In this document: piece after piece, positions 1 to 64,000 of the stretch
How positions within the stretch are numbered: position 1 is the stretch's first letter
How the letters are laid out: every line of letters begins with the position of its first letter
Virus record (IMG/VR): IMGVR_UViG_3300038441_001119
Location: 124,001 to 188,000 of that record
Length of the DNA: 64,000 bases
Strand: one strand, 5' to 3'
Notes under the pieces: model-generated
Told to the model about the DNA's origin: nothing
The model's database searches: none
Seen by the model: only the letters and a program-made list of their open reading frames with translations
Made by a program: the position numbers and the translations under genes

Positions 1-148
1 TGGAGCTTGGTGCGAGTTTGTAAATCTCTTCCAAGGTTTCACATGCGTCCTCAGGTTCGAATTTATAGGTCCTTGAACCTGAAAGACTGTAGAGAGTTCC
101 GATGCCTGCGTGATACAAAACTGGAATTAAAAGTGCTGACATACTCAT
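1..148 (-). CDS. Hypothetical protein, truncated by window edge (MSMSALLIPVLYHAGIG...)
   Basis: ATG at 148 overlaps the TGA of 145..564 (ATGA); frame is open to position 1 (hand-translated). Confidence 0.5.
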   Translation of the reverse strand, partial: MSMSALLIPVLYHAGIGTLYSLSGSRTYKFEPEDACETLEEIYKLAPSS

Positions 149-564
149 ACGAAAATATATTCTTCGGTTATTGGTTCGGTTGTTGGTTCTATTGTGGTGA
201 AGTCGTTGCAGTGTCCTACGTCTTTCATCATAATGGCGAAAGCAAGGGCACCCCATGTAATACTCTGCGATCCTGCGGAATTGAGATACATCTTCTTCAT
301 GGAAGCAGGCATATGGTCCTCTTCGAACTCCTTTGCAACCGCCAGTATATTTCCGGCATGCCCCCAAATATCGTAAGACAGATCCAGAATTTTATTCACG
401 CACGCATTAATGTTCATGAGGACATCCTCTAGTGGAACAGTGTGCTTGTCAGGTTGAATGACTACTCCGTCTGGTTCTCTGGCTATGTGCGCAAATCCGG
501 GGATGTACACATCAGTCCAGTGCCTCTTGGGTCTACCTTCTTTGGGCTTATGGTACGGTATCAT
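145..564 (-). CDS. Hypothetical protein with C-terminal tag (EPITEEYIFV); paralogue of 561..968
   Basis: Starts MIPYH; aligns by eye with 561..968 (IP..., DL.Y.+G..G.I); ATGA-coupled. Confidence 0.85.
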   Translation of the reverse strand: MIPYHKPKEGRPKRHWTDVYIPGFAHIAREPDGVVIQPDKHTVPLEDVLMNINACVNKILDLSYDIWGHAGNILAVAKEFEEDHMPASMKKMYLNSAGSQSITWGALAFAIMMKDVGHCNDFTTIEPTTEPITEEYIFV

Positions 565-968
565 ACGAATACGTATTCCTCGGTTACTGGTTCCAGAACA
601 GAGGCAGTTATCACTGAATCACCTAAGTAACCATTATAATGCCCCGTAGCTTTTTCCATTATTTCCAAGGGTAAGATTGACCAAATGGAACCTCTACTTG
701 CCTCTATGTACTCAGGTGTAAGTACGCCTGAAGAATTAAAAGCACTGGAGGCATCTACGATTTGGCCTACAGTACCGTAGACTGCGTAGAACAGGTCATG
801 CATCTGCCCTGACTGGTGGCCGAGCGCCTCTACCACCTGTTTGATGGTTCCCGGTTCGGCTGGCTCTATCCTAATACCTTCCTTTTCGTAAATTACCTTA
901 CCGTAGTAAGGAATAGAGAAAGATGGGTAAGTGCGGTAGCTAGCAGATCTGCTGTGGTACGGTATCAT
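561..968 (-). CDS. Hypothetical protein with C-terminal tag (EPVTEEYVFV)
   Basis: Starts MIPYH; paralogue of 145..564; ATGA overlaps at both ends. Confidence 0.85.
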   Translation of the reverse strand: MIPYHSRSASYRTYPSFSIPYYGKVIYEKEGIRIEPAEPGTIKQVVEALGHQSGQMHDLFYAVYGTVGQIVDASSAFNSSGVLTPEYIEASRGSIWSILPLEIMEKATGHYNGYLGDSVITASVLEPVTEEYVFV

Positions 969-1531
969 ACGAATACATATTCCTCGGTTATGGGTTCGGT
1001 GGGCGCGTCAAAGAATTCATCCGCAAAGAAAACACCGCAGATGCGCTTGCGAGTGTAAGCCACCATAGAGCTATCGAAGTGAGTAAATGTTCCCGCCTTT
1101 CTACGTAGATTAATCTCAACCTGATAAGCATGATAGTATGCGGTCATGATGTTGTCATGATGCACACTGGCGGTATCAAATACCTTCCTGAACATCTTCT
1201 CCATAGCCCTTGTTTTCTTGGACATAGCGGAGATGCTGAGTGTAGACATTTCCTCTAACTTCAGGAACTCCGCCAGATAGGCTCTGTCTGGGTTCTTGGG
1301 AAGGGCCAGAAGTTCTGGAGGTGTGTAGACAGAGTCGTATTCCTCTTCCTCTTCATCCTCATCATACACGTCAAGCTCGTCATCATAATCGTCGTCTTCG
1401 TATTCCTCGGTATTGTCTTCGTCCATTGGTTCTTGGGTTGCTATTGTTGTGGTTGTCTCGCGATATGCCCAAGTGCCTTCCAACATTATCGTATCTTCTC
1501 TTCTGGTTAGGATTTCTAGCTCCATGGGCAT
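965..1531 (-). CDS. Acidic hypothetical protein with C-terminal tag (EPITEEYVFV)
   Basis: Long D/E tract; ends in the shared motif. Confidence 0.85.
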   Translation of the reverse strand: MPMELEILTRREDTIMLEGTWAYRETTTTIATQEPMDEDNTEEYEDDDYDDELDVYDEDEEEEEYDSVYTPPELLALPKNPDRAYLAEFLKLEEMSTLSISAMSKKTRAMEKMFRKVFDTASVHHDNIMTAYYHAYQVEINLRRKAGTFTHFDSSMVAYTRKRICGVFFADEFFDAPTEPITEEYVFV

Positions 1532-1546
1532 ATTTGTTGTGGTTGT

Positions 1547-2458
1547 TTAGATGAAGGTCATTTCCTCATCGATAGGTTCGAGACACTTCGGATCTACCGA
1601 GGTGTCTACTGCTGCCTTTGCCTTTTTACCGAATACTTGGCCGTACAGATTCCTGTTACCTTCGCCGATGAGTGCGTCTCGTAGCACTGAATTCATCATC
1701 TCGTCTAAATTTCGCATGTAAGCCTCGCGGTCGCGATTGGCTTGTGCGAGTTCTTCATCGGTTGGTGCACGAACTTCACGAACCTGCACTCCAACCGGTC
1801 TACCGAAGCGATCCAGTTGGTACGTAGGAGCATAAGTGTGGTCGGTAGGTAATACTGTGTTAGCATTAACCGTAGCGCCCTCATTGTTCAAAGCTTCCGC
1901 AGCAGCTACGCCCGCATCGTACGCTTCTCGTGCTATACGATCTGCAGGAACAGCTACGAACGTAGGGGGTTCTGCAAACGTTGCTGGAGGGTAAGCATAG
2001 TGGTTAGTAGGTCGAATCCAGCCTCGTCCTTGCGTGGGAGGTGCAGGGACTGCAGGGGCACCCTCAGGTTCGTCCATAGCGCGTGCTGTCTGCTCTAATA
2101 ACTCCTGCACCTCGTTCGTAACCCGCATAGCTTCCACATGTTGTCGCGCAATGCCTGCCCAGTTGACCGTTGTATGTCCCACGGTTTCCGTCGTGACGGT
2201 TCCTCCGTTATTCACCGATACATTGTTACCATGGGCATCGTTGATATGGACGGCACCGCCCGCTGGGTATGTTACCCGCAGTGTATCGGTGTTACTCATC
2301 CACTCGACGGGCATCTGTGTTGTTGTCATGTAACGCTGATACAAGGCATCGTCCGTAGGGCTTGCATATACTTGGTACCCGGTTGCTGTGTTGTAATCAG
2401 CTGCAGTATGGGTATGGGCACGGAGTGCGCGACCTACCATTTGAATATCTTCATTCAT
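1547..2458 (-). CDS. Low-complexity (A/T/P-rich) hypothetical protein with C-terminal tag (EPIDEEMTFI)
   Basis: Track ORF 1547..2533; ATG 2458 (MNEDIQ) preferred because it overlaps the upstream stop. Confidence 0.8.
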   Translation of the reverse strand: MNEDIQMVGRALRAHTHTAADYNTATGYQVYASPTDDALYQRYMTTTQMPVEWMSNTDTLRVTYPAGGAVHINDAHGNNVSVNNGGTVTTETVGHTTVNWAGIARQHVEAMRVTNEVQELLEQTARAMDEPEGAPAVPAPPTQGRGWIRPTNHYAYPPATFAEPPTFVAVPADRIAREAYDAGVAAAEALNNEGATVNANTVLPTDHTYAPTYQLDRFGRPVGVQVREVRAPTDEELAQANRDREAYMRNLDEMMNSVLRDALIGEGNRNLYGQVFGKKAKAAVDTSVDPKCLEPIDEEMTFI

Positions 2459-2969
2459 ATAACGTGTATACGTATTTTCTAAGTGCTTCCTGCGTATCAG
2501 TTTCTCCAGTGATGTCTTGCAGGAATTTGACATTCACGTTTTTCCGGTCCTCCATGCTGACCACGCGGGCATCAGGGAAGAACAGATTGGTTAAGTTGCA
2601 TATGCGTATGTTTGTAGGCACGTAGAAGCTCTTGGTTCCGCTGACTATGTTGGCATGTTCCATAATCAAGCGTAAGACCTTCTCAGGATGTGCTGTACAA
2701 ACTACCGCACTTTTGGATTCATCTGCTATCTGCTGTAACCATCCGGTTAGCTGACCTGCAATTAGAATCGAAAAGTCGAAGTAGTTGGTTTTCTTTACCA
2801 CTTCGACCGTCTTGGGAACATAGGGTATCAAGGTCTTCACTCCTTCATACGACATGTCCATCACTTTGGCTAATGTAAGTCCATTACCCTCCCTGTACGC
2901 TTCGTACGCACAGAGAGGATAGAATGGTTCACCGCCAAGTGTGATTTCAGCGGTGTATATGGGGATCAT
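2451..2969 (-). CDS. Hypothetical protein
   Basis: 172-aa ORF, TAATG-coupled to the upstream gene. Confidence 0.75.
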   Translation of the reverse strand: MIPIYTAEITLGGEPFYPLCAYEAYREGNGLTLAKVMDMSYEGVKTLIPYVPKTVEVVKKTNYFDFSILIAGQLTGWLQQIADESKSAVVCTAHPEKVLRLIMEHANIVSGTKSFYVPTNIRICNLTNLFFPDARVVSMEDRKNVNVKFLQDITGETDTQEALRKYVYTLYE

Positions 2970-3208
2970 TATACTTCCTCGTCGGCAAGCAAGCCGCGAT
3001 TGATCATCTCCTTTTGTAGGGCGAACATCCGGTGAAGCCTACGGGATTCAATCCTATAGGCGCTCTTCAGGTGATCATCCTCCATCTTGGAGACTTGTAT
3101 GGTTCTTTCATCCTTGGTGCTCCATAGAACATCATCGGGATCACATCGCTTACAAGCTAGTCTTGCCAAACACATGGCAAATCTGAATACAAAATTTTGA
3201 CTTTTCAT
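2969..3208 (-). CDS. Small phage protein (W-x-TKD...M-x-DDHL type)
   Basis: Motif WSTKDERTIQVSKMEDDHL; start 3208 lies just downstream of the hairpin. Confidence 0.65.
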   Translation of the reverse strand: MKSQNFVFRFAMCLARLACKRCDPDDVLWSTKDERTIQVSKMEDDHLKSAYRIESRRLHRMFALQKEMINRGLLADEEV

Positions 3209-3221
3209 TTTTAACAGCAGA

Positions 3222-3246
3222 AAGGCCCCGGGGTTACCGGAGCCTT
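3222..3246 (-). terminator. Probable intrinsic terminator hairpin
   Basis: AAGGCTCCGG-TAACC-CCGGGGCCTT followed by TCTGCTGTT; weak U-tract. Confidence 0.55.
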
Positions 3247-3284
3247 CCATCAGATCGTTAGATCCGTATATTTATCTTCCTTGT

Positions 3285-3755
3285 TTATAGCATCGCCAAC
3301 CCGATACGACTCTTCTCATGAACGGAGTACCCTCTCGCAAGATTGGGATACTTCTTTCTGAGAACCTTGATCGTATCTCGGGTAACTAGAACGAGAGTGT
3401 AGGGGTTACGAATCTCGTAATGTACGTCTTTGTTATCATACGCATAACGCATGACCGGGTGCATAATAATGACGTCACCTTCTTTGAGACCTCTATTGGA
3501 TACATTACCTATTACTGCCCGACCATGCTCCTCACCGAAGTGCATGTACAGGTCCAGACCTCGTGACATTTCGAGATCGAATTCAGCAAGCGGTACTTTG
3601 GATGGAATATGGAAGTAGTCTTTGTCAGCACGACGTTCCGCAGGCGTCGACTTAGAAGTTACTTCGGTCAGTTTCTTGTTATCCCAAGCTATGTCTGGCG
3701 ATAAAGTCAGAAAATTAGCATAGCCTGTGAATGTCTCTTTAATCAGCTTTCGCAT
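3285..3755 (-). CDS. Hypothetical protein
   Basis: 156-aa ORF in the operon. Confidence 0.75.
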   Translation of the reverse strand: MRKLIKETFTGYANFLTLSPDIAWDNKKLTEVTSKSTPAERRADKDYFHIPSKVPLAEFDLEMSRGLDLYMHFGEEHGRAVIGNVSNRGLKEGDVIIMHPVMRYAYDNKDVHYEIRNPYTLVLVTRDTIKVLRKKYPNLARGYSVHEKSRIGLAML

Positions 3756-4198
3756 ATAACATCGGCGGATGACGCCGTTCTATTCAAAAATGCATGTAGT
3801 GGATAAATATAGTATACCCCGTTTGTCGAGGGGTACGCTATCGAAGAGCAACCTTGTTTCAGGTCGATGTTCTCTCCGTCATGTTCCTGTGGAACCAATA
3901 TGAAGCCCGAGTGTCGAGGATGCATAAGAGGATCGAAGGCGATCAATGTTCGGTCTTCGTAAATCTCATGCCACTCATCGATTACCTTGGAAGGTTTCGG
4001 ACTCATCAACTCCTGAAACAGAGGAATCTTCTCCTCTACAAGAACCTTAACACTCAAGGCGGTGCTGAGAGGGTTGTCTTCCCTGTCATCAATTTCCTTG
4101 AATGCGTCATACAGATTATCCGAATAGATTTTGCCAACATACGGTTTGAGTCTTTGGATGATCTCCTTAGCCTCCCAAATCCGAATCTGCTTCGCCAT
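3743..4198 (-). CDS. Hypothetical protein
   Basis: 151-aa ORF overlapping the end of recA. Confidence 0.7.
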   Translation of the reverse strand: MAKQIRIWEAKEIIQRLKPYVGKIYSDNLYDAFKEIDDREDNPLSTALSVKVLVEEKIPLFQELMSPKPSKVIDEWHEIYEDRTLIAFDPLMHPRHSGFILVPQEHDGENIDLKQGCSSIAYPSTNGVYYIYPLHAFLNRTASSADVICES

Positions 4199-5609
4199 TA
4201 CTTACCTCCTGTGTTCCCCACTCATCTTCTTCTCCCCAGTCGTTGCCGTCCTGAAGAGATTCGCCAATGGAACCCTCAATAGTCTCAAGTGGATCATGGT
4301 AGCCTTGAATCTTGAGATTCTTGGCTGTCTGGTCCAGTATATCCGTGTCGGCGTGCAGCGCCCTGTAGAACTCCGTGTAGGTTGCCCCTGTGAGTTCCAG
4401 TACTGGTGCGCTGATACGTCTCAACTTGATACTGCAGTCTATTGCCTTGTTTTCCGCCAACCATTCAGCGTTGTACCGATCAAAGCGAATCACCCGGTCA
4501 AGGTAACCTTCGCTCTTATCAGATGCCGGAATATCGACGTACTTGTCGTTATGTAGGTCGTACTCGATCACACGGGACTCGGCGCCCCATGAGTTCTTAT
4601 GCATACGTGCCCTGATTGTCTTACCAACGGTGTCTCCGCCAGAGTTCTTAACCAGACCCTTACGGGACAGTAGAATCTGCATGGAGTCCAGCTGGTTGAA
4701 TGCCTTACCACCCACCTTGGTGACGTTGAACAGGGCAGCAGCATCGGCGGCAAGCTGAGGACCGCCCTTACCAGACATGTCCACCTTGTCGTTTTGGTGC
4801 TGAATCAGAAACAACGTAACATTGTTTTCACCCAGAATGTACGGAAGTCGACGTACCATACGGTGGGCCGCTTTAGCGTGACCCATGTTGGAGTGGTCGA
4901 TGATGTCTTTCTGTTTGTCGCTCATGTTGTCTCCGAAGTCGTAGAAGCCCTGTGCCTCGTCTTGAGACATCAGCTTACCCCACGGGTCGATGACAGCGAT
5001 GAGCGGGACATGCATAGGGATGGAAACCGAAGCCTTCCGACCTCCGGTTTGCTTACCTCGCATGACCTCAATCCAGTCGATCAGCTTCTGATAACTCTCC
5101 ACAACCGACCGTGCCGTGTCATAGTGAAGGGCCTTTACCAGTCGCTTGGCCATTGCTGGATTTGAATGCATGATACGAGCCACATGGTTTTTACGCAGGG
5201 GCTTGTTCTCACATTCTTGGTGATAAACAGGTGAACCGTTAAGAAGGGCTACGCCTTCCAGATAGTGCACCAAGGAACTTTTACCAGTACCTTCCGCACC
5301 GATAATCTCAATCAGACCGCCACTGGGGAAGCCCGGATTATCGAACAGGTACTTGAGAGGGAGGTCGTGGACAGGAATCATTTCCCGTTCGACATCTCCG
5401 AATGATTTGAATTGTGTCGGTTTGTTCTTTCGGCGTGCGCTCAAGGTGTGAATCGTTTCCTGCACCTTTTCGCTAACCTCATCCGCATGATCTAGGAAGC
5501 TGTATCCGTAAATAGATTCCGCTTTCTGAGCCGGTTTCTTTACAGCCTTGACTTCTTTAACTTCTTGAATTTCATCAGTTTGTGTGTCTTCTTTCTTCTT
5601 TCTTGCCAT
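4167..5609 (-). CDS. recA: RecA/UvsX-like recombinase
   Basis: GFPSGGLIEIIGAEGTGKSS Walker A; IAVID Walker B; GGKAFN and KNS motifs. Confidence 0.88.
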   Translation of the reverse strand: MARKKKEDTQTDEIQEVKEVKAVKKPAQKAESIYGYSFLDHADEVSEKVQETIHTLSARRKNKPTQFKSFGDVEREMIPVHDLPLKYLFDNPGFPSGGLIEIIGAEGTGKSSLVHYLEGVALLNGSPVYHQECENKPLRKNHVARIMHSNPAMAKRLVKALHYDTARSVVESYQKLIDWIEVMRGKQTGGRKASVSIPMHVPLIAVIDPWGKLMSQDEAQGFYDFGDNMSDKQKDIIDHSNMGHAKAAHRMVRRLPYILGENNVTLFLIQHQNDKVDMSGKGGPQLAADAAALFNVTKVGGKAFNQLDSMQILLSRKGLVKNSGGDTVGKTIRARMHKNSWGAESRVIEYDLHNDKYVDIPASDKSEGYLDRVIRFDRYNAEWLAENKAIDCSIKLRRISAPVLELTGATYTEFYRALHADTDILDQTAKNLKIQGYHDPLETIEGSIGESLQDGNDWGEEDEWGTQEVSNGEADSDLGG

Positions 5610-5623
5610 ATTATACAGTTGTA

Positions 5624-5654
5624 GAGGAGGGGCAGTATAACACCGCCCCTCCTC
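5624..5654 (-). promoter_or_regulatory. Intergenic GC-rich hairpin (processing, attenuation or weak terminator)
   Basis: GAGGAGGGGC...GCCCCTCCTC 10-bp stem with no U-tract. Confidence 0.5.
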
Positions 5655-5661
5655 CGGTCAA

Positions 5662-6960
5662 TTATTCAACCGCTGCTTCTTTCTTCTTTTTGGCAAGGGT
5701 GAAGTACTGGACCATGGCTTGTGCGCCGAGATCACTGATTCGCCCATTGTCAAAAGCGTCCTGAAGTTCGGCAAAGGTTGCCTCTTCTTCATCCGTAAGT
5801 CCGGAGATAGTGGCTGCAACTTTGGTTGCCGTTTCCTTGGGTCCCTTGTCCGTTGCGTGGGACATAGGGATGTCGTCATCATCATCCACAGGGGCGGAAC
5901 TCTTGAATTGCGTTGGGGGTCTACGCGCCTCAGAGGCTTCCTGTACCGGTGGTTGTCGCTTGGTGGTGTCTTTGTATTGTGCCGTACGCTCTGGTACCTG
6001 CACATAGTCACCGCAAGCTTCTTTAATCAGTTCCACAGGTAGATCGGTTTCCTCAATGAGGTAAGTGACGATCTCATGTGCGGAAGGAATATACATGGTG
6101 TTCTCGAAGTCGAGGAACCGAGTACGGTTTACAAGTGCTTCAGGGGGAACCGCGATAGCTTCATGACCTTTGAGGAAGTCCTCTTGGGTACTGAAGATCA
6201 TGGTGTTGGCTGGCTTGCCTGCGCCTTTGGCCGCGCCTACTGCTTTCTGCGTGGACCAAGCATTGAGACCAGTCTTTGGATCAGTAACATCACCAAGGAG
6301 ATAGTCAGGCCAGTTCGCGTCGTGGTATGCTGGGTTACCGCGAGGCCCTTTGTTAAGAGCATCTTGGATCAGCGAGAATCCACCTTGCGACAAACCAAGC
6401 AGGAAGTTCTGCGCGACTTGTTCTTCATCATCTTTCACCGTGTAGGTACCGAAGAAGTTACACAGACCGATCTTCTGAGGCATCGTCAGCAGACGTTTCT
6501 CACTTGAGTTGAAGACGGTGTGATAAGAGAGGTGTTTCCACTTCTCATCATTTCGGACCATATAGTTCATTCTATCCAGAGGATCGAAAGAGTCTGCTCG
6601 GGTTTCCGCGATACCAAGTGCTCGCTTGGTACGCGGCGAGAAGAAGCTCCGGTTCTCTGGACCCCAGAATCGATAAACTTCGAATTCTGCATAGTACCAC
6701 CAGTTGAAATGCGGATGTCCCGAAGAGGAAATCGCTTCTGCATCTCGATACGGGAGGTACGAGGTTTGGAACGCTTCATCAGTAAGTGGTAGAGTGTGAT
6801 CAAAGGCAGGAAGAATCCGACCTTCGACTTTGTTTTTCTCTGACGGGAAAACGATCTTCACATTCTCTTTCTTCGAGAAGATTACTCTTCCTCCGAAAGT
6901 GGGATCGTTTTTGTTCACTTGCTTTTCAGGTTCTTCGCCGGGACGTGTACGAGGAGTCAT
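5662..6960 (-). CDS. Putative ssDNA-binding/recombination protein
   Basis: Lies between DNA polymerase and recA; RILPA strand; disordered linker with DDDDDIPM. Confidence 0.5.
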   Translation of the reverse strand: MTPRTRPGEEPEKQVNKNDPTFGGRVIFSKKENVKIVFPSEKNKVEGRILPAFDHTLPLTDEAFQTSYLPYRDAEAISSSGHPHFNWWYYAEFEVYRFWGPENRSFFSPRTKRALGIAETRADSFDPLDRMNYMVRNDEKWKHLSYHTVFNSSEKRLLTMPQKIGLCNFFGTYTVKDDEEQVAQNFLLGLSQGGFSLIQDALNKGPRGNPAYHDANWPDYLLGDVTDPKTGLNAWSTQKAVGAAKGAGKPANTMIFSTQEDFLKGHEAIAVPPEALVNRTRFLDFENTMYIPSAHEIVTYLIEETDLPVELIKEACGDYVQVPERTAQYKDTTKRQPPVQEASEARRPPTQFKSSAPVDDDDDIPMSHATDKGPKETATKVAATISGLTDEEEATFAELQDAFDNGRISDLGAQAMVQYFTLAKKKKEAAVE

Positions 6961-6974
6961 ATTTGCTTTATTAC

Positions 6975-9900
6975 TTACGTGGAGACAGTTGTCTCTTTTC
7001 TTGTTTTCTTGTTGATCACGGCTTCCGCCATGTTCTTCTTGTAATAACCGATCATCGCTTCCAGTTCGTCTTCAAGATGTTCAAGCTCCTTGGGAGTTGT
7101 TATCTCCTTCAAAGCCTCATCATCAAGCTTCCCTGACGACCATGAGCGGTTAATTTCAGTTTCAATAGGGTAATTGAGGTATCTACCGTCGTAGTCCCAA
7201 ACCACCTTCCTGAACATGAAAAGTTCATGTGCCTTCTGCCAAATGTTGACCTCCGCAATAGGACAGAGGGTCACAACAGCATCATACAGTAGCACCATTG
7301 GTCGGCCTATCAAGCCTCTTGTGATGCCAAAATGCAAAAGATTCTGAGCAGCGATTGCAGACGTGGAGGCGACACTTTCCTGTAGAGGGGTGTTACGACA
7401 TTCACGTCCCTGTGCGCTCATCAGGGCATCCCATACACGAGGGTCCATCGTTTTTCTGGAATGGGTCCCCAACCAGTGTCGAATACGACCTGAGGCAAGC
7501 CTGAGGTGGTCTTCTGACTTAGGCAGCTCCTGTTGCTCTTCCAGATACGCCGTTGCGACGGGCTGGCGTTCCTGTAGAGCATCAAGGATACCCTGCCCGT
7601 CTCCGGGGTTGGGTTTGGCCCCTGTATCCGCTTCAATTTTGCGTTCAAGACTATTACCCGAGGCCCCGTATGCAGATGAGAAATTCCCCACCTTACCTGA
7701 GCCGTCACGGTCTTTCTTCTTATCCAACGCTTCCCGTGGTAACTTCTTGAACATCTCAGCGAGCGACCAGTGCAGGTCCTCCTTTCCGGGATGAACGATG
7801 TTACCGTTTTCATCACGAAGCAGATCGTCTTCAGTGATTTTCACCCATACAGTCGGTTCCTTTTCCTTACCTTTCTCTTTGGCTTCAGGGTAGGCTAGGA
7901 TGTACTTATCAAATTGGTTTTCTTCGGGAATACCGCAATCCTTCTTATAGTTCAGACGGACCGGGTTCTTTTTCTTTTTGTCCGACTTAAGGAAGCCGAA
8001 CTGTTTATCCGGGAGAGTGACCAGATCAATCAAGTTCTGATCTCCTGAGATGAATGCAAGTCCACGAATCTCAGCGGTCTCATAGTCTGATTCCACCATG
8101 AGCATACCCTCTGGAGCAGTGACTACCGAACGGATGGACGGCAGTGCTTTCTCCAGATAGATGTGCCAACGCTCAGGAAGTTCACCTTCCTTGTGCAGAG
8201 ATTTGAACAGGGCTGCTACCCCTTCCTCGATACGCTTGTTCACGTACGACGGCCAGTTGAGGATGTTTGGTTTCCAACAACGGTTACGGGCGGTTTCGGT
8301 TACAGAGGAGTTATAGTGCACCCTACCGTCTTTTGCGATCCAGTAGTGCAAACCATTCTCTTTAACCAACTCACCATCGTCATCATACTCTGCGGGTTTG
8401 AGGAACGCCTTTGCGGCGTTACCGACAGCATTGAAGTCCAACAGGAGGTTCAGAACCGGGTCCTTGTAGGTCACGGAGAACATCTGCAGGGACTGTTTGT
8501 CCACGGAAGGTGCGTAGTTTTGTCTTACATCTTTGGGCAGGTTCTTGACCTTGCTCCAATCCATTGACGGGAACCCTTGTTCCTTTTTATTAGTACTTTT
8601 TACTGGTTCGTACTGCTTAATATCGAACAGCCACCGTCGCATCTGTTCCGGGGCGCGAATATTAAATTCAGGTGCGTTCAGGTAATGACCGTGAATGGCG
8701 ATAGCATCGGATACATGATCCGTACCGAATGCTGCTTTGAGTTTGTCCAAACTAGGACCCTCAGGGTCGCTCATGTAATCACACGCGAGCGCCAACCCTT
8801 CTTCTTCATCTCCGACTACCCGCTGGCAAACTTGTACAACCAAATGAGTGGCTTCTCTGGTCATGGTGACTTGGAATCTCTTCTCAAGTTCAACCTTGGC
8901 GAATTGGTACAAGTCACGCAGCTCATTGAGCTTCTCCATGTCCACAGGCAAACCTTCATAAGAGAAGTTGGTGAACACGTCGGTCGTGAAGGGATTAAAG
9001 ATAGTTTCGTAGTACTGCGTCAGCTGTTGTCGCTCCATCTCTTGTACGAGGTATGGATAAGCTCGCATTACCACGTCAACGTCCGCCATTGCATACGGTA
9101 GCAACAGATCGTCAGGGATGTCGGCATATCCATCGGAGTGACCCAGAGGATGTGTCTTCAACCATATGACGAGAGGCAGGTCATACCGACCCAAGTCCGT
9201 ATACTTCAGAGCAAGATTGTCCAAACCGAGATCTGCGTGTTCGTTACAGCATTGCTGCGCGAACTCAGTGTCCAGAAGACACTTCTTATAGATCTCAAGG
9301 TTCAGCCACTTCTTCATCCATACGGCGTCCGCAGAATAATGGTGACCCAGATACTTTACCTCTTTTCTGTTCAACCAAGCACCCAGCACCTGACCCACCT
9401 TTTCATAGGAAGCATCAAATACATAGTTACGTTGGTCGTCCATGAATCGAATGGCACATGCATGCCCTTCTTTCCAACAGAACTGGATGGTACGTAGGTT
9501 ACCGTCGATAAAGTTGTTCCCACCCCACTCGCAGTCCACCGAGATGAGGGTGTGATTTTCTTGTGCCCACATAGTCACCAGATCCACAACTTGTTCAAGG
9601 TTGTTGATCACGTGATACGAGGTCTTCATGCGTTTGGTTTCGAAGCCACGTATGGAGTCATACATGTTTCGAATTTCAAATAGATTGATCCTGAATTTCT
9701 CCACGTAGTCTGGACGTGAAGCAAGCAGGTGAACTGGGTCAAGGAGGATGAAGCGACAGTCATACTCCTTGTTATAGAACCACCCCGCTTTGATGTCATC
9801 AGCTCGGTATTTGACCGGGCTGAAGAAATCAAATACCGCCTTACCGAGACATACGACTATCTTCGGTTTTACTTCCCTCACTTCACTGTCGAAGGAGGGG

Positions 9901-10322
9901 GAGGCAAAGCGTAGCGAGGTGGCGTCTGGCTTCAAACGTTTAGCCTTTGGTAGAAGCCACTTACACATCGCAGTGAAGTAGCAGTCATCTAGGCTTATTC
10001 CCGATTGCTGGATGAGGTCCTTGAGGACGCTACCAGCGAGACACTTCATGTATTCCGGAGTTTCCTTGATCGGCTTCTCATATCGTTCACCCTGCCGGTA
10101 TTCAACCGCGTCCTCAGACAGTAGGGAGGGCATCACGAACATGATATCTGCAGGGCTTTTACCGTTCCCTGCTACATACAAAACTTCGTCTTTCCTGCGG
10201 GTCGTAGTAATCTTGGCAGGTGGTTCTTCCTCGAAGTTAGGTTGTGTCGGATTGTCAGGGACGTCTGTGCGTGGTCCCTGCTTCTTTTTTTGCTTTCTCT
10301 CAAAGTACTCGTTGAAATCCAT
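6975..10322 (-). CDS. polA: Family A DNA polymerase with N-terminal UDG-like domain and 3'-5' exonuclease
   Basis: Exo I SVDCE; Exo III YAMAD; motif A SDYETAEIR; motif B R...KVGNFSSAYG; motif C LLYDAV; N-terminal YFTAMCK/PKIVVCLGK family-4 UDG pattern. Confidence 0.92.
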   Translation of the reverse strand: MDFNEYFERKQKKKQGPRTDVPDNPTQPNFEEEPPAKITTTRRKDEVLYVAGNGKSPADIMFVMPSLLSEDAVEYRQGERYEKPIKETPEYMKCLAGSVLKDLIQQSGISLDDCYFTAMCKWLLPKAKRLKPDATSLRFASPSFDSEVREVKPKIVVCLGKAVFDFFSPVKYRADDIKAGWFYNKEYDCRFILLDPVHLLASRPDYVEKFRINLFEIRNMYDSIRGFETKRMKTSYHVINNLEQVVDLVTMWAQENHTLISVDCEWGGNNFIDGNLRTIQFCWKEGHACAIRFMDDQRNYVFDASYEKVGQVLGAWLNRKEVKYLGHHYSADAVWMKKWLNLEIYKKCLLDTEFAQQCCNEHADLGLDNLALKYTDLGRYDLPLVIWLKTHPLGHSDGYADIPDDLLLPYAMADVDVVMRAYPYLVQEMERQQLTQYYETIFNPFTTDVFTNFSYEGLPVDMEKLNELRDLYQFAKVELEKRFQVTMTREATHLVVQVCQRVVGDEEEGLALACDYMSDPEGPSLDKLKAAFGTDHVSDAIAIHGHYLNAPEFNIRAPEQMRRWLFDIKQYEPVKSTNKKEQGFPSMDWSKVKNLPKDVRQNYAPSVDKQSLQMFSVTYKDPVLNLLLDFNAVGNAAKAFLKPAEYDDDGELVKENGLHYWIAKDGRVHYNSSVTETARNRCWKPNILNWPSYVNKRIEEGVAALFKSLHKEGELPERWHIYLEKALPSIRSVVTAPEGMLMVESDYETAEIRGLAFISGDQNLIDLVTLPDKQFGFLKSDKKKKNPVRLNYKKDCGIPEENQFDKYILAYPEAKEKGKEKEPTVWVKITEDDLLRDENGNIVHPGKEDLHWSLAEMFKKLPREALDKKKDRDGSGKVGNFSSAYGASGNSLERKIEADTGAKPNPGDGQGILDALQERQPVATAYLEEQQELPKSEDHLRLASGRIRHWLGTHSRKTMDPRVWDALMSAQGRECRNTPLQESVASTSAIAAQNLLHFGITRGLIGRPMVLLYDAVVTLCPIAEVNIWQKAHELFMFRKVVWDYDGRYLNYPIETEINRSWSSGKLDDEALKEITTPKELEHLEDELEAMIGYYKKNMAEAVINKKTRKETTVST

Positions 10323-10336
10323 ATGTGTCTATTTAA

Positions 10337-10618
10337 TCAAGAAGCTGACAAGTTAGGCGCCGGTGGTTGCTCTGACTTGTAGATAGGCTTACGTGAAATG
10401 GTCAGCCAGTCAATTACCGATTCCCATTTCCACGCTGTCTCATCGTCATCATAAACCTGTCGTTGAAATTTCTGGTATTTCTGAACCCTCTCAAATCGCT
10501 CCAACCACACTATGACGAGCCTACCGTCATCGTCATACAACCATCTGGGAAACAGAGCGAAGACATGCTGTGTGCGTGTGTCACCCAGTTTCGGGGGCTT
10601 CTTCAGGTGGAACTTCAT
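10337..10618 (-). CDS. Hypothetical protein
   Basis: FALFPRW...VWLE pattern typical of small phage proteins; start inferred. Confidence 0.6.
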   Translation of the reverse strand: MKFHLKKPPKLGDTRTQHVFALFPRWLYDDDGRLVIVWLERFERVQKYQKFQRQVYDDDETAWKWESVIDWLTISRKPIYKSEQPPAPNLSAS

Positions 10619-10769
10619 CTTGTAAGGTGCGTGGCGCTTTGCGCTCGTGTACAACACCTTCTAGGAAGGCATAGTTGAATGCGCTGATGACGATCTCACT
10701 AGGGATAGCGATACCGGCATCTTTCTTCCACTTTTCTAGGGCAGCTTCTGCTGCATGTTTAATCATCAT
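10581..10769 (-). CDS. Small hypothetical protein
   Basis: 3' part of track ORF 10581..10901; ATG overlaps the upstream gene end. Confidence 0.45.
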   Translation of the reverse strand: MMIKHAAEAALEKWKKDAGIAIPSEIVISAFNYAFLEGVVHERKAPRTLQDEVPPEEAPETG

Positions 10770-10941
10770 CGTCTTCGTCGCCAAACTGTTCTGCATAGTC
10801 TTCTTTCGCGTAGTCGTACCCTTCCCAGTTATCAACTCCTGCGCCTTGTAGACAGAGCAGGAAATTTGAGTCACTGAGGAGAGACTTGTACTCTTCTTCA
10901 CTAATAGTAACAGTTGCCGAGCTTAGTTTTTCTTTTGCCAT
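10759..10941 (-). CDS. Small phage protein (GVDNWEGY family)
   Basis: LLCLQGAGVDNWEGY motif, recurrent in phage small proteins. Confidence 0.7.
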   Translation of the reverse strand: MAKEKLSSATVTISEEEYKSLLSDSNFLLCLQGAGVDNWEGYDYAKEDYAEQFGDEDDDD

Positions 10942-10943
10942 AA

Positions 10944-11327
10944 TTAGAGTTTCATAACGCGGTGGCAGCGGAGGCCGTCGTCGCTCTTACGGAAAGAGAA
11001 CTTGGTATCCGGATTGCGTTTGCTGAAGTATTGAGCTGCTGCCACACAGGCACGTCCTTCTGTAGTAGTGTAGTCTTCTCCTTCCATGAAGAAGCTGTCG
11101 CCAACTTGCATGTTGAGGAAAGGATACTGGTCCATCGAGGCGCGTTTGCGACGAGGGAAGGGGATACCTTTCTCGATCACATATTTCGAAGACGCCAACA
11201 GCACTCCGGTGTCTGCTTCGATTTTGCTGACACTGGTGGTGATCTTCGGATTCCGAACACCGCTGACGGTAGTGGTTTTGATGGAAGTGAAGATTTCCGA
11301 GCTGGTTTTGATATTACGGGTACTCAT
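10944..11327 (-). CDS. Small putative DNA-binding phage protein
   Basis: IEKGIPFP...YPFLNMQVGDSFF...FSFR motif. Confidence 0.7.
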   Translation of the reverse strand: MSTRNIKTSSEIFTSIKTTTVSGVRNPKITTSVSKIEADTGVLLASSKYVIEKGIPFPRRKRASMDQYPFLNMQVGDSFFMEGEDYTTTEGRACVAAAQYFSKRNPDTKFSFRKSDDGLRCHRVMKL

Positions 11328-12526
11328 TTAGATTTAGGCCAATTATTTTTGATAATACTTTCACACTTTTTGTCGCTCATTTCCCCGAAGTCTTTGTATT
11401 TGTCCGGTGGTGCAATGAGGACAACTTGTAGTCCAACACTAGACAGCATTTCAACTGCCTTGGTTACGCTGGCTTTACCAGTATCATCGTTATCCCGTGC
11501 ATAGAACACGAGATCAGTCGACTCTTTGATCTTGGATGCTTGTACATAGGACACTGTGGGACCGCACATAGGGAGACCCTCAAAGCCGAATCTAGCGGCG
11601 TCTAGGGGTCCTTCTGTGAGTACTGCGTGCCTGTCTTTCCGTGGGATATCCTTAATATGTTCTATGTAAGGATCGTAGCCCATCCATATTCCAGACTTAC
11701 TCTGCCCAGTACCATTTTTGTACTTGGATGGAGGCCATTTGAATTTGGCTGGTGTAAGTTCTGGTATGAAGTGAGGTTTTCCCGATTTACCTTTTCCAGT
11801 GGCTACCTTCACCATCTCGTGTTTGTACGGATGGTAATAGTAGATATTTCCTTCATCATCTTCCGCTTCGATCAACCTTGCCTGCCACCCTTTACGGATG
11901 CCATTCATGTAACCGAAGAAAACAACCCGACCCTGTGGAGTATCTTTCCAGTCCTTGATAAGGTATGGATAGTAGACTCCGTTTTCTGTTGTCGGCGTCA
12001 GTTCTGTTTTACAGAACGATGTACGAAACTTGTCGTACAGGAAACCAACATCGTATCCACGGTTTTCCAGATACCACCGGGCCATGTGGTCTGGTTTTAG
12101 ATCCTTGAGAGGTATACACTCGCCGGGTCCAAACGGAAATTTGTTCCCATGCTCGTCCTCTTCAAGGATGTGTTCTTTAGACGTGGAATTTAGAACGAAC
12201 AAGGTGGTGCTAACCTTCTGTTTGAGTCGTGTAGACACGGGCGGCATACCTAGTAGGGTCTTACCCTTGTATCCGGTCCCTTCTTTCATACAGGTTGCAA
12301 CCCATCCCTCTTCTTTCTCGCCGTCCATCTGAGACAACCATTCATCCAAACGGATGGCGAGGTGACGGCTGTTGAGTTCCTTGGACCCATCTTTGCGCAA
12401 GCACTCAGGGCATGGTATGTACAGGACACTACCGGAGCGTTCCTGTTTCATGTGACCATTACCATGAAGTCTGCACAGCGTGGATGCTAGGATCTTCAGC
12501 CGCTGTTGTCTCATGTTCTCGCTCAT
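11324..12526 (-). CDS. dnaG: DnaG-type DNA primase
   Basis: N-terminal Zn finger CPEC...H...C; TOPRIM TEGPLDA and RDNDDTG. Confidence 0.88.
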   Translation of the reverse strand: MSENMRQQRLKILASTLCRLHGNGHMKQERSGSVLYIPCPECLRKDGSKELNSRHLAIRLDEWLSQMDGEKEEGWVATCMKEGTGYKGKTLLGMPPVSTRLKQKVSTTLFVLNSTSKEHILEEDEHGNKFPFGPGECIPLKDLKPDHMARWYLENRGYDVGFLYDKFRTSFCKTELTPTTENGVYYPYLIKDWKDTPQGRVVFFGYMNGIRKGWQARLIEAEDDEGNIYYYHPYKHEMVKVATGKGKSGKPHFIPELTPAKFKWPPSKYKNGTGQSKSGIWMGYDPYIEHIKDIPRKDRHAVLTEGPLDAARFGFEGLPMCGPTVSYVQASKIKESTDLVFYARDNDDTGKASVTKAVEMLSSVGLQVVLIAPPDKYKDFGEMSDKKCESIIKNNWPKSK

Positions 12527-12726
12527 TAACTTCCGTTGTAAGAAATGCTGAAGCTATCAGGCGATCCCATCGAAGAGCTGTAGATGAAATTGTCACCTAG
12601 GGTGATTTCAGACAACTGCTGCTTGAGTTCTCGAATGGTTTCAGCCTGTTCATCAATGACGACCTGCATCCGCAAGATCGCGGACGTCTCGGTCTGTTCT
12701 GCTGTTTTAGGAGTAGTTTGGAACAT
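12526..12726 (-). CDS. Small coiled-coil hypothetical protein
   Basis: TAATG-coupled to primase. Confidence 0.6.
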   Translation of the reverse strand: MFQTTPKTAEQTETSAILRMQVVIDEQAETIRELKQQLSEITLGDNFIYSSSMGSPDSFSISYNGS

Positions 12727-12781
12727 GTATTTGTTGTGCTAGATAAAAACAATGACCACGGGTTTTGCCGACAGAGGGTTA

Positions 12782-12812
12782 GCCAACCCGGAGTATGCCT
12801 CTCCGGGTTGGC
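12782..12812. terminator. Perfect 12-bp hairpin downstream of 12820..13245
   Basis: GCCAACCCGGAG-TATGCCT-CTCCGGGTTGGC. Confidence 0.55.
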
Positions 12813-12819
12813 GTTGGCC

Positions 12820-13245
12820 TCACGCTCCCGCTTTGGAAGCGTTGAGGTATCTTGCGTGCTGGTTGGCAGCGTAAGCACCGGTTCTGTCGATTCTCCAAGC
12901 AGCGATCCCGTGTTTGCGGAGCTGCTTGTAGACTTCGTAAACGGTCTTTCCGGTGATTTCCATCGGGGCGCCGTTCACGTCTTGCGCCATATACTTCCCG
13001 GAGAAACGTTGCGATCCCACCTTTTTACCGCCACGAGTCACGTCAACAACACGGACGGCTGCGGTACGAAGGACGCTGTATTTCGGCGTGGCCTCGCGAT
13101 GGGCTGCTCGTGAAGCTGGGGCCGTTGCGGACCGCAGTTTCCGACGCTTCTCATGGCGAAGTTTGTTGCTGTTGGTGCGTGCCTTCTGGGTGGAATGGCT
13201 GGTGCTTCTCAGGTAACGCTTATGGCGTTTGCTTGCTTGGGGCAT
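12820..13245 (-). CDS. Highly basic hypothetical protein (possibly nucleic-acid binding)
   Basis: K/R/H-rich N-terminus; A/C-rich leader; followed by a hairpin. Confidence 0.65.
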   Translation of the reverse strand: MPQASKRHKRYLRSTSHSTQKARTNSNKLRHEKRRKLRSATAPASRAAHREATPKYSVLRTAAVRVVDVTRGGKKVGSQRFSGKYMAQDVNGAPMEITGKTVYEVYKQLRKHGIAAWRIDRTGAYAANQHARYLNASKAGA

Positions 13246-13277
13246 TGTGTGCTATAGGTGTATGGTTACATAAAACC

Positions 13278-13336
13278 AAGTCCCCCGTCACCACCCGCAA
13301 CGAACAGCGACGGACATTGCAGGTGGATAGGGACTT
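13278..13336 (-). ncRNA. Candidate structured leader RNA
   Basis: AAGUCCC/GGGACUU outer stem; CCACCUGCAA/UUGCGGGUGG inner stem; alternative CCGUCG/UGACGG pairing. Confidence 0.4.
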
Positions 13337-13386
13337 TTCGAACTTGTAGGATATTAGGTTTTTGAGACCTAATACACTATCATGGT

Positions 13387-13396
13387 TATATAGCAC
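13387..13396 (-). promoter_or_regulatory. GTGCTATATA promoter-like motif, copy 1
   Basis: Exact match to 39394..39403; both copies are intergenic at operon heads; resembles an extended -10. Confidence 0.5.
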
Positions 13397-13418
13397 GAAA
13401 CCCCAAGTAGATGCCGAC

Positions 13419-13450
13419 AAAAAGGGGCTGTAGTGAATTACCGCAGCCCC
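13419..13450 (-). terminator. Rho-independent terminator
   Basis: GGGGCTGCGGT-AATTC-ACTACAGCCCC-TTTTT. Confidence 0.8.
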
Positions 13451-13470
13451 AACATCTTTACGTCTTTCTA

Positions 13471-13545
13471 TTAGTAGGTGAAGTTGAACTCCAGTTGAGC
13501 GTTATCAGAGGTGGAGGTCTCGTTCGTGTCGTTTTTAATTTCCAT
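13471..13545 (-). CDS. 24-aa peptide MEIKNDTNETSTSDNAQLEFNFTY
   Basis: Hand-translated; TAA TAG double stop; TTGACT -35 upstream (13580..13585); terminator directly downstream. Confidence 0.6.
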   Translation of the reverse strand: MEIKNDTNETSTSDNAQLEFNFTY

Positions 13546-13701
13546 AGGAGCTGATAGTTTTGCCACATTTTGAGGGTATAGTCAAACAGAGTAGTTTCTC
13601 TAGGTTCCGGCTAAAGTGTTGACTCTGGTTGCATACACTCGGTAGTGACTGATACATATGGACTACTAAGTCCTGTTATGGAGTGTAAAGATGGAAAATT
13701 T

Positions 13702-15195
13702 TTATTTCCTCTCCTCCATTCTCTGCATTCCGAAATTCCGACGGAAGGGGACTGCACCGCCCTTGCCGTATCGACACTTTCCCACGAACAAGATCTGTTC
13801 AGGTAGATACAGCTCAGCCGTACCTCCGGACTCAGAAATGTTCTTATTCTGCATAGCTGACATGCCGATAACGGCAGCTACACCTTTTGCAGGAGCAAAG
13901 GATTCACCCAGATGCTCCTGACTGACGAAGGGTGTGTTGACCCCCTTCCTGTTTGTCTGTGCCAGATAGAGCACACAGATACTATGCTTACGAGCTGCTT
14001 GCAGCAACTGGGAAGCGGCATCTGCATAAACGTGACGGAGCTTGTCTCCTTCATCACTGGTACCCTTGGTGCCGGTCATGGTGTCTAGAGCGCCACCAAG
14101 CCAGTCAAGGATAATGAAGTCAGGAGCTTGCCCCTTGGCCTCCTTGAATTTGGCGATGATGTCCTCGAAAGACTCGTCGACATTGTCTGGAATAGTCCAG
14201 TCAATCATCCACAGGTTTTCGGTCATCTTCTCTTTCATCTCCTTATACTGAGCCTGCTTCTTCGGATCAGGCATGTCTTTCTTCGGATCGAAGTGACCCG
14301 CTATGTTGGACAAGTGCTCCCAGTCATAATGACAACAGTGGGAGATCAGACGTAGCTTGATGGAGGAAGGCGTTTCCTCAGTGGAGATAACTATACCCTT
14401 CAGGTTTTGAAGGATACAAAAGTTGGCGAGCATCTGGATAGTGAACGTGGTTTTACCCACACCAGTGTACGCCAGAACGAGATAGGTATTGGCTTTTCGA
14501 TAACCGCCTCCAAGAGCGCGGTCAAGCGCCTTCATACCAGTAGAAAGGCGCTCAAGGTCGTCCTTGGTTGCAAGCTCGACTTCATCGAATGAGAAAATAG
14601 TCTTCCCTTTTGGAGTATCACTAACATCCAAATCAGAAGCCTGTTTGAGAAGGCGTTTAAGGAGTGCGTTTGGGTTACGCTTGATTTCTCCAGAGTTCTC
14701 AGCTCTGGACATCTCCTTCTCGTACCGTACAGCCGTAAGCCACAGCTTGTACATCCCCGGAATAAGCATCACCGCTCGTTCCGATTTGGAGATCTTGATG
14801 ATCTCCTTCCATTCATTCTCCAGATCAGGAAGATCTCCCGCATTACCCATGTCCGGGTACTTCGAGAAGAAAATCTCACAGATCTGCGCCATGATCTTCC
14901 AATCAGGCGTTGTTACCGCTTTCTTTGATCCATCGACACCGACCAGTACCATGTACATGCGGAATGCCACAAACAGGATGTTCCGCGCCCGGGAATTGAA
15001 GTCCAGATGGAATCGACCATTTGGTTTATCCTGACAGACAAGATCAAGCCACTTCTTATGCTGTCCATAGTCCAAGACCACGGCAGCCATTGCGTTACGT
15101 TCAAACTCGTCCGGGTTGTCGTTGTAAAGTTTCTCGAAGAACGTGGCCGTGATGTCTATGGTCGGAGCAGCTTGCTTCGTATTAATGTGCGTCAT
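13702..15195 (-). CDS. dnaB: DnaB-like replicative helicase
   Basis: TGMKALDRALGGG; Walker A AYTGVGKTT; STEE; IILDW; LAQTNR; KCRYG. Confidence 0.9.
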   Translation of the reverse strand: MTHINTKQAAPTIDITATFFEKLYNDNPDEFERNAMAAVVLDYGQHKKWLDLVCQDKPNGRFHLDFNSRARNILFVAFRMYMVLVGVDGSKKAVTTPDWKIMAQICEIFFSKYPDMGNAGDLPDLENEWKEIIKISKSERAVMLIPGMYKLWLTAVRYEKEMSRAENSGEIKRNPNALLKRLLKQASDLDVSDTPKGKTIFSFDEVELATKDDLERLSTGMKALDRALGGGYRKANTYLVLAYTGVGKTTFTIQMLANFCILQNLKGIVISTEETPSSIKLRLISHCCHYDWEHLSNIAGHFDPKKDMPDPKKQAQYKEMKEKMTENLWMIDWTIPDNVDESFEDIIAKFKEAKGQAPDFIILDWLGGALDTMTGTKGTSDEGDKLRHVYADAASQLLQAARKHSICVLYLAQTNRKGVNTPFVSQEHLGESFAPAKGVAAVIGMSAMQNKNISESGGTAELYLPEQILFVGKCRYGKGGAVPFRRNFGMQRMEERK

Positions 15196-15871
15196 CTTCT
15201 TCTGCCTTCTTCGTCAAATTGTTATAGCTTTTACGGACATCCTCGACGGTTATTCCGGCGATTTCTTCCAAAGCGATGGGACGATAGTTTGATGCATCCA
15301 GCCAGTCAAGTGCCTCCTTACCATACTCTCTCATAATCCTTGCGGACTGAGGTAGAACAGCTACACGAGTCACTGCCATACAATCAAGTAGAACAGATCC
15401 GACCACCTTCTCTTTTTCTTCCATGTGGGAAGCCGAGAAAGGGTCCAGCTTACGAGCTTGCATACAGCTGAAGACTGTCTGTATATCAAATGCCAATTCA
15501 AGACTGTCCGGATTGGCGCAGTCTGCGATACTCAATTCAAAGATATCCAAGGCTTTAACATACTCGTCCCAACAGTTGTTGACGAACGATGCAGATTTCA
15601 GCTGGTTCTTGAATAGCTTCCTAGCCGCGTAGGGGTTTGAGTGTTGTCGTAATACCGATTGCTTGAAAACAGCACGAGTTACAAATGACGGGGGTGCTCC
15701 GATCTCCTTGCAGATAGCAGCAAATGTAGCCCACTCTGAGGGCACTTCACCACACTGACGACCCGGATCACCGTCGCGTTTTACTTCGTTAGCCCATGCG
15801 GCTTCGCAAGCCTCCCAAGCAGGATTTTTCTTCTTGGGTCTATCCTCTTCATAAAAGAATTCTTCACTCAT
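15182..15871 (-). CDS. Hypothetical protein (possibly helicase-associated)
   Basis: Directly upstream of dnaB; start MSEEFF inferred. Confidence 0.7.
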   Translation of the reverse strand: MSEEFFYEEDRPKKKNPAWEACEAAWANEVKRDGDPGRQCGEVPSEWATFAAICKEIGAPPSFVTRAVFKQSVLRQHSNPYAARKLFKNQLKSASFVNNCWDEYVKALDIFELSIADCANPDSLELAFDIQTVFSCMQARKLDPFSASHMEEKEKVVGSVLLDCMAVTRVAVLPQSARIMREYGKEALDWLDASNYRPIALEEIAGITVEDVRKSYNNLTKKAEEDDAH

Positions 15872-16043
15872 CTTCTTGAAACTCCTTACCACAGGAACGA
15901 CACACATCGTTTGGCTTCGCTGTTACAACTTTATGAACCCATAAACACGGATCGTGGTCCGGCATATTTGGGTCTGAAGTTTCCTCGTAACAATGAGGAC
16001 ATATGAACGTGTCATCCTCGGTAAGATAAAGTGTCTTATTCAT
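15864..16043 (-). CDS. 59-aa zinc-ribbon protein
   Basis: Hand-translated MNKTLYLTEDDTFICPHC...CRSCGKEFQEDE; overlaps both neighbours; fills the gap. Confidence 0.7.
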   Translation of the reverse strand: MNKTLYLTEDDTFICPHCYEETSDPNMPDHDPCLWVHKVVTAKPNDVCRSCGKEFQEDE

Positions 16044-17524
16044 TTTGCTGTGTTCTTTTTGACCAGCTCTTGCATTTTGACAATAAGCTCGTCTCTAGTG
16101 TTCACCCAGTGAATGTTGTACCCTTTTTCCTTGTAGATAGCATAGCGATTATTTGAATCCCTCGCGAGATTGTTGTAGGCACTTTGCGGTCTTGAGTCAT
16201 CAAATGGGAACATGAAATCCACCATGATTCCGGTGACTTTACCTGTGCCCGGCCGGATCTCCGCGAGACGACCGGGTTTCTGGACTGCGTTGGTGTAGGG
16301 GCCGCCTCCTGAGAGGTTGACCACAACACGAACATCGCTGAAGGTGACTCCCTGTGAATAGATGTCAGACGCAAGACAACGTTTGAGCACATTGTCTTTC
16401 ATCATCTCAGTCAACTCATAGCGTTCGTCGCCTTTGAGGAGCTTGTCCATCGCGATAAGCGGGTTGCCTCTCGTGATGAAATCCTTCTGGTACTTGGCCT
16501 GCTTCTCATTCTTGATGAACATCAGCGTCTGCCAGTCCTGCGGGATAAGCTCGTCGCAAATATGCCCTGTTATTCCACCCACGACGGGGTTTTGGAACAG
16601 GTACTTGCGTATGGCAGCATCTCTGTTGGCAGGACACTGCCCCTTGTCTGCCGGATCAACTACGACCAGCACGACATCCAACTGACAAATCGCCCCCTCC
16701 TTAACCGCCTCTTGATAAGTGCGGTTAACAAGAACGGGTCCGAGCAGTCCCTCGATCAATGGGTCCTTCCCATCGAATCTACCTGTAAGGGACGCGCCGT
16801 ACCCGTAACGCAATGCACGACTGAAGGCCCTCATATAGGGAATGCGGGAGTCTGTTACGCATGCGTGTGGTTCGTCTACAAGCAGTAGTTTGGTCTTGGA
16901 GAAGCTACACTTATCCAAGCTATCCATACTGCAAACAGTGACATCATCGGACTGGAAGCGAGTCTTTGAACCCGCTCCAATCAGTTTGACTTCCCGATCA
17001 GGAAGCCATTGGAGTGCAGCTTCATACATCTGGATCACTAGATCCTTGCCGGGAGCCGTCATCACCGTAGTGGTGTGCGGCATTGCCCGGACTGTGTTGT
17101 ATATGAGAGCACTCTTTCCATAGCGTGTCGGTGCTCCGATGAGACCACTCTGACGTCGCTTCAGTGCTTTCGTCAGAAGGTCACCTTGGGAGAATCTGAA
17201 GCCGTACATTTTAGAAAGGTCCAGCGCCGGTAGAGCCTCGCGCTGATCATGTACTTCAATCATAACCTCGTTTTCCACGGCCCACATCATTACCCGCTCA
17301 ATGAAGCCTTGGTCTGTCTGGATGGTTCTATAAGGTTTTTCCTTAAGAACCTCAAACAGCTCGTGCTTGACCCTACGGGTAATGCGTTTCCATGGACACT
17401 TGGGGTCCTGTACCAGCTCTTTCACATAGATCGTGAGAGCTTCCTTTTCCAGCTTCTTGGCACTATTGACAACAGTAAGAGTGTCAGTAGTCCATATCAA
17501 ATGCATCTTTCCTTTTTTATCCAT
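16040..17524 (-). CDS. Superfamily 2 helicase (UvsW-like)
   Basis: APTRYGKS, DEPH, SQGVTF, QKPGR motifs. Confidence 0.88.
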   Translation of the reverse strand: MDKKGKMHLIWTTDTLTVVNSAKKLEKEALTIYVKELVQDPKCPWKRITRRVKHELFEVLKEKPYRTIQTDQGFIERVMMWAVENEVMIEVHDQREALPALDLSKMYGFRFSQGDLLTKALKRRQSGLIGAPTRYGKSALIYNTVRAMPHTTTVMTAPGKDLVIQMYEAALQWLPDREVKLIGAGSKTRFQSDDVTVCSMDSLDKCSFSKTKLLLVDEPHACVTDSRIPYMRAFSRALRYGYGASLTGRFDGKDPLIEGLLGPVLVNRTYQEAVKEGAICQLDVVLVVVDPADKGQCPANRDAAIRKYLFQNPVVGGITGHICDELIPQDWQTLMFIKNEKQAKYQKDFITRGNPLIAMDKLLKGDERYELTEMMKDNVLKRCLASDIYSQGVTFSDVRVVVNLSGGGPYTNAVQKPGRLAEIRPGTGKVTGIMVDFMFPFDDSRPQSAYNNLARDSNNRYAIYKEKGYNIHWVNTRDELIVKMQELVKKNTAK

Positions 17525-17540
17525 TCAACAAAGGTTCTTC

Positions 17541-19640
17541 TTAGATGAAGACCATTTCTTCTTCAAATTCAGAAAACATTCCCGGAGCAGTTACGCTGAC
17601 AGGAATTGCGTCTTCAAGTTGTCTGTCGAAGAATTCCCAAGATGATCGCGGACTGGGACCACAGCCAAACCGATGCATCAGGGACGTGGTCTTTTCTGGA
17701 ATAGTCGCATCACTGAAATTAGTGAGAACCATTTCCTGTGAGATGTAGTTACCATCGAACAGACGACCAGTACCGTTTACAAGGGGTACATTGAGAAGAG
17801 TCTCTGTATCTTCGCAGTTGGCAATCTGATCTCTGGCAAAGGCCAACAGTTTCCTGTAGTCGTACTCTCCAGAGGTAACAAATTGTTCAACAAAGCCAAT
17901 AACAGGGTACAGCTCTTTTGCTATGTCTTCCAGTTGTTTCCACTGTGCGACAGTGGCTGCATGTTGGTTCGGAGCGACAAGATGGGCGTGGTGGCTGGCG
18001 GCGCTCAGGGAAAGAGTCATGTTGATGCTGGCCAACCACGGCAGCCCTGTTCTAGACAGACCTCCGGGGACAGCTTTGACCATGGCGGGCATGACGAAAT
18101 CCTCATCTTCCAGTCTTCCCCACTCGTTCTCAGTAGTAGGAATCCAACTTGGTCCCATGTGGTTGTTGCAGACGTCCGCAGGAGACATCCACAGAGTGGT
18201 CAGATAAGTGCAATACAGCGTATCAACTTGAACGTGGTTACCGCGCATGAGCATGTCTGCAGACTGTCCCGCAGCATACATCTGGGGATGCTGCATAGAA
18301 ATACCATAGCTGTAAGGGTCGTTTCTGGCGTAGACGCCCCAGCCTTCCGCAGTATTAGCTTCAGCCCTAAAAGACGTCGTCCAGCGCGTGGTTCCCCGAG
18401 GATTATCACCCGGACCAAGCTGTGGTAGCCACCAAGTGTTCCGCTTATCTTCCTCCGCAACGGCGGTATAACCTCCTTTACGGATGTCGACGGTCATCTT
18501 GGTGTCAGTGCAACTTCCATTTTCCACCTCACGAATAGTGCGGTTACGATGAAAGACCTTCATCTTGTGATTGGTCTGAAACGCCCGGAACATGTGTTCC
18601 GTTCTCCGAAGACGCAGCAGGTTCACACGAATGTTACCCTCTCCTTCGACGTCGGTGGTAAGGCCGCTCACGTAGAGATTACAGAAGCCAACATCTACGG
18701 GCATCTCACGGAAAGGCGCTTTGACTTTGTACGCCAAGGTGAGTTTGCGGTTCTTGAGTCTAGCCATACCTTTGGCGTAATTCTCCACCTCAACCGTACC
18801 TGTATTTTTGTACAGAGAGAAAGTAGACTCCATGAACCGGTCACCGTTGGATGCCATCTCCATCGTGTGATGTGCTTGCTGCACTCGGTCACTGATGTAA
18901 TGAACAATGGTACTCTCGATCCGAATGTTACCGTTATCCATCATCTTGATAAACAAGCTGACAGGACGCTGGTCACCTGAAGGATCATGGACCATACATT
19001 GATGCCCCTTTACCCGAACCAGTTCCCCGTCCTTGGTTCCCCACAGTTGCTTGCCTTCCGCATTGGTGTGCGTAAAGACTTCGATGGACGAGGTTACCCG
19101 TGTGTCCGTACTGGGGATATACCTTGCGAAGTGATGCGCATTGCTCTCACTGTAAGTACGTGAGACAACACCTCCTCTAGAAAGAGGAGCAACTGCCAAA
19201 GAAGTCCCTCCTCCATTGATGGCGGCGAAAAGCGGAGTGTCAATGGACATAGATGAATCTATACCGTTGGTCCTCATAATCGTGAACGAATCGCTTCCCG
19301 AAACCAGCTGCAGTCGCTCCGAAGAGGTGTTGAGGTTGATGTTCATGGCTGCTGCTAGAAAATCCTCCATCGTAGACAGAGTCATTCCAGTTGCCTCACC
19401 TATCGTGACATCTACTGGAGAGCCAATCGTCTTGGAAAGAACATCGCGGTCAAAGCCAGTAGCAAAACGCATGAAAAAATGAACAGGGGAGAGGGTTGCA
19501 CCTTCTCCGTCTGGTCGATGGTAGTCCTCACGTTGCTGAGGACCGTACCGAACGGCGCCGATGACGCTGTTCGGGTGCGTTGGGCTGATGTAACGTTGAT
19601 ACGTGTCCCCTCCGCGTACGAAATAGTTGATTACTCTCAT
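17541..19640 (-). CDS. 699-aa hypothetical protein with C-terminal tag (SEFEEEMVFI)
   Basis: Long ORF, ATGA-coupled to the RAMP gene; no recognisable catalytic motif. Confidence 0.8.
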   Translation of the reverse strand: MRVINYFVRGGDTYQRYISPTHPNSVIGAVRYGPQQREDYHRPDGEGATLSPVHFFMRFATGFDRDVLSKTIGSPVDVTIGEATGMTLSTMEDFLAAAMNINLNTSSERLQLVSGSDSFTIMRTNGIDSSMSIDTPLFAAINGGGTSLAVAPLSRGGVVSRTYSESNAHHFARYIPSTDTRVTSSIEVFTHTNAEGKQLWGTKDGELVRVKGHQCMVHDPSGDQRPVSLFIKMMDNGNIRIESTIVHYISDRVQQAHHTMEMASNGDRFMESTFSLYKNTGTVEVENYAKGMARLKNRKLTLAYKVKAPFREMPVDVGFCNLYVSGLTTDVEGEGNIRVNLLRLRRTEHMFRAFQTNHKMKVFHRNRTIREVENGSCTDTKMTVDIRKGGYTAVAEEDKRNTWWLPQLGPGDNPRGTTRWTTSFRAEANTAEGWGVYARNDPYSYGISMQHPQMYAAGQSADMLMRGNHVQVDTLYCTYLTTLWMSPADVCNNHMGPSWIPTTENEWGRLEDEDFVMPAMVKAVPGGLSRTGLPWLASINMTLSLSAASHHAHLVAPNQHAATVAQWKQLEDIAKELYPVIGFVEQFVTSGEYDYRKLLAFARDQIANCEDTETLLNVPLVNGTGRLFDGNYISQEMVLTNFSDATIPEKTTSLMHRFGCGPSPRSSWEFFDRQLEDAIPVSVTAPGMFSEFEEEMVFI

Positions 19641-20200
19641 TCTTTTTTGGTGTCAGTCTTAACAGCAGTACTCGGTAGTCCGAGTATGCTGGCGATTTCG
19701 GCTGGAGTAGCCCGCTCTAGTTCGAGCAGGCTAAACCTTCCGTATTGATATTTGTTTCCCCATTGCGAGATCCCATAGAACTTCCCGATGCAATGCAGAA
19801 TGTCTGCCACATCTTTTTCATCGGGAGGCATGAGTCTCGTAGAGGATTGCTTTTGTCGTTCTTTGGGTACAGCCGTTGAAGCGAGAACATTCACTGTAAG
19901 CACAGCGCCTGCTCTGACAGCTTCGAATACTTCCTGTTTTGGAGCACCACCAACCTTGAAGTTGCGTCGATGCTCCACGGTGGTTGGAGCCGCAAACGGA
20001 AGGATCTCCCGTAAGCACTCCGAGTCCAAGTCTCCTTCCCTGTTCATAGTCGAGAGGGATTCAGTTACAGCCCACTGCCAGTGATCCAGAGGAACCACGA
20101 CATTGAAGTCACGGTCACGTAAGAGTGTCCGTATCTGGTTCTTTCCTCTGACCACACCAAGCAAGGCTGATGTCATTTTCAATTTGGCAGTGTAAAACAT
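19637..20200 (-). CDS. Stand-alone Cas7/Csm3-like RAMP-fold protein
   Basis: First strand ending in conserved G (YTAKLKMTSALLG); FEAVRAGAVLTV; C-terminal G-rich loop IGKFYGISQWGNKYQYGRF. Confidence 0.6.
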   Translation of the reverse strand: MFYTAKLKMTSALLGVVRGKNQIRTLLRDRDFNVVVPLDHWQWAVTESLSTMNREGDLDSECLREILPFAAPTTVEHRRNFKVGGAPKQEVFEAVRAGAVLTVNVLASTAVPKERQKQSSTRLMPPDEKDVADILHCIGKFYGISQWGNKYQYGRFSLLELERATPAEIASILGLPSTAVKTDTKKE

Positions 20201-20203
20201 ATT

Positions 20204-20662
20204 TTATGCTATTGCTAAAGCTGGCTTGTTATAAGCCGCTTTCAGTTCAGTGACTACTTCCTTTCCCTGCGCAGACAGGGAACGTGTCCGAGACCATGGT
20301 CCTTCCTCCTTCCAACAGTCGTCACGGTCATGTAGGGCCTGTATGTCATTCCAGAATCCCTTAAGAGGGTAATACGGAGCTTGTGGCGGAATATAGTGCC
20401 CCCGGAATTCAGGTTTCAGAATATCCTCACCTCCTCCACAACCTCCGATACTTTGGAGGTTTTCGATAGCGGAGATATTTTCTATTAGTTTCTTCCTGCC
20501 TTCATCGGTACAACAAAGAGAGAAGGCACATACAACACCGTTCCCGCCGTCGTAACGGCAGGAAGTCGTGATTCCTTCATCTCCATCATCCATATCGACT
20601 ACCGATCTGGGATTGTTTTCGTAGTGTTTGACTACGTAATCAATGATTTCTATTTTGGTCAT
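20204..20662 (-). CDS. Hypothetical phage protein
   Basis: SCRY...CAFS...IQALHD pattern. Confidence 0.7.
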   Translation of the reverse strand: MTKIEIIDYVVKHYENNPRSVVDMDDGDEGITTSCRYDGGNGVVCAFSLCCTDEGRKKLIENISAIENLQSIGGCGGGEDILKPEFRGHYIPPQAPYYPLKGFWNDIQALHDRDDCWKEEGPWSRTRSLSAQGKEVVTELKAAYNKPALAIA

Positions 20663-23115
20663 TTGCTTTCAATGTGTAGGATGTTGCCGCAGTTCTCCAA
20701 GACCTTCTTATCGTGGTCACACACGATGATCTGGGAGTTACCTGCGAACAGCGTCTCACTCAATTTACCCAATAGCTCGGACAACTGCCGCTTGCTCTCG
20801 TCATCCAAGTGGAGCGAGGGTTCGTCCAAGACAAGCAACCCGATATTCGGGAGCAGTGTCCTCTGAACAGCGATAAGGAACGCCAAGGAAAGTCGAACCT
20901 TCTGACCACCCGACAGATAATCCTGCGGAAGCCAGACGGAGTTCGGTTTCATCATACGGAAGTCGAAGGTAAGAGGAACCGTGGCGGACGGGCGGATCTC
21001 ATAAGTGGTGTCCAGCGAAGCGAGGATATCCGAGACTGCGTCCGTGATATACTCGAATTGCCGTCTGATATACAGTTTGGGTATCTCATCCAGCTTAGCT
21101 GACAACCTCTCCAGACCGGCGATGAAACTAATCTTCTTCTCTCCTTTACGAACCTTATCCTCGTAGTCCGCAACCTCTTTTGCAAGGGCTACGAGACGTG
21201 CGGTTAGTGCGCGTTTTGAGGCTTGAAGCTCTTGGTATTCCGCTTTTCGGTCGGAAAAATCCAGAGCAATATCTGAGACACGATCAAGACTAAAGTCAGG
21301 AAGGTCAAGCTCAGCAATTTTAGCGTCAAGCTTTTCAGAGTCGCCCTTTCGCTCATGTTCAAGATTTTGGATCTCACGTGTGTTGCGTTCTATTGTGGTT
21401 AATGTGGTGTGGCGCACTTTTTGTGCATTGGTGAGTTGCTGAAGCTCCTCATCAATCTTAGCAATACCTTTGTCCAGTTCCTCCACGGAAGTACCCTCGG
21501 CCTTGATGTCGGGGATCTCGCGTAGGGCTTTGTTAGTCCACTCCAGTTTCTCAGTCAGAGACTTGATCTTCTTGTCATAGAAGTCACGGGCACCTTTCAT
21601 TGCTGAATACTGTGCTGCCTCTTTTCGTGCTACCGCGATAGGGTTGTCACTCTTGAGTTCCTCGAAGTCGTCAATGTTCACGAATCGCTTGAACAGTTTC
21701 ACACCGGGGTAGTTGGAGATACGTTCCAGATCCGTACGTTTTTTGAACCACTTCTCAGTGAGAGTCTTCAGTGCCTGACTGTGTTCCGCTATAGCGCCCT
21801 TGTAGACCGCTGCAGCGTTGGTTAACTCAGTCAAGTTAGCTTCCTGCTTGTCGGTCCACTGAAGTCGCTCAGAATCCACCTGAGACTCACAGAAGGGGCA
21901 GTCACAACCAGCCTTATTTGACAGCCGGAAGGCTCTGACTTCTTTGAGTAGGGCAATCCTGTCGACCAGCCTTTCCAGCTCCTCTTCCACCTTGGAGATC
22001 TTTCCCGCATCATCTTTCAGGTCATCCACCGATTTCTTCAGTCGGTCAACTTCCTTACTGGTGACACAGTACTCATGGAGGTTACCATCCCAGTTTACAG
22101 TAGCCGCAAGTCCTGCTTTATCCCATTCCGCTACAATAACTTCACCTATGGGGCAAAGAGTCTGCAGGTCAGGTAGAGCGAACAAGTCAGTGTGCGCTTG
22201 TACGATACCATCAGTGTATTCCTTTTGTTCAGCCTTAAGCTTGGCAGCCGTAGCTGCAAGCGAATGCGAAAGTTTAGCGGAAGTCAGTTGTGCCTTCTGA
22301 CCGTCCAGTTCCTTTCTTTTACTATTGTCAGCATCAATATCTGGTCCAAGGGTAGATCCTAGTATGGAATTTTCCTGCGAAAGAGCTGCACGTCGCTTCG
22401 AGAAATAGATCATTCCCGTCGCAAGCGTTTCGATCTCTGTAAGCAGAGTGTGCTTTGCTACGACCCCTTCTTCATCCAGAACTTTGAGCTTATCATTGGT
22501 TTCTTCTAATTGGGTCTGCGTTTGGGTGTACGCCGCTACAGAGGATTCCAATAGCGGCATATAGTTGATCGCTCCTGCTTTGAGGAGCTGTACTCGGCTC
22601 TTTACGTGTCCAGACGCTGCGCGCATGTAGTCTGCGTCCAGCACCCGCATAAAGAGCTTCTCACGTTCAGAACCTATGCTACCGAGCAGGTGTGCTAGTG
22701 TCCCCTGTGAGATAAAAACAAGACGCCCGAGTGTGGAAGGGTCGGCACCAAACATGGAGGCCAACCGTTCGTCCACTTTCTTCGCTGCGGTAATGATTGG
22801 TTCATCACCTATCCGAAGAGTGCGCTCAGTGCTTGAGTGTTTGATCGTTTTAACAATCTCCACCAGTTCTCCTTGCGGGGATTCGAGAACGGTTTCGATT
22901 ACTGCCTTACCTTTTGGGTCGAGGTCTTTGATGTAGGAAGATGCTTTACGCGAAGCTTCCGAGAATTCATTGGCTACCACATACCTGAGGGTATTGAGTA
23001 GCACCGATTTACCGGAACCGTTTGCACCGATGACACCGAAGAGGTTACTCCCCAAGTCGACATCAAGTTTCGCATGAGGTCCTACATTCGTTAGCTTATG
23101 CGAAAGAATTTTCAT
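20659..23115 (-). CDS. sbcC: SbcC/Rad50-like SMC ATPase
   Basis: GANGSGKS Walker A; CPFC zinc hook in coiled coil; LSGGQ signature; LVLDEPS Walker B; H-loop. Confidence 0.93.
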   Translation of the reverse strand: MKILSHKLTNVGPHAKLDVDLGSNLFGVIGANGSGKSVLLNTLRYVVANEFSEASRKASSYIKDLDPKGKAVIETVLESPQGELVEIVKTIKHSSTERTLRIGDEPIITAAKKVDERLASMFGADPSTLGRLVFISQGTLAHLLGSIGSEREKLFMRVLDADYMRAASGHVKSRVQLLKAGAINYMPLLESSVAAYTQTQTQLEETNDKLKVLDEEGVVAKHTLLTEIETLATGMIYFSKRRAALSQENSILGSTLGPDIDADNSKRKELDGQKAQLTSAKLSHSLAATAAKLKAEQKEYTDGIVQAHTDLFALPDLQTLCPIGEVIVAEWDKAGLAATVNWDGNLHEYCVTSKEVDRLKKSVDDLKDDAGKISKVEEELERLVDRIALLKEVRAFRLSNKAGCDCPFCESQVDSERLQWTDKQEANLTELTNAAAVYKGAIAEHSQALKTLTEKWFKKRTDLERISNYPGVKLFKRFVNIDDFEELKSDNPIAVARKEAAQYSAMKGARDFYDKKIKSLTEKLEWTNKALREIPDIKAEGTSVEELDKGIAKIDEELQQLTNAQKVRHTTLTTIERNTREIQNLEHERKGDSEKLDAKIAELDLPDFSLDRVSDIALDFSDRKAEYQELQASKRALTARLVALAKEVADYEDKVRKGEKKISFIAGLERLSAKLDEIPKLYIRRQFEYITDAVSDILASLDTTYEIRPSATVPLTFDFRMMKPNSVWLPQDYLSGGQKVRLSLAFLIAVQRTLLPNIGLLVLDEPSLHLDDESKRQLSELLGKLSETLFAGNSQIIVCDHDKKVLENCGNILHIESK

Positions 23116-24196
23116 GTTTCGTAATATACTGCTCCAACACTGCGTGCGGGCTATTGTCCTTTTTGACGATATTGAAGGCGAGTGCCTGCAGATCGTCGTC
23201 TTCTCCTTCCATCAGTTCCTGAGCCACATCAATGATAGACACGGACACAACGTCTCCGGTCATAACCTCGTGAACGGCTTTCGCTGTTCTTGGGGTGATG
23301 TTCTTCTTTCGTACAATGTCAAATGGACCAGTGTGGATGTGCAGAGCATTGACCACGTCCTCGTACTCATTGGTGTAGTGAAACCAAACAAACCTAGGAA
23401 CACCGCCTGTAGAATGTAGTAACTTTTCAGCAGGTTCCACATCTTCAGGAGCAGCCACTTTAACAATCACTACGGGTGTGGTTGGAATCTTGTGCTGCTT
23501 GAATCCTTCAAACTTACCGGTCTCGACGTTAAACTCATGGACCACGATGTACTTGCTGGGGTCCTCATCAACGTCCGTCATTTCCACAGGACCGGGATAT
23601 CCGATCACGGAGTCTTCCGTCGTAATGTACGAGCATACGTGGATATCTCCAAGCATCCAGTTCCGTGTGTAGGATCTGTCAAAGAATTCCTGCGCTGCCG
23701 GATATTTACCTCCACCAGTGAACTCAATAACGCCTCCATGCCATAGAGCGATATCGGTAGGTTCTCCGGGGTTCTCCTTCAATCGTTCAAACAGTTCGTT
23801 AGGGGTTTTGGTTTTGTACCCCACTATATGCAGTTTCGTACCACGGATGTTGATCCGTTTGTTATCCACACTGACAATGCCAACGCCGTCAGGATGGTTG
23901 TACTTCTCAATCCACGGGGGTTCATCCCAGTCATGGTTACCCGTCAGGGTGAACATTGTCATGCTGCGTTTCACAAGCTCTTCGTGGAGCCTGTCCAGTA
24001 GTGACACTGGATACGAGCCATTACGACTCGCATCCAGAATGTCACCCGAATTCACGATGTACCTGACGTCGTTATCGAAGAATGCTTTGATGCCCTCTAG
24101 GCAAGCATTGTAGATAGCGTCAGCGCGAAATTTCTTACCGTACTGAGTAGCACACAAGTGCCAGTCAGATGTATGTCCAATTTTTATCTTTGCCAT
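23096..24196 (-). CDS. sbcD: SbcD/Mre11-like nuclease
   Basis: SDWH, GDILD, GNHD, LGDIH, YPG metallophosphoesterase motifs; adjacent to sbcC. Confidence 0.92.
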   Translation of the reverse strand: MAKIKIGHTSDWHLCATQYGKKFRADAIYNACLEGIKAFFDNDVRYIVNSGDILDASRNGSYPVSLLDRLHEELVKRSMTMFTLTGNHDWDEPPWIEKYNHPDGVGIVSVDNKRINIRGTKLHIVGYKTKTPNELFERLKENPGEPTDIALWHGGVIEFTGGGKYPAAQEFFDRSYTRNWMLGDIHVCSYITTEDSVIGYPGPVEMTDVDEDPSKYIVVHEFNVETGKFEGFKQHKIPTTPVVIVKVAAPEDVEPAEKLLHSTGGVPRFVWFHYTNEYEDVVNALHIHTGPFDIVRKKNITPRTAKAVHEVMTGDVVSVSIIDVAQELMEGEDDDLQALAFNIVKKDNSPHAVLEQYITKHENSFA

Positions 24197-24211
24197 TAAA
24201 TCTGGTCTATC

Positions 24212-24361
24212 TTAGCAGCCGCCGTAATACTGACCGCTCCAAGGTCCCAAGCTATTGGGATCGTATTTCTTTCTCTTGATCAGAGCCTTCTTTCGCCTTG
24301 CGCGAATCGCATCTGCTTTCTCCTGCCTCTCCGGATTTGGTTTTGGCTTTTTGTCTGGCAT
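24212..24361 (-). CDS. Possible 49-aa basic peptide (MPDKKPKPNPERQEK...QYYGGC)
   Basis: Hand-translated; fills the gap; a competing 58-aa frame starts at 24428. Confidence 0.35.
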   Translation of the reverse strand: MPDKKPKPNPERQEKADAIRARRKKALIKRKKYDPNSLGPWSGQYYGGC

Positions 24362-24402
24362 TGCGTTCTTTCTTTTGCTGATCCTTGTTATACTTGAACC
24401 AC

Positions 24403-24723
24403 TTAGCGTCGTCTCGGTGACTTGCCATTGCGTTTCACTTTCATCTTGGGGCGCAGCTTCGACTTCAGACGTATGGTCGAGGCGAGGAACTTGCGTGCCT
24501 CTCGATCAATGGTCCGTGATTTCCTTTCGTCGTACTGCAGGGTTGCCTCCTTGATGACCAGTCCATCAATGGAGGTGATGGTCCAAGCATTGTAGAGGTA
24601 TTTCAGTTCAGGGTCGTTGTCAGGTGTCTCGAAAACAAGAATGGCGCCAAGTTCCGGCTTGTTACCATGCTCGTCCTTGATGTCACTAGTCAGTTCAATC
24701 TTTTTTGTCAGGGGTTCCGTCAT
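24403..24723 (-). CDS. Hypothetical protein
   Basis: 106-aa ORF in the operon. Confidence 0.6.
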   Translation of the reverse strand: MTEPLTKKIELTSDIKDEHGNKPELGAILVFETPDNDPELKYLYNAWTITSIDGLVIKEATLQYDERKSRTIDREARKFLASTIRLKSKLRPKMKVKRNGKSPRRR

Positions 24724-25252
24724 CTTTTACTTTCAGTAGGAGGATGTCAGTCAAACCGGGATGGATAAACACATCGAACATTGCTGTTTCCTGTGGTTTC
24801 ATCTGTACGATCCCGGTATTGACTACGTGTCGTACAGTATAGATTCTGTGTTCGTTGCCAAGATAAACCCACGCAATGCTGTCACGTCTTTCTTTGAGGG
24901 TTACCTTAAGTCGCTTCGGCTTAATGTTGTTCGCACGGAAGATTTTATCAATCTTTTGCTCCATGGTTGCATTAGCCTCCACTCCCCGTGCACCTTGCCC
25001 AAGCACTTCACATGCACGGAAGTACATGCGGTCAATGCCTACGGTGTCCCAGCGTTCAATGAACTCTACGAGGGCTTCAGCTTTCTTGTAAGCCGTCTCC
25101 CTTCCTTTGAGTTCATTGTGATAAATCATGTGAGAGTGCATCCGAGCAAGGATGTCTGTAGTTGTGACATCGAGGGTAGCTTCCGGGTCTACCGTAACAC
25201 CCAACTGTTCAGCCATTCTCTTGACGAACTCTTCAAACTGATTCTCCGACAT
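24695..25252 (-). CDS. Hypothetical protein
   Basis: Start MSENQF chosen to avoid a long overlap with 25233..25511. Confidence 0.7.
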   Translation of the reverse strand: MSENQFEEFVKRMAEQLGVTVDPEATLDVTTTDILARMHSHMIYHNELKGRETAYKKAEALVEFIERWDTVGIDRMYFRACEVLGQGARGVEANATMEQKIDKIFRANNIKPKRLKVTLKERRDSIAWVYLGNEHRIYTVRHVVNTGIVQMKPQETAMFDVFIHPGLTDILLLKVKDDGTPDKKD

Positions 25253-25511
25253 TTCCTTGTTCCTCTGAAGCTGGGTGAAGGCATTTGTACATTCCCTCCG
25301 CATCTTCTTTGGTAAGAACGTGTAGATAGAGATTTTCCCTTTCGTCGAGGCGAAGGGCAACGAAACAGGGGAACTGCCTCGGAACCTCGACTTGCTTTTG
25401 TCGGAAGAAGGGGAGTCCGCTACGGTGTTTGACCCACCTTGCAAACGCGGCGGCGTCTTGCTGGAAACAGAAATCATTTGAGTAGTGATTGTTTATTTTT
25501 GTCAGATCCAT
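25233..25511 (-). CDS. Hypothetical protein, paralogue of 25474..25779
   Basis: PRQFPCFV versus PESYPCFV shared motif. Confidence 0.65.
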   Translation of the reverse strand: MDLTKINNHYSNDFCFQQDAAAFARWVKHRSGLPFFRQKQVEVPRQFPCFVALRLDERENLYLHVLTKEDAEGMYKCLHPASEEQGNVGESV

Positions 25512-25779
25512 CGAACTTCATGGGAGAGTATGTGATCCCGATGACGGCCTCGTTCATCTTCTTCAGGTAGGGAATCTCTAGAAAGGTGAACCGGTAGTCC
25601 ATCAGATCGTCGTCTATACTGTAATCAACAAAGCAGGGGTAGCTTTCCGGATAATGCACAGGAGGGGCAGAGAAGCCAGTCTCTCGCAGATACGACTCAT
25701 AGTGTTCCTTGTTTCGTATCAGGCGGAAGTCTGGGCGTCGTGCTGTCTGTAGTGGGAATTGATCGTCAAACTGGCTCAT
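25474..25779 (-). CDS. Hypothetical protein (PxxYPCFV motif)
   Basis: Tandem paralogue of 25233..25511. Confidence 0.7.
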   Translation of the reverse strand: MSQFDDQFPLQTARRPDFRLIRNKEHYESYLRETGFSAPPVHYPESYPCFVDYSIDDDLMDYRFTFLEIPYLKKMNEAVIGITYSPMKFDGSDKNKQSLLK

Positions 25780-26248
25780 CGGGGTGATTTTCTTTGAATA
25801 GTGTGTGGTATTTAGCGAACAGGTATCGTTGTCTCTTGGGTACTCTGAGTTTGACCCGCCATTTATACAGCTCTACCATGTAGGCCAGTTGTTTCGCAGG
25901 AATGTACCTATCGAGAATAGATAGGACACTCCTGCGCTCGTCCTCCGTAACAAAGGGAAGCATCGTAATAATCCACAAGGCGTAGTCCACCCTGTCGTAC
26001 GCGAGGTTCGGATTTTCGTCGTACGGAAAGCACGACTTCATGTCCATACGCCTCTCGATGACTTCCATGGTTACGCCCATGGAGCCAAACATATGGGTGA
26101 ATAACTGCACCCCTTTGGGACATGCACCGAAGTAGAGCAGTACGTCTGGAGAAATCTTTGTGCTACCCTGAGGTTTGAGAATTTCCTTCTCAAACAGACT
26201 CCACTTGATTCGCGTCAGTAGGCTTGGTTTCTTCATGGTTGTTGACAA
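25766..26248 (-). CDS. Hypothetical protein
   Basis: GACPKGVQLF pattern; start uncertain. Confidence 0.65.
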   Translation of the reverse strand: MSTTMKKPSLLTRIKWSLFEKEILKPQGSTKISPDVLLYFGACPKGVQLFTHMFGSMGVTMEVIERRMDMKSCFPYDENPNLAYDRVDYALWIITMLPFVTEDERRSVLSILDRYIPAKQLAYMVELYKWRVKLRVPKRQRYLFAKYHTLFKENHPDEPV

Positions 26249-26450
26249 CAGTTACGGTGATGGATGGAGATTGAGCGGAGTATTTCATACGCTCTCCTTC
26301 TTTTTTGATCTCTGCTCTGAGGGCGTCGAGAAAAGTATCAACGCCCTTTGAAAAACCGTCACGGTAACCTGCATCGCGGTCATCCATAACGATTTGTGAG
26401 TCTGCGAATGTCTCCCAGACCTGCATAGCTATTTTGTCGAAGTTGATCAT
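26190..26450 (-). CDS. Hypothetical protein
   Basis: ATGA-coupled to the upstream gene. Confidence 0.55.
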   Translation of the reverse strand: MINFDKIAMQVWETFADSQIVMDDRDAGYRDGFSKGVDTFLDALRAEIKKEGERMKYSAQSPSITVTVVNNHEETKPTDANQVESV

Positions 26451-26902
26451 TGTTCGGTGGCTTTGTCCCAGAGTTCGTAAACAAGGGCGAATTTAAGTGG
26501 GAGGATGTGGACGGTCTGTTTGTCTGAAGTGACGACCTCGAAACCTCCGCGTTTGAAGTCCGCCTTGTGGTGTGCATCGCCCTTGTGGCGGACGAGCTTC
26601 ACTTTCTCACAGTCTTCTTCATTGATCCTGATGGGAGCGCGGTCCCCAATGAAGTTGAATGCGATGGTCTCCAGATCGATCATTTCAATTTCAGCAAGGG
26701 CGCCGTCAATGAAGACACCTTGGGTGCTGAAAAGTGCATTGCACATATCACGCCAGTTGGAGAAGGCGACGATGTCGTGATTCTTTGGAGAAGCAACGGC
26801 TTCGATATCCTTCTTGGGTTTCGCTGGAGGAGCCGGGACCTTCGGGGTTTGATTCGACTTGTCAACGATGGTGATAGTGGGCTTGGTGGTAGTGGTGGAC
26901 AT
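26447..26902 (-). CDS. Hypothetical protein
   Basis: 151-aa ORF following a terminator. Confidence 0.7.
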   Translation of the reverse strand: MSTTTTKPTITIVDKSNQTPKVPAPPAKPKKDIEAVASPKNHDIVAFSNWRDMCNALFSTQGVFIDGALAEIEMIDLETIAFNFIGDRAPIRINEEDCEKVKLVRHKGDAHHKADFKRGGFEVVTSDKQTVHILPLKFALVYELWDKATEQ

Positions 26903-26917
26903 TATGGGTGTATAAAT

Positions 26918-26948
26918 AAAAACCCCGGCTCTTTGCAGAGACGGGGTT
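26918..26948 (-). terminator. Rho-independent terminator
   Basis: AACCCCGTCTCT-GCAA-AGAGCCGGGGTT followed by TTTATTT. Confidence 0.75.
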
Positions 26949-26968
26949 GGGTGTCGAGAAATCTGACT

Positions 26969-27457
26969 TTATTTAGTTAGGAACGGATCGTCAGTCAGTA
27001 CGTTCCTGTCGTCGCTATCCGGGGCGTGACCGATTCGTGGGATCGACTTGTCATCAGAGTCAATGGACTTGGACAAGTGAGCTTGGAATGCGGTAAGGAG
27101 AGGACGAATAATGACCGTTTGCAGTAGCTGATCGAAACCTTCATGCGCATACCCGATCATGCCGGGGTCCAGCGCATTGGGCATAGCGTTTTCACCGAAG
27201 ATGCGAGCGATTTCACCTTCCTTGGAGACAAGCCGGATGTCACTGATTAGCACAACGTCGGAGAGTTTCCTCTGCGCGAGTTTTGCTACGATGACATCCG
27301 TTGCGTCTCCGTAACCGGAAGCGGAAATGATTTTCTCAAACGTGGCTTGATTGGCTGCCAAAAGCAGTGCAGCTTTAGCCAAAAGCTCCGGTACATCCGC
27401 CTCAGTCGGTGTTTGGTTTGTACCTGTCTTTTCGTTCTTGTCTTTCGATACGCTCAT
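26969..27457 (-). CDS. Hypothetical protein
   Basis: 162-aa ORF ending before the terminator. Confidence 0.75.
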   Translation of the reverse strand: MSVSKDKNEKTGTNQTPTEADVPELLAKAALLLAANQATFEKIISASGYGDATDVIVAKLAQRKLSDVVLISDIRLVSKEGEIARIFGENAMPNALDPGMIGYAHEGFDQLLQTVIIRPLLTAFQAHLSKSIDSDDKSIPRIGHAPDSDDRNVLTDDPFLTK

Positions 27458-27620
27458 CTTCAGTTCGATCCTGCTCTATTTCCTCCTTGACTGCAAGATC
27501 TTTATCGGCTTTTATTTTATCTGTACACGCTTTAATAGCAGCCTCGTACGCAGAATTGCGTGGGCGACGGGTGTTCCAGTTGTTCCGATTGAGGAACAAA
27601 GCAGCAGTACGAGCAATCAT
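27402..27620 (-). CDS. Small hypothetical protein, back-to-back with terminase
   Basis: 72-aa charged ORF; ATG abuts the terminase ATG (CAT|ATG). Confidence 0.45.
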   Translation of the reverse strand: MIARTAALFLNRNNWNTRRPRNSAYEAAIKACTDKIKADKDLAVKEEIEQDRTEDERIERQERKDRYKPNTD

Positions 27621-29501
27621 ATGTATAAGTCTAACAAAGACCTTTATTCGCGAATTAGTAACGATACTAACTTCCGACTCAATATTAACAAACTATTTGG
27701 GAGATTTCAAATAGAAGCAGCGGAAGCAGCAAAAGGTCGTCCCGGCGCTGAGGAGAAGCGGGACAAGACGATGATGGAACTATTCCAGTATTGTGGTTGG
27801 AACGTTGGCATTTTCTTTCCCCTGTTCTTCCCCAAGATGATTGAAGGGGGTCCTCTGAATGTGATGCGTCGTCCGTTCGGATTCATGATGACCGAGCTGA
27901 ACGTCTCTGGTTACACCTGTATCAGGGGTAGTCGTCAGATCGCAAAGTCCACCAATCTTGTTGGCAGGCAGCTTGTTAAGGGATTCCTGTTTCCTCGGTT
28001 CAAGTCGATGTACATCTGTCCTCACAACAACCACAAGAAAACCTATCAGAACAGGTTTGCTGAAATGGAGGCGGCATGTCCGTTCATGGACTTCGTGTAC
28101 AAGAACCCTCGTCTCCGCACCAACCTTTCGTACAAGCAGTATCCTCTGGAAGGTGAAGTAAACATTGTGAACTGTCTGACCGACTCTTCGCAGGCGCGTT
28201 CGAAAACCACTGATGAGCTTCTGTACGACGAGTACCAGCTCTTTGACTGGACTCTTGAAGGTGATATTCGTCCCTGCCAATCGGTCTCTAAGATTCCGAT
28301 GACTGTGTATGCAGGAACCTCCACCACTGTCGACTCCCCTCTGGAGTTCCGGTACCAAGAGGGAAGCCAACATACGTGGAAGGTCAGAAGTCCGAACGGT
28401 AAGGATTGGATTGATTTCGGTGACGAGGAGTTGATGATCAAATGCATACGTCCTCGCGGTTTGGTGTGTCCTTACACTGAACGTCCCCTGAATGTCGCAC
28501 AAGGCGAGTACACTCCTACTTACAAGGATAGACATGAATATGGTTACACCAGTATCCATGTTCCTCAGCTTATTATCAAAGACAAGGTGGAGCACCGTAT
28601 CGACTGGGCTAAGATCTACGAAGCTTTTGAGGAGTTCGATAGACCGAAGTTCATGGAAGAGTTCCTTGGTATCCCCTCGGAACTGGGTGCTCGGGAAATT
28701 ACTGAGGCAGACCTTAAGGCGATCTGCACTCTTGGGAGCAAAGACGAGGTCTTTGAAAGGGTCAAACGCGGTGACTACAGTATTATTGTCTCTGGCTTTG
28801 ACTGGGGTGGTTCTGACCACATTCCACACATCAAAGCTTCCCGCGTTAGTTTCACTGCCAATGCTGTTCTTGGTCTATCTGCTGATGGATACGTTGATAT
28901 CCTTCATATGAGGCAGCACCATGGTATGAACTATGACTTCATTACCGGGCAGATTGCTGAGGACTACAGGAAGTACCAGTGTAACGCACTAGCTTGTGAC
29001 GCTGCTGGTGGTCAAGTCTACCTCAACAATCTTGATAAGCTTCTGAATCATAAGACTAACTTCCGGTTCGGTTACCACGCGCATGTCTTCCAACTGATGG
29101 GAGTTCCTTCGCATGGAGCGCCGAACCATTACACGTTGAACAAGCACGAGTCTATCGCCCAGCTGTTCCAAGCCATCAAGCACAAGAAGATTCGCTGCTA
29201 CAAGTGGGAGGAGTCCGGGCCGCGTCTTAGCGAGATCCTGAATGTACAACGTGTTCTTATCGAACCGCAGTCGGGACCTCCGAAGTATCACTATCACATG
29301 ACACCTCGGAATCCCGACGATACGGTTCATGCTTTGAACTACTCATATATTCTGATGCGCTTGCTTGCTGGTGAAAACGTTGTTCACGACGAACGCTTGA
29401 TGCGTACTATTCAACAGGCTGTGCGGGGCGAGAATACTTTCTCCCCATTCCAGACATTCGGTGGTGTACCGAATCTGTTCGGGGAAATCGTTTCCGGTTA
29501 A
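27621..29501 (+). CDS. terL: Terminase large subunit
   Basis: GSRQIAKST Walker A variant; LLYDEYQ Walker B; GTS coupling motif; GFDWGG and PDDTVHALNY nuclease motifs; start MYKSNK inferred. Confidence 0.88.
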   Translation: MYKSNKDLYSRISNDTNFRLNINKLFGRFQIEAAEAAKGRPGAEEKRDKTMMELFQYCGWNVGIFFPLFFPKMIEGGPLNVMRRPFGFMMTELNVSGYTCIRGSRQIAKSTNLVGRQLVKGFLFPRFKSMYICPHNNHKKTYQNRFAEMEAACPFMDFVYKNPRLRTNLSYKQYPLEGEVNIVNCLTDSSQARSKTTDELLYDEYQLFDWTLEGDIRPCQSVSKIPMTVYAGTSTTVDSPLEFRYQEGSQHTWKVRSPNGKDWIDFGDEELMIKCIRPRGLVCPYTERPLNVAQGEYTPTYKDRHEYGYTSIHVPQLIIKDKVEHRIDWAKIYEAFEEFDRPKFMEEFLGIPSELGAREITEADLKAICTLGSKDEVFERVKRGDYSIIVSGFDWGGSDHIPHIKASRVSFTANAVLGLSADGYVDILHMRQHHGMNYDFITGQIAEDYRKYQCNALACDAAGGQVYLNNLDKLLNHKTNFRFGYHAHVFQLMGVPSHGAPNHYTLNKHESIAQLFQAIKHKKIRCYKWEESGPRLSEILNVQRVLIEPQSGPPKYHYHMTPRNPDDTVHALNYSYILMRLLAGENVVHDERLMRTIQQAVRGENTFSPFQTFGGVPNLFGEIVSG

Positions 29502-30298
29502 ACCCAGACAAATTCCTCGGTCACCTCATCGCGGGTCTCAGCGAACTTGTGTTCGAGGTACTTGGGTGCGAGTTCGTTCCACTTAGCTTCGGCTAACAGT
29601 TTCACCTCCGTACTGTCGGGGTTATGTAGGGCGTACTTTGCCATATTGACCGCGTGTACGGTTACACCTTGCATCACACGGGGGAATATGTGCAAGTTTT
29701 TGGTGAATACGTCTACGTGCCTCGTGGTCTCGCTTCCATAGTTGAATAAGTTCAACGTACCGATCACCACCTTCTCCGGTGACACTTCATACATCGAATG
29801 GACATCGAGCTGAGAGTGCCCAAATAGAGCCGACCTTGTTTGTAGCGATTTACCAATCAATACTTCTCCACTAACGAACTGCACTTCTGCTCCAGAAGAA
29901 ACGTGACCCCTCACGTTGACGCTTTCTCTGAACTCTATCTTGGTACCAGAAGGACGAGCGTGGATACTATCGAGGGATTCCACGCTTGATCGGAACACAA
30001 GATCCCCGTCCGATTCGATACGACCATGCGCGTGAACACTTTCTAGGAAAATTGTCGTTCCAGTTCTCCGACGAGTAAAGTCCATGTTCTTGAACATTAC
30101 TACCGTACCAACTCCCACAGTCAATCCTTCATAAGTATGGCCTGCTGGTAGATGTACGATACCAAGTCCGGATTCTAGGACAAGTCTCGACTCTCTTGAA
30201 AGAGTGAGCAGCGTTGACTGTAGAGCTGGAAGAAGGATCTTCTCTTTGGAGAACCTATGCGCAGTCGTCAGGTCTTCTTTAGATATATGAAAGTCCAT
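29498..30298 (-). CDS. Beta-helix paralogue 4 with C-terminal tag (DEVTEEFVWV)
   Basis: GLG...LTVGVGT shared N-terminal motif; V/I/G-rich short strands. Confidence 0.75.
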   Translation of the reverse strand: MDFHISKEDLTTAHRFSKEKILLPALQSTLLTLSRESRLVLESGLGIVHLPAGHTYEGLTVGVGTVVMFKNMDFTRRRTGTTIFLESVHAHGRIESDGDLVFRSSVESLDSIHARPSGTKIEFRESVNVRGHVSSGAEVQFVSGEVLIGKSLQTRSALFGHSQLDVHSMYEVSPEKVVIGTLNLFNYGSETTRHVDVFTKNLHIFPRVMQGVTVHAVNMAKYALHNPDSTEVKLLAEAKWNELAPKYLEHKFAETRDEVTEEFVWV

Positions 30299-31098
30299 TA
30301 TATGAATACGTACTCTTCTTCGAGGACAGAGGTTGGCAGCTGAGGTCCATTGATGATGACTTTGGACTCCAGCTGTTTGGCGTAGGTCGGATGTCCCTTG
30401 AACAGGAACTCGTCACACCTGACAGGGTACTGCACATCGTTGGAATCGACGTTGTGGTGCCACAGTCCTTCCACGGTAACTGTGGGTAACGTTTTTTGTG
30501 CTGGGATGTCGGCGGGCCAGAGCTGGATCATACCTGTAGTCTCCAGTTTGGGGCATTTGACATTGCACTGTGCCATATGTATCTTGACAACCTTCACGGG
30601 ACTATCGAAGACGATATTGGCGAACTTCTCAGAATCGTTCTCAGCCATCGTGACAGGAACGACAATGATATAGTCGGCCTCGGCAGGACCCTTGATGTGA
30701 ATGAACATGTCACTCAATGCTACACCAGATGGACGTAACGACAGATTCAGTACAAGATCAGCTCCGGATGACCCTTTGTAGCTACCAGCAACAACAAGTT
30801 TATGCTTAACGATAATCTGCCGATTGTGCTCAAGGTTACCTCCTAAGTTTCCTGTAGTTAAAGTAAATTGGCAGGAATTAATCCTGATATTCGTTCCGCT
30901 ACCTACTTCGAGATGCCCTACGACACAGGTGGAACTAATATCGTATGCACCGAGGTCAGGAGCGATGGCAACATTGGGTAGACGGGATGGTTGTCCTTGC
31001 CTGCCTTGCTCTCGTCCCCATGCTGTAATAGCTGCGCTAAGGTTCGTAGTACGGGAGGTGATATTGATGTCGATTGTTGGTATTTCAGGTGGTTTCAT
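30298..31098 (-). CDS. Beta-helix paralogue 3 with C-terminal tag (SVLEEEYVFI)
   Basis: PDLG...LEVGSGT motif. Confidence 0.75.
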   Translation of the reverse strand: MKPPEIPTIDINITSRTTNLSAAITAWGREQGRQGQPSRLPNVAIAPDLGAYDISSTCVVGHLEVGSGTNIRINSCQFTLTTGNLGGNLEHNRQIIVKHKLVVAGSYKGSSGADLVLNLSLRPSGVALSDMFIHIKGPAEADYIIVVPVTMAENDSEKFANIVFDSPVKVVKIHMAQCNVKCPKLETTGMIQLWPADIPAQKTLPTVTVEGLWHHNVDSNDVQYPVRCDEFLFKGHPTYAKQLESKVIINGPQLPTSVLEEEYVFI

Positions 31099-31101
31099 AA
31101 T

Positions 31102-31860
31102 TTAGATCCACACGAATTCTTCTGTGATGGGTTCTGTAATGATGGCGACCTTTTTGAAGGCTATATTGGTGAACTTAAGTGACCCATGGTTAACCTTAGG
31201 TCCAAGTTCCTCCGTGCGCACCGCTACTGACAGGGTGGAATTGGTTGGCGGTACGTTGAACTCCGTACAATCTACAACAATATGCTCGGTTGAGCGTCTA
31301 CTGTTGGTAGCCGCAATACTCAACGCTGTAAGGGTACCATCTACACTCAGATGAGAGTACATACCGCGAGCCACTACCATGTGGCTGAGGGTGACATCTC
31401 CTTCTACAGTCAGGCTACCTGTTATTAGCAGCTTGTTGGTACCTGATACTTCTTTGCTGATAGGACCGCATATGGTACCTGACGACTTGGTCATACAATA
31501 CAAAGTACCGAAAGCGTGGTTGGCGAACGAGGCATTACCTGCTGGTCGACTTATCCCATTTTCAAACAGGAACTTTCCGTACAAGTCCATGGAGTACTGG
31601 TACCCCATTTTCCCCTGTACATGCACAGTACCATGTATGGAAATTCCAGATTCGAAATACAGTTCCGTACCTGCGCCGATCCGAAGGTGACGTACCACTG
31701 CCCAGAAAGCGATATAGACCACACCTAGTCCTCCGGGAACATCCCAGTCAATCGTGCGTCCCCGGTTGTTCATCGTGGACATACTGACCACTCTGTGAGT
31801 CATGCGAGGACGAAGCTCACAGTGATCCCACCCGTTTTGTGTTATGGTTGGAAATTTCAT
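31102..31860 (-). CDS. Beta-helix paralogue 2 with C-terminal tag (EPITEEFVWI)
   Basis: GLG...LRIGAGT; ITGSLTVEGDV repeats; ATG 31860 overlaps the upstream TGA. Confidence 0.75.
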   Translation of the reverse strand: MKFPTITQNGWDHCELRPRMTHRVVSMSTMNNRGRTIDWDVPGGLGVVYIAFWAVVRHLRIGAGTELYFESGISIHGTVHVQGKMGYQYSMDLYGKFLFENGISRPAGNASFANHAFGTLYCMTKSSGTICGPISKEVSGTNKLLITGSLTVEGDVTLSHMVVARGMYSHLSVDGTLTALSIAATNSRRSTEHIVVDCTEFNVPPTNSTLSVAVRTEELGPKVNHGSLKFTNIAFKKVAIITEPITEEFVWI

Positions 31861-32621
31861 ACAAATACGTACTCCTCTTCTATTGGACTGGTGACTGGTG
31901 CATATCCTTGCTTTGGTACATGCATAGGTTTTTCGCGAACATGGACGCTCTTGAAGTGTTCCTTGGTAGTACCATCTCCGAGACGGTCGCATATTACGTG
32001 GGTAGGCAAGGGACCACCGGCTCTGTCAGAGGACCATCCTGCCTCAAACGTACCGGCGTCAATATATGGAGGTGTGTTTCCGACAGGGAAGTCATAATGT
32101 TGTACCCAGTCGGCTAAGCTAAATGTACCACTGACAGTTACCTCCGAGCTTCCAGCAGAACCATCAGTATATTTTCCAGTGCAGGTGAGGTCTCCTTTGA
32201 CGATAAGCTGGGTTTGCTGCCCGTCCATTCTGATGGAGGTTGTTTCGCAGTTTCCGTCTACTGTAACAACGTCTTTTACAATGATGCGAACACCATACGA
32301 CGATTTGACGATAAGATCGCCTTTGACATGGCACGTTTCGTAGAACCCTAGGTCACCCTTAAGGACAGTGAGGTCGCCTCCGAAAACCGAATCGCGGTAA
32401 CAGAACGTAATCCCGTCCTGCATGGTTAGGTTAGTTCCATCGCCTACAATCGCGGTTCCGATAACAAGCGATCCATCATGGTAAATATCTCCCAAGTCTG
32501 GATCAATATGCAAGTCCATGTCACCTTTGCTGATGACTCTGTTGCTGTGTACCGGGAATGGCCAGACGATCTGACCGTCATGTGAAATGTTGTCTTTTGT
32601 GATTACTATTTTTTCTCTCAT
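31857..32621 (-). CDS. Beta-helix (bactofilin-like repeat) paralogue 1 with C-terminal tag (SPIEEEYVFV)
   Basis: PDLG...IVGDGT; VKGDL, VDGNC, VKGDL, VSGTF repeats. Confidence 0.78.
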   Translation of the reverse strand: MREKIVITKDNISHDGQIVWPFPVHSNRVISKGDMDLHIDPDLGDIYHDGSLVIGTAIVGDGTNLTMQDGITFCYRDSVFGGDLTVLKGDLGFYETCHVKGDLIVKSSYGVRIIVKDVVTVDGNCETTSIRMDGQQTQLIVKGDLTCTGKYTDGSAGSSEVTVSGTFSLADWVQHYDFPVGNTPPYIDAGTFEAGWSSDRAGGPLPTHVICDRLGDGTTKEHFKSVHVREKPMHVPKQGYAPVTSPIEEEYVFV

Positions 32622-32633
32622 TTTGGTTACACG

Positions 32634-32666
32634 AAAAAGCCCCGGAAGATTGCTCCTCCGGGGCTT
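32634..32666 (-). terminator. Rho-independent terminator
   Basis: AAGCCCCGGA...TCCGGGGCTT followed by TTT. Confidence 0.75.
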
Positions 32667-32699
32667 CGGTTTAGTTGAGTTTAGGAATTGTCTTCCATC

Positions 32700-32852
32700 T
32701 TATTGGCAGGATTCGCATGTACCATCAAGGTTGCATGCTGGTACGCCTAGTTCTGGCCAATCTTCATCTTCAACTTGGGACGGACCTTTCTGACCGATAA
32801 GTTCGTCTTCCTGTTCCTTACTCAACCGTTGCGTTTCGTTCTCCTTGCTCAT
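32700..32852 (-). CDS. 50-aa acidic peptide ending ACNLDGTCESCQ (RNR C-terminal tail-like)
   Basis: Hand-translated MSKENETQRL...WPELGVPACNLDGTCESCQ; sits between the AAA gene and the terminator. Confidence 0.65.
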   Translation of the reverse strand: MSKENETQRLSKEQEDELIGQKGPSQVEDEDWPELGVPACNLDGTCESCQ

Positions 32853-34203
32853 CTTCTTTTACAGAATCTTTAAGGTGGTGCTGCCAGTACCACTTGAAAG
32901 CCGCCTGAATACATTCGTTCTCCCAATTGGCGGCAGGCTGATCCTTCGAACTTTCGACCATAGCATCAATCTCGGCTTGAGGCAAACCATTCATGATACG
33001 ATTGGCGAGGGAGGTGCGTCCTTCCTTGCTCAAATAGGGAACTTCCACCTTACGATCCACGCGTCCCGGTCTGAGCAGCGCCGGGTCCAGTTTCTCGATG
33101 TGATTGGTTGTCATGATGACCATACCCAACAGTGGGTCGACACCTGACAGCATGTTCAGCAGCGTTTCGAACGACAGCTTGGGACCATCGTGTTTCACTT
33201 GGTTTTCACGTCCAACAAAGATGGCATCAATGTCTTCCAGAAGGATGATCTTCGGTTCCCCCGCAGTCACCTTCTTATATAGTTTCTCCACGTCCGCATC
33301 ACAGAAGGTAGCCAAGTGAACCTTCAGGATCGGAATACCGTACTCTTCGGCGAGCACGCGTACAAGGGCGCTCTTACCGGTACCGGGGGCACCATAGAGC
33401 ATCAAACCACGTTTGCAGGGGATACCTCGTTCACGCATCCATGTCTTTGCTTTGATGAAGGTTTCAAATTCATCACGAAGGACCTGCATGCTTGGGTCCA
33501 GATAGTACCGGGAGAATGGCTTGATCTTCTTGGAAGTACCGAACTCATCAACCACACGGTTATACATTGGGTATACGTCCACAGCCCGTTTACCGGCTCC
33601 ACGAACAATTCTGAGAACCGAGTCCATGGAACCTGCTCCGGGAGAGTCGTGGGCCATTTTAGCTCCGCCTCCACCATGGGGAGCTGGGTCGGCATTACCG
33701 AACATACTGTCCACCGCATTCTTGTTGTTGGTAGTGATGGAGCCGTAGACGTTCTCCACGTAGAAGTTATCAGACCTTAGGGAGGCCAGACTCTCATTCT
33801 CGTGCCCATACCAGCTTTGTCCTGCCTTTTCGATCAGCTTTTTGCCATTCACCCAGCCACGTATGTAAGTGAGCGTACCTTGACTCTCACTTTCCACAGT
33901 CCAGATTACCAGCTTGCCTTTCAACCAGAAGATAGCAGGCTTTGTATCCACTTCGATCATGACCGGGGCTAGGTCATTGATCTCTCGGTGTCGTTCAAAG
34001 ACGCCTACAAATTGAGTGGGACCAAACTTGATATGCTTCCACTCTTTCCATAGTTGGCAGTGTAAGTGAGAAGCAGGTCTCCCTGTGATCTTCACCCTTA
34101 CCACCAGAATTGTACTAAGGCGCAACAAGAAGGACTTGATCTGCCCATACAGCATGATGATAGGAGCCAGCCATGCCAGTCCTGCGATATTGCTTAAATT
34201 CAT
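32818..34203 (-). CDS. BCS1-like membrane-anchored AAA+ ATPase
   Basis: N-terminal hydrophobic segment; RGIPCKRGLMLYGAPGTGKS; LLEDID; TTNHIEKLDPALLRPGRVD (SRH). Confidence 0.88.
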   Translation of the reverse strand: MNLSNIAGLAWLAPIIMLYGQIKSFLLRLSTILVVRVKITGRPASHLHCQLWKEWKHIKFGPTQFVGVFERHREINDLAPVMIEVDTKPAIFWLKGKLVIWTVESESQGTLTYIRGWVNGKKLIEKAGQSWYGHENESLASLRSDNFYVENVYGSITTNNKNAVDSMFGNADPAPHGGGGAKMAHDSPGAGSMDSVLRIVRGAGKRAVDVYPMYNRVVDEFGTSKKIKPFSRYYLDPSMQVLRDEFETFIKAKTWMRERGIPCKRGLMLYGAPGTGKSALVRVLAEEYGIPILKVHLATFCDADVEKLYKKVTAGEPKIILLEDIDAIFVGRENQVKHDGPKLSFETLLNMLSGVDPLLGMVIMTTNHIEKLDPALLRPGRVDRKVEVPYLSKEGRTSLANRIMNGLPQAEIDAMVESSKDQPAANWENECIQAAFKWYWQHHLKDSVKEDEQGERNATVE

Positions 34204-35018
34204 ACGATAAGGTTAAGGGTCTTTGCGAAAAACTTGATGTCGACATCTGGGTCGATTCCTTCAAGCCCAGTTTCAAGGGACCATGGTTTGCCATAGTGCG
34301 TTAGGAACAGATCGGTCTTCAACTTCTTATTGCGCCAATGTTTGGTCAGCTCAGAGAAGTGACAGTGGTTACCTCCCACCACTTTACCGTGATTCTTGGC
34401 ATCATGTATGACGATGTCAGATTGCTCACACAGGTCATGAGGCTCCATACAGTCGGACGTGAAAAGAACACGGTTACCGTTGTCACTGACGAACCAGAGA
34501 CCATAGTTGGACTTGAACTGGTCATCGTACATGCTGCCCGCTTGCTGCTTGAAGAGAGGCATGTGCCGTGAGAACTGATACTGGAACCGAATACCTTGCC
34601 AGACGAATGACTTGTAGTTGGGCATAGCATCGCGATCAAAGTAATCGTCAACAGTGATACCCCTTCCATCGTAGAACGCTTCCAGACCATGCATCAGTGC
34701 GGTGTCCAGTTCGTCCATAACGTCAGGGTGTCCGAACAACTTGGGACGTATCCTCTTTCCGTTCTCGTCAGTCTTGGGGATGTAGTACCTCGAATGGGCC
34801 AGCATCTCCAGACCTCCCATATGGTCACCGTGAATGTGGGAGATATAGACGGCATCAATATCCGTGAAGGGAATCTTGAACTCGTCCCTAAGGATGTAGG
34901 GAGTCGTGGTACCGCAGTCGAAAAGTAGTTTCTTGTTGTTGTGTTCAATAAGGAAGGAAGAGTTGCCTTCGTCCATAGTCGCGAAGGCTCCACCGTTTCC
35001 GAGGGAAGTGATTTTCAT
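34200..35018 (-). CDS. MBL-fold hydrolase (RNase Z / Apyc1-like cyclic nucleotide phosphodiesterase)
   Basis: LGNGGAF...NSSFLI...LLFDCG...SHIHGDHMGGLE; FTSD; HDA; THY; start MKITSLG. Confidence 0.85.
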   Translation of the reverse strand: MKITSLGNGGAFATMDEGNSSFLIEHNNKKLLFDCGTTTPYILRDEFKIPFTDIDAVYISHIHGDHMGGLEMLAHSRYYIPKTDENGKRIRPKLFGHPDVMDELDTALMHGLEAFYDGRGITVDDYFDRDAMPNYKSFVWQGIRFQYQFSRHMPLFKQQAGSMYDDQFKSNYGLWFVSDNGNRVLFTSDCMEPHDLCEQSDIVIHDAKNHGKVVGGNHCHFSELTKHWRNKKLKTDLFLTHYGKPWSLETGLEGIDPDVDIKFFAKTLNLIV

Positions 35019-35061
35019 GTATTGGGTGCTAGTGGTAGGTAAAAAGAGGGAACGACGAAAT

Positions 35062-35100
35062 CCTAGCCCACTCGCCTCGTGAAAGGACAGGTGGGCTAGG
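35062..35100. promoter_or_regulatory. Intergenic hairpin
   Basis: CCTAGCCCAC...GTGGGCTAGG 10-bp stem. Confidence 0.5.
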
Positions 35101-35104
35101 ACGG

Positions 35105-35620
35105 TCATTTAAAGCTCGGATGGCACGCTATCACACGTACATTCCGAGACTTAAGGCATTCCGCCAAAGTTTCTATGAAGCTGACCATATGATCAAAGTC
35201 CGGTGGTGGGCCTAGAGGGTTAGCTAAGCCCTCTTTCCCTGCGCCTACACCCGGAATGGGTAAGGCAACCGTGTATTCGTTTTTAGCCAGCTCCCAAGGT
35301 GGTAGATGTTTCTGCACCAGCCGTGTCGCGTCGATAATGGCGGTTTCACACCATTCAGCACACGTCTGCACTGAGTACAGATCCTTAACTATGAGGTCGC
35401 CTATTGCGAGGTTATCGAGGGTAAATACAGCAGGATAAATATAGGCGTTCCCCGCTTCCGGGTACTCTTTCGCTTCTATCTTCCTACGGTATAACTGGAA
35501 GTACAACGGGAACCGCTGCTTGAACTCCAGCGCCAATCCTTTACCCATAGCACCAGCCCTGTTGGTGGTATTGAATATCAGATTGGCTCCACAATTGAAG
35601 AGGTCAGGAGCTTTTTCCAT
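35105..35620 (-). CDS. Macrodomain protein (DarG/Poa1p-like ADP-ribosyl hydrolase)
   Basis: NTTNRAGAMGKGLALEFKQRFP and ALPIPGVGAG macrodomain loops. Confidence 0.8.
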   Translation of the reverse strand: MEKAPDLFNCGANLIFNTTNRAGAMGKGLALEFKQRFPLYFQLYRRKIEAKEYPEAGNAYIYPAVFTLDNLAIGDLIVKDLYSVQTCAEWCETAIIDATRLVQKHLPPWELAKNEYTVALPIPGVGAGKEGLANPLGPPPDFDHMVSFIETLAECLKSRNVRVIACHPSFK

Positions 35621-35807
35621 CGAAGAATTCTCGTAGTTGTTTGACTACTTTAAATGCTGCAAATGGTTTGGCGAACCAGAAGGTGAAGGTGTAAGACATC
35701 AAGACACAGAACACGAAGTACCTCTGTCTCGCTGCTTCTTCTTTCACTTTTTCCAGTTCTCCTTTCAGCTGAGTAATCTCGGCTTCAAGTTCCAGCACCG
35801 ACCTCAA
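35604..35807 (-). CDS. Small protein with coiled coil and hydrophobic segment
   Basis: 67-aa ORF filling the gap. Confidence 0.5.
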   Translation of the reverse strand: MRSVLELEAEITQLKGELEKVKEEAARQRYFVFCVLMSYTFTFWFAKPFAAFKVVKQLREFFDGKSS

Positions 35808-37092
35808 GGGTGTACCCTCCCGTCTTTTTGCTGAGGTCCCAGTTGCGTTCGACGAACTTGATGAGTTTGTCAGGGGCGGTAGTGCGCTTGAAGACTATGT
35901 TTGGACCATGTTGCTCCAGCATCACCGCTTTGATGTCATCTTCGAAGGTTTCAAGACCATCACTCGTGTTTTGCCCACACTGGTGGGAACCGCATTCCAC
36001 GTTGCGCTGTGACCTGACGGGGATCTTGTCCGGAGCGTCTGGTCTCATTGGTGAGTGGAAGTGCAGGATACAGTCGTAACCGGGATGATCCCTGAATACC
36101 ATACGCTGACTTTGACCCCCTACGGACGGTTTGGCGCCGTAGGCAAGTACTGTATCAGGTCCGTCCGTCCTGACATAAACCATCCCGATCTCAGGCAGTT
36201 TATTGAAGTCAGACTTTCGGATTGAAGTGACGAATTCCGTATCGGACATCTTGAACGCGAAATGTCCTACGGTTGCTCCATTGAACGGCTTGTAGGCGTT
36301 ACCGGCGATACAGTGCTCGACGGCTGCTTTCAGTGGAGCTGGGATACGTTCATCCCAAGGGACCAAGTCGCTTGCGATCACTGTCGACTGGGTGAAGGTC
36401 AACTGTGATCTGTAGAACGACATGTCCACCAAGTTGGCAAGTACCTCGTCACGGTTAGCCGTTTCGTGATACGCCGCTTCCTCTGGTGTTACAATCATGT
36501 TCCAATGCCTTGCAGCATCATTGACCAGCACAAGGTTGCAGGATGCTTCCTTGCACAGTCTCAGGCCAGCCTCGAACATCTCCTGATTGCTCTTGCCCAC
36601 AGTGGTCTTGAATCCTACAAGGAAGATGTCTTTACGACCATTCCTGATAGATTGAATGACTTTGTTGGCAGGAGCGAAACTGAGGTGAATGTGTGGGTTT
36701 TCCCGAGTTTCCAGACGACGGGTGTACTTGCCGAACTCCTTGATCATTTCCTTCTCCCCAGCGAGTTGCAAGGTGTCTGGAATCCAATCAAGAAGTGCAC
36801 AAGAGAAGAACACGATCTTTGAATCGGCTCTGCTCTTGATCATGTCTACCCTTGCCTGAATGTCATTATTGGTTGCCAAGGTTTTGTAACCGCCATCGAC
36901 CTGATACGTGAGGTGCGGTGCAAGTCCCATGTTTGGGAACTTTGCTTTGCACAACTTGTACAATGCTTTGGCGGTAGTACCCTTGGCCTCCGCTTCGACT
37001 TTGAAGTGGTGCGCTACATCGAAACGTGTTCCTCCTCCAAAGATGTGGATGTATTTTCGGTCAGTTTTTGAAGAGTCCTGTTTTTGGCTCAT
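35785..37092 (-). CDS. CoaB-like (PPC synthetase fold) domain fused to a class II aldolase-like domain
   Basis: GGGT...; CALLDW; FLVGFKTT; CNLVLVND; then GHFAFK, PSVG, ILHFHSP, CGS, EQHG. Confidence 0.7.
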   Translation of the reverse strand: MSQKQDSSKTDRKYIHIFGGGTRFDVAHHFKVEAEAKGTTAKALYKLCKAKFPNMGLAPHLTYQVDGGYKTLATNNDIQARVDMIKSRADSKIVFFSCALLDWIPDTLQLAGEKEMIKEFGKYTRRLETRENPHIHLSFAPANKVIQSIRNGRKDIFLVGFKTTVGKSNQEMFEAGLRLCKEASCNLVLVNDAARHWNMIVTPEEAAYHETANRDEVLANLVDMSFYRSQLTFTQSTVIASDLVPWDERIPAPLKAAVEHCIAGNAYKPFNGATVGHFAFKMSDTEFVTSIRKSDFNKLPEIGMVYVRTDGPDTVLAYGAKPSVGGQSQRMVFRDHPGYDCILHFHSPMRPDAPDKIPVRSQRNVECGSHQCGQNTSDGLETFEDDIKAVMLEQHGPNIVFKRTTAPDKLIKFVERNWDLSKKTGGYTLEVGAGT

Positions 37093-37408
37093 TTCTTTCT
37101 GCGCTGAATGGTTGGAAGTATTTGCCTGTGTCGTACTCCCGGGCACGAGTGTTGAAGCCTCCCGTTGTAGTGATGACTTCCCAGTAGGTGACTGGAAACA
37201 ACCTTCGACACATCTCCTGCCGAATCCGCGTCACTTCCTCCGTTGAGAGAAGTTTTTGCTTCTCTCCAAACACAATATCCATTTCCCGCTGCAGCAGCTG
37301 TTGGTCAGCTTCCGTAATGGGTACGTTTCTCCGTTCGTACGTGGTGTACGTTTTCGAACACGCAGACAGTGCTGCTGCGAGTACGAGCATGAATAGACAT
37401 CTTTTCAT
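37061..37408 (-). CDS. Lipoprotein
   Basis: MKR + hydrophobic stretch + LSAC lipobox. Confidence 0.7.
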   Translation of the reverse strand: MKRCLFMLVLAAALSACSKTYTTYERRNVPITEADQQLLQREMDIVFGEKQKLLSTEEVTRIRQEMCRRLFPVTYWEVITTTGGFNTRAREYDTGKYFQPFSAERNEPKTGLFKN

Positions 37409-37593
37409 CGGTTGGTTGCGAGGGGTTGGTATTGTATTAACGAGGGGGCGGGGCCTGCAAATGTCGCTTTGACTTTCACAGGCTGTACCGGACTACACGA
37501 TACGGACAGCCACATCAATACGGTGATCAATATGGCAAGTCCTAACGTGTTAATCAGGCATACGGATTCGGGGTCTGGGTCTTTAAACATCAT
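37405..37593 (-). CDS. Small membrane protein, possible lipoprotein
   Basis: Hydrophobic helix followed by LSVSC. Confidence 0.55.
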   Translation of the reverse strand: MMFKDPDPESVCLINTLGLAILITVLMWLSVSCSPVQPVKVKATFAGPAPSLIQYQPLATNR

Positions 37594-38362
37594 TTCCTAC
37601 ATTGGCATATTCACTATGCCCTGTAGCTGCTTTACGACGCATTTCGTTGAAGTCGACAATAGCCCGTGCGGCGATAACAGCTTCAGGGATGAATCTGACA
37701 ATCTTACGATCAGTCGAATTGCTGTCCATGAGGACGTAATCCGCTTTATTCGTAAGGGTCAGACGGCTAGCTTCGGGGAGGTTCTCCCAGTTGAAGATGA
37801 TGCGTTGGGTTACGATTTCGAGTGCTCGCTCGTAACGACGATCATACTCGTCATGGAAGTGCAGAAGATATGTCAGCAGGTGATAAAAATAAACAGCCTC
37901 CTTACCGCCGCAAGCGGTCAGGAATCCAATTGTGGAGAAATCGAGATCACAGGCACCTTCCCGGATAGTTTCGAGCTTTTCCTGGTCGGGGTATGTGCTC
38001 TCGTCGTAACAGATGACAGCTTCAAATACTGCCAGTTCTTCTGCGATTCGCTCTTCCTCAGACTCTGGCTCATCACGTAATTCCAGCGGTTCACCATCCA
38101 GAATCACAGAAGAGCCACCTGTTGCCACAGCGCCATGGACACTTGGAATCCAATCATCAGCGCGGACACGTCCAGCTGGAGACTTGGGTTCTTCATGCGA
38201 TACCGTGATGACAGGTTTTGTTTTGTTAACAAGAGAAACCACCGGCAGCGGAGCCACCGGTGGTTTACCTGAAACTTGTTCCTGTGACAGCTTTGCAGCT
38301 GCAACAGAAGAGGGAGAGGGAGAAGGAATAAATAACGCTTTTTTAGGTAATTGTTCGGACAT
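37583..38362 (-). CDS. Hypothetical protein
   Basis: Disordered P/S-rich N-terminus and helical C-terminus. Confidence 0.75.
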   Translation of the reverse strand: MSEQLPKKALFIPSPSPSSVAAAKLSQEQVSGKPPVAPLPVVSLVNKTKPVITVSHEEPKSPAGRVRADDWIPSVHGAVATGGSSVILDGEPLELRDEPESEEERIAEELAVFEAVICYDESTYPDQEKLETIREGACDLDFSTIGFLTACGGKEAVYFYHLLTYLLHFHDEYDRRYERALEIVTQRIIFNWENLPEASRLTLTNKADYVLMDSNSTDRKIVRFIPEAVIAARAIVDFNEMRRKAATGHSEYANVGNDV

Positions 38363-39284
38363 AGTGTGGCGACTGGTGTTGCAGACAACTGAGGGCGGCC
38401 TCGACTGTATCGAAGGTCGCCTGAGTTTTTGATTTGGACAAATGCCTCATAGACTTGTGGTGTTTAAGATGAAAACCCTTAATCTGAAGCACGTACTGAT
38501 CACGCCTGCTTTCCAGTAGAGAAGGTGAAATGACTGCTGACAGCGGCCTGTTCACCTGCTTTTCCGCCCACATAATGGACGAAATATTTATCACATCCGA
38601 AATAAGTATGCTGCCTCCGTGATCGTCTGTCTCGTAGGAAGTATACTTGGAGTTGCTAATCAGATTACCACGGATGGTTCGTATTGCTACTGACCAGATA
38701 GTGGCTCGGAGCGACGTATCGAGGAAGTCTTTGGCTTTCTCGAACGGCACACCTACATCGGACATTGAGGCTATCACAGCCGATAGACTACAGTTCCGCC
38801 CTATTGGGTATTTACCGTAGTCCCACATGTCGATGGGAATGATGAATTTTTCATTCACTTGTTCCGCAATGGATGTCAGGACCTGCCGATCATTAGCACA
38901 ATCGAGCAAGTCTCGCTCCACACGTTCGTCGGTGAAGTCGAAGGGGATATCTTTGTTTCTCAGTTGGGTTTTTATTACACGGGAGACAACGGTGTCTCCC
39001 ATAAAGTCCCACACAAGACCCGCTGAGGCCATGAGTGGACTATCTTCCGAATTGTGCATCTTCGAGAACCCTTTTTGGTGGTGATCGAATCTGCGCAAGT
39101 TTCTGTTGTACTCTTGACCACAGTCGACCACGTAATCCGCAATACGAATTTGGTCAAGGTAGTCTGTATCCCTGTAGATTCTGGCACCGGGGTTTTCGAT
39201 GAGGATGATCGCCACGGCTGTGAGATCATCTGCATGGTACGACCCTGAATGTGTCACAATCAGTGGACCGAGTTCAGTAGACAT
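38343..39284 (-). CDS. MYG1-like DHH-family exonuclease
   Basis: IVTHSGSYHADD; VVDCGQEY; FDHHQ; ASAGLVW; PIDMWD. Confidence 0.85.
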   Translation of the reverse strand: MSTELGPLIVTHSGSYHADDLTAVAIILIENPGARIYRDTDYLDQIRIADYVVDCGQEYNRNLRRFDHHQKGFSKMHNSEDSPLMASAGLVWDFMGDTVVSRVIKTQLRNKDIPFDFTDERVERDLLDCANDRQVLTSIAEQVNEKFIIPIDMWDYGKYPIGRNCSLSAVIASMSDVGVPFEKAKDFLDTSLRATIWSVAIRTIRGNLISNSKYTSYETDDHGGSILISDVINISSIMWAEKQVNRPLSAVISPSLLESRRDQYVLQIKGFHLKHHKSMRHLSKSKTQATFDTVEAALSCLQHQSPHYVRTIT

Positions 39285-39393
39285 GTTATGGCTGGTTGTA
39301 CACGGATGGTTAGACACCGTGTTGGTTTATGTCAGAACCTCACTAAAAAATGAAGACTGACTGCCTAATGTCAGTGACATAGGCGTTCACATG

Positions 39394-39403
39394 TATATAG
39401 CAC
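39394..39403 (-). promoter_or_regulatory. GTGCTATATA promoter-like motif, copy 2
   Basis: Exact match to 13387..13396; heads the accessory operon; followed by hairpins. Confidence 0.5.
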
Positions 39404-39424
39404 TAGGGGGTCCCTTTTTGCCCC

Positions 39425-40015
39425 TTAAGCAAGCAACTGTTCTGCCTGTGCAATGAACTCATCTGGTACGCCGACAGCCTTCAACTCAGCGAACAGTTCG
39501 GCTTTGATTCTAGCCTCGTCATCGTTGAGTTCAGGGTCTTCCAGAGTGTCAATGGACTCCTTGTTCAGGATGTCCTTAATGAATTCCTCCATGGTAGGAG
39601 TGAATTCGGTTTCAGCATCATGGTTAAGCTGGACTTCCATGATGCCAAGAAGCATTTCGGGCACTGTAGGCTCGTCGAAAGCTCCGTTTACAATGTCTCC
39701 AAGGTCTCCGGAGGCGATTGCTATACAAATAGACGAGAACGCCATTGGATTCTCGAAAAATACCTCCGTAGCGGTCGCAAGGAGGATAGCGTTGAGCTTG
39801 TTTTCGACTTCCAGAGGGATTTTGACCGAAAAGTCCTCCTCTAGGTTCGCAAAAAGCTCCAACGGGTCCATTGGCTCATCGTCGTTAAGAGGATCGCCGT
39901 AAATAGCCTCTATTCCGTACTGTTTGAGTACGATAGCATGTAAAGTGGAGGCGAAGGACTCGGTGTTACCCAGTACTTCCCTCGCCGCGTCCTTATTAAG
40001 CTCCCAGTTATTCAT
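39425..40015 (-). CDS. Acidic hypothetical (probably virion or assembly) protein
   Basis: 196-aa ORF coupled to 40008..41090. Confidence 0.75.
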   Translation of the reverse strand: MNNWELNKDAAREVLGNTESFASTLHAIVLKQYGIEAIYGDPLNDDEPMDPLELFANLEEDFSVKIPLEVENKLNAILLATATEVFFENPMAFSSICIAIASGDLGDIVNGAFDEPTVPEMLLGIMEVQLNHDAETEFTPTMEEFIKDILNKESIDTLEDPELNDDEARIKAELFAELKAVGVPDEFIAQAEQLLA

Positions 40016-41090
40016 TTGCAGCCAGCGTTACCCGTACAATATCCTTACGAATGTCTGCGTCAAGGCCATTTACGAGTGCGGTGGCTTCAAAAGCGTCGTT
40101 TTTGGTCGCTTCAAAGAATTCTTGGACTTTCCCAGAGTTAGGACCAGCAAAAACATGGTCAATGGTCTTGGAAGCCACTTTTGTGAAGGCTTCTGCAGGG
40201 ATAAGGACGTTCTCTTCGTGGAAATAGACCTGCGTGGAGGCATATTTCTCAATGACTTCGTCTTCAGCACCTGCGTGGAGGCAGTCATAGGCCGATTGCA
40301 GTCTGTGTTCGATTGCAAAGGCATCTTTCACAAGGAAAGTCTCGTCCAGTTCTTCCCACATAGAGGTAAGTTCAAAGAGATACTCTTCATCAGCACCTGC
40401 AGCACTCTTAACGATGTCGTTGTAGAGTTCCAGAGTGTCAGCTTCGACGAAGTTGGAGCGAAGGCGTACCTGACGTTCAGCATTGCCTGCTTCGAAGATA
40501 CGTGGAGTACCCATGGTAATCACATCTTGATGGATGTAGTTAAGGTTACCATACTCCTTGGCGGACTTGACGATCTCACGAGCGACGGAGATCGCGATGT
40601 CTGCTGGCATACTGTCTTTCTGAGAGAGGAATGCCTTGGCGGACTCTTCGACTTGGAAATCGTTGTTCAGTGGAAAGTAACCAAGGGTGTTGCCGTTTTC
40701 GTCTTCCATTGAGAAGGCGTACTTAACAAGAGGCTTCTCTTGTGCAGCAGCCTGTTTAACAACTGCTTCGGCAAAGATATCCTCGACCTTCGTGTAGAAG
40801 TCAGACATACCGAAGTTGGCACATGCCTTCTTGATGCGCTGACCAACAACGACGTCTCCTTCAGCTTTGCCAAGGAAGTCCATCGCGGAGTAAGCGGTCG
40901 TAGTCTGGTCGTAAACAGGATACTGACGATTCAGAGGATCAGCGAAACCTGTATTCGAAATGGATGCCAGTTTGGTGATATCAGGCAGATTAGCCTCAGC
41001 GACATATGCTGGAAGCTCGCCCTTATCGGTCAGCGTGTCAATCACGTGGAAGACAGCGGTAGGGTTATTGGAGTGCAAATAATCTGCCAT
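40008..41090 (-). CDS. Probable head-associated protein with repeated K-x-A motifs
   Basis: FADPLNRQYP motif; KLAS, KQAA, KYAF, KSAK, KSAA, KDAF, KYAS, KVAS. Confidence 0.65.
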   Translation of the reverse strand: MADYLHSNNPTAVFHVIDTLTDKGELPAYVAEANLPDITKLASISNTGFADPLNRQYPVYDQTTTAYSAMDFLGKAEGDVVVGQRIKKACANFGMSDFYTKVEDIFAEAVVKQAAAQEKPLVKYAFSMEDENGNTLGYFPLNNDFQVEESAKAFLSQKDSMPADIAISVAREIVKSAKEYGNLNYIHQDVITMGTPRIFEAGNAERQVRLRSNFVEADTLELYNDIVKSAAGADEEYLFELTSMWEELDETFLVKDAFAIEHRLQSAYDCLHAGAEDEVIEKYASTQVYFHEENVLIPAEAFTKVASKTIDHVFAGPNSGKVQEFFEATKNDAFEATALVNGLDADIRKDIVRVTLAANE

Positions 41091-41101
41091 GACTTTCGCT
41101 T

Positions 41102-41130
41102 AGCTTACCATGCAAAGACCGTCAACTCAA
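41102..41130 (-). promoter_or_regulatory. Sigma70-like promoter
   Basis: TTGAGT-N17-TAAGCT with TG extension, 11 nt before ATG 41090. Confidence 0.45.
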
Positions 41131-41192
41131 TAGTTTCTTTTGTTGTGTAGGACAAAGTGTTATTATACATTTCCTTGATAAACAAGTAATTC

Positions 41193-43631
41193 ATGGGTCC
41201 CTATAGCAATCAGTTCCTGTCGACTGTCTCCCCCTTCTCGATCATCTCCGAGACTGGAGTTGATACCGAGTTCACATCTCGTGGAGAAGTCAAAACGACC
41301 TGCCCGTGCTGCGGTTCCGATATGTATGTTCTTAAGAATGACTTCTTGTGTACCAACAAGTCATGCTCTTTGAAAGCAGGTAACATTGTAGACTACGTTG
41401 CAGCCAGCGAAGGTCACTACAGTTACAAGAAAGCTATTGAGTCCATTAACCTGATTGTTAATGCGGAGAAACAGATCGGCGACCTCAGACAGGTTGAAGA
41501 AGATTTGAAGTTGGGTAGGCAGGTGTTTTCGTTCTTCAGAAACACTGCCCAACTCTACGCAAAGAACCGCACACAGCAACGCGTGTTGTCTGAGGCTTGG
41601 CTGCGTAAACTAGGACACAACGTTGAGGATGTCGCCAACACAGCTGTTCTGTGGACGTCTAAGGAGATTGCGGAGTTCAATAAGATCCTGCTTAAGATGC
41701 AGATCACCCCTATCACTCCTCCCTCCGCTGGCTACCTGCTCGCCATTCCTTATTTCAGTTCGTACAGTATGATTGGAGCGGTTCTGATCGTTAAGCCCAA
41801 TACGAACAATCCGCAGCTGATACGCTTCAGCGGTGAGAAATTCCTTTGGTCCGGTCTGATGGATGCTGTCAGACCCGTCTACGATTATCGGGTTACTCAG
41901 AATTTTGCATTGAACATGCGCATTCTCGGTCACTCAAAGTTTAACACTCCGGGATTTCCGGTACTTGGTTTGTTATACAATGGCAAAGGTTCTTCGAGTG
42001 GTTTTGTTCCTCCTCATCCTGTTTACCTTCATTATCCTGACTTGGAGCCTAACATGGCTGCTGTCTCTGCTCTTGCAGATGCTGCCAAGGAAATGGTGAT
42101 CCAACCATACTTGAAGCCTATTGCACAGGAGCATCAGAAGACGTGGAGCAGTTACATTGTCGACTTCTTGGCGGATCGTATAAGTCCCGGGACTTTGAGC
42201 GAGCAGATGCTCCATTTCATCGACTCCTGCAGGCTTACTCTGACTCAGCGGCACAGCCTTGTACGTAAGATTCAGTACACCGGCAAGTTCGTCACTGGAG
42301 AGCAGCTCAAGAAGCACTTCGATACGCACATCATTCTGGTCAATGACAAGCATCAGATTAGAAGCTCGCCGGAAGGTTACTTTGCACAGGAAATTAAGAA
42401 CGGACTGCGCACTGACATCGCCAATTTCACTCTTGAGGTCAAAAGGAACGTAATTTTCCCCTCCAAGAAGGAAATTTTGACCGAATGTATCGCTACGTTC
42501 GGTTCTACGAGTGCAAAAGTGTCAATTCCGACCAATTCCCTCGATAATAACGGAAAAGTGGAGGATGCAGTGCGTATGGCGTGGATTTCCACCGCTGGAG
42601 AGTCAGAAACGGCCCTTCCTATCATCAAAGACAAGAATTTGTTCAGAAAGTACATTTCGCCGCACCTCAAGGAAGAAGCAAGCCGTGTACCGTCTCTGGA
42701 GGGTATCTCGATGCTCGGCTGGAGCCATGATAAGTCCAAATTCCAAGGTCCGGGCTGGATTTTCACTAAAGATGGCTATAAAGCCACAAATTCCACCTTA
42801 CACAGTGAAATTCCCTTCCTTGAGTGCTTCAGCGTACGAAATATGCTGTCTTCCATCCTCGTTAAGGAGCTTCCTATCGAGGTACGGGATTGTATTGCCA
42901 TTTTGGTAGCCAATATGGTCCGTGGCTCTCTTTCTCTGAAGAACCACACTGTTGCATACGATTCTACGCCTGAGTCTAGGAGCCTTCTCTCTGCCGTTTT
43001 CTCTGCTTTGGGACAGGAAACCCCTTTCCAGCTCCCACAGAGCAAGATCGCAGACATCGAGGGGTGTCGGGACTTCCCCTTCTACGCCGGTGAGTCTCGT
43101 TTCAGCACTTCTAGGCTGTTCATGCCTATGTTCTACCTTGATAAGGATGGACGTGAGGAAGGTATCTATCTGGATGACAAGGAAGTCGCTGCTATCCGCA
43201 ATACGGTAAGCTACATCGTTCATCAGGTGCTCGATTGGATCTTCTCTGAAGAACACAAGAGCTTTGAGCCTATTCACAGTCTGTATACTGGAAATTCCCT
43301 TAAACTAGAGGGAGCCAACATCATTAAGCAGGCTTGTGGCTTTAATTGGGAGGTTTCCGAGGGCCGGTGGCAGGAAATGGACAAATTCCTCGCTTCAATC
43401 GACAAGGATAACCTTGGGAAGGTGTTCGCTCTCGATATTTCCACCCAGAATGTCGTTATCAACAGAAATGCCGCTAAAATCAGTGATGCAGCTATCACGG
43501 AGCTTAGCGGCTTGGTAACTGTTGACGAGGTTAATGACCGATGCTTGAAAGTAAGCATGGTGGGGATGGCAGACGTACTGCAGACCTACTATCAGGTAGG
43601 TACGATCAACTATGGTCGTTGGACCGATTAA
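41193..43631 (+). CDS. Large primase/helicase-related protein with N-terminal zinc finger
   Basis: CPCC...CTNKSC...GNIVDY zinc-binding domain like primase ZBDs; IANF and LGWS segments; no clear Walker A. Confidence 0.5.
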   Translation: MGPYSNQFLSTVSPFSIISETGVDTEFTSRGEVKTTCPCCGSDMYVLKNDFLCTNKSCSLKAGNIVDYVAASEGHYSYKKAIESINLIVNAEKQIGDLRQVEEDLKLGRQVFSFFRNTAQLYAKNRTQQRVLSEAWLRKLGHNVEDVANTAVLWTSKEIAEFNKILLKMQITPITPPSAGYLLAIPYFSSYSMIGAVLIVKPNTNNPQLIRFSGEKFLWSGLMDAVRPVYDYRVTQNFALNMRILGHSKFNTPGFPVLGLLYNGKGSSSGFVPPHPVYLHYPDLEPNMAAVSALADAAKEMVIQPYLKPIAQEHQKTWSSYIVDFLADRISPGTLSEQMLHFIDSCRLTLTQRHSLVRKIQYTGKFVTGEQLKKHFDTHIILVNDKHQIRSSPEGYFAQEIKNGLRTDIANFTLEVKRNVIFPSKKEILTECIATFGSTSAKVSIPTNSLDNNGKVEDAVRMAWISTAGESETALPIIKDKNLFRKYISPHLKEEASRVPSLEGISMLGWSHDKSKFQGPGWIFTKDGYKATNSTLHSEIPFLECFSVRNMLSSILVKELPIEVRDCIAILVANMVRGSLSLKNHTVAYDSTPESRSLLSAVFSALGQETPFQLPQSKIADIEGCRDFPFYAGESRFSTSRLFMPMFYLDKDGREEGIYLDDKEVAAIRNTVSYIVHQVLDWIFSEEHKSFEPIHSLYTGNSLKLEGANIIKQACGFNWEVSEGRWQEMDKFLASIDKDNLGKVFALDISTQNVVINRNAAKISDAAITELSGLVTVDEVNDRCLKVSMVGMADVLQTYYQVGTINYGRWTD

Positions 43632-44329
43632 GGATCGTAATGGTAAGGACCAACTTCAGGATCAACCCCCAGAATAACAAGCGGGGTTGACTTGGTCCAA
43701 ACTACCCACTCCAGACGGTAAGTACCTTCCTCTGGAACAGCCGGGTCAAAGTCCACATGGAACGAAACGTCCGTGACCTGTTTGACGATAGTGCTGATTG
43801 GCTGTGAAAGGCCCTCTTTGGTGACATTGACCAGAACAAGACCGGGCGTAGTGGAGAACTGCCGTGGGAATTGTACCATCGTTGTCTCTACTCCTGCGTC
43901 AAGAGTGACATTACCACGAATAACGAACACGTAGTTGTTCGCCAGTGGAAGCCTGAAGGACGAGTTTGCTCCCTTATTGAAGGGGTTGTCCTTATGTTGG
44001 ATGTAAAACGTCTTCAGCACGCCGTTACCGAGCACGTCAAGCCTGCTGGTACCTACTGGAAGGAACTCGTCTTCACTATCCAGAACAAAGTAATACGAGG
44101 TCTTGCCGTCTTCTCCTTCTTCGGGAAATATATAGGCGCCTCCATTGTCCATAAGAAGGACCTTGTTGTCAGGAGTGGTTACCGAAGCTTGGAAAAGGAT
44201 TTCTTCTTCCGAGTCAGCCTCCCATACCTTCACAACAACAGACCCGTCCGGGTTTGCGAAGATTTGCGCTTCAGAAAGCGGGGACTTCGTGGGGAAAAGC
44301 CCGGGGATGGAGAAGGGAGCAACGTTCAT
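43628..44329 (-). CDS. Virion structural protein (tail-associated)
   Basis: C-terminal G...VQFPRQFSTTPGLV beta-sandwich pattern; end of the baseplate operon. Confidence 0.55.
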   Translation of the reverse strand: MNVAPFSIPGLFPTKSPLSEAQIFANPDGSVVVKVWEADSEEEILFQASVTTPDNKVLLMDNGGAYIFPEEGEDGKTSYYFVLDSEDEFLPVGTSRLDVLGNGVLKTFYIQHKDNPFNKGANSSFRLPLANNYVFVIRGNVTLDAGVETTMVQFPRQFSTTPGLVLVNVTKEGLSQPISTIVKQVTDVSFHVDFDPAVPEEGTYRLEWVVWTKSTPLVILGVDPEVGPYHYDP

Positions 44330-44736
44330 TACGGATCAATGTTGACGGTTAAAGAATCTTCCAATTCCGCCGCCAAACGATGAGACCGTACGAGAGCCGT
44401 AGTGTCTTGCACAATGATGTTCCAAGCGTCTTCCAATTCTTCAGGATTTGTAAAGAATGCTTCAAACACCGCTAGGCGGTAGAAGGGGTTTAAATCCTCA
44501 GGATCATCAGATGGCTCATCTTCTGGTATATCCTGCATTTGTTTGATCGACGCGACGCAGGTGAAGATATCTCCCGGATATGAACCGGAGAAATCATCCG
44601 AGTATGCGTGATATACAAAGATCTTCGAGGTCAGCCCTTCTTCCGAAGATTCGGCAGTAACTTTCAGGTACCAGACGTGATCAGGATTGATCTCTTCTGG
44701 GTCGAGTGCTTCTCTGGTTAGTGCAATACCTGCCAT
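44329..44736 (-). CDS. Hypothetical structural protein
   Basis: TAATG-coupled on both sides within the baseplate operon. Confidence 0.65.
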   Translation of the reverse strand: MAGIALTREALDPEEINPDHVWYLKVTAESSEEGLTSKIFVYHAYSDDFSGSYPGDIFTCVASIKQMQDIPEDEPSDDPEDLNPFYRLAVFEAFFTNPEELEDAWNIIVQDTTALVRSHRLAAELEDSLTVNIDP

Positions 44737-46097
44737 TAGTTAATAATGGTTACTACGTTTATCGGGCGGTTGTTCTCTATGAAATTGAGAATGGATGCGT
44801 AGCTGTCAGGGTACAACGCATCTTGGTTGATTGTAACAACTAGTCCGTTCCATTTAAAGAAGTTTTCCATGAAGAAGTCCAAGCCATTCACATAGATGGA
44901 ATCGCCGGGAGAAAGTGAGTGCTCGTCGATGAGGGTCTGCGACAAGTTATAGTCCGCTTGGTTCTCATAATACCATCTGACTTCGTTCCAAGCATCGACC
45001 TGCTCCTTCGTACCGGACAGGTAGAAGTATAGCTGGTCAGTTTCATTGGCCTGCAGTCGAATAGTGGCGTTTGGTACTTCTACTTCAAGGAAGCCGAACA
45101 TACCTTTCAGGGCTGCTCCGGGCTTCCACTGAACTCCCTGCCACCATCTGTCCCCATGGGTGGACCAAGATCTACATTCAATTGCCTTACCGGGGATGAA
45201 ACCTTTGGGATATGTCTTACCCACTTCCAACCGCTGGTGGAACTGGGGAACAACCATACGACCAAGATCATCGTTATAGAGGGTGAAGTCCTGATACAGG
45301 TCATAACCTGAAATAGGACTGAAGTCTCTGTCGAACACCGTCAGCCCGCCAAGCTCATTGAGAGCAGCTTCAAAGACAGGGAGAGATTGTTTACCACGGA
45401 TGTATCTGGAAGTCCACAAGCCTGTACCCGGAGTGGGGTCTACAGACTGAACGTAGGAACTAGGATTGAGGTTAACAACGTCAGCCCGAAGAATCCTCAT
45501 GTATCCCGAGGGGAACAGTATGTTTGGGTCTTCTTTGAAGAAGAGAAGGTTGCCTGCGTTGTGGAAATCAATACCACTGACAAGAGGTCCATCATCAGAA
45601 AGGATCGCTGAAGGGTTTATCTCAGTAGTAACCAGATCAACGTAGAATACCGGTTCGCGAGGTATAAACTCATACCAAGCAGTGTGTCCAAACCCCTCCG
45701 AAATAGGGAAGAGAAGGAACCTGTTGTCTTCATATAGGATGTTAAGTTGTCCATCCTCGATATAGGTGACTCTGGAGGTCTGTGAGAGAGGATCAACGAT
45801 ATGCTTCGGAAGGATACCCACCCGTGAACCGTTCTCCAAACCATGCGCGTCCCAGTCAACTTCAAGCGAACCGATCTGACCTGCTATATCCAAGGTAAAG
45901 TTCGTCCTTACCCGCATGAAATCCTTGTTACCGTAGATTGCCTGTGGATAGTCAGGAAAATTCCAAGCAGGAGTCATGTCCGTCAGCCTTGCGATGCCAC
46001 GGATTAGATTAAGGTCCTTCTTTTCTCTTAACTGAGACGACCAGAAGGAGCCAGCCTTTGACAGCTGGTCTACCTTTGTTTCGGTAATAGGGTTCAC
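44736..46097 (-). CDS. Baseplate wedge-like protein
   Basis: GSFWS and LVSGIDF motifs; follows the baseplate J-like gene. Confidence 0.55.
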   Translation of the reverse strand: MNPITETKVDQLSKAGSFWSSQLREKKDLNLIRGIARLTDMTPAWNFPDYPQAIYGNKDFMRVRTNFTLDIAGQIGSLEVDWDAHGLENGSRVGILPKHIVDPLSQTSRVTYIEDGQLNILYEDNRFLLFPISEGFGHTAWYEFIPREPVFYVDLVTTEINPSAILSDDGPLVSGIDFHNAGNLLFFKEDPNILFPSGYMRILRADVVNLNPSSYVQSVDPTPGTGLWTSRYIRGKQSLPVFEAALNELGGLTVFDRDFSPISGYDLYQDFTLYNDDLGRMVVPQFHQRLEVGKTYPKGFIPGKAIECRSWSTHGDRWWQGVQWKPGAALKGMFGFLEVEVPNATIRLQANETDQLYFYLSGTKEQVDAWNEVRWYYENQADYNLSQTLIDEHSLSPGDSIYVNGLDFFMENFFKWNGLVVTINQDALYPDSYASILNFIENNRPINVVTIIN

Positions 46098-47797
46098 TGT
46101 TCGCTGAACTTGATGTTAGCAGGGTCGAGGATGAAAGCTGCGTTGCGAGGCCCGTAGGCGTATCTAAGGTTCTCCTCGAAGTCAGGATTGTTGTCCTTGA
46201 ATGGGCTGAGGAAGTAGGTTGACGATGCGATGAACGGAGCATCGACCAGAACACTCAGGTCATCCAGATCATCAGGCTCTCCAATGGAACCTTCAAGAAC
46301 ATAATAGTCTGCAGGCGCCACGCAGGCATTGGCACTAGACTGAATGGAAGTCACGGTAGTCGCGCCAGAGTAGAACATGGAATCGATCACCTTGGAGTCG
46401 CTATAGGACTCTGTAGGAGAGAACCTAGCAAACAATTCACCAATCTCAGTCACAGCCTTGGACTTGTTGAAGATAGTTCCTTTCTTACGGGTGTACCCAA
46501 TCAGGAGCTGGGTGAAAATAAGCGGATCTGGGAGTCTCACATTGATGGAAACACCCATTGGACGGTTATCATCCGACATGATGAAGTCTTTGACGCCTTC
46601 ATACACAGGATCGCTCATGTAGGACACCTCAAAGTACTGATAGCCTTCCCCGTCATCGGTGAAAGCAGGTGGGACGAGCGGATTGTTGGTCAGAGCATCC
46701 CGTGGCATCGGCACCTTGATCCAGTACTCCATATTGTCACTGAACGCGGCAGACAGCATCGGGAACTCCGTGCTGGTGGAGCGGCAGTATGACGAGAAGG
46801 TGAGAGGGGAATCAGGGTTACCTGTGTATTCCACCTGAGTGAACTTCAGAGGAACGTGCGCAGGACTGAACGCAGCCATGTAAACGTCATCAGCTTCGAA
46901 GTAAACCAAACGAACAACCTCTTTGAAGACCGACCCGTACAGCGAAGAGCGGACGTAGATGTCAGCTGTCGGAGGATTGATACCGAAGATGTTCTCAACC
47001 CCGCGCATCATTTCGTAGTCACCTGCGAGAACAGGACTGACATATTCAACATCGGGGAACTCACGACTGACAGCCCGAACAACTCCTGCCCGAGTGTTGA
47101 GGGAGATGGCATGGAAAGCAGTCGTTGCCTTCTTTGCTTTGTTCACCAAACCAACCGAAGAAGGCGGCAGATAAAAGTCAGCAATAGCAGTAACGGACAC
47201 AAGGTTGGGCACATCGTCCGACGTAGCGAACGTAGATCCTTTCGGAACTGCGATGACCGCAGAACCGTAAACAGGGATATCCACAAAGTACCGTGTGATG
47301 GAGGTCTGTCTGAGAATGAAGCTGTTCGTGTTGGGTTCAGCAACGTTGTTAACAGGAAGAATCTTGATCGGACCGGTATTATAGACACGAACAGCGAACT
47401 CTTCGTCACTTGGAGAAATAAACGTCATACCCTTGTCGAGTTCGATGTCTACCTCAGCATCGAACACCAGTCGGAGGTACCCGGATGCTACGTTTGCTTC
47501 GACGTCGTCTGGTACAAAGTTACGGAGGTACTGTGCGACGAACGGGCAGTTGTATATGGTTCCAGCTGCGACGTTCTCCAGAGCAAAGTCCGACAGTACA
47601 TTCTCCAGTCCTTGTTCAATGGAAGCCAGCATAGCTGCACTAGGCTGGACCATGAGGTCGCCGAAGACAGAGCCGGGACGTGTATCCAGTGTTGGATCTT
47701 GTTTGGCAAGCCATGCCGCCACGCGTGCACGCATCGAAACCAGACGGTCAAGTTGCACGTCCGATGGTTCCGGGAAGTAGGTGTCAATAATATCCAT
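46094..47797 (-). CDS. Baseplate wedge subunit (J/gp6-like)
   Basis: PTLDTRPGSVFGDLMV; ASGYLRL; ADIYVR. Confidence 0.75.
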   Translation of the reverse strand: MDIIDTYFPEPSDVQLDRLVSMRARVAAWLAKQDPTLDTRPGSVFGDLMVQPSAAMLASIEQGLENVLSDFALENVAAGTIYNCPFVAQYLRNFVPDDVEANVASGYLRLVFDAEVDIELDKGMTFISPSDEEFAVRVYNTGPIKILPVNNVAEPNTNSFILRQTSITRYFVDIPVYGSAVIAVPKGSTFATSDDVPNLVSVTAIADFYLPPSSVGLVNKAKKATTAFHAISLNTRAGVVRAVSREFPDVEYVSPVLAGDYEMMRGVENIFGINPPTADIYVRSSLYGSVFKEVVRLVYFEADDVYMAAFSPAHVPLKFTQVEYTGNPDSPLTFSSYCRSTSTEFPMLSAAFSDNMEYWIKVPMPRDALTNNPLVPPAFTDDGEGYQYFEVSYMSDPVYEGVKDFIMSDDNRPMGVSINVRLPDPLIFTQLLIGYTRKKGTIFNKSKAVTEIGELFARFSPTESYSDSKVIDSMFYSGATTVTSIQSSANACVAPADYYVLEGSIGEPDDLDDLSVLVDAPFIASSTYFLSPFKDNNPDFEENLRYAYGPRNAAFILDPANIKFSEQ

Positions 47798-48195
47798 TAC
47801 ACTACAATTTCAGTGAGAATCTCGTCGCTATTACCAAAGCCAAGAGTGACACCCATTCTAAGGGAGTCAATACTTACAGGTGTTACCTTAAAAGACACTG
47901 TGTTCAAAGCAGTATCTTCCGTTGATTTCACCCTATTATAATGGGTTTTGATATCCAATGCAGCAAAGTTAGCTTTATGTTGAGCCGCATTAACAGAAAC
48001 AAACCCGGATTGCGCGAAGAACTTGAGCAGGTTAGTACCTCTGATAGCGTCGAACTCATCAGTCCCTTGTTGGGTTCCAATGTTAACCCCAATGTTCTGC
48101 ACAGTACATTTGTCTCCAAGTGTACTTGTATTTGGACTCAGCGTAGGCCCTGTGTCCTTTGAGAAGTCAATTGCTAGTCCACGCCAGTTACTCAT
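47797..48195 (-). CDS. gp25-like baseplate/sheath initiator
   Basis: T..GTD....RGT.L pattern; size and position upstream of J. Confidence 0.55.
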   Translation of the reverse strand: MSNWRGLAIDFSKDTGPTLSPNTSTLGDKCTVQNIGVNIGTQQGTDEFDAIRGTNLLKFFAQSGFVSVNAAQHKANFAALDIKTHYNRVKSTEDTALNTVSFKVTPVSIDSLRMGVTLGFGNSDEILTEIVV

Positions 48196-48542
48196 AGTCC
48201 AACGTCTGCTGCCAGTTTACCGCCTCCGTAGTTCTCTTGGTACAGATTGTCCAAGCCGACCTGTTCAACCCATCCACGACCTCTGTAGGCGTACTGGGCA
48301 TCGCGAAAGAGGGATGCCATGAAGAGCCACTTCTGACGCTTGCGCAAGTCCTTTGGACTGGCTTTGAATGCCTCAGCTGCCGACTCAAGCTCACCTTTGA
48401 TCTCCTCGAAGTCTAGGCTCTCGAACAGCTCGCTGAAAGACAGCACAGAAGTGCCTTTGATGTAGTCATCAATAGCCTTGGCGCCTTCCCCTGTGCGGGT
48501 CTTGGTGTCGAAGTGTTGTCTGAATTTAGCTGCGTTAGGCAC
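48192..48542 (-). CDS. Hypothetical protein
   Basis: 116-aa ORF with GTG start, in the operon. Confidence 0.6.
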   Translation of the reverse strand: MPNAAKFRQHFDTKTRTGEGAKAIDDYIKGTSVLSFSELFESLDFEEIKGELESAAEAFKASPKDLRKRQKWLFMASLFRDAQYAYRGRGWVEQVGLDNLYQENYGGGKLAADVGL

Positions 48543-49311
48543 CGTGAGATTGGTTTAGAAGTGAGTGAACACGCTCAAGCTGCGTACCGAGACGTTTACT
48601 GCGTTTGCTGATAACGTCAGGACGGGTGTTCAGTTTTGCGGCGAGTTCCGATGTGGAAAGGATAGGAGAACCGCCGTAACCGGTACGATGTTCTAGGATC
48701 TTCTTGTTGATGTAGTCCGAGTCGTCGTAGATGTAGGCGACTGCTTCGTGCATGAAATCCACTTCGCTGTTGGAAGTAGCGTCATCTGAAATAGCACCGG
48801 AACCGGGAACCTTGAAGAACTGCTCGCGGACCTTAGCGATACGTTTGACAGGCATCTTCGCTTTGTCAGCCAGTTCGTGTACGTCAGGGTCACGTCCGTA
48901 CTCCTCAACGAAGTCCTTGGTAACTTTGTCCAGATGATATGCGTCGATCTGGATACGCTCCGGAACTTTGATAGGAGAGTTCGAGGTACGGCGGGCACGG
49001 CGAAGCTGCATCAGCTGATTGGTCACCCACGTATGAATCTGGGCACCGTGCGATGGGTCAAACTTCTTAACTGCCTTAGCTGCATAGAGTCGTGCCTGAT
49101 TTCTGAGAAGCGGATTATCGGCTTCACCGATGCCAACCAGAGTCTTGTTAATGACAGGCTCAAGACTTTTAACCACCATGCCAAGATTGTCAGGCGTGGG
49201 GTCATTGCTATATGCATTAAAGTAGTCCAAGGGTCCCATCTTCGGCTTCAATGCCGGGGTAGACGGGGCTTGGACTACTTCTTCTTGATGATCTTCAGCA
49301 GGCAGCTCCAC
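48535..49311 (-). CDS. Phage-encoded sigma70-family factor
   Basis: AVKKFDPSHGAQIHTW (region 2); PIKVPER; GRDPDVHELAD (region 3); C-terminal HTH. Confidence 0.8.
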   Translation of the reverse strand: MELPAEDHQEEVVQAPSTPALKPKMGPLDYFNAYSNDPTPDNLGMVVKSLEPVINKTLVGIGEADNPLLRNQARLYAAKAVKKFDPSHGAQIHTWVTNQLMQLRRARRTSNSPIKVPERIQIDAYHLDKVTKDFVEEYGRDPDVHELADKAKMPVKRIAKVREQFFKVPGSGAISDDATSNSEVDFMHEAVAYIYDDSDYINKKILEHRTGYGGSPILSTSELAAKLNTRPDVISKRSKRLGTQLERVHSLLNQSHGA

Positions 49312-49318
49312 GACTTGT

Positions 49319-49346
49319 ATTGTATCGTTTTACTACCCTATTACAA
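49319..49346 (-). promoter_or_regulatory. Sigma70-like promoter, probably leaderless
   Basis: TTGTAA-N16-TACAAT, 7 nt before GTG 49311. Confidence 0.5.
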
Positions 49347-49523
49347 CTACTTTGATCTGAAGGATGCGTCTCTCTTACGAGCAATATCCAGATACTTTTC
49401 GATGATCGCTCCCTCGTTGCAACTTTTCTTACAAGTACGGGAGTTGGCTGTACGTATGATCTCTATCCTCGCTCTCATTACAAGATCGGGATATTTGGCA
49501 AGCACTGGAGGGAAATGCGGCAT
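49347..49523 (-). CDS. 58-aa protein similar to the C-terminal Cys motif of 49528..50406
   Basis: Hand-translated ...CKKSCNEGAIIEKY versus CTQCELNAIRTKY. Confidence 0.55.
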   Translation of the reverse strand: MPHFPPVLAKYPDLVMRARIEIIRTANSRTCKKSCNEGAIIEKYLDIARKRDASFRSK

Positions 49524-49527
49524 GGGG

Positions 49528-50406
49528 TTAAATGTAGAGAGCCTTAACTTGATCGTAGTATTTAGTACGAATAGCGTTCAGCTCACACTGTGTACATTGT
49601 CGCTTATTCTTACTCTTTGTAGCAGCTAATTCTTCGTTGTACTGTTCTTTTACACGCTTTTCCTCTGGGTTAGTGGGAACGTATGTATCGGAGAAGAAGG
49701 CGAACACTTTCTTCCTATATTTATCACTTTTCAGAAGTCGCATTGGACGGTGGTCGGCAACTTCCCAGATACCTCCATTACGCTCCTTGGTACGAAATCC
49801 CGGAAGATCGGCGTACTTAGGTTCACTGACCAATTCGTAACCATCGTCATCCACAATAGGTTTGAATGGATCCTTGTACTCTCCCACCAAATCAATGTAC
49901 TCACCATGTGGATCTGGTGATTGGTTTTCCGGAGATATCATCCCTACCACATCGTGTATAACCTTCTGATGTGCTCTATTGATACGCTCCAGTTCTTCTT
50001 CTGAAACTTTATATTCATCCTCTACAGTTGCTTCTATAGCGACAGGTGGTGCGGCTTGTTTGTATCTGATCAGCTCCGTGATCCCCAAGGCGGAAAACCA
50101 TATAGGGAAGAGCAAGGAAAAGTTACCTGTAGTAGTACTGAGAGCAACACTGGAGATTGCACCTGTCCAAAAAGACACGCAGAGAGGACATTGGAACAGC
50201 TTGTATAGCATGTACGGAAAGTTATCCGATGCGTAGAAGTCCCAGTCTTCTTTGGTGTATAGTTTGTTTGTCCCTTTCAGCTTCTTGAAAAAGGTTGTCC
50301 AAGTGGCCAGAGCAGGAGTGTTAAACAGTACGTTCTCCATGTAATGAATAAACATCACAGAAGAGAAAGTACAAACAACGTAGGCGAGTAGGTGGTGTAG
50401 TGTCAT
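49528..50406 (-). CDS. Membrane protein with CPLC motif
   Basis: Hydrophobic segments; LFQCPLCVSFW. Confidence 0.7.
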   Translation of the reverse strand: MTLHHLLAYVVCTFSSVMFIHYMENVLFNTPALATWTTFFKKLKGTNKLYTKEDWDFYASDNFPYMLYKLFQCPLCVSFWTGAISSVALSTTTGNFSLLFPIWFSALGITELIRYKQAAPPVAIEATVEDEYKVSEEELERINRAHQKVIHDVVGMISPENQSPDPHGEYIDLVGEYKDPFKPIVDDDGYELVSEPKYADLPGFRTKERNGGIWEVADHRPMRLLKSDKYRKKVFAFFSDTYVPTNPEEKRVKEQYNEELAATKSKNKRQCTQCELNAIRTKYYDQVKALYI

Positions 50407-50411
50407 AATTA

Positions 50412-52181
50412 TTAGTCCTCCGTGGAAACACAGTAAAACTGCGTGCCCCCTCCGCCGCCTTCATATGTGGTGAAAGCGCCATCCTCAAATCCGATTGAAA
50501 CGGTCGAGGTGGAAAGCGTACAGTTATCAGATCCCCAGATATTGATCATCAACTCCGGCGATCTGTAATTTGGAATAGGTTTTTGTACTTCGTAGTACCC
50601 TTCCGGGTAAATTTCACAACGAAGATTGATATCGACTCCGTTGCCTCCTTCACCGGGTTGATCTGGGTTCAAGCCATCAGGAATTGCTTCCAGCGAAAAT
50701 GCAACTGGTTGCGACACGATACCAATGACGCCAGCTCTTACTTCTTCGAATCCGTGGATGTGCGCCGCGCATGTTCCCCCTGCTCCGACATCTGGTGGTG
50801 GAGGTTCTGGTGGATCAGGATCTCCATCTCCCCCATCTCCGATATCACCGCATCGCGTACGGTCCATCGCCATTTCCATAGCGATCTGGTTGGCATCGGC
50901 TTTACTGTCACAACTGATGACTTCGCGTGCAGCAGCTACGCCGGGTTCAGCTACATAGCCGCTCGGGCAAGTGCCGTCAACCTGTCTGTCATTGAAGAAA
51001 CAGCATTTAAGATTCTCTTGGCAAAGCTCGTTGGCTTGTTGCTGCGCGTCTTCCTGAGACTCTCCCGTCACACTTCCTGATGGGATGGTGACACTCCAAG
51101 AATCCGATGCGTCGGGATGCGACCCTGCTACGTCTTGGCAATCGCACACGACCTCAATGTTAGGCCAGATACAAAGTGGCTCCAGATTGATAAGTTCGTC
51201 TAGGAATGCTCTGATGGACTCGTAGTCAGGGAAACACCGAGACAGCGGAGGGATAACAATAGGATTACCCACCGCACCGGGAGGACACTCAATACGGATC
51301 TCGTTCTCGTTGCAGAAGCTACAAGGAGGAGAAAAGCTCTTATAAAGCTCTATAGCGTCAGCGAGTTCTTCCGGGGTACTACGGCAGAGGAATCCTGCCG
51401 GATAAGTCTTACCGCCAGTTACGACGATACCCGTCATGTCAGCTCCCTCTGGAATTACGCAGGGAACAGAAAATGGCTCATTACAGTAAACGCATCGGAT
51501 CTCCCGGTCTGCGTCACGCTGGGCTTTGCGGTCTGCGTCCTCCTGTGAAACGTAGGAAATCGCATAACCTTCTTCCTTGGTTACTGAGTCTCCAAGTGCT
51601 CCTTCAGGACAGGAAACAGTATATGGTGCGCTTTTCCAGTAACAGGTTAGGAGACTAAGCGCATACTGATTGGCAGACTCGTCCAGAATGGCTTGCGTAC
51701 TGGATATTGCTTCTGCTAGCTGTGCTGCTTGGTTCAGAGTAAGCAGAAGGGCACCGGCGATCTCACTGATCGTCATAGTACCGGACGCAAGCAGTGCGCG
51801 AAGATCGTCCGTCAGAACCCGTCCAATGTACATCTCCTGAGATGTAGTCAGGTTATTGATGTTATAAAAGGAGATTTCCGCCGTCTCATAACCTGCTGTC
51901 ACGGTAACGCTGTCTCCATGAGGAGCCGGGTGGTCAGTACCGCAAACCTTTGTAATCTCTGCGCTAAGCAAGCGCAGTGGGTTAATATTGGGGATCTCAG
52001 GTGGGGGAGAAGGATTACCTTCCTCCGGGACATACGTCCGCTTCGGTACAGTACCTTCCTGAGGATCACATGGCGGAGTTGGCTTCTTCTTAAGAGGCAG
52101 CCAACTGAATATAGACGGGGCAGAAACGTTCTCGCAAGAAGGTTGATCCCGCCTGCGATTTCTTTCTTCGTCGCTAGGCAT
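50412..52181 (-). CDS. Cys-rich repeat virion protein
   Basis: Repeats of [FW].N.....C....G.........SQ.DA...A; start MPSDEE is TAATG-coupled. Confidence 0.65.
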   Translation of the reverse strand: MPSDEERNRRRDQPSCENVSAPSIFSWLPLKKKPTPPCDPQEGTVPKRTYVPEEGNPSPPPEIPNINPLRLLSAEITKVCGTDHPAPHGDSVTVTAGYETAEISFYNINNLTTSQEMYIGRVLTDDLRALLASGTMTISEIAGALLLTLNQAAQLAEAISSTQAILDESANQYALSLLTCYWKSAPYTVSCPEGALGDSVTKEEGYAISYVSQEDADRKAQRDADREIRCVYCNEPFSVPCVIPEGADMTGIVVTGGKTYPAGFLCRSTPEELADAIELYKSFSPPCSFCNENEIRIECPPGAVGNPIVIPPLSRCFPDYESIRAFLDELINLEPLCIWPNIEVVCDCQDVAGSHPDASDSWSVTIPSGSVTGESQEDAQQQANELCQENLKCCFFNDRQVDGTCPSGYVAEPGVAAAREVISCDSKADANQIAMEMAMDRTRCGDIGDGGDGDPDPPEPPPPDVGAGGTCAAHIHGFEEVRAGVIGIVSQPVAFSLEAIPDGLNPDQPGEGGNGVDINLRCEIYPEGYYEVQKPIPNYRSPELMINIWGSDNCTLSTSTVSIGFEDGAFTTYEGGGGGTQFYCVSTED

Positions 52182-53704
52182 TATGTTAATCTGACGTGAG
52201 TAAACGAAAGCATGGTACTGCATTCCCCTGCTTGCTTGTCGACTTTAACAGTGTGCACCACTCTGTCAAGGAAACCTTTGAAAGTAGTAGCTTCTGTGTC
52301 CTCACGCTCGATCTTGATCTCGTACTGATACCCAGCCTTCCAAGAAAAGTCCAAAAGGGTCTTGGCGACCATAGAGTACGGCGAGTACTGCGCGTCAGCC
52401 AGTACGTTCTCGGAATATTCCTCAAGGATCTTGTGGAAGTTATCCGTATAGGTTCTGGTGACCTTGCTGACGATCTCGCTTTTCTTGGCTTTGTACTGGC
52501 TGATATCCACCACGTTCTCACTGGTATCCTCTTCTCCCGTGATCACATGAATCAGGCTGCTGAAAGGAATCCATTGGGGAAGAGGAATGTTGACCATGTT
52601 GCCTGCGTCGACTCCATTGGTAACAGCGAAATACGTAGGATAATTGATGAGAGGAAGAATGGTAGCCTCTGCCTTGTTATCAAGATCGCTCACCTCTGGA
52701 GTCACAGGAGCACCGGAGATGACCACACCGGTCGTTACATCCAGTTTCATCTCCGAGCAGGACATACCAACATAGGATGGAGACAGAGTGGCTTGTTCCG
52801 ACTCTGCTTCATCCGATGCCATTTGCTTGAATGGACGCATGAACCCAGCTGTTGACCCATCGTCGTTCCTATTGGAAACAGAAGGAGGAACATAGAACAT
52901 CTGCGAACCATTGGCAAACGTCATAATATTCGAGAAGAAGTCATCTTTCGAACCAGACACGAACTCCCCGATGTAGGCGTTGATACGTCGATTGAAGGCT
53001 GTGGCGATAGCTTGTTCACCCAGAGCACCTGAAAGGGATTCATAGGTGTCTTCAGTGGAGTCATCACACAGAGCTTCAAGTAACGCAAAGTGGTTCTTGT
53101 TCCTAGTGTGCACTGTAGCGATCTGTGACAACGTAGAGCCGTCGATCCACTGGTTGGTACGCTCACTATCAAAATTATCCATCCGTGCCTTCACGACAGC
53201 CTTGAGGCGTTCCATGAAGTTACCAGTGGAAGGAATGTCAGCATTGTCTGCTTGAACCTGCTCTTGATAAGGATCATCGAGGTCCGCATTGGGAACACCC
53301 GGAACGACTGCATAGATGTAAGGCTGAAAGGTATTCAGAGTTGCACAGGGGTGCAGCAACCTAATTGAGTTGGCATAGTAAGAAGTACTGCACTGTATCT
53401 CCGGACCGAGAGGATATCCTTGGAAAACAGCAGTCTGTGCGTCGTCACCTTCCAAATTGATTGTAACAGTGATCTTGTTTCCCTGCTGTCCGCTTACACG
53501 TGTCTGCTGTAGCAGACCATAGGCATCCATGGTCTTCTGATCCATAGGAGGCTTCACTGAAATATCCTCAGCCTCGTGCAAGCTGATAGTTGCCGTGGGA
53601 ATCTGATTAATCTGCTCCGTAATAGTAACCGAGTCAACTGAATTACCCAGTCCGCCCAGACCCTCTACAGTTACCTTCGGAAAAATGACTTTCGTCTTAC
53701 TCAT
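52181..53704 (-). CDS. Baseplate hub (gp27/VgrG-N-like) protein
   Basis: NQIPTATI; VFQGY; C-terminal G.LDRVVHTV...T.LSFTHVR. Confidence 0.6.
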   Translation of the reverse strand: MSKTKVIFPKVTVEGLGGLGNSVDSVTITEQINQIPTATISLHEAEDISVKPPMDQKTMDAYGLLQQTRVSGQQGNKITVTINLEGDDAQTAVFQGYPLGPEIQCSTSYYANSIRLLHPCATLNTFQPYIYAVVPGVPNADLDDPYQEQVQADNADIPSTGNFMERLKAVVKARMDNFDSERTNQWIDGSTLSQIATVHTRNKNHFALLEALCDDSTEDTYESLSGALGEQAIATAFNRRINAYIGEFVSGSKDDFFSNIMTFANGSQMFYVPPSVSNRNDDGSTAGFMRPFKQMASDEAESEQATLSPSYVGMSCSEMKLDVTTGVVISGAPVTPEVSDLDNKAEATILPLINYPTYFAVTNGVDAGNMVNIPLPQWIPFSSLIHVITGEEDTSENVVDISQYKAKKSEIVSKVTRTYTDNFHKILEEYSENVLADAQYSPYSMVAKTLLDFSWKAGYQYEIKIEREDTEATTFKGFLDRVVHTVKVDKQAGECSTMLSFTHVRLT

Positions 53705-54432
53705 TTACGCAGTTTTATATCAGAAAGAACAATAGCACAAGCAACGACTGCCACTTTGTAGAATGGATCAGGGGAAGCATGGAAAGAGTCCAGAAGCCCA
53801 TGGGAGTTGATCAAGGACATCGTGGGAGCATGCGACAGCAGACGGTCCGCTACAGCCTTGTATGGGTATCTAGATGGGTGTATATTCAGCCGTATGATCG
53901 TACCTTCTTCCCACATGGTAGGAATGATACCGAAGTTGCAACCTGCCAGCACATCTTGGAAACCCTTACCGAAGAACATAGCCCTGTCATCGAACCATTG
54001 GATAGGGACGATCTTACTGGTAAACGAGGTTGATATGGCGGCTGCGTTGTCTGCTACATACTGGAAAGTCACCTGAATGCTATCCGGTAGATCCTGCGGT
54101 TTCCAGCAGAGGGAAAGCTTGTCGTTTGTAGTCGTAAAGACCCCGCCTTCCAGTGTTGCGCTGTTCATCTTCACCATGGAAGGGTAGAACCAATCCACAC
54201 CTTGGTCTGGGATCATATTTACTAGCTCAGGGTATGAGTATAGTGCTTGGAGGGGTCCAACAGTGTAAAAATCGCTGTCTTTACTATTTAGTCGAAGAGC
54301 TTCCCGGGTTTTAACCAAGGCGTCATCCCTTGTACGGTACGAGGGAAGGTTTACGCTATTGTTCCATGGCGCAAAGGAAAAGCCTCCACGCTCTGGAGAC
54401 AGATGGTGAACAATGGCGTTATTAATTTTCAT
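53701..54432 (-). CDS. Hypothetical structural protein
   Basis: Coupled ORF in the tail operon. Confidence 0.65.
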   Translation of the reverse strand: MKINNAIVHHLSPERGGFSFAPWNNSVNLPSYRTRDDALVKTREALRLNSKDSDFYTVGPLQALYSYPELVNMIPDQGVDWFYPSMVKMNSATLEGGVFTTTNDKLSLCWKPQDLPDSIQVTFQYVADNAAAISTSFTSKIVPIQWFDDRAMFFGKGFQDVLAGCNFGIIPTMWEEGTIIRLNIHPSRYPYKAVADRLLSHAPTMSLINSHGLLDSFHASPDPFYKVAVVACAIVLSDIKLRK

Positions 54433-54905
54433 TAGGCAGCAGTAGAGTCAGCAATGATAGCACCGAATGCAAAGTCGTGCATATTAAGTTCAGCGTCAGC
54501 TTGGGAAATGACGATGGACTTAAGGTAAATACTGTAAGAAACATTACCGGGAATTGAGAACTTCACAGGTGCGGTCGACTCTCCTCGTGCTACAGCCTTC
54601 TTATTGAAGTAACTAACGACAGGTCCTAGTCCCGAAGTACTCTCTCCTGCTGGACCAAGGAACACTGACCCTGAAATCTGGATGGAACCAAAGTCCTCGC
54701 CGAATACGTAGAGCACCTTCTTCTTGTCCAAAGTAGATACAGGAAGAACAATATCTTCATCGTTAAGTGAAATGTTACGCAGTATGATGGGATGCTCTTT
54801 ATCAGAGAAATCGAAACCCTCCAGCTCAAATCCTGCGTTGTTTCCTCCGCCTTTGGAGTGCTTGACCACACACCCACGCGGGCTATTGTAAAAGTCCGTT
54901 GCCAT
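54432..54905 (-). CDS. Tail tube-fold baseplate/tube initiator-like protein
   Basis: LYVFGEDFGSIQISG resembles tube YWGFGNAEGTLNIG; follows the tape measure. Confidence 0.55.
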   Translation of the reverse strand: MATDFYNSPRGCVVKHSKGGGNNAGFELEGFDFSDKEHPIILRNISLNDEDIVLPVSTLDKKKVLYVFGEDFGSIQISGSVFLGPAGESTSGLGPVVSYFNKKAVARGESTAPVKFSIPGNVSYSIYLKSIVISQADAELNMHDFAFGAIIADSTAA

Positions 54906-54906
54906 A

Positions 54907-57768
54907 TTATTTACGTGCGTCGTGAACCACTTCCAGACGATCAACTTTCATGGTCCCCACAGAGGTGATACCTCCTGCTTTTTCTTTCGCTTCTTCTTCT
55001 TTGGTTTTCTTATCCAGCCACTGACGAATCGCATCAATACCTCCTTTATCGGCTCCCTTGATCATGTCGTCAGTAATCTTGATGCCAGTTTCTTTCTCCA
55101 GCATCGTCTTGTTGTCCTTCATGAAGTTCTGCTCCCAATGCCATCTGGCGTCCGAGTTCATCTGGACACCTTCTTCACCTCGGTAAGCACGACGGAGGGC
55201 GAGCTTGGCAGACTCGTCACCACGTACGGCAAGTCTACCGAGCTTGGACATCATTCTGTCGCCGCCTTCTTCGTTGTAGCCGAACGTAGTTTTACCGCCG
55301 AACTTCCACATCTGTTTGGTACGCACCAGCATCTCCTCACGCAGCTTAGCCGACTTCTCCGGGTCACCGAAAGCTAGGGTGTTACGTTCGGAGTCCGTAA
55401 GGTTCTTGCCAGTGATGTAGGAATAGTAGTCACCAAGAGATTGTTTACGGAGATCCCCCTCGTACTGCTCGTACTGTGACTCTGACATTAGTGTCATACG
55501 GTTGGTGTCGCCTTCCAGCATTTTAGTCCTGAAGCCCGCAGCTCCAAGTGCCTTCATGATCTCGGTAGCATTACCGGTTCCATTAAGGATACCATTCAGA
55601 CCTTTCATGTCCCCTACAGAGAGACCGAGAGCGCCCATGAATTTAGCATCTTTGCCGAACAGATCTCTTTGGTTGTCGGAGAATCTCAGGCTACCTACTT
55701 TCTCATCAAGAGCAATACCACCCATAGCCGCACCTTTGGCTGCCGCATACCGGAAGACTTCGTTCTCCGACAGAGAAGCCGTGCCTCCCGATACGAGGTT
55801 ATCGAAGATTGTCTGCTGAATACTGGCTTTGCCTGCGGCTGCATCGCCGCCGATCTTAGCTCTCTGAATGGAATTGAAGGCGGCATCCTTCTGTCCCTGC
55901 AGTAGTGCCTCTTGCGTAATAAAATTCTCTCCATTACCATGCGCAGCCCATTGGGCTTCACCCATGGTAAGAGCAGAAGACAGTTTACCCAGACCTCCCA
56001 TATCACCGGCGACAAGGGCAATCTGACCCATCACGTCGTCAATGGATGAACCACTTCGGGCAAGAACTTCAGCGCCGTCACCTGTAGCTAGGATCTCACG
56101 GACACGAGCCATATCACCTGCAGCAATGGCACCACGGATGGTATCCATCTTCTCTCCGCCGAAAGAGCCGAGGAGTGTTTCCAATAACCTGCCACCGTTT
56201 TTCTGGAAGCCTGCGAGAGTCTTGTCGCCTGCTACGTTTTTGGCAAGATGCTGGAAGCTGAGACCTTTCTGGAAGCGCGTCTGCTTGATGATACCTTTGG
56301 CGTAGGCTTCTCCGTGGACACTGTTGGAGATACCTGCGATAAGTTTCTCCGATGAAATGTCCAAGCGACCATGTGGTGCCATTAGACGTGAGGCATTGGC
56401 AAACGCCTGCGCACGCTCACGTGGATTCTTGGCGTTCTCCATAGCTTCCACAGCTTGCCTCATTTCAGGCGTATCGAAGCGACCGGGATCCTCAGTCATT
56501 CTCCATCGCATTTCCAGACCAAGTCGAGTCTCCTTCTGCATAGCGATTTGACCACCTTCCTCAGCCGACCGTTGAGTGAAAGTTTCTGGAGTTACGGTAG
56601 GGCGATATAGACCCTGCCTTGTAGCATTACCCGCCCAGCCTAAAGTAGACTTGTTCTGAATAGTCGCCAAGATGGCAGTCTGCATCGCAAAATGACTGCT
56701 ACCGACACCAAACCCTGCTTGCTGATAAGCTACCTGCGCTCCAGCAGCTCTTTCGAACATTACCTGAGAGTCAACCCCAGACGCAGCAGCGTGGTCCTTC
56801 AGCGCCTGTACTTTGGCGGTCATAGCTCGAATACTGCCTGCAGAGCTGCCTCCAGTGATACGACGGCTGATATCCAGAGTCTCGAACTCGGAGATCTTGC
56901 CATACACATCAGCCAGTGCATCTGTGAGTTTGAAGAAGTCAGTGATCTTCTCGCCTGTCTTCTCAATATTGTCCTTGATGGCTGTGAACCCCATGTTGGT
57001 GTTCTTAACGTTGTCCAAGGACTTCACAAGACCACTAAGACCAGCTTTACCAGCTCGGTTACTCAGCGAGTCAATACCAGCTGATAGTTCCGCGTCAGAC
57101 CCACCTCTGCGAAGGAGGTCGTTGACCATGTTGGACTCAGAGATACGGTTATTGTGTCTGAGATCCGAAGATGCATCCGAAAGGCGGTCTCTGAGCGACT
57201 TGGAACCAAAGGTGAACATTCGCTCACCGGCAAAGGCTCCATCAGCCGAGAGAGCCTGCATTGCGCGGGAAATCTGTGTAGGGTCGCGACCTTGGGTTCG
57301 AGTCGAAATACCGAAGCCATTCTGGTTGTAGAAATGGTCCGTCATCCGGTCGTAGAACATCTTAGCCATGGCGTCATTGGCGGCACCACCTCCGGAGATC
57401 ATCCGAGTAGTGTTACCCATGCCCATGTACATACCTGCATTCGGCAAGGATTGCTGAACGCCATATGCAAGGTCCACAAATGAACCTGATCCCATCATGC
57501 CCTGCAAAAGGGAGGAACCAAACCTGACATTAGCTCCACCAGAGGAGTAATGCAAATAGTCATACATCCGGTTGGCATTTTTAGCGCCAATACGGGCTAG
57601 TGCGGCCTGTCTCTCCATAGCTCGTACACGCGGATTGTTCATCTGCGCGTACTCCATCAGGTTCATCGACGAGTTCTTGCGAACATCCGCTTCCCATTGC
57701 CCGAAGGGATCGGGATTGAACCCACCCCCGGCATACCCACCTGAGCCACTGGCGTTATATTCGAACAC
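54907..57768 (-). CDS. Tail tape measure protein
   Basis: 953 aa, A/G/M-rich and helical; directly after the chaperone pair. Confidence 0.7.
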   Translation of the reverse strand: MFEYNASGSGGYAGGGFNPDPFGQWEADVRKNSSMNLMEYAQMNNPRVRAMERQAALARIGAKNANRMYDYLHYSSGGANVRFGSSLLQGMMGSGSFVDLAYGVQQSLPNAGMYMGMGNTTRMISGGGAANDAMAKMFYDRMTDHFYNQNGFGISTRTQGRDPTQISRAMQALSADGAFAGERMFTFGSKSLRDRLSDASSDLRHNNRISESNMVNDLLRRGGSDAELSAGIDSLSNRAGKAGLSGLVKSLDNVKNTNMGFTAIKDNIEKTGEKITDFFKLTDALADVYGKISEFETLDISRRITGGSSAGSIRAMTAKVQALKDHAAASGVDSQVMFERAAGAQVAYQQAGFGVGSSHFAMQTAILATIQNKSTLGWAGNATRQGLYRPTVTPETFTQRSAEEGGQIAMQKETRLGLEMRWRMTEDPGRFDTPEMRQAVEAMENAKNPRERAQAFANASRLMAPHGRLDISSEKLIAGISNSVHGEAYAKGIIKQTRFQKGLSFQHLAKNVAGDKTLAGFQKNGGRLLETLLGSFGGEKMDTIRGAIAAGDMARVREILATGDGAEVLARSGSSIDDVMGQIALVAGDMGGLGKLSSALTMGEAQWAAHGNGENFITQEALLQGQKDAAFNSIQRAKIGGDAAAGKASIQQTIFDNLVSGGTASLSENEVFRYAAAKGAAMGGIALDEKVGSLRFSDNQRDLFGKDAKFMGALGLSVGDMKGLNGILNGTGNATEIMKALGAAGFRTKMLEGDTNRMTLMSESQYEQYEGDLRKQSLGDYYSYITGKNLTDSERNTLAFGDPEKSAKLREEMLVRTKQMWKFGGKTTFGYNEEGGDRMMSKLGRLAVRGDESAKLALRRAYRGEEGVQMNSDARWHWEQNFMKDNKTMLEKETGIKITDDMIKGADKGGIDAIRQWLDKKTKEEEAKEKAGGITSVGTMKVDRLEVVHDARK

Positions 57769-57774
57769 GGTCTA

Positions 57775-58233
57775 TTAACTGGTCACGGATTTCTTGGCAT
57801 CCTCTTTGGCTTTGGCTTCCTCGGCTTTAGCTTCTTTGAGATCTTGCATGATACTACGAATATCGTCTTCAGTAAAGGATTCGGAGTCGTCGCCCACAAT
57901 GTTGTGTTTCGAGAGAACCTTGTGCAGGTTAATCATCTTACCACTACGAGACATTGGGTTGAGGGCCTCCAGACCTTTGAAGTTAAATGCCTTGGCTGCA
58001 GAGATGTAGGAAGCCGCCTCCACAACTTGATGCATCAATTCAGCGCGACCCTGCGCATCATTGGAAGCAGAGACTAGACGCGACGTTAGGTCGAACCGTA
58101 ACTGATGGGTCCGTGCAACATCTTCAGCAGCCATTACGCCAAGAACTAGTTCCTGACGTACGATGGACCGAAAACCTTGAGGGTAGTCTGGAGGTATTAG
58201 TGAGTTATCCCGCAGATAGGCTGCCAGCATCAA
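57775..58233 (-). CDS. Tail assembly chaperone, T segment (-1 frame extension)
   Basis: Frame is open back to the slippery site at 58254..58260. Confidence 0.6.
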   Translation of the reverse strand: MMLAAYLRDNSLIPPDYPQGFRSIVRQELVLGVMAAEDVARTHQLRFDLTSRLVSASNDAQGRAELMHQVVEAASYISAAKAFNFKGLEALNPMSRSGKMINLHKVLSKHNIVGDDSESFTEDDIRSIMQDLKEAKAEEAKAKEDAKKSVTS

Positions 58234-58955
58234 CTGATACCTGCGGTCGGCCAGAAATTTTGCTTTCGCAGGTTGTCGTTACAGATCTTCTCTTTGGCAT
58301 CAAACATACGGACAGCCATGGTGATAGCATTCCACTTAACACGGTGAACGTTACCGTAGGTGTCATCCACATGCTTCTTGAGTGCCTTGTGCTGTGCCGT
58401 GAAGTTACCTGTTGGACGTTGGAACAGCATTGAGGTATTGCCGAACTTCTCGACTTGGAAAGAGGCGATGTAGTATTGCAGGCGGGTGTAGTACCCCTCG
58501 ATACCTATGATCTCTCCTTTCTCACGCTCTGTTTTCAAACATTGATAGATGAAGTCCTCTTCTCCCATGGTACGAGAGCGAACTGTAATCTTCACCGTGT
58601 CAAAAGGTTCAACCGTGAGCCGGAAGGTCGTGTCATTCAGGAGCGCCTTGATATACAAATCCTTCTCCAGATCCGTAACGTCAATAGTTCCCAGATCAGG
58701 GAGCTTCTCCTCGAAAGTGATATGGTTACTTACCGTGGGAACATCCTTATCAAAATCATGATGTGTAGGGGACTCGATAAACTCGGCTTCTTTGGCTGCC
58801 TCTGGGGACGAGGTGATTGCCTCCAAGTCCTCTTTATCCAGTTGACTGTTATCGATAAGAACCTCGTTATCCGAAAAGAAGCCTCCTTTTTTAGCTGAAC
58901 CGCGCACGAAATTAACAACGTCGTCGCTGGTTACGTCTTGTAATTCTTCACTCAT
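58230..58955 (-). CDS. Tail assembly chaperone (G-like)
   Basis: Acidic; ends KQNFWPTAGIS with in-frame A-AAT-TTC heptamer; upstream of the tape measure. Confidence 0.65.
   Translation of the reverse strand: MSEELQDVTSDDVVNFVRGSAKKGGFFSDNEVLIDNSQLDKEDLEAITSSPEAAKEAEFIESPTHHDFDKDVPTVSNHITFEEKLPDLGTIDVTDLEKDLYIKALLNDTTFRLTVEPFDTVKITVRSRTMGEEDFIYQCLKTEREKGEIIGIEGYYTRLQYYIASFQVEKFGNTSMLFQRPTGNFTAQHKALKKHVDDTYGNVHRVKWNAITMAVRMFDAKEKICNDNLRKQNFWPTAGIS
58254..58260 (-). other. Programmed -1 frameshift heptamer A AAU UUC
   Basis: X XXY YYZ in the correct phase; the -1 frame reads FLADRRYQLMLAAYL into 57775..58233. Confidence 0.7.
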
Positions 58956-61330
58956 TAAGGTCTCACTTTCCGCTTTGTAGGTCTAGATGTCAAGTCAGTT
59001 TGATTCCAAGTATCTTCTGTCGATGGTTTATCCAGAACCTCACCTGCGTCGAACGGATGTATCTTCTCTTCGGTGTTGTTCTTACCGGGCCACGGAAGGG
59101 AGCTGGCATCAGTTCTGATCTGATTCTGAAGGTGGTCGTCCGAGAATTCCCATTCTTCATACTCACTATAGTCACTATCCTCATCCGAGTGCGTCTCGAT
59201 ATAGTCTTGGGCGTGTGGAAGATGCAAGGCATCCTCGGAGTCCTGCTCATACTGATGGTGGGCATCATCGTTGTACTTCCACTCGTAACCAGCCGCAACC
59301 TCCTGAACTGTCTGCTTGAGACGTTCATTGATGTCATTCTGGATGTTCTCAGAGTTGCCGTCTCCGTTGATGGAGATGTTACCCGGTCCCCCGACACGGA
59401 TGTGGTTAGTGTGAGCCGGGTCACCTTTCGAGATAGCAGGTCCGAAGATGTTACCGCCAACACGCAGGGTGTCTGCGACAGCCACCTTCTTAGCAAATGA
59501 AGCGTTACCGGAACTATTGATCTTGAACTTGTCACTTACGATGAAGTCACCTGATGGACGGAAGAAGGCGTCATTACCGTTGAACTGGAAGTCTCTGGTG
59601 GCGACACAGGTAATGTTACGCTTACTGTCCAATTTGATCAGTTTCTTACCATCCAAGATGATCTTCTCTCTGGTAGCCGTCAGACCAATGTCACCCTTCT
59701 CGGATTCCGCCAAGATGTCCTTGTTAGCGAGTATGGTGAGGCTGTGTTTAGGGACGTCAATGAAGACACCTGTCTTGACACTGTTCTCGCCTCCTTCTCC
59801 AGACTCACTGGTAGACTCAGTGTCTTCCTCAGCGTCGGACTTGATATACACAGTTCCCTCTTCCGAGAGTATGTTCATACCTTTCCGGGCTTTCAGGAAC
59901 ATATCCTCTTCTACAGAGGTGATCTCAACGGTCTTACGGGCTTTCTGGAAGATGTTATTGGCTACAACCACGAAGTCGCCGCCACAGTCAACGTGGACAT
60001 CCCTAGGAGCCGAAATCTGCACGAACCCGCGTCCCATGTAGACGGAAGAGCCGTATCCATCCATCAGAACAATAGAACCGTCACGGAAGATACGGATAGT
60101 GCTGTAGGTCTCAATGTACACCAGACCTGAATTGGTCTTGCGTTTGTCCTCTTCCCAGTTGTTTGGATCTGGTGCCGGGGTATCCTCTTCTGTAGCAATC
60201 TCGAAGTCTTTCTTGAGCTGACGGAAACGCTCCAGTGATTTGAAGTTCGACAGGTAACGTGCATACTCCCTCATCTGGTAAGCCATGTCCTGCGGAGTAT
60301 CTCCTTCTTTCCAAGTGCGGATAGGTTCAGTGTCCAAATCTTCAAAGTCTTCCGCCTTGTCACCCTCTGGGTCGTAGTGGCGCTTGAGTCGTTTGGGTAC
60401 GAGCTGACGACAGACGCGTTCGAGGACGATCTCCCCGGTAGTGCGCTGCAGGAAGGAGCCGTCGGCATTTACGTGGTGACTACCTTTGCCCGTCAATATA
60501 GCTGATGCCGAGCGTGCTGGCTCTTTGATGAACTCATGGATGAAGTCGCCAAGCCATCCTTCATACTGCCTGTAACGATCTTGGAAGTTATCCACGATGT
60601 CTTTCTCGTGGTTGTACTTCACCTGATTCTTTTTGGTAGCAGCTTTTGGCGTCTTTGCGGACAAACGGTTACCGGTCTCGTGTTCGTAGCTATTAAGTGA
60701 ACGCTCCACATTAACCCTACCGTCATTATAGATGTCCTCTGAACCAGCAGAGTGGAAGTGCTCAAAGTTCTCGCTGATGACGCGCACCATGTCGCGCAGC
60801 AGATGCGTCTCAATCTTGGCCTTGTCGCCAGATTTCATCATCATTAGGTTATTCAGGAATAGAAGACCCACGCCGAATGCGTTGGATAGGTCGAACTCAC
60901 CTTCCAAAATGTCACCAGTAGTCAGAGCATGGAAAGTACCTGCGGTTTTACCATAAACTTTACTCTCTTTACGGGTGTAAGAGCCGGTAGAGGTCTTAGC
61001 ACCCCCTGCGACCATATCGCCGGGTTCAGTGGGGAGAGCCTGAATGACAAACGACGTATTACCATATAGCACAGCCACACGCCCGCCCACTGGTGGAACT
61101 GTTTTAATCTTGAAGCCGAGTAGGGGCGCCATGATAGCTCCTGCGGCCCAGTAAACGTTCTCCAGCGTTGCAGCAGGGTTGTCTGTACGAATAACGCAGT
61201 GACCTGACGCAGCATTAACGCTAACAACGGTTCCTGTGTATATTTTACCCACATCAAAGAGGGCATTGCCGGAAGCATTCATTACTCCAGCCTGTTTGAC
61301 CGCTGCTACACCTACAAAGTCGTCTGACAT
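58955..61330 (-). CDS. Baseplate hub/spike protein (gp5/VgrG-like)
   Basis: N-terminal OB-fold (GTVVSV...PPVGGRVAV); DGSIVLMDGYGS and beta-helix strands; HTNH tip. Confidence 0.7.
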   Translation of the reverse strand: MSDDFVGVAAVKQAGVMNASGNALFDVGKIYTGTVVSVNAASGHCVIRTDNPAATLENVYWAAGAIMAPLLGFKIKTVPPVGGRVAVLYGNTSFVIQALPTEPGDMVAGGAKTSTGSYTRKESKVYGKTAGTFHALTTGDILEGEFDLSNAFGVGLLFLNNLMMMKSGDKAKIETHLLRDMVRVISENFEHFHSAGSEDIYNDGRVNVERSLNSYEHETGNRLSAKTPKAATKKNQVKYNHEKDIVDNFQDRYRQYEGWLGDFIHEFIKEPARSASAILTGKGSHHVNADGSFLQRTTGEIVLERVCRQLVPKRLKRHYDPEGDKAEDFEDLDTEPIRTWKEGDTPQDMAYQMREYARYLSNFKSLERFRQLKKDFEIATEEDTPAPDPNNWEEDKRKTNSGLVYIETYSTIRIFRDGSIVLMDGYGSSVYMGRGFVQISAPRDVHVDCGGDFVVVANNIFQKARKTVEITSVEEDMFLKARKGMNILSEEGTVYIKSDAEEDTESTSESGEGGENSVKTGVFIDVPKHSLTILANKDILAESEKGDIGLTATREKIILDGKKLIKLDSKRNITCVATRDFQFNGNDAFFRPSGDFIVSDKFKINSSGNASFAKKVAVADTLRVGGNIFGPAISKGDPAHTNHIRVGGPGNISINGDGNSENIQNDINERLKQTVQEVAAGYEWKYNDDAHHQYEQDSEDALHLPHAQDYIETHSDEDSDYSEYEEWEFSDDHLQNQIRTDASSLPWPGKNNTEEKIHPFDAGEVLDKPSTEDTWNQTDLTSRPTKRKVRP

Positions 61331-61336
61331 ACAGCG

Positions 61337-61364
61337 ACAATACAGAAAATACCCCTAAAGTCAA
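61337..61364 (-). promoter_or_regulatory. Sigma70-like promoter, probably leaderless
   Basis: TTGACT-N16-TATTGT, 6 nt before ATG 61330. Confidence 0.55.
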
Positions 61365-61372
61365 TAAATAGC

Positions 61373-61399
61373 AAACCCCATCCCTTGTGGGGATGGGGT
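61373..61399 (-). terminator. Rho-independent terminator after tail tube
   Basis: ACCCCATCCC-CACAA-GGGATGGGGT followed by TTGCTATTT. Confidence 0.75.
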
Positions 61400-61424
61400 C
61401 GCACTCCTGTTATGGAGGGGTTAA

Positions 61425-61862
61425 TTATTTGGCTGCCATATCGGCAACCTTAAGATTGATTGTTTCTTGGATGGTGGTTTCACCAGCGGCGATATTGAAA
61501 CCGACCGAAGTGATAGCAGCACCAGTAAAGACCAGACCACCGCTACCGCAGACGCACTCATTTCCCTCTTTGAGGTCGATGGAGATCGTCTTGATGATTC
61601 CACACTTGGAGCCTTTCCAACCCGAGAAGAAACCATTACATCCGACATAACGTCCGATGTTTAGCGTTCCTTCCGCGTTACCGAAGCCCCAATACACACT
61701 GGCATCGCCAACCACCGCAATCGAGTCGATCCGACGACCGTACTCACCACGGATGGATTGTACAAGTTTACCGCCATCACCTTGGGTGGTGAGGATCGCA
61801 TACTCGGGAGCGGCGAATTGGGCGTCCGCCTTAACTTCCCTGTTGATACCGAAGAATCCCAT
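61425..61862 (-). CDS. Tail tube protein
   Basis: 145 aa, beta-rich; immediately after the sheath gene; own terminator. Confidence 0.75.
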   Translation of the reverse strand: MGFFGINREVKADAQFAAPEYAILTTQGDGGKLVQSIRGEYGRRIDSIAVVGDASVYWGFGNAEGTLNIGRYVGCNGFFSGWKGSKCGIIKTISIDLKEGNECVCGSGGLVFTGAAITSVGFNIAAGETTIQETINLKVADMAAK

Positions 61863-61878
61863 ATACGTGAATTATAGA

Positions 61879-64000
61879 TTAGAGAGTGAGACCTGTCACG
61901 GCTTCAAGTTCCACAGCCGTCACATTGTTCGGCACAGGGACTTCAAGTTTTGCTTTAACGAGAATCCGATCTTTGAACTTCGGATGAACTTTGACGGTGA
62001 CCGCTTCAAGTTCGCTGTTCTCGTCTGCGAAGGCGATCAGCTGAGGACCAACTTCCGAGGTAGCGTCTGCCATCGTTGCGCTCTTAAGGATTTCGAATGC
62101 CTTATTGCGAACCCATGCCAGCGTAGTTGCATTGACGTTCCGGCGTCCGATAACGGGGTCGATTTCGTCTTTGAACTGGAAGGAGATACTGTCGACGTTG
62201 GTTCCAACCGAATCTTCGTAGTAGAGGATACCGTCGGAAACATCCGTGGTCAGCTGGTGACGGATGAACACTTCACCACCTTCGAGTTCTTGGGTGATGA
62301 TGAACACACCGTTTGCAGCAGCGCGGTCAAGGTCAGCAGTCTCGTACTTGGAGTACATGAGAGGTGCTTCGACCACCGAGGTGATTTCCGTCTTCGAGAG
62401 ACCGATCCAAGGCACTTGAGCGCAACGGAGGCCAGCCACTTCACAAGCAAGGTACTTGTTTGGAATAGTGACGTATTCACCGTAGACATCGTAACCTAGA
62501 CCGTTGTCGCACCAGACGTTAACTGCGCGGCGGTTGTTGACGAACTTCGAGCGATTGATGATGTAGTCGATTTCGTTGTCGACGTTATCTTCTTTCGTGA
62601 TCACGACTGCGACTGGTTCAGCGATAGCAACCGCTGGACCGGTCGTCAGAATGATTTCCGTGTTCGAAACCACCGAACTGACTTTGTAAGTTCCACCGTC
62701 GATTGTGAGGCTGTCCCCATTAGCAACCAGAGTCGAGAGATTCTGAATTGCAGCGGTGAAGGTCACGAGGCGGTTACTACCTGCGTAGTCGGTAACGGTT
62801 GCGAGGTATGGGTTACCAGCGGAATCTTCGTCGATGATGTTGTAGGCTCCCGGATTGTCAGTACCGAAGTAGCAACGGCGGAAGTTCTTATGAGTCTCAT
62901 CGGACATCACCGAGCAGTGGTCGGCAACCGCTTTGATTGCACCAATGTCAGAGGTGAGGATTGCCAGAGCGTAGACGAGGTCATTGCGCTCAATCTTCTT
63001 GAGGGCTGCGACGTAGTCTGCGCGAGAGTAACCGTTCGTGCGAAGAGCGTAGACTCGGGTGTTCTGGGAACCTTTACGAGCACTGTAGACACCGTAGGCG
63101 AGGTCGTTCTGGATGTCGATACGTCCAAGCTTATCTTCGAAATCGCTTTCGTCGATGATGACTGCTTTGTCGCTCACCGAAACCGGAACCACTGCACGCC
63201 AGCTGGCTTTCAGTTCACCAATTCCATCAAGGAGGGTGATGTACTTGTATCCAGTGCTGCGGGCGGCTTGGTAGAGAGTGAGACCAGCTGCGTATTCCAG
63301 AGTGGAGGTTTCAGAGTCAAAGGTGAACGGGTTACCGTAGGCGAGGTTCGTTGCGAGATACTCACCAGTGAAGACCCGACGGATCTGAACTTCAAACTCA
63401 GCGTCTGTTTCACCAACCGCGAACTTGACTGGACCATCGAGGATCAGACCGTTGAATTCCGTCGCGGACTTGGCAGCTGCCTTGACTTTGATATAGAACA
63501 CATCGTTACCGCGAAGACCGGAGGCTGCGAGGGTGTTGAGGCTGTCGAACCTAACCGAGATACCCGAGGAACCGAGCGGGATGACTGTAACACCCGTGGA
63601 GGCGACGTTGTGGTCAGCAGCAGGAACCGCACCGAGTTGGTCGTAGATGGTGACCACCGCAGGACTTGCAGTGCCTTTACCAGTCTTGACCTTGATGTAG
63701 AGAGTATTGTCAACTTCACCGACGTAAGCCGAACCACTGTTTGCAGTGATCTGGGTCGAGAAGTTAGCTGCGCCGTAGACAAGGTTCACTTTGACTACGA
63801 ACTGTTCACCAACCGTAGGATCAACCGCACCGTTGGTCATGTCATAGACGAGGACTGCAACGTCTGGGAGAGTGATCGTGATGATATAAGCGCCGCCACC
63901 AGAATCGGTGATTGCGTAAGTACCAGAGCCAGTCACTTGACCGTTCGAGGAAGTGAAAGTAACCGTACCAGTGTCAGAGCCGGAATCAACCGTTGCCACC
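61879..64000 (-). CDS. Tail sheath protein (5' truncated)
   Basis: YLACEVAGLR; GVFIITQ; IRHQLTT; NVDSIS; VPVPNN sheath C-terminal motifs. Confidence 0.88.
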   Translation of the reverse strand, partial: VATVDSGSDTGTVTFTSSNGQVTGSGTYAITDSGGGAYIITITLPDVAVLVYDMTNGAVDPTVGEQFVVKVNLVYGAANFSTQITANSGSAYVGEVDNTLYIKVKTGKGTASPAVVTIYDQLGAVPAADHNVASTGVTVIPLGSSGISVRFDSLNTLAASGLRGNDVFYIKVKAAAKSATEFNGLILDGPVKFAVGETDAEFEVQIRRVFTGEYLATNLAYGNPFTFDSETSTLEYAAGLTLYQAARSTGYKYITLLDGIGELKASWRAVVPVSVSDKAVIIDESDFEDKLGRIDIQNDLAYGVYSARKGSQNTRVYALRTNGYSRADYVAALKKIERNDLVYALAILTSDIGAIKAVADHCSVMSDETHKNFRRCYFGTDNPGAYNIIDEDSAGNPYLATVTDYAGSNRLVTFTAAIQNLSTLVANGDSLTIDGGTYKVSSVVSNTEIILTTGPAVAIAEPVAVVITKEDNVDNEIDYIINRSKFVNNRRAVNVWCDNGLGYDVYGEYVTIPNKYLACEVAGLRCAQVPWIGLSKTEITSVVEAPLMYSKYETADLDRAAANGVFIITQELEGGEVFIRHQLTTDVSDGILYYEDSVGTNVDSISFQFKDEIDPVIGRRNVNATTLAWVRNKAFEILKSATMADATSEVGPQLIAFADENSELEAVTVKVHPKFKDRILVKAKLEVPVPNNVTAVELEAVTGLTL

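What the first reader, a model, noticed from the sequence alone, without database searches (positions are those of the whole stretch)
145..32621. Nine proteins from about five unrelated families share a stop-anchored C-terminal tag (consensus EPITEEYVFV): candidate new phage docking, sorting or adaptor system
Seen: the C-termini are EPITEEYIFV (145), EPVTEEYVFV (561), EPITEEYVFV (965), EPIDEEMTFI (1547), SEFEEEMVFI (17541), DEVTEEFVWV (29498), SVLEEEYVFI (30298), EPITEEFVWI (31102) and SPIEEEYVFV (31857). The consensus phi-[TDE]-E-E-[YFM]-[VIT]-[FW]-[VI]-stop has the same register to the stop in all nine. Codons vary synonymously (GAA/GAG, TAT/TAC, GTA/GTC/GTG, CCA/CCC/CCT), substitutions are conservative, and both TAA and TGA are used, so selection appears to act on the peptide with a free C-terminus. 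The carriers are about five unrelated families (135-699 aa) at three loci. No replication, packaging or tail gene in the window carries it. Known analogies: short C-terminal docking tails such as SSB-Ct DDDIPF, the T4 gp33/gp55/gp43 clamp-binding tails, the SspB tail that binds ClpX, class II PDZ ligands (phi-x-phi-COOH), and the acidic E-block plus hydrophobic end of Dot/Icm substrates. Inference: variable cargo or target-binding domains are plugged into one common hub. Options are a capsid-loading or ejection signal, protease-adaptor tails that deliver host targets for degradation, or a degron.
Basis: partly seen in the sequence, partly recalled or inferred. Interest (0 to 1): 0.93.

Follow-up and report, generated by a model that had tools for sequence, protein, structure and literature searches.

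The report
Shared C-terminal address tag in jumbo phage
A dozen otherwise unrelated, lineage-specific proteins of one uncultivated 212-kb phage all end in the same ten-residue tail, which looks like an address label read by one still unidentified receptor.

Summary
All nine ORFs end, in exact register to the stop, in phi-x-E-[ED]-[YFMW]-x-[FW]-[VI]. The motif never occurs internally. Conservation sits on codon positions 1-2 and ends at the stop codon. The window is part of a 212-kb jumbo phage with its own multisubunit RNA polymerase. Scanning 87% of that contig gives 12 carriers at four loci, in eight sequence groups with no detectable homology once the tag is removed. All carriers lack family hits, and the largest has no homologue in 1.8 billion proteins. 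They sit in variable slots of conserved replication operons and beside an anti-defence-like block. Relatives at 41-49% polymerase identity keep the synteny but have neither the carriers nor any shared C-terminal motif. The tag occurs in no other phage searched. Best reading: a stop-anchored docking peptide that takes variable accessory proteins to one receptor that reads the free carboxylate (about 0.75). The receptor is not identified. My preferred use is prohead loading, as with the T4 capsid targeting sequence (about 0.3). Next is recognition by an AAA+ machine, possibly the Bcs1/Cdc48-like ATPase just upstream of four carriers. It is novel as a variant of a known principle, and its generality is limited to one lineage.

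The parts
145..564 (-). Carrier, 139 aa, ends EPITEEYIFV (tag codons 148-177, stop TGA 145-147). Paralogue of the 561 gene.
   Evidence: coding score +0.19; no Pfam/PHROG/PADLOC hit
561..968 (-). Carrier, 135 aa, ends EPVTEEYVFV (tag 564-593). Its stop overlaps the next start (ATGA).
965..1531 (-). Carrier, 188 aa, hyperacidic N-terminal half (pI 4.3), ends EPITEEYVFV (tag 968-997).
1547..2533 (-). Carrier, up to 328 aa, ends EPIDEEMTFI (tag 1550-1579).
17541..19640 (-). Carrier, 643-699 aa, a strict ORFan, ends SEFEEEMVFI (tag 17544-17573). Inserted between the SbcCD/exonuclease genes and a helicase.
   Evidence: synteny
29498..30298 (-). Family E carrier, 266 aa, ends DEVTEEFVWV (tag 29501-29530). 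Last gene of its operon; it meets a convergent + strand gene.
30298..31098 (-). Family E carrier, 266 aa, ends SVLEEEYVFI (tag 30301-30330).
31102..31860 (-). Family E carrier, 252 aa with the corrected start, ends EPITEEFVWI (tag 31105-31134).
31857..32621 (-). Family E carrier, 254 aa, predicted mostly beta strands at low confidence, ends SPIEEEYVFV (tag 31860-31889).
32818..34203 (-). Classical-clade AAA ATPase (PF00004), 461 aa, directly upstream of the four family E carriers. It has a hydrophobic N-terminus and a lineage-specific 240-aa N-domain. It is a candidate receptor only, by adjacency.

Best explanation
The decapeptide [ESD]-[PEV]-phi-[TDE]-E-[ED]-[YFMW]-[VIT]-[FW]-[VI]-COOH is a short linear docking motif, an address tag. 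It is placed at the extreme C-terminus of at least 12 lineage-specific accessory proteins of one jumbo phage.

Proposed working:
- The variable body of each protein carries the activity.
- The four hydrophobic last residues plus the free carboxylate plug into a pocket or groove of a single receptor. The two acidic residues and the phi-x positions before them add specificity.

Shown: peptide-level selection, exact anchoring to the stop, absence of internal copies, unrelated carriers, and restriction to accessory ORFans in variable genome slots.

Inferred: that one common receptor exists, and what it does.

Preferred specific reading (about 0.3): the tag loads these proteins into the prohead for co-injection, a C-terminal counterpart of the T4 capsid targeting sequence. 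The phi-x-E at positions -8 to -6 could be a prohead-protease site that removes the last five residues.

Second reading (about 0.2-0.25): the receptor is an AAA+ machine. See the rivals.
For: Statistics:
- Nine of nine tags confirmed.
- They are the only hits among 2837 six-frame segments.
- 0 internal copies, and 0.003 hits expected by chance.

Peptide-level selection:
- Codon positions 1-2 are conserved, position 3 is not, and nothing is conserved after the stop.

Carriers:
- 12 carriers in 87% of the contig, in eight groups with hhalign probability <=1.6% between groups.
- They have no family hits.
- The 699-aa carrier has no homologue in 5.8 billion (word index) or 1.84 billion (full HMMER) proteins.

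Genome position:
- Relatives keep the synteny SbcC-helicase-DnaB-primase-Pol-X-UvsX-DEAD helicase but carry other small genes in the slots where the carriers sit. The tag therefore marks accessory genes.

For prohead loading:
- Giant-phage prohead proteases cut after Glu in an A-X-E motif (PMC10052503).
- 11 of 12 tags have Glu at -6, and 11 of 12 have I/V/L/F at -8.
- The phage has a prohead-protease-like gene and an MCP-like gene.
- Neighbours of the carriers look anti-defence-like: Apyc1-like, Macro and NADAR.
Against: - No receptor was found.
- No virion proteome exists, and the phage is uncultivated.
- The carriers are embedded without intergenic gaps in replication/recombination operons. 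This suggests early or middle expression rather than the late expression expected for head cargo, although no promoter classes could be defined.
- The T4 signal is N-terminal.
- The protease family, and so its Glu specificity, is not established (PHROG E 3.8e-5, no Pfam hit).
- Exact anchoring to the carboxylate is not a known requirement of capsid or encapsulin cargo signals.
- No relative carries the tag, so long-term conservation is untested.
- The linker before the tag is only mildly enriched in P/T/S/A/G (0.39 against 0.32, p=0.02).
Confidence: 0.75

Rival explanations
1. The tag is read by an AAA+ machine. One option is the phage's own Bcs1/Cdc48-like ATPase (32818-34203), which would remodel, assemble or translocate the tagged proteins. 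The other is a host Clp/Lon/FtsH protease, in which case the tag is a degron that limits the lifetime of early accessory proteins.
For: - The AAA gene lies directly upstream of four of the 12 carriers, in the same orientation.
- Its 245-residue N-domain is as lineage-restricted as the tag, with only a self hit.
- AAA+ unfoldases are known to read hydrophobic C-termini with a free carboxylate. The ssrA/ClpX case is established knowledge, recalled here and not tested.
- The tag is about as long as the ssrA tag and, like it, has an acidic/aromatic part followed by a hydrophobic end.
- Co-transcription with early and middle genes fits timed turnover.
Against: - Eight carriers are far from any AAA gene.
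- The region aligned to pore loop 1 of VAT is shortened and lacks the aromatic-hydrophobic-Gly motif, which is unlike a threading unfoldase.
- No protease partner was seen.
- Degrons are usually degenerate, yet ten positions are constrained here.
- There is no precedent for a phage placing one degron on a dozen of its own proteins.
Confidence: 0.22
2. The tag docks accessory proteins onto a replication, transcription or host hub. This would work like the SSB C-terminal tip, the acidic aromatic tails of T7 gp2.5 and gp4 on T7 DNA polymerase, or the clamp-binding tails of T4.
For: - The tag has acidic residues followed by an aromatic/hydrophobic C-terminal end.
- Six carriers are co-transcribed with the PolA, UvsX, helicase and SbcCD genes.
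Against: - None of the replisome proteins themselves carries it.
- No sliding clamp was found in the proteins scanned (and the precomputed Pfam lists).
- The slots holding the carriers are variable in relatives that keep the same replisome.
- No bacterial protein family with this tail was found that the phage could be mimicking.
Confidence: 0.2
3. The tail is not an address. It is either the last conserved remnant of one ancient, rapidly diverging paralogue family, or a C-terminal beta-strand used for self-association or co-assembly of the carriers.
For: - Carriers occur in tandem arrays of 5, 4 and 2.
- Two arrays contain recognisable paralogues.
- YVFV is a strongly beta-forming, sticky end.
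Against: - Carrier sizes range from 128 to 699 aa.
- hhalign finds nothing between the eight groups.
- The tail is the only conserved part and is in exact register to the stop.
- Even under common descent, this pattern means the tail is the constrained functional element.
Confidence: 0.08
4. The conservation is at the nucleotide level. It would be a Shine-Dalgarno or translational-coupling element for the next gene, or a recombination site for cassette shuffling.
For: - E-E is often encoded as GAGGAA.
- Eight of 12 stops overlap, or lie within 4 nt of, the next start.
Against: - Third codon positions are free.
- Five tags have no GAGG/GGAG/AGGA core.
- The spacing to the next ATG would be 12-13 nt.
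- Two carriers (29498, and the second gene of the pair outside the window) have no coupled downstream gene.
- Nothing is conserved after the stop.
Confidence: 0.02

Closest known systems
T4 capsid targeting sequence (CTS) of the internal proteins IPI-III, Alt and others
   Same: A short terminal peptide of about ten residues is the only thing shared by otherwise diverse accessory or anti-defence proteins of one phage. The peptide carries a phi-x-Glu element of the kind cut by prohead proteases.
   Different: The T4 signal is N-terminal and this one is C-terminal and anchored to the stop. Packaging and cleavage are unproven here. There is no sequence similarity.
Encapsulin cargo-loading (targeting) peptides
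   Same: These are C-terminal short peptides that load unrelated cargo enzymes into an HK97-fold shell (PMC8346489).
   Different: The consensus is different. Encapsulin cargo genes sit next to the shell gene, whereas the MCP here is tens of kb away. Exact carboxylate anchoring is not a known feature of those peptides.
SSB C-terminal tip and T7 gp2.5/gp4 acidic aromatic tails
   Same: They have acidic residues followed by a hydrophobic or aromatic extreme C-terminus used as a docking knob.
   Different: In those systems one or two core replication proteins carry the tail and bind many or one partner. Here many ORFan accessory proteins carry one tail.
ssrA tag / ClpX-SspB recognition
   Same: It is a C-terminal peptide of similar length with an acidic-aromatic part and a hydrophobic end that needs the free carboxylate.
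   Different: The tag here is genome-encoded, not added by tmRNA. It ends in bulky [FW][VI], not LAA. No degradation has been shown.
Class II PDZ ligands (phi-x-phi-COOH)
   Same: The last residue is V or I, position -2 is mostly V or I, and the motif is strictly C-terminal.
   Different: No PDZ protein was found in the phage proteins scanned. Bacterial PDZ proteins are mostly periplasmic, and the carriers have no signal peptides.

Membership tests
T4-type capsid targeting sequence | A short shared terminal peptide on otherwise unrelated phage proteins | tested here: met
   12 carriers in 8 groups
T4-type capsid targeting sequence | N-terminal position | tested here: not met
   All tags are at the extreme C-terminus
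T4-type capsid targeting sequence | Contains a prohead-protease site (hydrophobic-x-Glu) and is removed in the head | tested here: inconclusive
   A phi-x-E pattern is present in 11 of 12 tags. A protease-like gene was found only weakly. Cleavage is not testable here.
T4-type capsid targeting sequence | Carriers are present in proheads or virions | not testable with these tools
   The phage is uncultivated and no proteome exists
Encapsulin cargo-loading peptide | C-terminal peptide on unrelated cargo | tested here: met
   the preceding linker is only mildly P/T/S/A/G-rich
Encapsulin cargo-loading peptide | Cargo genes adjacent to the HK97-fold shell gene | tested here: not met
   The MCP-like gene is at contig ~193 kb, while carriers are at ~75, 124-126, 142 and 154-157 kb
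Clamp-binding C-terminal tails (T4 gp45 partners) | The phage encodes a sliding clamp, and the polymerase carries the tail | tested here: not met
   No clamp family appeared in the Pfam/PHROG scans. The Pol ends in ...KETTVST.
SSB-Ct / T7 gp2.5-type tail | The carrier is an SSB or a core replisome protein | tested here: not met
   The carriers are ORFans with no family hit and sit in variable slots
ssrA-type degron | Added by tmRNA, and ends in small aliphatic residues (LAA-like) | tested here: not met
   The tag is encoded in frame in each gene and ends in [FW][VI]. There is no tmRNA in the window.
PDZ class II ligand | phi-x-phi-COOH at the extreme C-terminus | tested here: met
   Position -1 is V or I in 12 of 12. 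Position -3 is V or I in 10 of 12.
PDZ class II ligand | A cognate PDZ-domain receptor in the same compartment | tested here: inconclusive
   No PDZ hit in the proteins scanned. The host is unknown, and 13% of the contig was not seen.
Dot/Icm-type C-terminal secretion signal | A type IVB secretion system and coupling complex in the producing cell | not tested
   The carriers are phage proteins and the host is unknown. This is a resemblance only (acidic block plus hydrophobic end).

The most novel reading that the evidence does not exclude
The tag and the lineage-specific N-domain of the adjacent Bcs1/Cdc48-like, possibly membrane-anchored AAA ATPase form a phage-encoded cargo-address system. 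In it, a carboxylate-reading ATPase moves folded tagged proteins across the host membrane or into the capsid. The decapeptide would then be a portable signal for delivering arbitrary proteins.
Probability: 0.1. Interest if true: 0.9.

Novelty: new variant of a known kind. Interest (0 to 1): 0.66.

Why it matters
Short terminal address peptides shared by unrelated proteins are rare and useful. The T4 capsid targeting sequence and the encapsulin cargo peptides both became tools for packing foreign proteins.

This is a C-terminal, carboxylate-anchored tag on a dozen ORFans of a jumbo phage from an uncharacterised clade. It would mark out a functional set of accessory proteins, probably host-takeover or anti-defence proteins, that nothing else could group. 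It also points to a receptor that can be fished out with a ten-residue peptide.

If it is a capsid-loading signal, it would be a C-terminal counterpart of the N-terminal T4 signal. It would also give a way to predict injected proteins from sequence.

The limit is that the tag is seen in one lineage only, so it may be a local invention rather than a general rule.

Tried and rejected
- **Homologues of carriers.** The word-index search and the full HMMER search of 1.84 billion representatives found only the query itself for the 699-aa carrier. PDB sequence searches were empty. Pfam, PHROGs and PADLOC were empty.
- **Homologues of the AAA N-domain.** Self only.
- **The tag as a search key.** In IMG/VR, only this contig has real hits and the others are chance short ORFs. 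In JGI/ENA metagenomes, only the identical phage in another sample appeared, plus a Cas2 family ending in PQKEEYVFV. In 185,579 species genomes there are five unrelated ORFs of 70 aa or more.
- **The Cas2 lead.** It belongs to Methanobrevibacter (27-29% GC against 49% for the phage). None of 773 spacers matches the phage. It was rejected as coincidence and is of the order expected by chance.
- **Relatives.** Five loci around polymerases of 45-49% identity, and three around protease homologues, have no tag and no other shared C-terminal motif.
- **Within-lineage variation.** Other samples are 100% identical, so no dN/dS can be computed.
- **Structure.** AlphaFold2 on the four family E paralogues gave pLDDT 42, which is unusable, so no fold search was run.
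- **Promoter classes to time expression.** No enriched intergenic motif.
- **ThiF-like E1 enzyme** (contig ~94 kb) as a C-terminal adenylating receptor. Considered and judged unlikely, because the C-terminal residue is a bulky V or I. Not tested.
- **HbYX proteasome-docking motif.** The penultimate residue is F or W, not Y, and the carriers are not ATPases.


Full report
**1. The observation**

TGA ends four of them and TAA ends five.

A six-frame scan of all 2837 stop-to-stop segments of the window with [DE][DE][YFMW].[FWY][VIL]$ returns these nine and nothing else. In a greedy set of 69 putative genes the motif occurs only at C-termini and never internally. Random six-residue draws matched to each protein's composition give 0.003 hits per window.

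I aligned the 45 nt before and 40 nt after each stop for 12 tags. Information is concentrated in codon positions 1 and 2 of residues -6 to -1, is low at third positions, and is near zero after the stop. Five tags encode E-E without any GAGG/GGAG/AGGA core. Two carriers have no translationally coupled downstream gene.

The conservation is therefore on the peptide and is tied to the free C-terminus. A ribosome-binding or recombination-site explanation is rejected.

**2. Where the window comes from**

The window is part of IMGVR_UViG_3300038441_001119, a 212,352-bp contig. The same genome was assembled at 100% identity from other samples.

It is a jumbo phage with the following features:
- split multisubunit RNA polymerase pieces;
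- a family A polymerase fused to an exonuclease and a family-4 UDG domain;
- UvsX-like, DnaB-like, primase, helicase and SbcCD genes;
- a head module with a protease-like and an MCP-like gene at about 192-197 kb.

No GenBank phage is close; the best polymerase identity is about 23%. More than 300 metagenomic polymerases at 41-49% identity exist, many on contigs of 200-215 kb.

**3. How many carriers there are**

I walked along the contig and scanned positions 28,293-212,352, which is 87% of it. This gives 12 carriers at four loci:
- two adjacent genes at about 75-77 kb, ending EPVTEEYIFI and the degenerate EEDVTDWEFV;
- five in tandem at about 123.7-126.5 kb: the four at window 145-2533, plus one just left of the window ending SVIDEDWVFV;
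- the 699-aa protein;
- the four family E genes.

Position by position, the tag reads as follows:

| Position | Residues (count of 12) |
|---|---|
| -10 | E/S/D |
| -9 | P/E/V |
| -8 | I/V/L/F (11) |
| -7 | T/E/D (11) |
| -6 | E (11) |
| -5 | E/D (12) |
| -4 | Y/F/W/M (12) |
| -3 | V/I (10) |
| -2 | F/W (12) |
| -1 | V/I (12) |

All carriers have positive coding scores. No head, tail, polymerase, helicase, recombinase or RNAP gene carries the tag.

**4. Whether the carriers are related**

With the tag removed, phmmer links only c145 to c561 and c30298 to c31857. An alignment shows the four genes at 29498-32621 share an N-terminal core, so they are paralogues. hhalign between the groups gives probabilities of 1.6% or less. 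That makes eight sequence groups, of 128-699 aa.

None hits Pfam, PHROGs or PADLOC. The two that were searched (the 328-aa and 699-aa carriers) hit no PDB sequence. The 699-aa carrier has no homologue other than itself in the 5.8-billion word-indexed set or in a full HMMER pass over 1.84 billion representatives. A structure prediction for family E was too poor to use, at pLDDT 42.

**5. Genomic setting**

Around the polymerase, five relatives keep the order SbcC, exonuclease, helicase, DnaB, primase, Pol, a conserved protein of 430-520 aa, UvsX, a few small genes, DEAD helicase. In this phage the five-gene carrier array fills the slot of small genes before the DEAD helicase. The 699-aa carrier is inserted before the first helicase.

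The relatives have unrelated small genes there. They have no tag and no other shared C-terminal motif.

The carriers are therefore lineage-specific accessory genes in variable slots. They are packed without gaps into replication operons, which suggests early or middle expression. I could not define promoter classes to test this.

Family E follows a classical-clade AAA ATPase after a 197-nt gap. Upstream of that ATPase lie an Apyc1-like metallo-beta-lactamase, a Macro-like protein and further enzymes. The family E operon ends where it meets a real plus-strand gene.

**6. The tag elsewhere**

Degenerate DNA patterns for the tag found only this contig in IMG/VR; all other hits are stop-to-stop segments of 12-21 residues. 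In the metagenome collection they found only the identical phage, apart from chance hits.

One recurrent hit is a 96-aa Cas2 ending in PQKEEYVFV. It belongs to Methanobrevibacter (27-29% GC) and none of its 773 spacers matches the phage. My own rough estimate is that a few real proteins ending in the motif are expected by chance in a collection of this size. I treat the Cas2 hit as coincidence.

No bacterial protein family with this tail emerged that the phage might be mimicking.

**7. Mechanism**

What is shown fits a short linear docking motif: a variable body, a tail of about ten residues, and a strict need for the free C-terminus. The region before the tail is only mildly enriched in P/T/S/A/G (0.39 against 0.32, p=0.02).

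That the tail binds one common receptor is an inference, which I hold at about 0.75. The receptor is unknown. Pfam and PHROG scans of some 100 proteins, plus the precomputed Pfam lists for the rest of the walked contig, show no PDZ, TPR, clamp or similar domain.

*Prohead loading (about 0.3).* This is the specific reading I prefer. The exact precedent is T4. Its internal proteins are diverse defence-countering proteins that share only a capsid targeting sequence (PMC3012670). Giant-phage prohead proteases cut after Glu in A-X-E (PMC10052503). The tag has hydrophobic-x-Glu at -8 to -6. Against it: the T4 signal is N-terminal, the carriers sit in replication operons, the protease family is not established, and no virion data exist.

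*Recognition by an AAA+ machine (about 0.22).* The adjacent ATPase is closest to VAT/Cdc48/Afg2 and Bcs1. It has a hydrophobic N-terminus and an N-domain as lineage-restricted as the tag. However, its pore-loop-1 region is shortened, a paralogue elsewhere shares that trait, and eight carriers are not near it. A host Clp/Lon/FtsH degron is a variant of this idea.

*Replisome or host-hub docking (about 0.2).* This would resemble the SSB tip or the T7 gp2.5 tail. It fits the chemistry but not the fact that only accessory ORFans carry the tag.

*Remnant of a single family, or a self-association strand (about 0.08).*

*A nucleotide-level signal (about 0.02).*

**8. Comparison and novelty**

In principle the system works like known terminal address peptides: the T4 CTS, encapsulin cargo peptides, and SSB-type tails. 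It is a member of none of them. The position, the consensus, the gene arrangement or the carrier type fails in each membership test.

I file it as a new variant of a known kind. Its weak points are that it is confined to one uncultivated lineage, that conservation in evolution cannot be shown, and that the receptor is unidentified.

The next steps are ordinary: a peptide-versus-proteome co-folding screen, peptide pull-downs, prohead co-expression with a GFP-tag reporter, and stability assays in laboratory E. coli strains.

Noticed in passing
window 6975-10322 (-): The DNA polymerase is a family A enzyme fused to a 3'-5' exonuclease and a family-4 UDG domain. More than 300 relatives (41-49% identity), many on 200-215 kb contigs, form a clade of jumbo phages with conserved synteny. 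The clade is absent from the GenBank phage collection, where the best identity is about 23%.
   Followed up: partly
window 32818-39317 (-): A run of anti-defence-like or nucleotide-signal-degrading genes. It holds an AAA ATPase, an Apyc1-like metallo-beta-lactamase (34200-35108), a Macro-like protein (35105-35620), a protein with a class II aldolase/adducin domain (35785-37146) and a MYG1-family exonuclease (38343-39317).
   Followed up: partly
window 32818-34203 (-); L108 5872-7191; L173 21760-23166: The genome has three PF00004 AAA ATPase genes. The window copy and the one at contig ~39 kb share 31% identity in the AAA core. Both have a shortened segment where VAT/Cdc48 carry pore loop 1, which resembles Bcs1. 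The window copy has a hydrophobic N-terminus that may be a membrane anchor.
   Followed up: partly
window ~27621-29501 (+): A long plus-strand ORF (716 codons from TTG, probably about 626 aa from the first ATG) has a clear coding signature. The overlapping minus-strand ORFs (27780-28829, 28989-29330) do not. It converges on the last family E carrier, with the stop codons overlapping by 4 nt. It has no family hit.
   Followed up: partly
L022-L098 (many), L145: A 96-aa Cas2 of the Methanobrevibacter intestini group, common in human gut metagenomes, ends in ...LPQKEEYVFV, identical to the phage tag core. Its GC is 27-29%, and none of 773 spacers from the adjacent arrays matches the phage. Judged a coincidence.
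   Followed up: yes
window 965-1531 (-): This carrier has a hyperacidic N-terminal half (a run of D/E/Y, whole-protein pI 4.3). That is reminiscent of DNA-mimic anti-restriction proteins.
   Followed up: no
L108 591-1310 (contig ~94 kb); L016/L112 (contig ~57-74 kb); L109 1145-1669: A ThiF/E1-like adenylyltransferase (239 aa), three NADAR-domain genes, a CYTH-domain protein and a ThyX-like gene are encoded elsewhere on the contig. Two adjacent paralogues (295 and 321 aa) end in similar ...N/DELGL/I tails.
   Followed up: no
L111 505-1956 and 4228-5220 (contig ~192-197 kb): This is the head module. A 483-aa protein has residues ~60-225 that resemble prohead or capsid maturation proteases of Bacillus phage G, Rhodococcus phage E3 and cluster C mycobacteriophages. 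An MCP-like protein of 330 aa is also present (PHROG 2522, E 2e-6). Neither is tagged.
   Followed up: partly

What the first reader, a model, noticed from the sequence alone, without database searches (positions are those of the whole stretch)
1..2458. Left tagged cluster: translationally coupled cassette-like array with a duplicated gene junction
Seen: four consecutive tagged genes. The junction GAACC...ACCGAGGAATAYGTATTCGTATGATACCGTACCA is nearly identical at about 552-593 and 956-997, so the tag, stop and next MIPYH start were duplicated together, even though the upstream genes (965..1531 versus 561..968) look unrelated. Inference: recombination at the tag-encoding sequence could append the tag to new genes and expand the array. 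The array probably continues beyond the left edge.
Basis: partly seen in the sequence, partly recalled or inferred. Interest (0 to 1): 0.65.

Follow-up and report, generated by a model that had tools for sequence, protein, structure and literature searches.

The report
Shared C-terminal tag on phage ORFans
In an uncultivated 212-kb jumbo phage, twelve otherwise unrelated accessory proteins, five of them in this array, end in the same ten-residue C-terminal peptide, which looks like an address tag; the repeated gene junction is mostly explained by an old tandem duplication plus selection on that tag.

Summary
On the minus strand, genes 145-564 (tA), 561-968 (tB), 965-1531 (tC) and 1547-2458 (tD) all end in about E-P-[IV]-[TDE]-E-E-[YFWM]-[VIT]-[FW]-[VI]-COOH. 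The junctions 551-593 and 955-997 match at 40 of 43 nt. The array does continue past the left edge, by one more tagged gene (tL), and then stops at a conserved helicase.

The genome holds 12 such tags in four places. Every one lies directly before a stop codon. A tag profile found nothing comparable among 1.84 billion representative proteins.

tA and tB are old paralogues. tC is not related to them. Most of the junction identity follows from three constraints: the tag peptide, the overlapping stop/start (GTATGA) and the shared MIPYH N-terminus. A modest excess of shared synonymous codons, and tags that group differently from the gene bodies, hint that tags also move between genes.

Two distant syntenic relatives keep the same backbone but have no tags and no tagged genes. 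These are therefore lineage-specific inserts in variable slots.

What reads the tag is unknown. My best guess is targeting to the prohead, as with the T4 capsid targeting sequence. The main rival is recognition by an AAA+ ATPase.

The parts
1..148 (-). 5' part of tL, the fifth tagged gene. The whole gene is genome 123726-124148, which is window -274 to 148. It ends ...SVIDEDWVFV, and its ATG overlaps the tA stop.
145..564 (-). tA: 139-aa ORFan, starts MIPYH, ends ...EPITEEYIFV. Paralogue of tB.
561..968 (-). tB: 135-aa ORFan, starts MIPYH, ends ...EPVTEEYVFV. Paralogue of tA.
965..1531 (-). tC: 188-aa ORFan with a long acidic run, ends ...EPITEEYVFV. No detectable relation to tA or tB.
1547..2458 (-). 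tD: 303-aa ORFan, ends ...EPIDEEMTFI. Its start overlaps the stop of the 172-aa gene upstream by 8 nt.
551..593 (.). tB|tA junction repeat: tag codons, the GTATGA stop/start overlap, and the MIPYH codons.
955..997 (.). tC|tB junction repeat. It matches 551-593 at 40 of 43 nt, with a longest exact run of 22 nt.
135..177 (.). tA|tL junction, 70% identical to the reference repeat. Only the tag and the ATGA overlap are shared.
2451..3250 (-). Untagged neighbours in the same tightly packed run: u172 (2451-2969, starts MIPIY) and u93 (2969-3250, ends ...ADEEV with a TAATG overlap). This may be a decayed copy of the junction, but the evidence is weak.
17541..19640 (-). t17k: large tagged ORFan, ending ...EFEEEMVFI. 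The ORF is 699 aa; the public gene call is 643 aa. It is absent from the syntenic position in relative G001.
29498..32621 (-). Second tagged cluster: four weak paralogues of about 255 aa (29498-30298, 30298-31098, 31102-31860, 31857-32621). They end ...TEEFVWV, ...EEEYVFI, ...TEEFVWI and ...EEEYVFV. They are probably beta-solenoid proteins.
32818..34203 (-). Classical-clade AAA ATPase, tentatively Bcs1-like, directly upstream of the second cluster. It is a candidate reader of the tag, but this is untested.

Best explanation
What it is. The left cluster is a run of five lineage-specific ORFan genes (tL, tA, tB, tC, tD). It sits in the hypervariable slot between the conserved UvsX-like recombinase and DEAD-box helicase genes of an uncultivated 212-kb jumbo phage.

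The tag. Each protein ends in the same short linear motif of about 10 residues. A proline-containing linker comes first, then E-P-[IV]-[TDE]-E-E, then an aromatic/hydrophobic tip [YFWM]-[VIT]-[FW]-[VI] carrying the free carboxylate. Twelve proteins from at least eight unrelated families carry it. I read the tag as a protein-level address label that brings diverse accessory proteins to one common receptor.

The repeated junction. It arose when a tagged MIPYH gene was duplicated in tandem directly behind another tagged gene. The likely route is unequal crossing-over between the tag-coding repeats that flank it. It has stayed 40/43 identical while the gene bodies drifted to about 25-30% amino-acid identity. 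Three constrained elements coincide there: the tag, the overlapping stop/start GTATGA, and the conserved N-terminus.

Shown: the census of tags, their strictly C-terminal position, the tA/tB paralogy, the lack of relation of tC, and the absence of tags and tagged genes from two syntenic relatives.

Inferred: the tag is read as a peptide, and tags spread between genes by recombination.

Mechanism I commit to (about 0.3 on its own). The tag targets these proteins into the prohead, so that they are packaged and ejected with the DNA. This would be a C-terminal counterpart of the T4 capsid targeting sequence. The invariant [IVLF]-x-E at positions -8 to -6 would be the site where a prohead protease removes the tip.
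For: Tag census. There are 12 tags, all at C-termini, and none elsewhere in six frames.

Protein-level selection. The residues are conserved while codons vary among clusters. The palindromic coding of E-Y-V-F is perfect only in tB.

Unrelated bodies. Only tA with tB, and the four members of the second cluster, are related to each other. No Pfam or PHROG family matches any of the 12.

Linker and tail. They are modelled as disordered in the second-cluster protein t31k (the last ~60 residues).

Variable slots. Relatives G001 and G002 are colinear. Their UvsX-helicase gap holds 2 or 3 unrelated small ORFs, against 9 here. t17k is missing between two genes that are adjacent in G001. The region beside TerL is 3.7 kb in G001 against 9.9 kb here. 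Neither relative has a shared C-terminal motif.

Tag mobility. Synonymous codons are shared in excess, and tag grouping disagrees with body grouping.

Precedent. [quoted passage not shown] That 10-20-residue propeptide is cut off by the prohead protease, and the SPN3US protease has a C-terminal propeptide proposed to target it into the prohead (PMC7411985). [IVLF]-x-E is present in 12 of 12 tags.
Against: - No receptor was identified.
- No prohead protease of Pfam families S77 or S78 was found. The presumed structural proteins match no PHROG family, so the virion link is untested.
- The cluster lies in the replication module, not beside recognisable head genes.
- Known capsid targeting sequences are N-terminal.
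- Strict conservation of the last two residues suggests recognition of a free C-terminus. That is more typical of PDZ-like pockets or AAA+ pores.
- An acidic motif will contain x-E by composition alone.
- The evidence for tag exchange rests on a few dozen nucleotide sites and is not corrected for multiple testing.
Confidence: 0.55

Rival explanations
1. The tag is a degron or engagement signal for an AAA+ machine. The acidic-Tyr half and the nonpolar tip with its free carboxylate would work like the two halves of the ssrA tag. The reader would be the phage's own classical-clade AAA ATPases or a host protease. The tagged proteins would then be unfolded, removed on a timer, or translocated.
For: - The motif is always at the extreme C-terminus and has a hydrophobic tip.
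- The phage encodes two PF00004 AAA ATPases whose nearest solved relatives are VAT, Cdc48, PAN, FtsH and Bcs1.
- One of them lies directly upstream of the four-gene tagged cluster. Like the tags, it has no counterpart in the part of relative G001 that was sampled.
- That ssrA is built in two parts, and that PAN, VAT and FtsH unfold ssrA-tagged substrates, is from my own knowledge.
Against: - The genome has no ClpP, proteasome or FtsH-type peptidase partner.
- The tags do not end in the (L)AA typical of ssrA.
- A strong terminator hairpin separates the AAA gene from the tagged cluster.
- A 309-kb phage with a related AAA has no such tags.
- Bcs1-type ATPases are not known to read C-terminal tags (own knowledge).
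Confidence: 0.25
2. The tag docks accessory factors on a replication or recombination hub. It would work like the acidic, aromatic-ended C-terminal tails of T7 gp4 and gp2.5 on the T7 polymerase, the T4 clamp-binding C-termini, or the SSB tip. Alternatively it mimics the C-terminus of a host protein to occupy a host hub.
For: - Six of the 12 tagged genes lie inside the replication module, among a helicase, UvsX, a family-A polymerase, primase, DnaB and SbcCD.
- The motif is acidic and then aromatic/hydrophobic at a free C-terminus.
- The T7, T4 and SSB precedents are from my own knowledge.
Against: - No sliding clamp was detected.
- The core replication proteins themselves carry no tag.
- Relative G001 shares the whole replisome but has no tagged proteins.
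- The last residue is V or I, not the terminal aromatic of the T7 and SSB tails.
- Six tagged genes lie outside the replication module.
Confidence: 0.12
3. The conserved unit acts at the DNA or RNA level, and the peptide is incidental. It could be a recombination or homing site, a ribosome-binding or re-initiation signal for the downstream gene, or a small hairpin.
For: - The junction is conserved in nucleotides (40/43).
- GAGGAA lies 12 nt before the overlapping ATG.
- In tB, E-Y-V-F is encoded by a perfect 12-nt palindrome.
- Synonymous codons are shared in modest excess.
Against: - Across the 12 tags the residues are kept while codons change. Examples are GAA/GAG, TAC/TAT/TGG/ATG and GTA/GTC/GTG/ATT.
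- Several tags are not followed by an overlapping gene: tL, tD, t17k and the last gene of the second cluster.
- The genome has no Shine-Dalgarno signal. Upstream regions are A/C-rich and G-poor.
- The palindrome is imperfect or absent in 11 of the 12 tags.
Confidence: 0.05

Closest known systems
Capsid targeting sequence (CTS) of T4 internal proteins (IPI, IPII, IPIII, Alt)
   Same: A terminal peptide of about 10 residues is the only thing shared by otherwise diverse, fast-evolving accessory proteins encoded at several loci. It contains a hydrophobic-x-Glu site of the kind cut by prohead proteases (PMC3012670, PMC7411985).
   Different: The T4 CTS is N-terminal, and its function is shown experimentally. 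Here the tag is C-terminal. No virion data exist, no S77/S78 protease was found, and there is no sequence similarity to the T4 CTS.
PeSL-mediated modular shuffling of ORFans in hyperplastic regions of T4-type phages
   Same: Short conserved sequences flank ORFan genes in variable slots between core genes, and are proposed as sites of homologous exchange that insert, delete or duplicate cassettes (PMC2839356).
   Different: PeSLs are intergenic promoter plus stem-loop units of about 100 bp. Here the repeat is coding (a tag plus overlapping stop/start), is 43 nt long with a 22-nt perfect run, and no recombinant product has been observed.
ssrA tag with SspB and ClpX recognition
   Same: It has a similar length and layout: an acidic stretch ending in Tyr, then a short nonpolar tip with a free carboxylate (own knowledge).
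   Different: ssrA is added co-translationally by tmRNA and ends in Ala-Ala. Here the tag is gene-encoded and ends [FW][VI]. No tmRNA or peptidase partner was found in the phage.
Acidic C-terminal tails of T7 gp2.5 and gp4; C-terminal clamp-binding motifs of T4 gp43, gp33 and gp55
   Same: Several phage proteins share a C-terminal docking peptide for one hub (own knowledge).
   Different: Those tails sit on core replication and transcription proteins. Here the carriers are ORFans, the core proteins are untagged, and no clamp was found.
C-terminal tail of the herpesvirus scaffold protein and of phage prohead proteases (SPN3US gp245)
   Same: A C-terminal segment directs the protein into the procapsid and is then cleaved off (PMC7411985; the herpesvirus part is own knowledge).
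   Different: Those are single scaffold or protease proteins, not a dozen unrelated cargo proteins.

Membership tests
T4-type capsid targeting sequence | A short terminal peptide shared by otherwise unrelated accessory proteins | tested here: met
   12 proteins in at least 8 unrelated families share only the tail.
T4-type capsid targeting sequence | N-terminal position | tested here: not met
   All 12 tags are at the extreme C-terminus.
T4-type capsid targeting sequence | Hydrophobic-x-Glu cleavage site used by a prohead protease | tested here: inconclusive
   [IVLF]-x-E is present in 12 of 12 tags, but an acidic motif makes this likely by composition. No S77 or S78 protease was found.
T4-type capsid targeting sequence | The proteins are present in virions | not testable with these tools
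   The phage is uncultivated and there is no proteome.
ssrA-like C-terminal degron | A nonpolar extreme C-terminus with a free carboxylate, preceded by an adaptor-binding stretch | tested here: met
   The motif is E-E-[YFWM]-[VIT]-[FW]-[VI]-COOH.
ssrA-like C-terminal degron | Ends in (L)AA; a cognate unfoldase-peptidase pair is present | tested here: not met
   The tags end in FV, FI, WV or WI. AAA ATPases are present, but no ClpP or proteasome.
Clamp-binding, SSB-tip or T7 acidic-tail motifs | The hub (a sliding clamp) is encoded, and the motif is of QL[SD]LF type or ends in a terminal aromatic residue | tested here: not met
   No beta-clamp or gp45 domain was found. The tags have no Gln. The last residue is V or I.
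PDZ ligand (class II, hydrophobic-x-hydrophobic-COOH) | A matching C-terminal tripeptide and a PDZ domain to read it | tested here: inconclusive
   The tripeptide pattern fits. The phage has no PDZ_2 or PDZ_6 domain. Host PDZ proteins could not be tested because the host is unknown.
PeSL or integron-like cassette array | Conserved intergenic promoter/stem-loop or attC-like repeats between the cassettes | tested here: not met
   The genes overlap or are 13-17 nt apart. The only repeat is the coding junction. No integrase search was made.
Tandem paralogue array | Neighbouring genes are homologous along their length | tested here: inconclusive
   This holds for tA with tB (z 14.5; 24.6% identity by BLASTP over 122 aa, 30% in the full-length alignment). 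It does not hold for tC, tD or tL (z <= 1).

The most novel reading that the evidence does not exclude
The tag is a dedicated signal for a phage-encoded protein translocation system. The phage's two Bcs1-like AAA ATPases would recognise the C-terminal peptide and move folded tagged effectors across a barrier such as the cell membrane, or into a phage-made compartment or particle. One of the ATPases has a clear transmembrane helix, and the other lies next to the four-gene tagged cluster. This would be a virus-encoded counterpart of a signal peptide plus translocase.
Probability: 0.08. Interest if true: 0.85.

Novelty: new variant of a known kind. Interest (0 to 1): 0.6.

Why it matters
A ten-residue peptide shared by a dozen unrelated ORFans is a rare handle on the dark matter of jumbo-phage genomes. 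It marks a functional set of proteins with one destination or one partner, without needing homology. It also makes a direct experiment possible: use the tag peptide as bait, or fuse the tag to a reporter.

If the tag targets the capsid or a translocase, it would be a compact, portable delivery tag. It would also show that the logic of the T4 internal proteins has evolved independently at the other end of the protein.

The array itself shows how new accessory genes may be recruited. Any gene that acquires the tag-coding end by recombination joins the set, and the tag-coding repeats then promote duplication and loss.

Tried and rejected
**Relatives**
- No DNA match among GenBank phages.
- Only very distant core-gene relatives exist.
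- The back-translated tag pattern is absent from IMG/VR. In JGI metagenomes it occurs only on this phage's own contig.
- The word-index protein search returned only self-hits for t17k, for the tA/tB profile and for the second-cluster profile. That tool sees only proteins 0.55-1.75 times the query length, so it says nothing about fusions or fragments.
- The exhaustive profile search with the 12 tails found 7 of the phage's own proteins and one repeat artefact. It lists only hits with E <= 0.001 (here 35.7 bits and above), so weaker tag variants would be missed.

**Function of the tagged proteins**
- Pfam, PHROGs and NCBIfam gave nothing.
- PDB sequence searches gave nothing.
- The ESM Atlas gave nothing usable for t17k.
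- The AlphaFold2 model of tB was useless (pLDDT 37).
- The second-cluster model was weak (pLDDT 49.5). It is all-beta, and Foldseek gave no significant hit, although the top rows were all beta-helix proteins.

**Receptor**
- Complex prediction with the AAA ATPase and the tail of the neighbouring tagged protein returned 'no answer'. This is not evidence either way.
- No PDZ, ClpP, proteasome, S77/S78 protease, beta-clamp or gp45 clamp domain is in the genome.
- A 309-kb phage with a related AAA has no tags near that gene or anywhere else.

**Rejected readings**
- GAGGAA as a Shine-Dalgarno site: the genome has no SD signal.
- A palindromic DNA site: it is not conserved among the tags.
- Translational coupling as something special to the array: it is common genome-wide.
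- tC as a hidden paralogue of tA/tB.
- The u93|u172 junction as a third copy: its DNA cannot be aligned to the others.

**Population-level test**
Full report
**Setting**

The window is bases 124001-188000 of a single 212,352-bp virus record that CheckV rates complete. It has 49.5% G+C and about 273 ORFs, nearly all on the minus strand.

The region around the finding is a replication and recombination module. It contains:
- a DEAD-box helicase just left of the window,
- a UvsX-like recombinase (4167-5609),
- a family-A DNA polymerase with UDG and exonuclease domains (6975-10322),
- primase, a DnaB-like helicase, a second helicase, SbcC/SbcD, and the large terminase on the plus strand.

Elsewhere the genome carries fragments of multisubunit RNA polymerase beta and beta' subunits, as in phiKZ/AR9-type jumbo phages.

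It has no close relative among GenBank phages or in IMG/VR. The same phage was assembled in seven contigs from public samples, always with the same gene order.

On the minus strand, 145-564 (tA), 561-968 (tB), 965-1531 (tC) and 1547-2458 (tD) each end in a near-identical peptide. The stretch 551-593 matches 955-997 at 40 of 43 positions, with a 22-nt perfect run. This unit is made of the last ten codons of the upstream gene, a TGA stop overlapped by the next ATG (GTATGA), and the codons for M-I-P-Y-H.

The array continues beyond the left edge with one more tagged gene, tL (genome 123726-124148). It then ends at the helicase.

**The tag is a genome-wide feature**

Twelve ORFs end in it:
- two at genome 75450-76855,
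- the five of this cluster,
- a large ORF at window 17541-19640 (699-aa ORF; 643 aa in the public gene call),
- four consecutive ORFs of about 255 aa at window 29498-32621.

The consensus is E-P-[IV]-[TDE]-E-E-[YFWM]-[VIT]-[FW]-[VI]-COOH, usually preceded by a proline-containing stretch.

In the six-frame translation, the six-residue core occurs 11 times, each time directly before a stop. Shuffled sequence gives 0.15 occurrences, and 0.02 next to a stop. A profile of the twelve tails finds exactly those twelve places in the genome.

**Which genes are related**

With the tags removed, only tA and tB are clearly homologous. BLASTP gives 24.6% identity over 122 residues. Smith-Waterman z is 14.5, and none of 300 shuffles reaches the score.

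tC, tD and tL show nothing against tA/tB or each other (z at most 1.0). A profile of the tA/tB core finds no other protein in the phage. The four proteins of the second cluster are weak paralogues of each other.

None of the twelve matches any Pfam, PHROG or NCBIfam family.

**Peptide or nucleotide signal?**

Among the twelve tags the residues are kept while the codons vary. Several tags are not followed by an overlapping gene. The genome shows no Shine-Dalgarno signal: upstream regions are A/C-rich and G-poor. So the GAGGAA in the tag is not a ribosome-binding site. Start/stop overlaps are common throughout the genome (43 of 244 neighbours). The E-Y-V-F codons form a perfect palindrome only in tB. 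Selection therefore acts on the peptide.

Within the subfamily EP[IV]TEEY (t76k, tA, tB, tC) there is a modest excess of shared synonymous codons, including the rare ATA and GTA. Per-pair p is 0.004 to 0.06, uncorrected.

The tags also group differently from the gene bodies. tB is closest to t76k, which lies 48 kb away (31 of 36 nt, and 15 similar residues). tA is closest to tC (30 of 36). The paralogues tA and tB share only 25 of 36. This is the pattern expected if tag-coding ends are exchanged between genes, but it rests on few sites.

**Comparative context**

Two distant relatives from IMG/VR are colinear with this genome over the replication and packaging region: G001 (82.9 kb, 43% complete) and G002 (21 kb).

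- Between UvsX and the helicase they carry two or three small ORFs that are unrelated to the nine found here. That gap is 1.1 kb in G001 against 4.5 kb here.
- t17k is absent between two genes that are adjacent in G001.
- The region beside the terminase is 3.7 kb in G001 against 9.9 kb here. It lacks the second tagged cluster, the AAA ATPase, the Apyc1-like metallo-beta-lactamase and the macro-domain gene.
- Neither relative has any shared C-terminal motif.

The tagged genes are thus lineage-specific accessory inserts in variable slots.

The tag itself was not found elsewhere. Degenerate DNA patterns hit only this phage's own contig in IMG/VR and JGI metagenomes. The tail profile, run against 1.84 billion representative proteins, returned seven of the phage's own proteins and one repeat artefact.

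**How the junction arose**

A tagged MIPYH gene sitting behind the tagged tC gene is flanked by two similar tag-coding stretches. Unequal exchange between them gives exactly a tandem copy, with the junction repeated. The bodies have since diverged to about 25-30% identity, while the junction is held by three overlapping constraints: the tag, GTATGA and MIPYH. This explains most of the identity without recent recombination.

It parallels the PeSL-mediated shuffling of ORFans in T4-type hyperplastic regions (PMC2839356). It remains unproven, because the read-level test could not be run.

**What reads the tag**

This is unknown. Three models fit a C-terminal docking peptide.

1. Prohead targeting. 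T4 internal proteins are a diverse set that share only a capsid targeting sequence, which the prohead protease removes. The giant phage SPN3US has a C-terminal targeting propeptide on its protease (PMC3012670, PMC7411985). All twelve tags contain [IVLF]-x-E upstream of the tip. Against this model, no S77/S78 protease was found and the presumed structural proteins are unrecognisable.

2. Recognition by an AAA+ machine. The phage encodes two classical-clade AAA ATPases. One is directly upstream of the second cluster, and its N-domain tentatively resembles BCS1_N. The other has a strong transmembrane helix. However, there is no peptidase partner. A terminator hairpin lies between that ATPase gene and the cluster. 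A 309-kb phage with a related ATPase has no tags.

3. Docking on a replication hub or a host hub. No clamp was found, the core replication proteins are untagged, and the relatives share the replisome but not the tags.

I rank these at about 0.30, 0.25 and 0.12. A single co-folding attempt gave no answer and is not counted.

**Limits**

- Structure prediction failed for tA/tB (pLDDT 37). For the second cluster it was weak: all-beta, pLDDT 49.5, with top but non-significant Foldseek rows all beta-helix proteins.
- The word-index search is blind outside 0.55-1.75 times the query length.
- The exhaustive search lists only hits with E <= 0.001 (here 35.7 bits and above).
- The host is unknown.

**Verdict**

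The interesting object is not the duplicated junction but the tag system as a whole. It is a new variant of the terminal address-label principle known from T4, with an unknown reader.

Noticed in passing
L006:8697-8775, L006:14124-14199 and L006:14214-14291 (genome 65697-65775, 71124-71291): ARAGORN reports three tRNA-like genes with 8-nt anticodon loops (ccta, gaaa, tttg) among nine tRNAs. The first contains CTA, so it might read TAG. TAG ends only 17 of 273 ORFs, but coding density is high under the standard code, so nothing shows recoding.
   Followed up: partly
window 34200-35620: Directly upstream of the AAA ATPase are an Apyc1-like metallo-beta-lactamase (anti-Pycsar family, just over the Pfam cut-off) and a weak macro-domain protein. 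Together they look like an anti-defence islet. Relative G001 lacks them.
   Followed up: partly
window 32818-34203 and L005:290-1999: There are two paralogous classical-clade AAA ATPases with long N-terminal regions. One N-domain resembles BCS1_N by Atlas features and structure (TM about 0.5). The other has a strong predicted transmembrane helix at about residues 73-95.
   Followed up: partly
window 2944-3014: The untagged gene u93 ends ...ADEEV with a TAATG overlap onto u172, which starts MIPIY. Only tA, tB and u172 start with MIP in the whole genome. This may be a decayed copy of the junction, but its DNA does not align with the others.
   Followed up: yes
window 570-581: In tB the residues E-Y-V-F are encoded by a perfect 12-nt palindrome, because GAA/TTC and TAC/GTA are reverse complements. 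It is imperfect or absent in the other eleven tags, so it is probably incidental.
   Followed up: yes
window 1330-1425: tC carries a long acidic Asp/Glu/Tyr-rich run with an internal TEEY. This produces a fourth partial copy of the tag-coding repeat at 1401-1421.
   Followed up: no
window 32622-32680 and 5610-5661: G+C-rich hairpins sit just upstream of gene starts. One is a terminator-like hairpin with a T-run about 10 nt before the first gene of the second tagged cluster. The other precedes UvsX. They recall the stem-loops of T4-type PeSL cassettes.
   Followed up: no
window 6975-10322: The family-A DNA polymerase is 1115 aa long and has an N-terminal uracil-DNA glycosylase domain. ThyX-like and NADAR genes lie nearby, left of the window.
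   Followed up: no
L003:4721-8137, L006:3624-4844, L007:5642-7561: There are split multisubunit RNA polymerase beta/beta' fragments of the phiKZ/AR9 type, yet the polymerase is family A rather than the split family-B enzyme of nucleus-forming phages.
   Followed up: no
L006:18450-19220: The tail of t75k (...PVREEDVTDWEFV) can be read as two overlapping half-tags. It is the weakest match to the tag profile (22.9 bits).
   Followed up: no
genome 1-100 and the last ~140 bases (L003 and L011): The start of the contig is repeated near its end with one mismatch. This suggests a terminal repeat or a circularly closed assembly. Another assembly of the same phage is 57 bp longer.
   Followed up: partly

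What the first reader, a model, noticed from the sequence alone, without database searches (positions are those of the whole stretch)
13419..13585. Self-contained mini-transcription unit encoding a 24-aa peptide that ends QLEFNFTY
Seen: a TTGACT -35 with a weak -10, the ORF MEIKNDTNETSTSDNAQLEFNFTY with a double stop, then a clean terminator, all between dnaB and primase. It is below the ORF-track cutoff. The peptide is a polar linker plus one motif. Established: QLxLF and QLxLxL (Hda type) are beta-clamp-binding motifs, and QLEFNF fits the hexamer pattern. An alternating hydrophobic end with a terminal aromatic also resembles OMP beta-signals. Inference: a minimal peptide inhibitor or hijacker of the host sliding clamp.
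Basis: partly seen in the sequence, partly recalled or inferred. Interest (0 to 1): 0.65.

Follow-up and report, generated by a model that had tools for sequence, protein, structure and literature searches.

The report
Conserved phage micro-gene with clamp-binding motif
A 24-codon gene just after the helicase gene of a 212-kb soil phage is kept in three distant relatives, always with a Gln-x-x-Phe-x-Phe end that resembles the motif bacterial proteins use to dock on the DNA sliding clamp, so it is probably a tiny peptide that occupies the host clamp, though this is untested at the bench.

Summary
On the minus strand lie TTGACT (13585-13580), TGg+CAAAAC (13566-13557), ATG 13545, 24 codons (MEIKNDTNETSTSDNAQLEFNFTY), TAA TAG, and a hairpin with a T-run (13450-13419).

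The window belongs to a 212-kb soil phage. That phage uses no Shine-Dalgarno sites, so the missing ribosome-binding site does not count against translation.

Three diverged relatives (helicase 42-44% identical) carry a 29-33-codon ORF at the same place, each with its own hairpin terminator and the same promoter-like layout. Only M1 and Q, F, F of Q-[LMA]-[WE]-F-[DNP]-F are invariant. Such an ORF arose in 2-5 of 20,000 shuffles per region.

A co-fold with the E. coli beta clamp scored 0.77 against 0.01 for the best control. It put Q17, L18, F20 and F22 into the canonical cleft. No phage clamp, clamp loader or OB-fold SSB was found by Pfam; replication looks family-A polymerase based.

Caveats:
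- All four members have Phe at motif position 4, where known ligands have Leu or Met.
- The host is unknown.
- There are no RNA or protein data.
- The fold model may only recognise the likeness.

Verdict: a real, conserved micro-gene in a moron-like unit, most likely a clamp-cleft occupant. It is a new variant of a known kind.

The parts
13580..13585 (-). -35-like hexamer TTGACT
   Evidence: Read directly. The equivalents TTGACT (L008), TTTACA (L007) and TTGATT (L012) sit at the same spacing.
13557..13566 (-). extended -10-like element: TGg followed by CAAAAC
   Evidence: TGn plus [C/T/A]A[A/C]AA[C] lies 17-18 nt after the -35-like hexamer in all four lineages and 8-12 nt before the ATG. It is weak by the sigma-70 consensus and was not called by the scan.
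13471..13545 (-). micro-ORF, 24 codons plus TAA stop: MEIKNDTNETSTSDNAQLEFNFTY
   Evidence: Homologous ORFs of 30, 29 and 33 aa lie at the same place in L007, L008 and L012-L014. Shuffle test.
13480..13497 (-). codons for the motif QLEFNF (residues 17-22)
   Evidence: Residues Q17, L18, E19, F20 and F22 are the ones placed in the beta-clamp cleft in the co-fold.
13468..13470 (-). second in-frame stop, TAG
   Evidence: Not conserved in relatives.
13419..13450 (-). intrinsic-terminator-like hairpin (7+3 bp) with TTTTT
   Evidence: Strong hairpins follow the micro-ORF in L007, L008 and, read from the sequence, L012. They are followed by T-runs in own, L007 and L008; in L012 the tail is only ATTCTT.
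13387..13396 (-). phage promoter box GTGCTATATA that starts the next unit (boundary of the micro-unit)
   Evidence: The box occurs 13 times in the genome, all on the coding (minus) strand, each followed by N4-TGAG/TGG and a hairpin. The same box follows the terminator in L007 and L008, and follows dnaB directly in L006 and L009.
13702..15195 (-). DnaB-like replicative helicase gene (upstream neighbour, context)
   Evidence: Pfam DnaB_C at 6e-13. It was the anchor used to find relatives.
12820..13245 (-). 141-aa basic protein gene (downstream neighbour, context)
   Evidence: No family hit. Homologous N-terminal basic region in L006, L007 and L009.

Best explanation
The region is a small autonomous accessory unit of the 'moron' type, inserted after the helicase gene of a soil jumbo phage. 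It consists of a weak extended -10 promoter with a very short leader, a 24-codon gene and an intrinsic terminator.

Its product is a disordered acidic peptide. Its only constrained part is the C-terminal hexamer Q-phi-x-F-x-F, which has the form of a bacterial beta-clamp-binding motif.

The proposed mechanism is as follows. The peptide inserts Phe20 and Phe22 into hydrophobic subsite I, and Gln17 and Leu18 into subsite II, of the host DnaN protein-binding cleft. There it competes with host Pol III alpha, the clamp loader, Hda and repair polymerases. Because it has no second domain, it can only block, not recruit. The phage replicates with its own family-A polymerase, DnaB-like helicase and primase, and no clamp gene was detected, so it would be spared.

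Shown here: the sequence anatomy, conservation of the ORF and motif, and the absence of a detectable phage clamp. Modelled only: docking into the cleft. Inferred: translation, the short leader, and competition with or shut-off of host replication.
For: 1. Anatomy as described.

2. The same unit lies directly after the orthologous helicase gene in three further lineages, whose helicases are 42-44% identical to this one:
- L007: ...SNETQLWFDF*
- L008: ...DNEGQMWFDFTDPS*
- L012-L014: ...DNEGQAWFPFVSNS*

3. Only M1, Q, F and F are invariant, while the linker varies in length and sequence. Q and F codons differ synonymously between lineages (CAA/CAG, TTC/TTT). That points to selection on the protein.

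4. An ORF ending in Q..F.F arose in 2-5 of 20,000 shuffles per region.

5. The helicase tree puts all four carriers in one clade and needs one loss.

6. The invariant positions are the contact positions 1, 4 and 6 of the hexameric motif. Position 2 is L/M/A, as in QL.., QM.. and QADMF. Acidic flanks are typical.

7. The co-fold with E. coli DnaN scored 0.77 against 0.01 for the best of 3 controls. That mark is reached by 51 of 78 solved complexes and 2 of 108 mismatched pairs. The runs agree in at least 60% of contacts, and the partner pLDDT is at least 54. Contacts are beta 172, 174-175, 177, 242, 246-247 with F20/F22, and 320, 344, 346, 362-366 with Q17/L18. These are the published subsites.

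8. No beta clamp, gp45, PCNA, clamp-loader or OB-fold SSB Pfam hit was found in the complete 212-kb record. A family-A polymerase, a DnaB-like helicase and a primase are present.

9. The phage uses no Shine-Dalgarno sites: 24 of 273 genes have a 4-mer core. The lack of one here is therefore normal.

10. Phages are known to target DnaN: Twort Gp168 and Mu MuC through clamp-binding motifs, which is toxic when overexpressed.
Against: - All four members have Phe at motif position 4. In known natural ligands only Leu or Met occupy it, and Phe there weakened E. coli inhibitor peptides.
- The co-fold used the E. coli clamp, not the unknown host's. The tool warns that a pass can come from memory of solved complexes. 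The partner (24 aa) is shorter than anything in its calibration.
- There are no RNA runs for this phage, so neither transcription from the weak promoter nor translation is shown.
- The -10-like hexamer lacks the conserved final T in all four lineages.
- A single motif of about micromolar affinity would need high expression to compete.
- The unit is dispensable: it is absent at this place in L006, L009, L015, L016-L021 and L024-L027.
- Only four lineages exist, all from metagenomes.
Confidence: 0.45

Rival explanations
1. The peptide is real, but its hydrophobic/acidic C-terminal motif docks on a different hub. Candidates are a phage replisome protein (the adjacent DnaB-like helicase, the primase, the family-A polymerase or the neighbouring basic protein) or another host protein. 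In that case it would act like the acidic tails of phage T7 gp4/gp2.5 or bacterial SSB, which bind partner proteins.
For: - The unit is always immediately downstream of the helicase gene.
- The composition (S/T/D/E/N-rich linker with an aromatic acidic end) resembles such tails (own knowledge; the T7 literature is listed).
- Phe at position 4 in all members departs from the known clamp ligands.
- The phage replisome is T7-like in make-up.
Against: - Tail-type recognition needs the aromatic residue at the very C-terminus with its free carboxylate (own knowledge). Here 0, 2, 4 and 5 residues follow the motif in the four lineages.
- The invariant Gln is the hallmark of clamp motifs and is not a feature of those tails.
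- The clamp co-fold passed with controls at 0.01.
Confidence: 0.25
2. The ORF is a cis-acting regulatory leader, working by attenuation or ribosome arrest, whose translation controls the terminator and hence read-through into the downstream genes.
For: - A short ORF lies 18-29 nt before a terminator in all four lineages.
- The motif is rich in Phe and Trp.
- The whole 287-nt intergenic RNA folds better than shuffles, with z = -3.7.
Against: - The terminator hairpin stays free of alternative pairing in both the MFE and the centroid fold.
- No antiterminator complement of the stem is present in the ORF.
- The downstream genes have their own strong, genome-wide promoter box right after the terminator.
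- Relatives without the unit simply place that box after dnaB.
- The distance from the motif to the stop varies from 0 to 5 codons, which does not fit an arrest peptide.
Confidence: 0.08
3. The ORF is not translated. The conserved sequence is a promoter, RNA or terminator element, or a small RNA, and the open frame is incidental.
For: - No expression data exist.
- The -10 is weak.
- The gene is below gene-caller size, and an overlapping 36-codon frame exists (13568-13458).
- The intergenic RNA is structured.
Against: - Conservation is at the amino-acid level, with synonymous codon changes at Q, L and F.
- The linker is unalignable at the DNA level, yet the frame, the ATG and the motif are kept in four lineages.
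- Chance ORFs of this kind appear in about 1-2.5 of 10,000 shuffles.
- The overlapping frame is not kept in L008: its upstream ATG is out of frame with the micro-ORF.
- No Rfam family matched.
Confidence: 0.1

Closest known systems
Bacterial beta-clamp-binding motifs (hexameric class): Pol III alpha C-terminus SEQVELEFD, Pol IV RQLVLGL, Hda QLSLPL
   Same: - Gln at position 1, an aliphatic residue at 2, free positions 3 and 5, and hydrophobic residues at 4 and 6.
- Location in a disordered, acidic terminal segment.
- The modelled pose uses the same subsites I and II.
   Different: - Position 4 is Phe, not Leu or Met, in all four members.
- The motif is not attached to any enzyme or domain; it is essentially the whole gene product.
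Phage Mu MuC / Mor (clamp-binding motifs QHDLF and QPDLF)
   Same: A phage protein that engages host DnaN through short Gln-initiated motifs. Overexpression is toxic through clamp binding.
   Different: MuC is a folded transcription activator that uses the clamp to drive late transcription. The peptide here has nothing to recruit, so it can only occupy the site.
Staphylococcus phage Twort Gp168 (and G1 gp240)
   Same: A small phage-encoded protein that targets the host beta clamp to stop host replication during takeover.
   Different: Gp168 is a folded oligomer that plugs the DNA channel of the ring, not the protein-binding cleft. There is no sequence similarity: PHROGs and Pfam found nothing.
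Synthetic clamp-motif peptides (Ac-QLDLF and derivatives) and griselimycin
   Same: The same proposed mode of action: a short peptide competitively occupying the clamp cleft.
   Different: Those are man-made peptides or non-ribosomal natural products. This one would be a ribosomal, phage-encoded version.
Phage 'morons' (promoter-gene-terminator units between conserved genes)
   Same: A self-contained unit of about 300 nt that is present or absent at one fixed junction between conserved genes.
   Different: It is far smaller than typical morons, and the promoter is inferred only from conserved geometry.
C-terminal clamp-binding tails of T4/RB69 DNA polymerase and T4 gp33/gp55 (own knowledge, not tested)
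   Same: Short acidic or aromatic C-terminal peptides (such as ...LFDMFDF) that insert into a sliding-clamp pocket.
   Different: Those bind the phage's own gp45 clamp. No gp45-like or any other clamp gene was detected in this phage.

Membership tests
Beta-clamp-binding motif (CBM), hexameric class Q-phi-x-[L/M]-x-[F/L] | Gln at position 1 | tested here: met
   Q is invariant in all four lineages. Definition.
Beta-clamp-binding motif (CBM), hexameric class Q-phi-x-[L/M]-x-[F/L] | Aliphatic residue at position 2 | tested here: met
   L, L, M and A. Ala occurs in the Pol III alpha motif QADMF, though with lower affinity.
Beta-clamp-binding motif (CBM), hexameric class Q-phi-x-[L/M]-x-[F/L] | Leu or Met at position 4 | tested here: not met
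   Phe in all four. The review states that only Leu or Met occur there in known ligands and that Phe weakened E. coli inhibitor peptides. The peptide is therefore not filed as a canonical member, only as working like one.
Beta-clamp-binding motif (CBM), hexameric class Q-phi-x-[L/M]-x-[F/L] | Phe or Leu at position 6 | tested here: met
   Phe is invariant.
Beta-clamp-binding motif (CBM), hexameric class Q-phi-x-[L/M]-x-[F/L] | Lies in a disordered or terminal segment with negatively charged flanks | tested here: met
   The motif lies 0-5 residues from the C-terminus, and the linker is rich in D/E/S/T/N.
Beta-clamp-binding motif (CBM), hexameric class Q-phi-x-[L/M]-x-[F/L] | Binds subsites I and II of the DnaN cleft | tested here: inconclusive
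   The model alone supports it: score 0.77 against 0.01 for the best control, with contacts at the published subsite residues. It was run on the E. coli clamp, may be recalled from solved complexes, and is not a measurement.
Phage moron (autonomous accessory transcription unit) | Own promoter and own terminator flanking a non-essential gene between conserved genes; presence or absence among relatives | tested here: inconclusive
   The terminator and the presence/absence pattern are met. The promoter is supported only by conserved -35/TGn/-10 geometry. No transcript data exist.
Outer-membrane-protein beta-signal | Aromatic residue at the extreme C-terminus of a secreted protein | tested here: not met
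   L008 ends ...TDPS and L012 ends ...VSNS. No member has a signal peptide.
PCNA PIP box Qxx[LIM]xx[FY][FY] | Two aromatic residues at positions 7-8 | tested here: not met
   Own has T-Y at positions 7-8. L007 ends at position 6.
SSB / T7 gp2.5-gp4 type acidic C-terminal tail | Terminal aromatic residue with free carboxylate at the very end | tested here: not met
   0, 2, 4 and 5 residues follow the last Phe of the motif in the four lineages. The defining feature is from own knowledge.
Attenuator leader peptide | Alternative antiterminator pairing that overlaps the ORF and the terminator | tested here: not met
   The terminator hairpin stands alone in the MFE and centroid folds. An independent promoter box follows it.

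The most novel reading that the evidence does not exclude
A phage-encoded, ribosomally made peptide of 24-33 residues that consists of little more than a clamp-binding motif. It would act as a free competitive plug of the host DnaN protein-binding cleft. It would be the smallest known phage host-takeover factor and a natural counterpart of synthetic clamp-motif inhibitors, with an unusual Phe at motif position 4 that may report host-specific tuning of the cleft.
Probability: 0.4. Interest if true: 0.75.

Novelty: new variant of a known kind. Interest (0 to 1): 0.62.

Why it matters
The beta clamp cleft is a validated antibacterial target, and peptide and griselimycin-type inhibitors are being developed against it. 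A natural, genetically encoded, motif-only inhibitor selected by a phage would do three things:

- It would show that bare cleft occupation is enough for host takeover.
- It would offer a new sequence solution (Q-phi-x-F-x-F) to study.
- It would give a simple search rule for similar micro-genes, which gene callers skip: this one is below the 30-codon limit and was not called in any of the four identical contigs.

It is also a clean example of a conserved functional gene of 24 codons in a phage without Shine-Dalgarno sites.

Tried and rejected
Searches that found nothing useful:
- Rfam on 12000-15500: nothing relevant.
- tRNA scan: none.
- blastn and tblastn against 50,697 phage records: no close kin. 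There were only 24% identical Staphylococcus phage helicases, and no match to the peptide.
- Helicase searches of IMG/VR, metagenome and genome contigs: only the phage itself or remote hits.
- A degenerate DNA pattern for DNEGQxWFxF in viral contigs: none.
A second word search with seven helicases added nothing.
- PHROGs, Pfam, PDB and Atlas searches with the peptides: nothing meaningful.
- Sequencing runs: soil DNA only, no RNA. Laying contigs gave only short identical fragments and no variation.
- More distant helicase lineages (P0012-P0015) lack the unit.

Readings considered and rejected:
- OMP beta-signal, PIP box, SSB/T7-type tail and attenuator leader (see the membership test).
- The longer 31-aa version starting at GTG 13566. 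That GTG lies inside the conserved TGn/-10 element, and the equivalent ATG in L008 is out of frame.
- A phage-encoded clamp as the target. No clamp or clamp loader was found by Pfam. The weak PHROG clamp-loader matches of an AAA protein are generic AAA similarity.

Host identification was not achieved.

Full report
**What the window is.** The window is bases 124001-188000 of a 212,352-bp IMG/VR virus record that CheckV rates complete. Its GC content is 49.6%. About 245 of 273 crude gene calls lie on the minus strand. Near-identical contigs occur in several soil metagenomes. Around the finding the minus strand encodes:
- SbcCD-like nuclease subunits;
- a DEAD-box helicase;
- a 241-aa protein with no family match;
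- a DnaB-like helicase (13702-15195; Pfam DnaB_C 6e-13);
- a 141-aa basic protein (12820-13245) and a 66-aa ORF;
- a Toprim primase (11324-12526);
- a T7 gp5.9-like ORF;
- a 1115-aa family-A polymerase with a UDG-like N-terminus.

**The observation.** It is correct but lies on the minus strand. The elements are:
- TTGACT at 13585-13580;
- a 17-nt spacer ending in TGg;
- CAAAAC at 13562-13557;
- 11 nt, then ATG at 13545;
- 24 codons giving MEIKNDTNETSTSDNAQLEFNFTY;
- TAA TAG;
- a 7+3-bp hairpin with TTTTT at 13450-13419 (centroid -16.4 kcal/mol, z = -2.4).

The consensus scanner called neither the promoter nor the terminator. No SD sequence precedes the ATG. That is normal for this phage: only 24 of 273 genes have even a 4-mer SD core, and the upstream regions are G-poor.

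**Is it more than chance?** The four near-identical contigs are uninformative, being 100% identical over this stretch. The word search and the exhaustive representative search with the helicase found a small clade of relatives at 42-44% identity. Three further lineages carry a short ORF at exactly this place, each followed by its own strong hairpin:
- L007: MKQETEISQDTGTSTGTEGSSNETQLWFDF.
- L008: MKQETSTTQQENEVFDNEGQMWFDFTDPS.
- L012-L014: MKHMTLNTTVIKNADELEFDNEGQAWFPFVSNS.

Gene callers had called the ORFs in L007 and L008. The 24-codon ORF here appears in none of the gene tables of the four identical contigs.

In the four-way alignment only M1 and Q, F, F of Q-[LMA]-[WE]-F-[DNP]-F are invariant. 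The linker differs in length and sequence. Codons for the conserved Q, L and F differ synonymously between lineages, and the flanking DNA is barely alignable. An ATG-ORF of at least 20 aa ending in Q..F.F arose in 2-5 of 20,000 shuffles of each intergenic region. In six frames of the whole genome, Q[LM].F.F occurs three times, and only here next to a stop.

On the helicase tree the four carriers fall in one six-member clade. One loss, in the P0004/P0005 lineage, explains the pattern. In those two contigs, and in more distant lineages, the next gene or its promoter box follows dnaB directly. I conclude that this is a real, selected micro-gene.

**Transcription unit.** All four lineages show the same layout: a -35-like hexamer (TTGACT, TTGACT, TTTACA, TTGATT), a 17-18-nt spacer that ends in TGn, a hexamer [C/T/A]A[A/C]AA[C], and the ATG 8-12 nt later. 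This looks like a weak extended -10 promoter. The leader would then be only a few nucleotides, which is an inference. The final T of a sigma-70 -10 is missing in every lineage, and there are no transcript data. Co-transcription with dnaB therefore cannot be excluded.

Right after the terminator sits GTGCTATATA (13396-13387). This box occurs 13 times in the genome, always on the coding strand. It is followed by N4-TGAG/TGG and a hairpin, so it is evidently the phage's own promoter class. The same box follows the terminator in L007 and L008, and follows dnaB directly where the unit is absent. The unit therefore behaves as a roughly 300-nt insertion/deletion module, that is, a moron.

**Function.** The review of beta-clamp ligands defines the natural motifs as Q-phi-x-[L/M]-[F/L] and Q-phi-x-[L/M]-x-[F/L]. 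Contacts are made by positions 1, 2, 4 and 5/6. Positions 3 and 5 are free, flanks are acidic, and the location is often C-terminal. An example is the Pol III alpha peptide SEQVELEFD, with a Kd of about 1.4 uM. The invariant positions of the phage family are exactly 1, 4 and 6, and position 2 is L/M/A.

One job of complex prediction with Swiss-Prot DPO3B_ECOLI gave the following:
- Score 0.77 in three runs, against 0.01 for the best of three controls. This mark is reached by 51 of 78 solved complexes and 2 of 108 mismatched pairs.
- The runs agree in at least 60% of contacts, and the partner pLDDT is at least 54.
- F20 and F22 touch beta 172, 174, 175, 177, 242 and 247. Residue 246 also lies in the interface.
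- Q17 and L18 touch 320, 344 and 362-365.

Residues 172, 174, 175, 177, 242, 246 and 247 are named as subsite I in the review. Val344 is named as subsite II, and Met362 lies in the pocket.

The tool's own caveats apply. The pass may be memory of solved clamp-peptide complexes, so it shows likeness rather than binding. The partner is shorter than anything in the calibration. E. coli is not the host.

The complete phage record has no Pfam-detectable beta clamp, gp45, PCNA, clamp loader or OB-fold SSB. Blocking the host clamp would therefore not obviously hurt a replisome built on a family-A polymerase. Phages are known to target DnaN: Twort Gp168 plugs the DNA channel, G1 gp240 is listed, and Mu MuC uses two clamp motifs and is toxic through them.

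**Against the clamp reading.** Position 4 is Phe in all four members. Natural ligands have only Leu or Met there, and Phe weakened inhibitor peptides on the E. coli clamp. This may be tuning to an unknown host clamp, or it may mean that the true partner is another protein. The position next to dnaB and the tail-like composition keep open a phage-replisome partner (rival 1), which I could not test. Variable extensions after the motif (0-5 residues) argue against SSB/T7-type recognition of a terminal carboxylate and against the OMP beta-signal idea. An attenuator reading is unlikely, because the terminator has no competing structure and an independent promoter follows it.

**Verdict.**
- The micro-gene is real: about 0.85 that it is a selected coding sequence.
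- The clamp-cleft-occupant mechanism is the best-supported explanation, at about 0.45. No experimental evidence exists.
- It is a new variant of a known kind: phage factors that target the sliding clamp, and clamp-binding short linear motifs.

Noticed in passing
window 13387-13396 and 39394-39403; 11 more in G000 outside the window: A phage promoter-like box, GTG[C/T]TATATA followed by N4-TGAG/TGG and then a hairpin, occurs 13 times, all on the coding (minus) strand and mostly just after terminators. It is probably the phage's main intergenic promoter class. It is also present in relatives L006-L009.
   Followed up: partly
whole genome G000: Essentially no Shine-Dalgarno usage: 24 of 273 genes have a 4-mer core, and upstream regions are G-poor and rich in A and C. 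This points to a host with SD-independent initiation. The host was not identified.
   Followed up: partly
window 10759-10941 (-): A 60-aa ORF carries a precomputed Pfam hit to Phage_T7_Gp5_9, a RecBCD-inhibitor family. It lies between the primase region and the polymerase.
   Followed up: no
window 6975-10322 (-): A 1115-aa protein combines a UDG-superfamily domain, a 3'-5' exonuclease and a family-A DNA polymerase. The same fusion is seen in the distant relatives L016 and L017.
   Followed up: no
G000:C1:109219-109803 (-), locus L028:220-804: A 194-aa protein with no family match ends in ...KFPFQIQLFLIK. Its QIQLF/QIQLFL fits the clamp-motif pattern at a C-terminus. It could be a second clamp-binding phage protein or a buried beta-strand.
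   Followed up: partly
G000:C1:38290-39999 (-), locus L029:91-1800: A 569-aa AAA ATPase has an internal QIWFPF at residue 218, close to the QAWFPF of the L012 peptide. It is probably inside a folded domain, so it may well be chance.
   Followed up: partly
window 13677-13688 (-) and L012:4452-4463: TTTACACTCCAT is conserved right after the helicase stop codon in this phage and in L012/L014, although the rest of the spacer has diverged. Its function is unknown.
   Followed up: no
window 13415-13701 (-): The whole intergenic RNA folds better than shuffles (z = -3.7). A stem (CAGAGU...ACUCUG) ends just before the TTGACT hexamer, and there is a small GGACU/AGUCC hairpin after dnaB. L007 has a 13-bp hairpin at the equivalent place. 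This could be a processing or pause site; it is unexplained.
   Followed up: no
L006:3354-5267 and L006:8823-9575: In the relative L006 the DEAD-box helicase is 637 aa and has a Hom_end_hint (intein) hit, against 494 aa here. An AcrVA2-like gene sits downstream of dnaB, which suggests that this junction collects accessory and anti-defence genes.
   Followed up: no
window 13458-13568 (-): An overlapping 36-codon ATG-ORF lies in another frame across the micro-ORF. It is not conserved in L008 and is judged incidental.
   Followed up: yes
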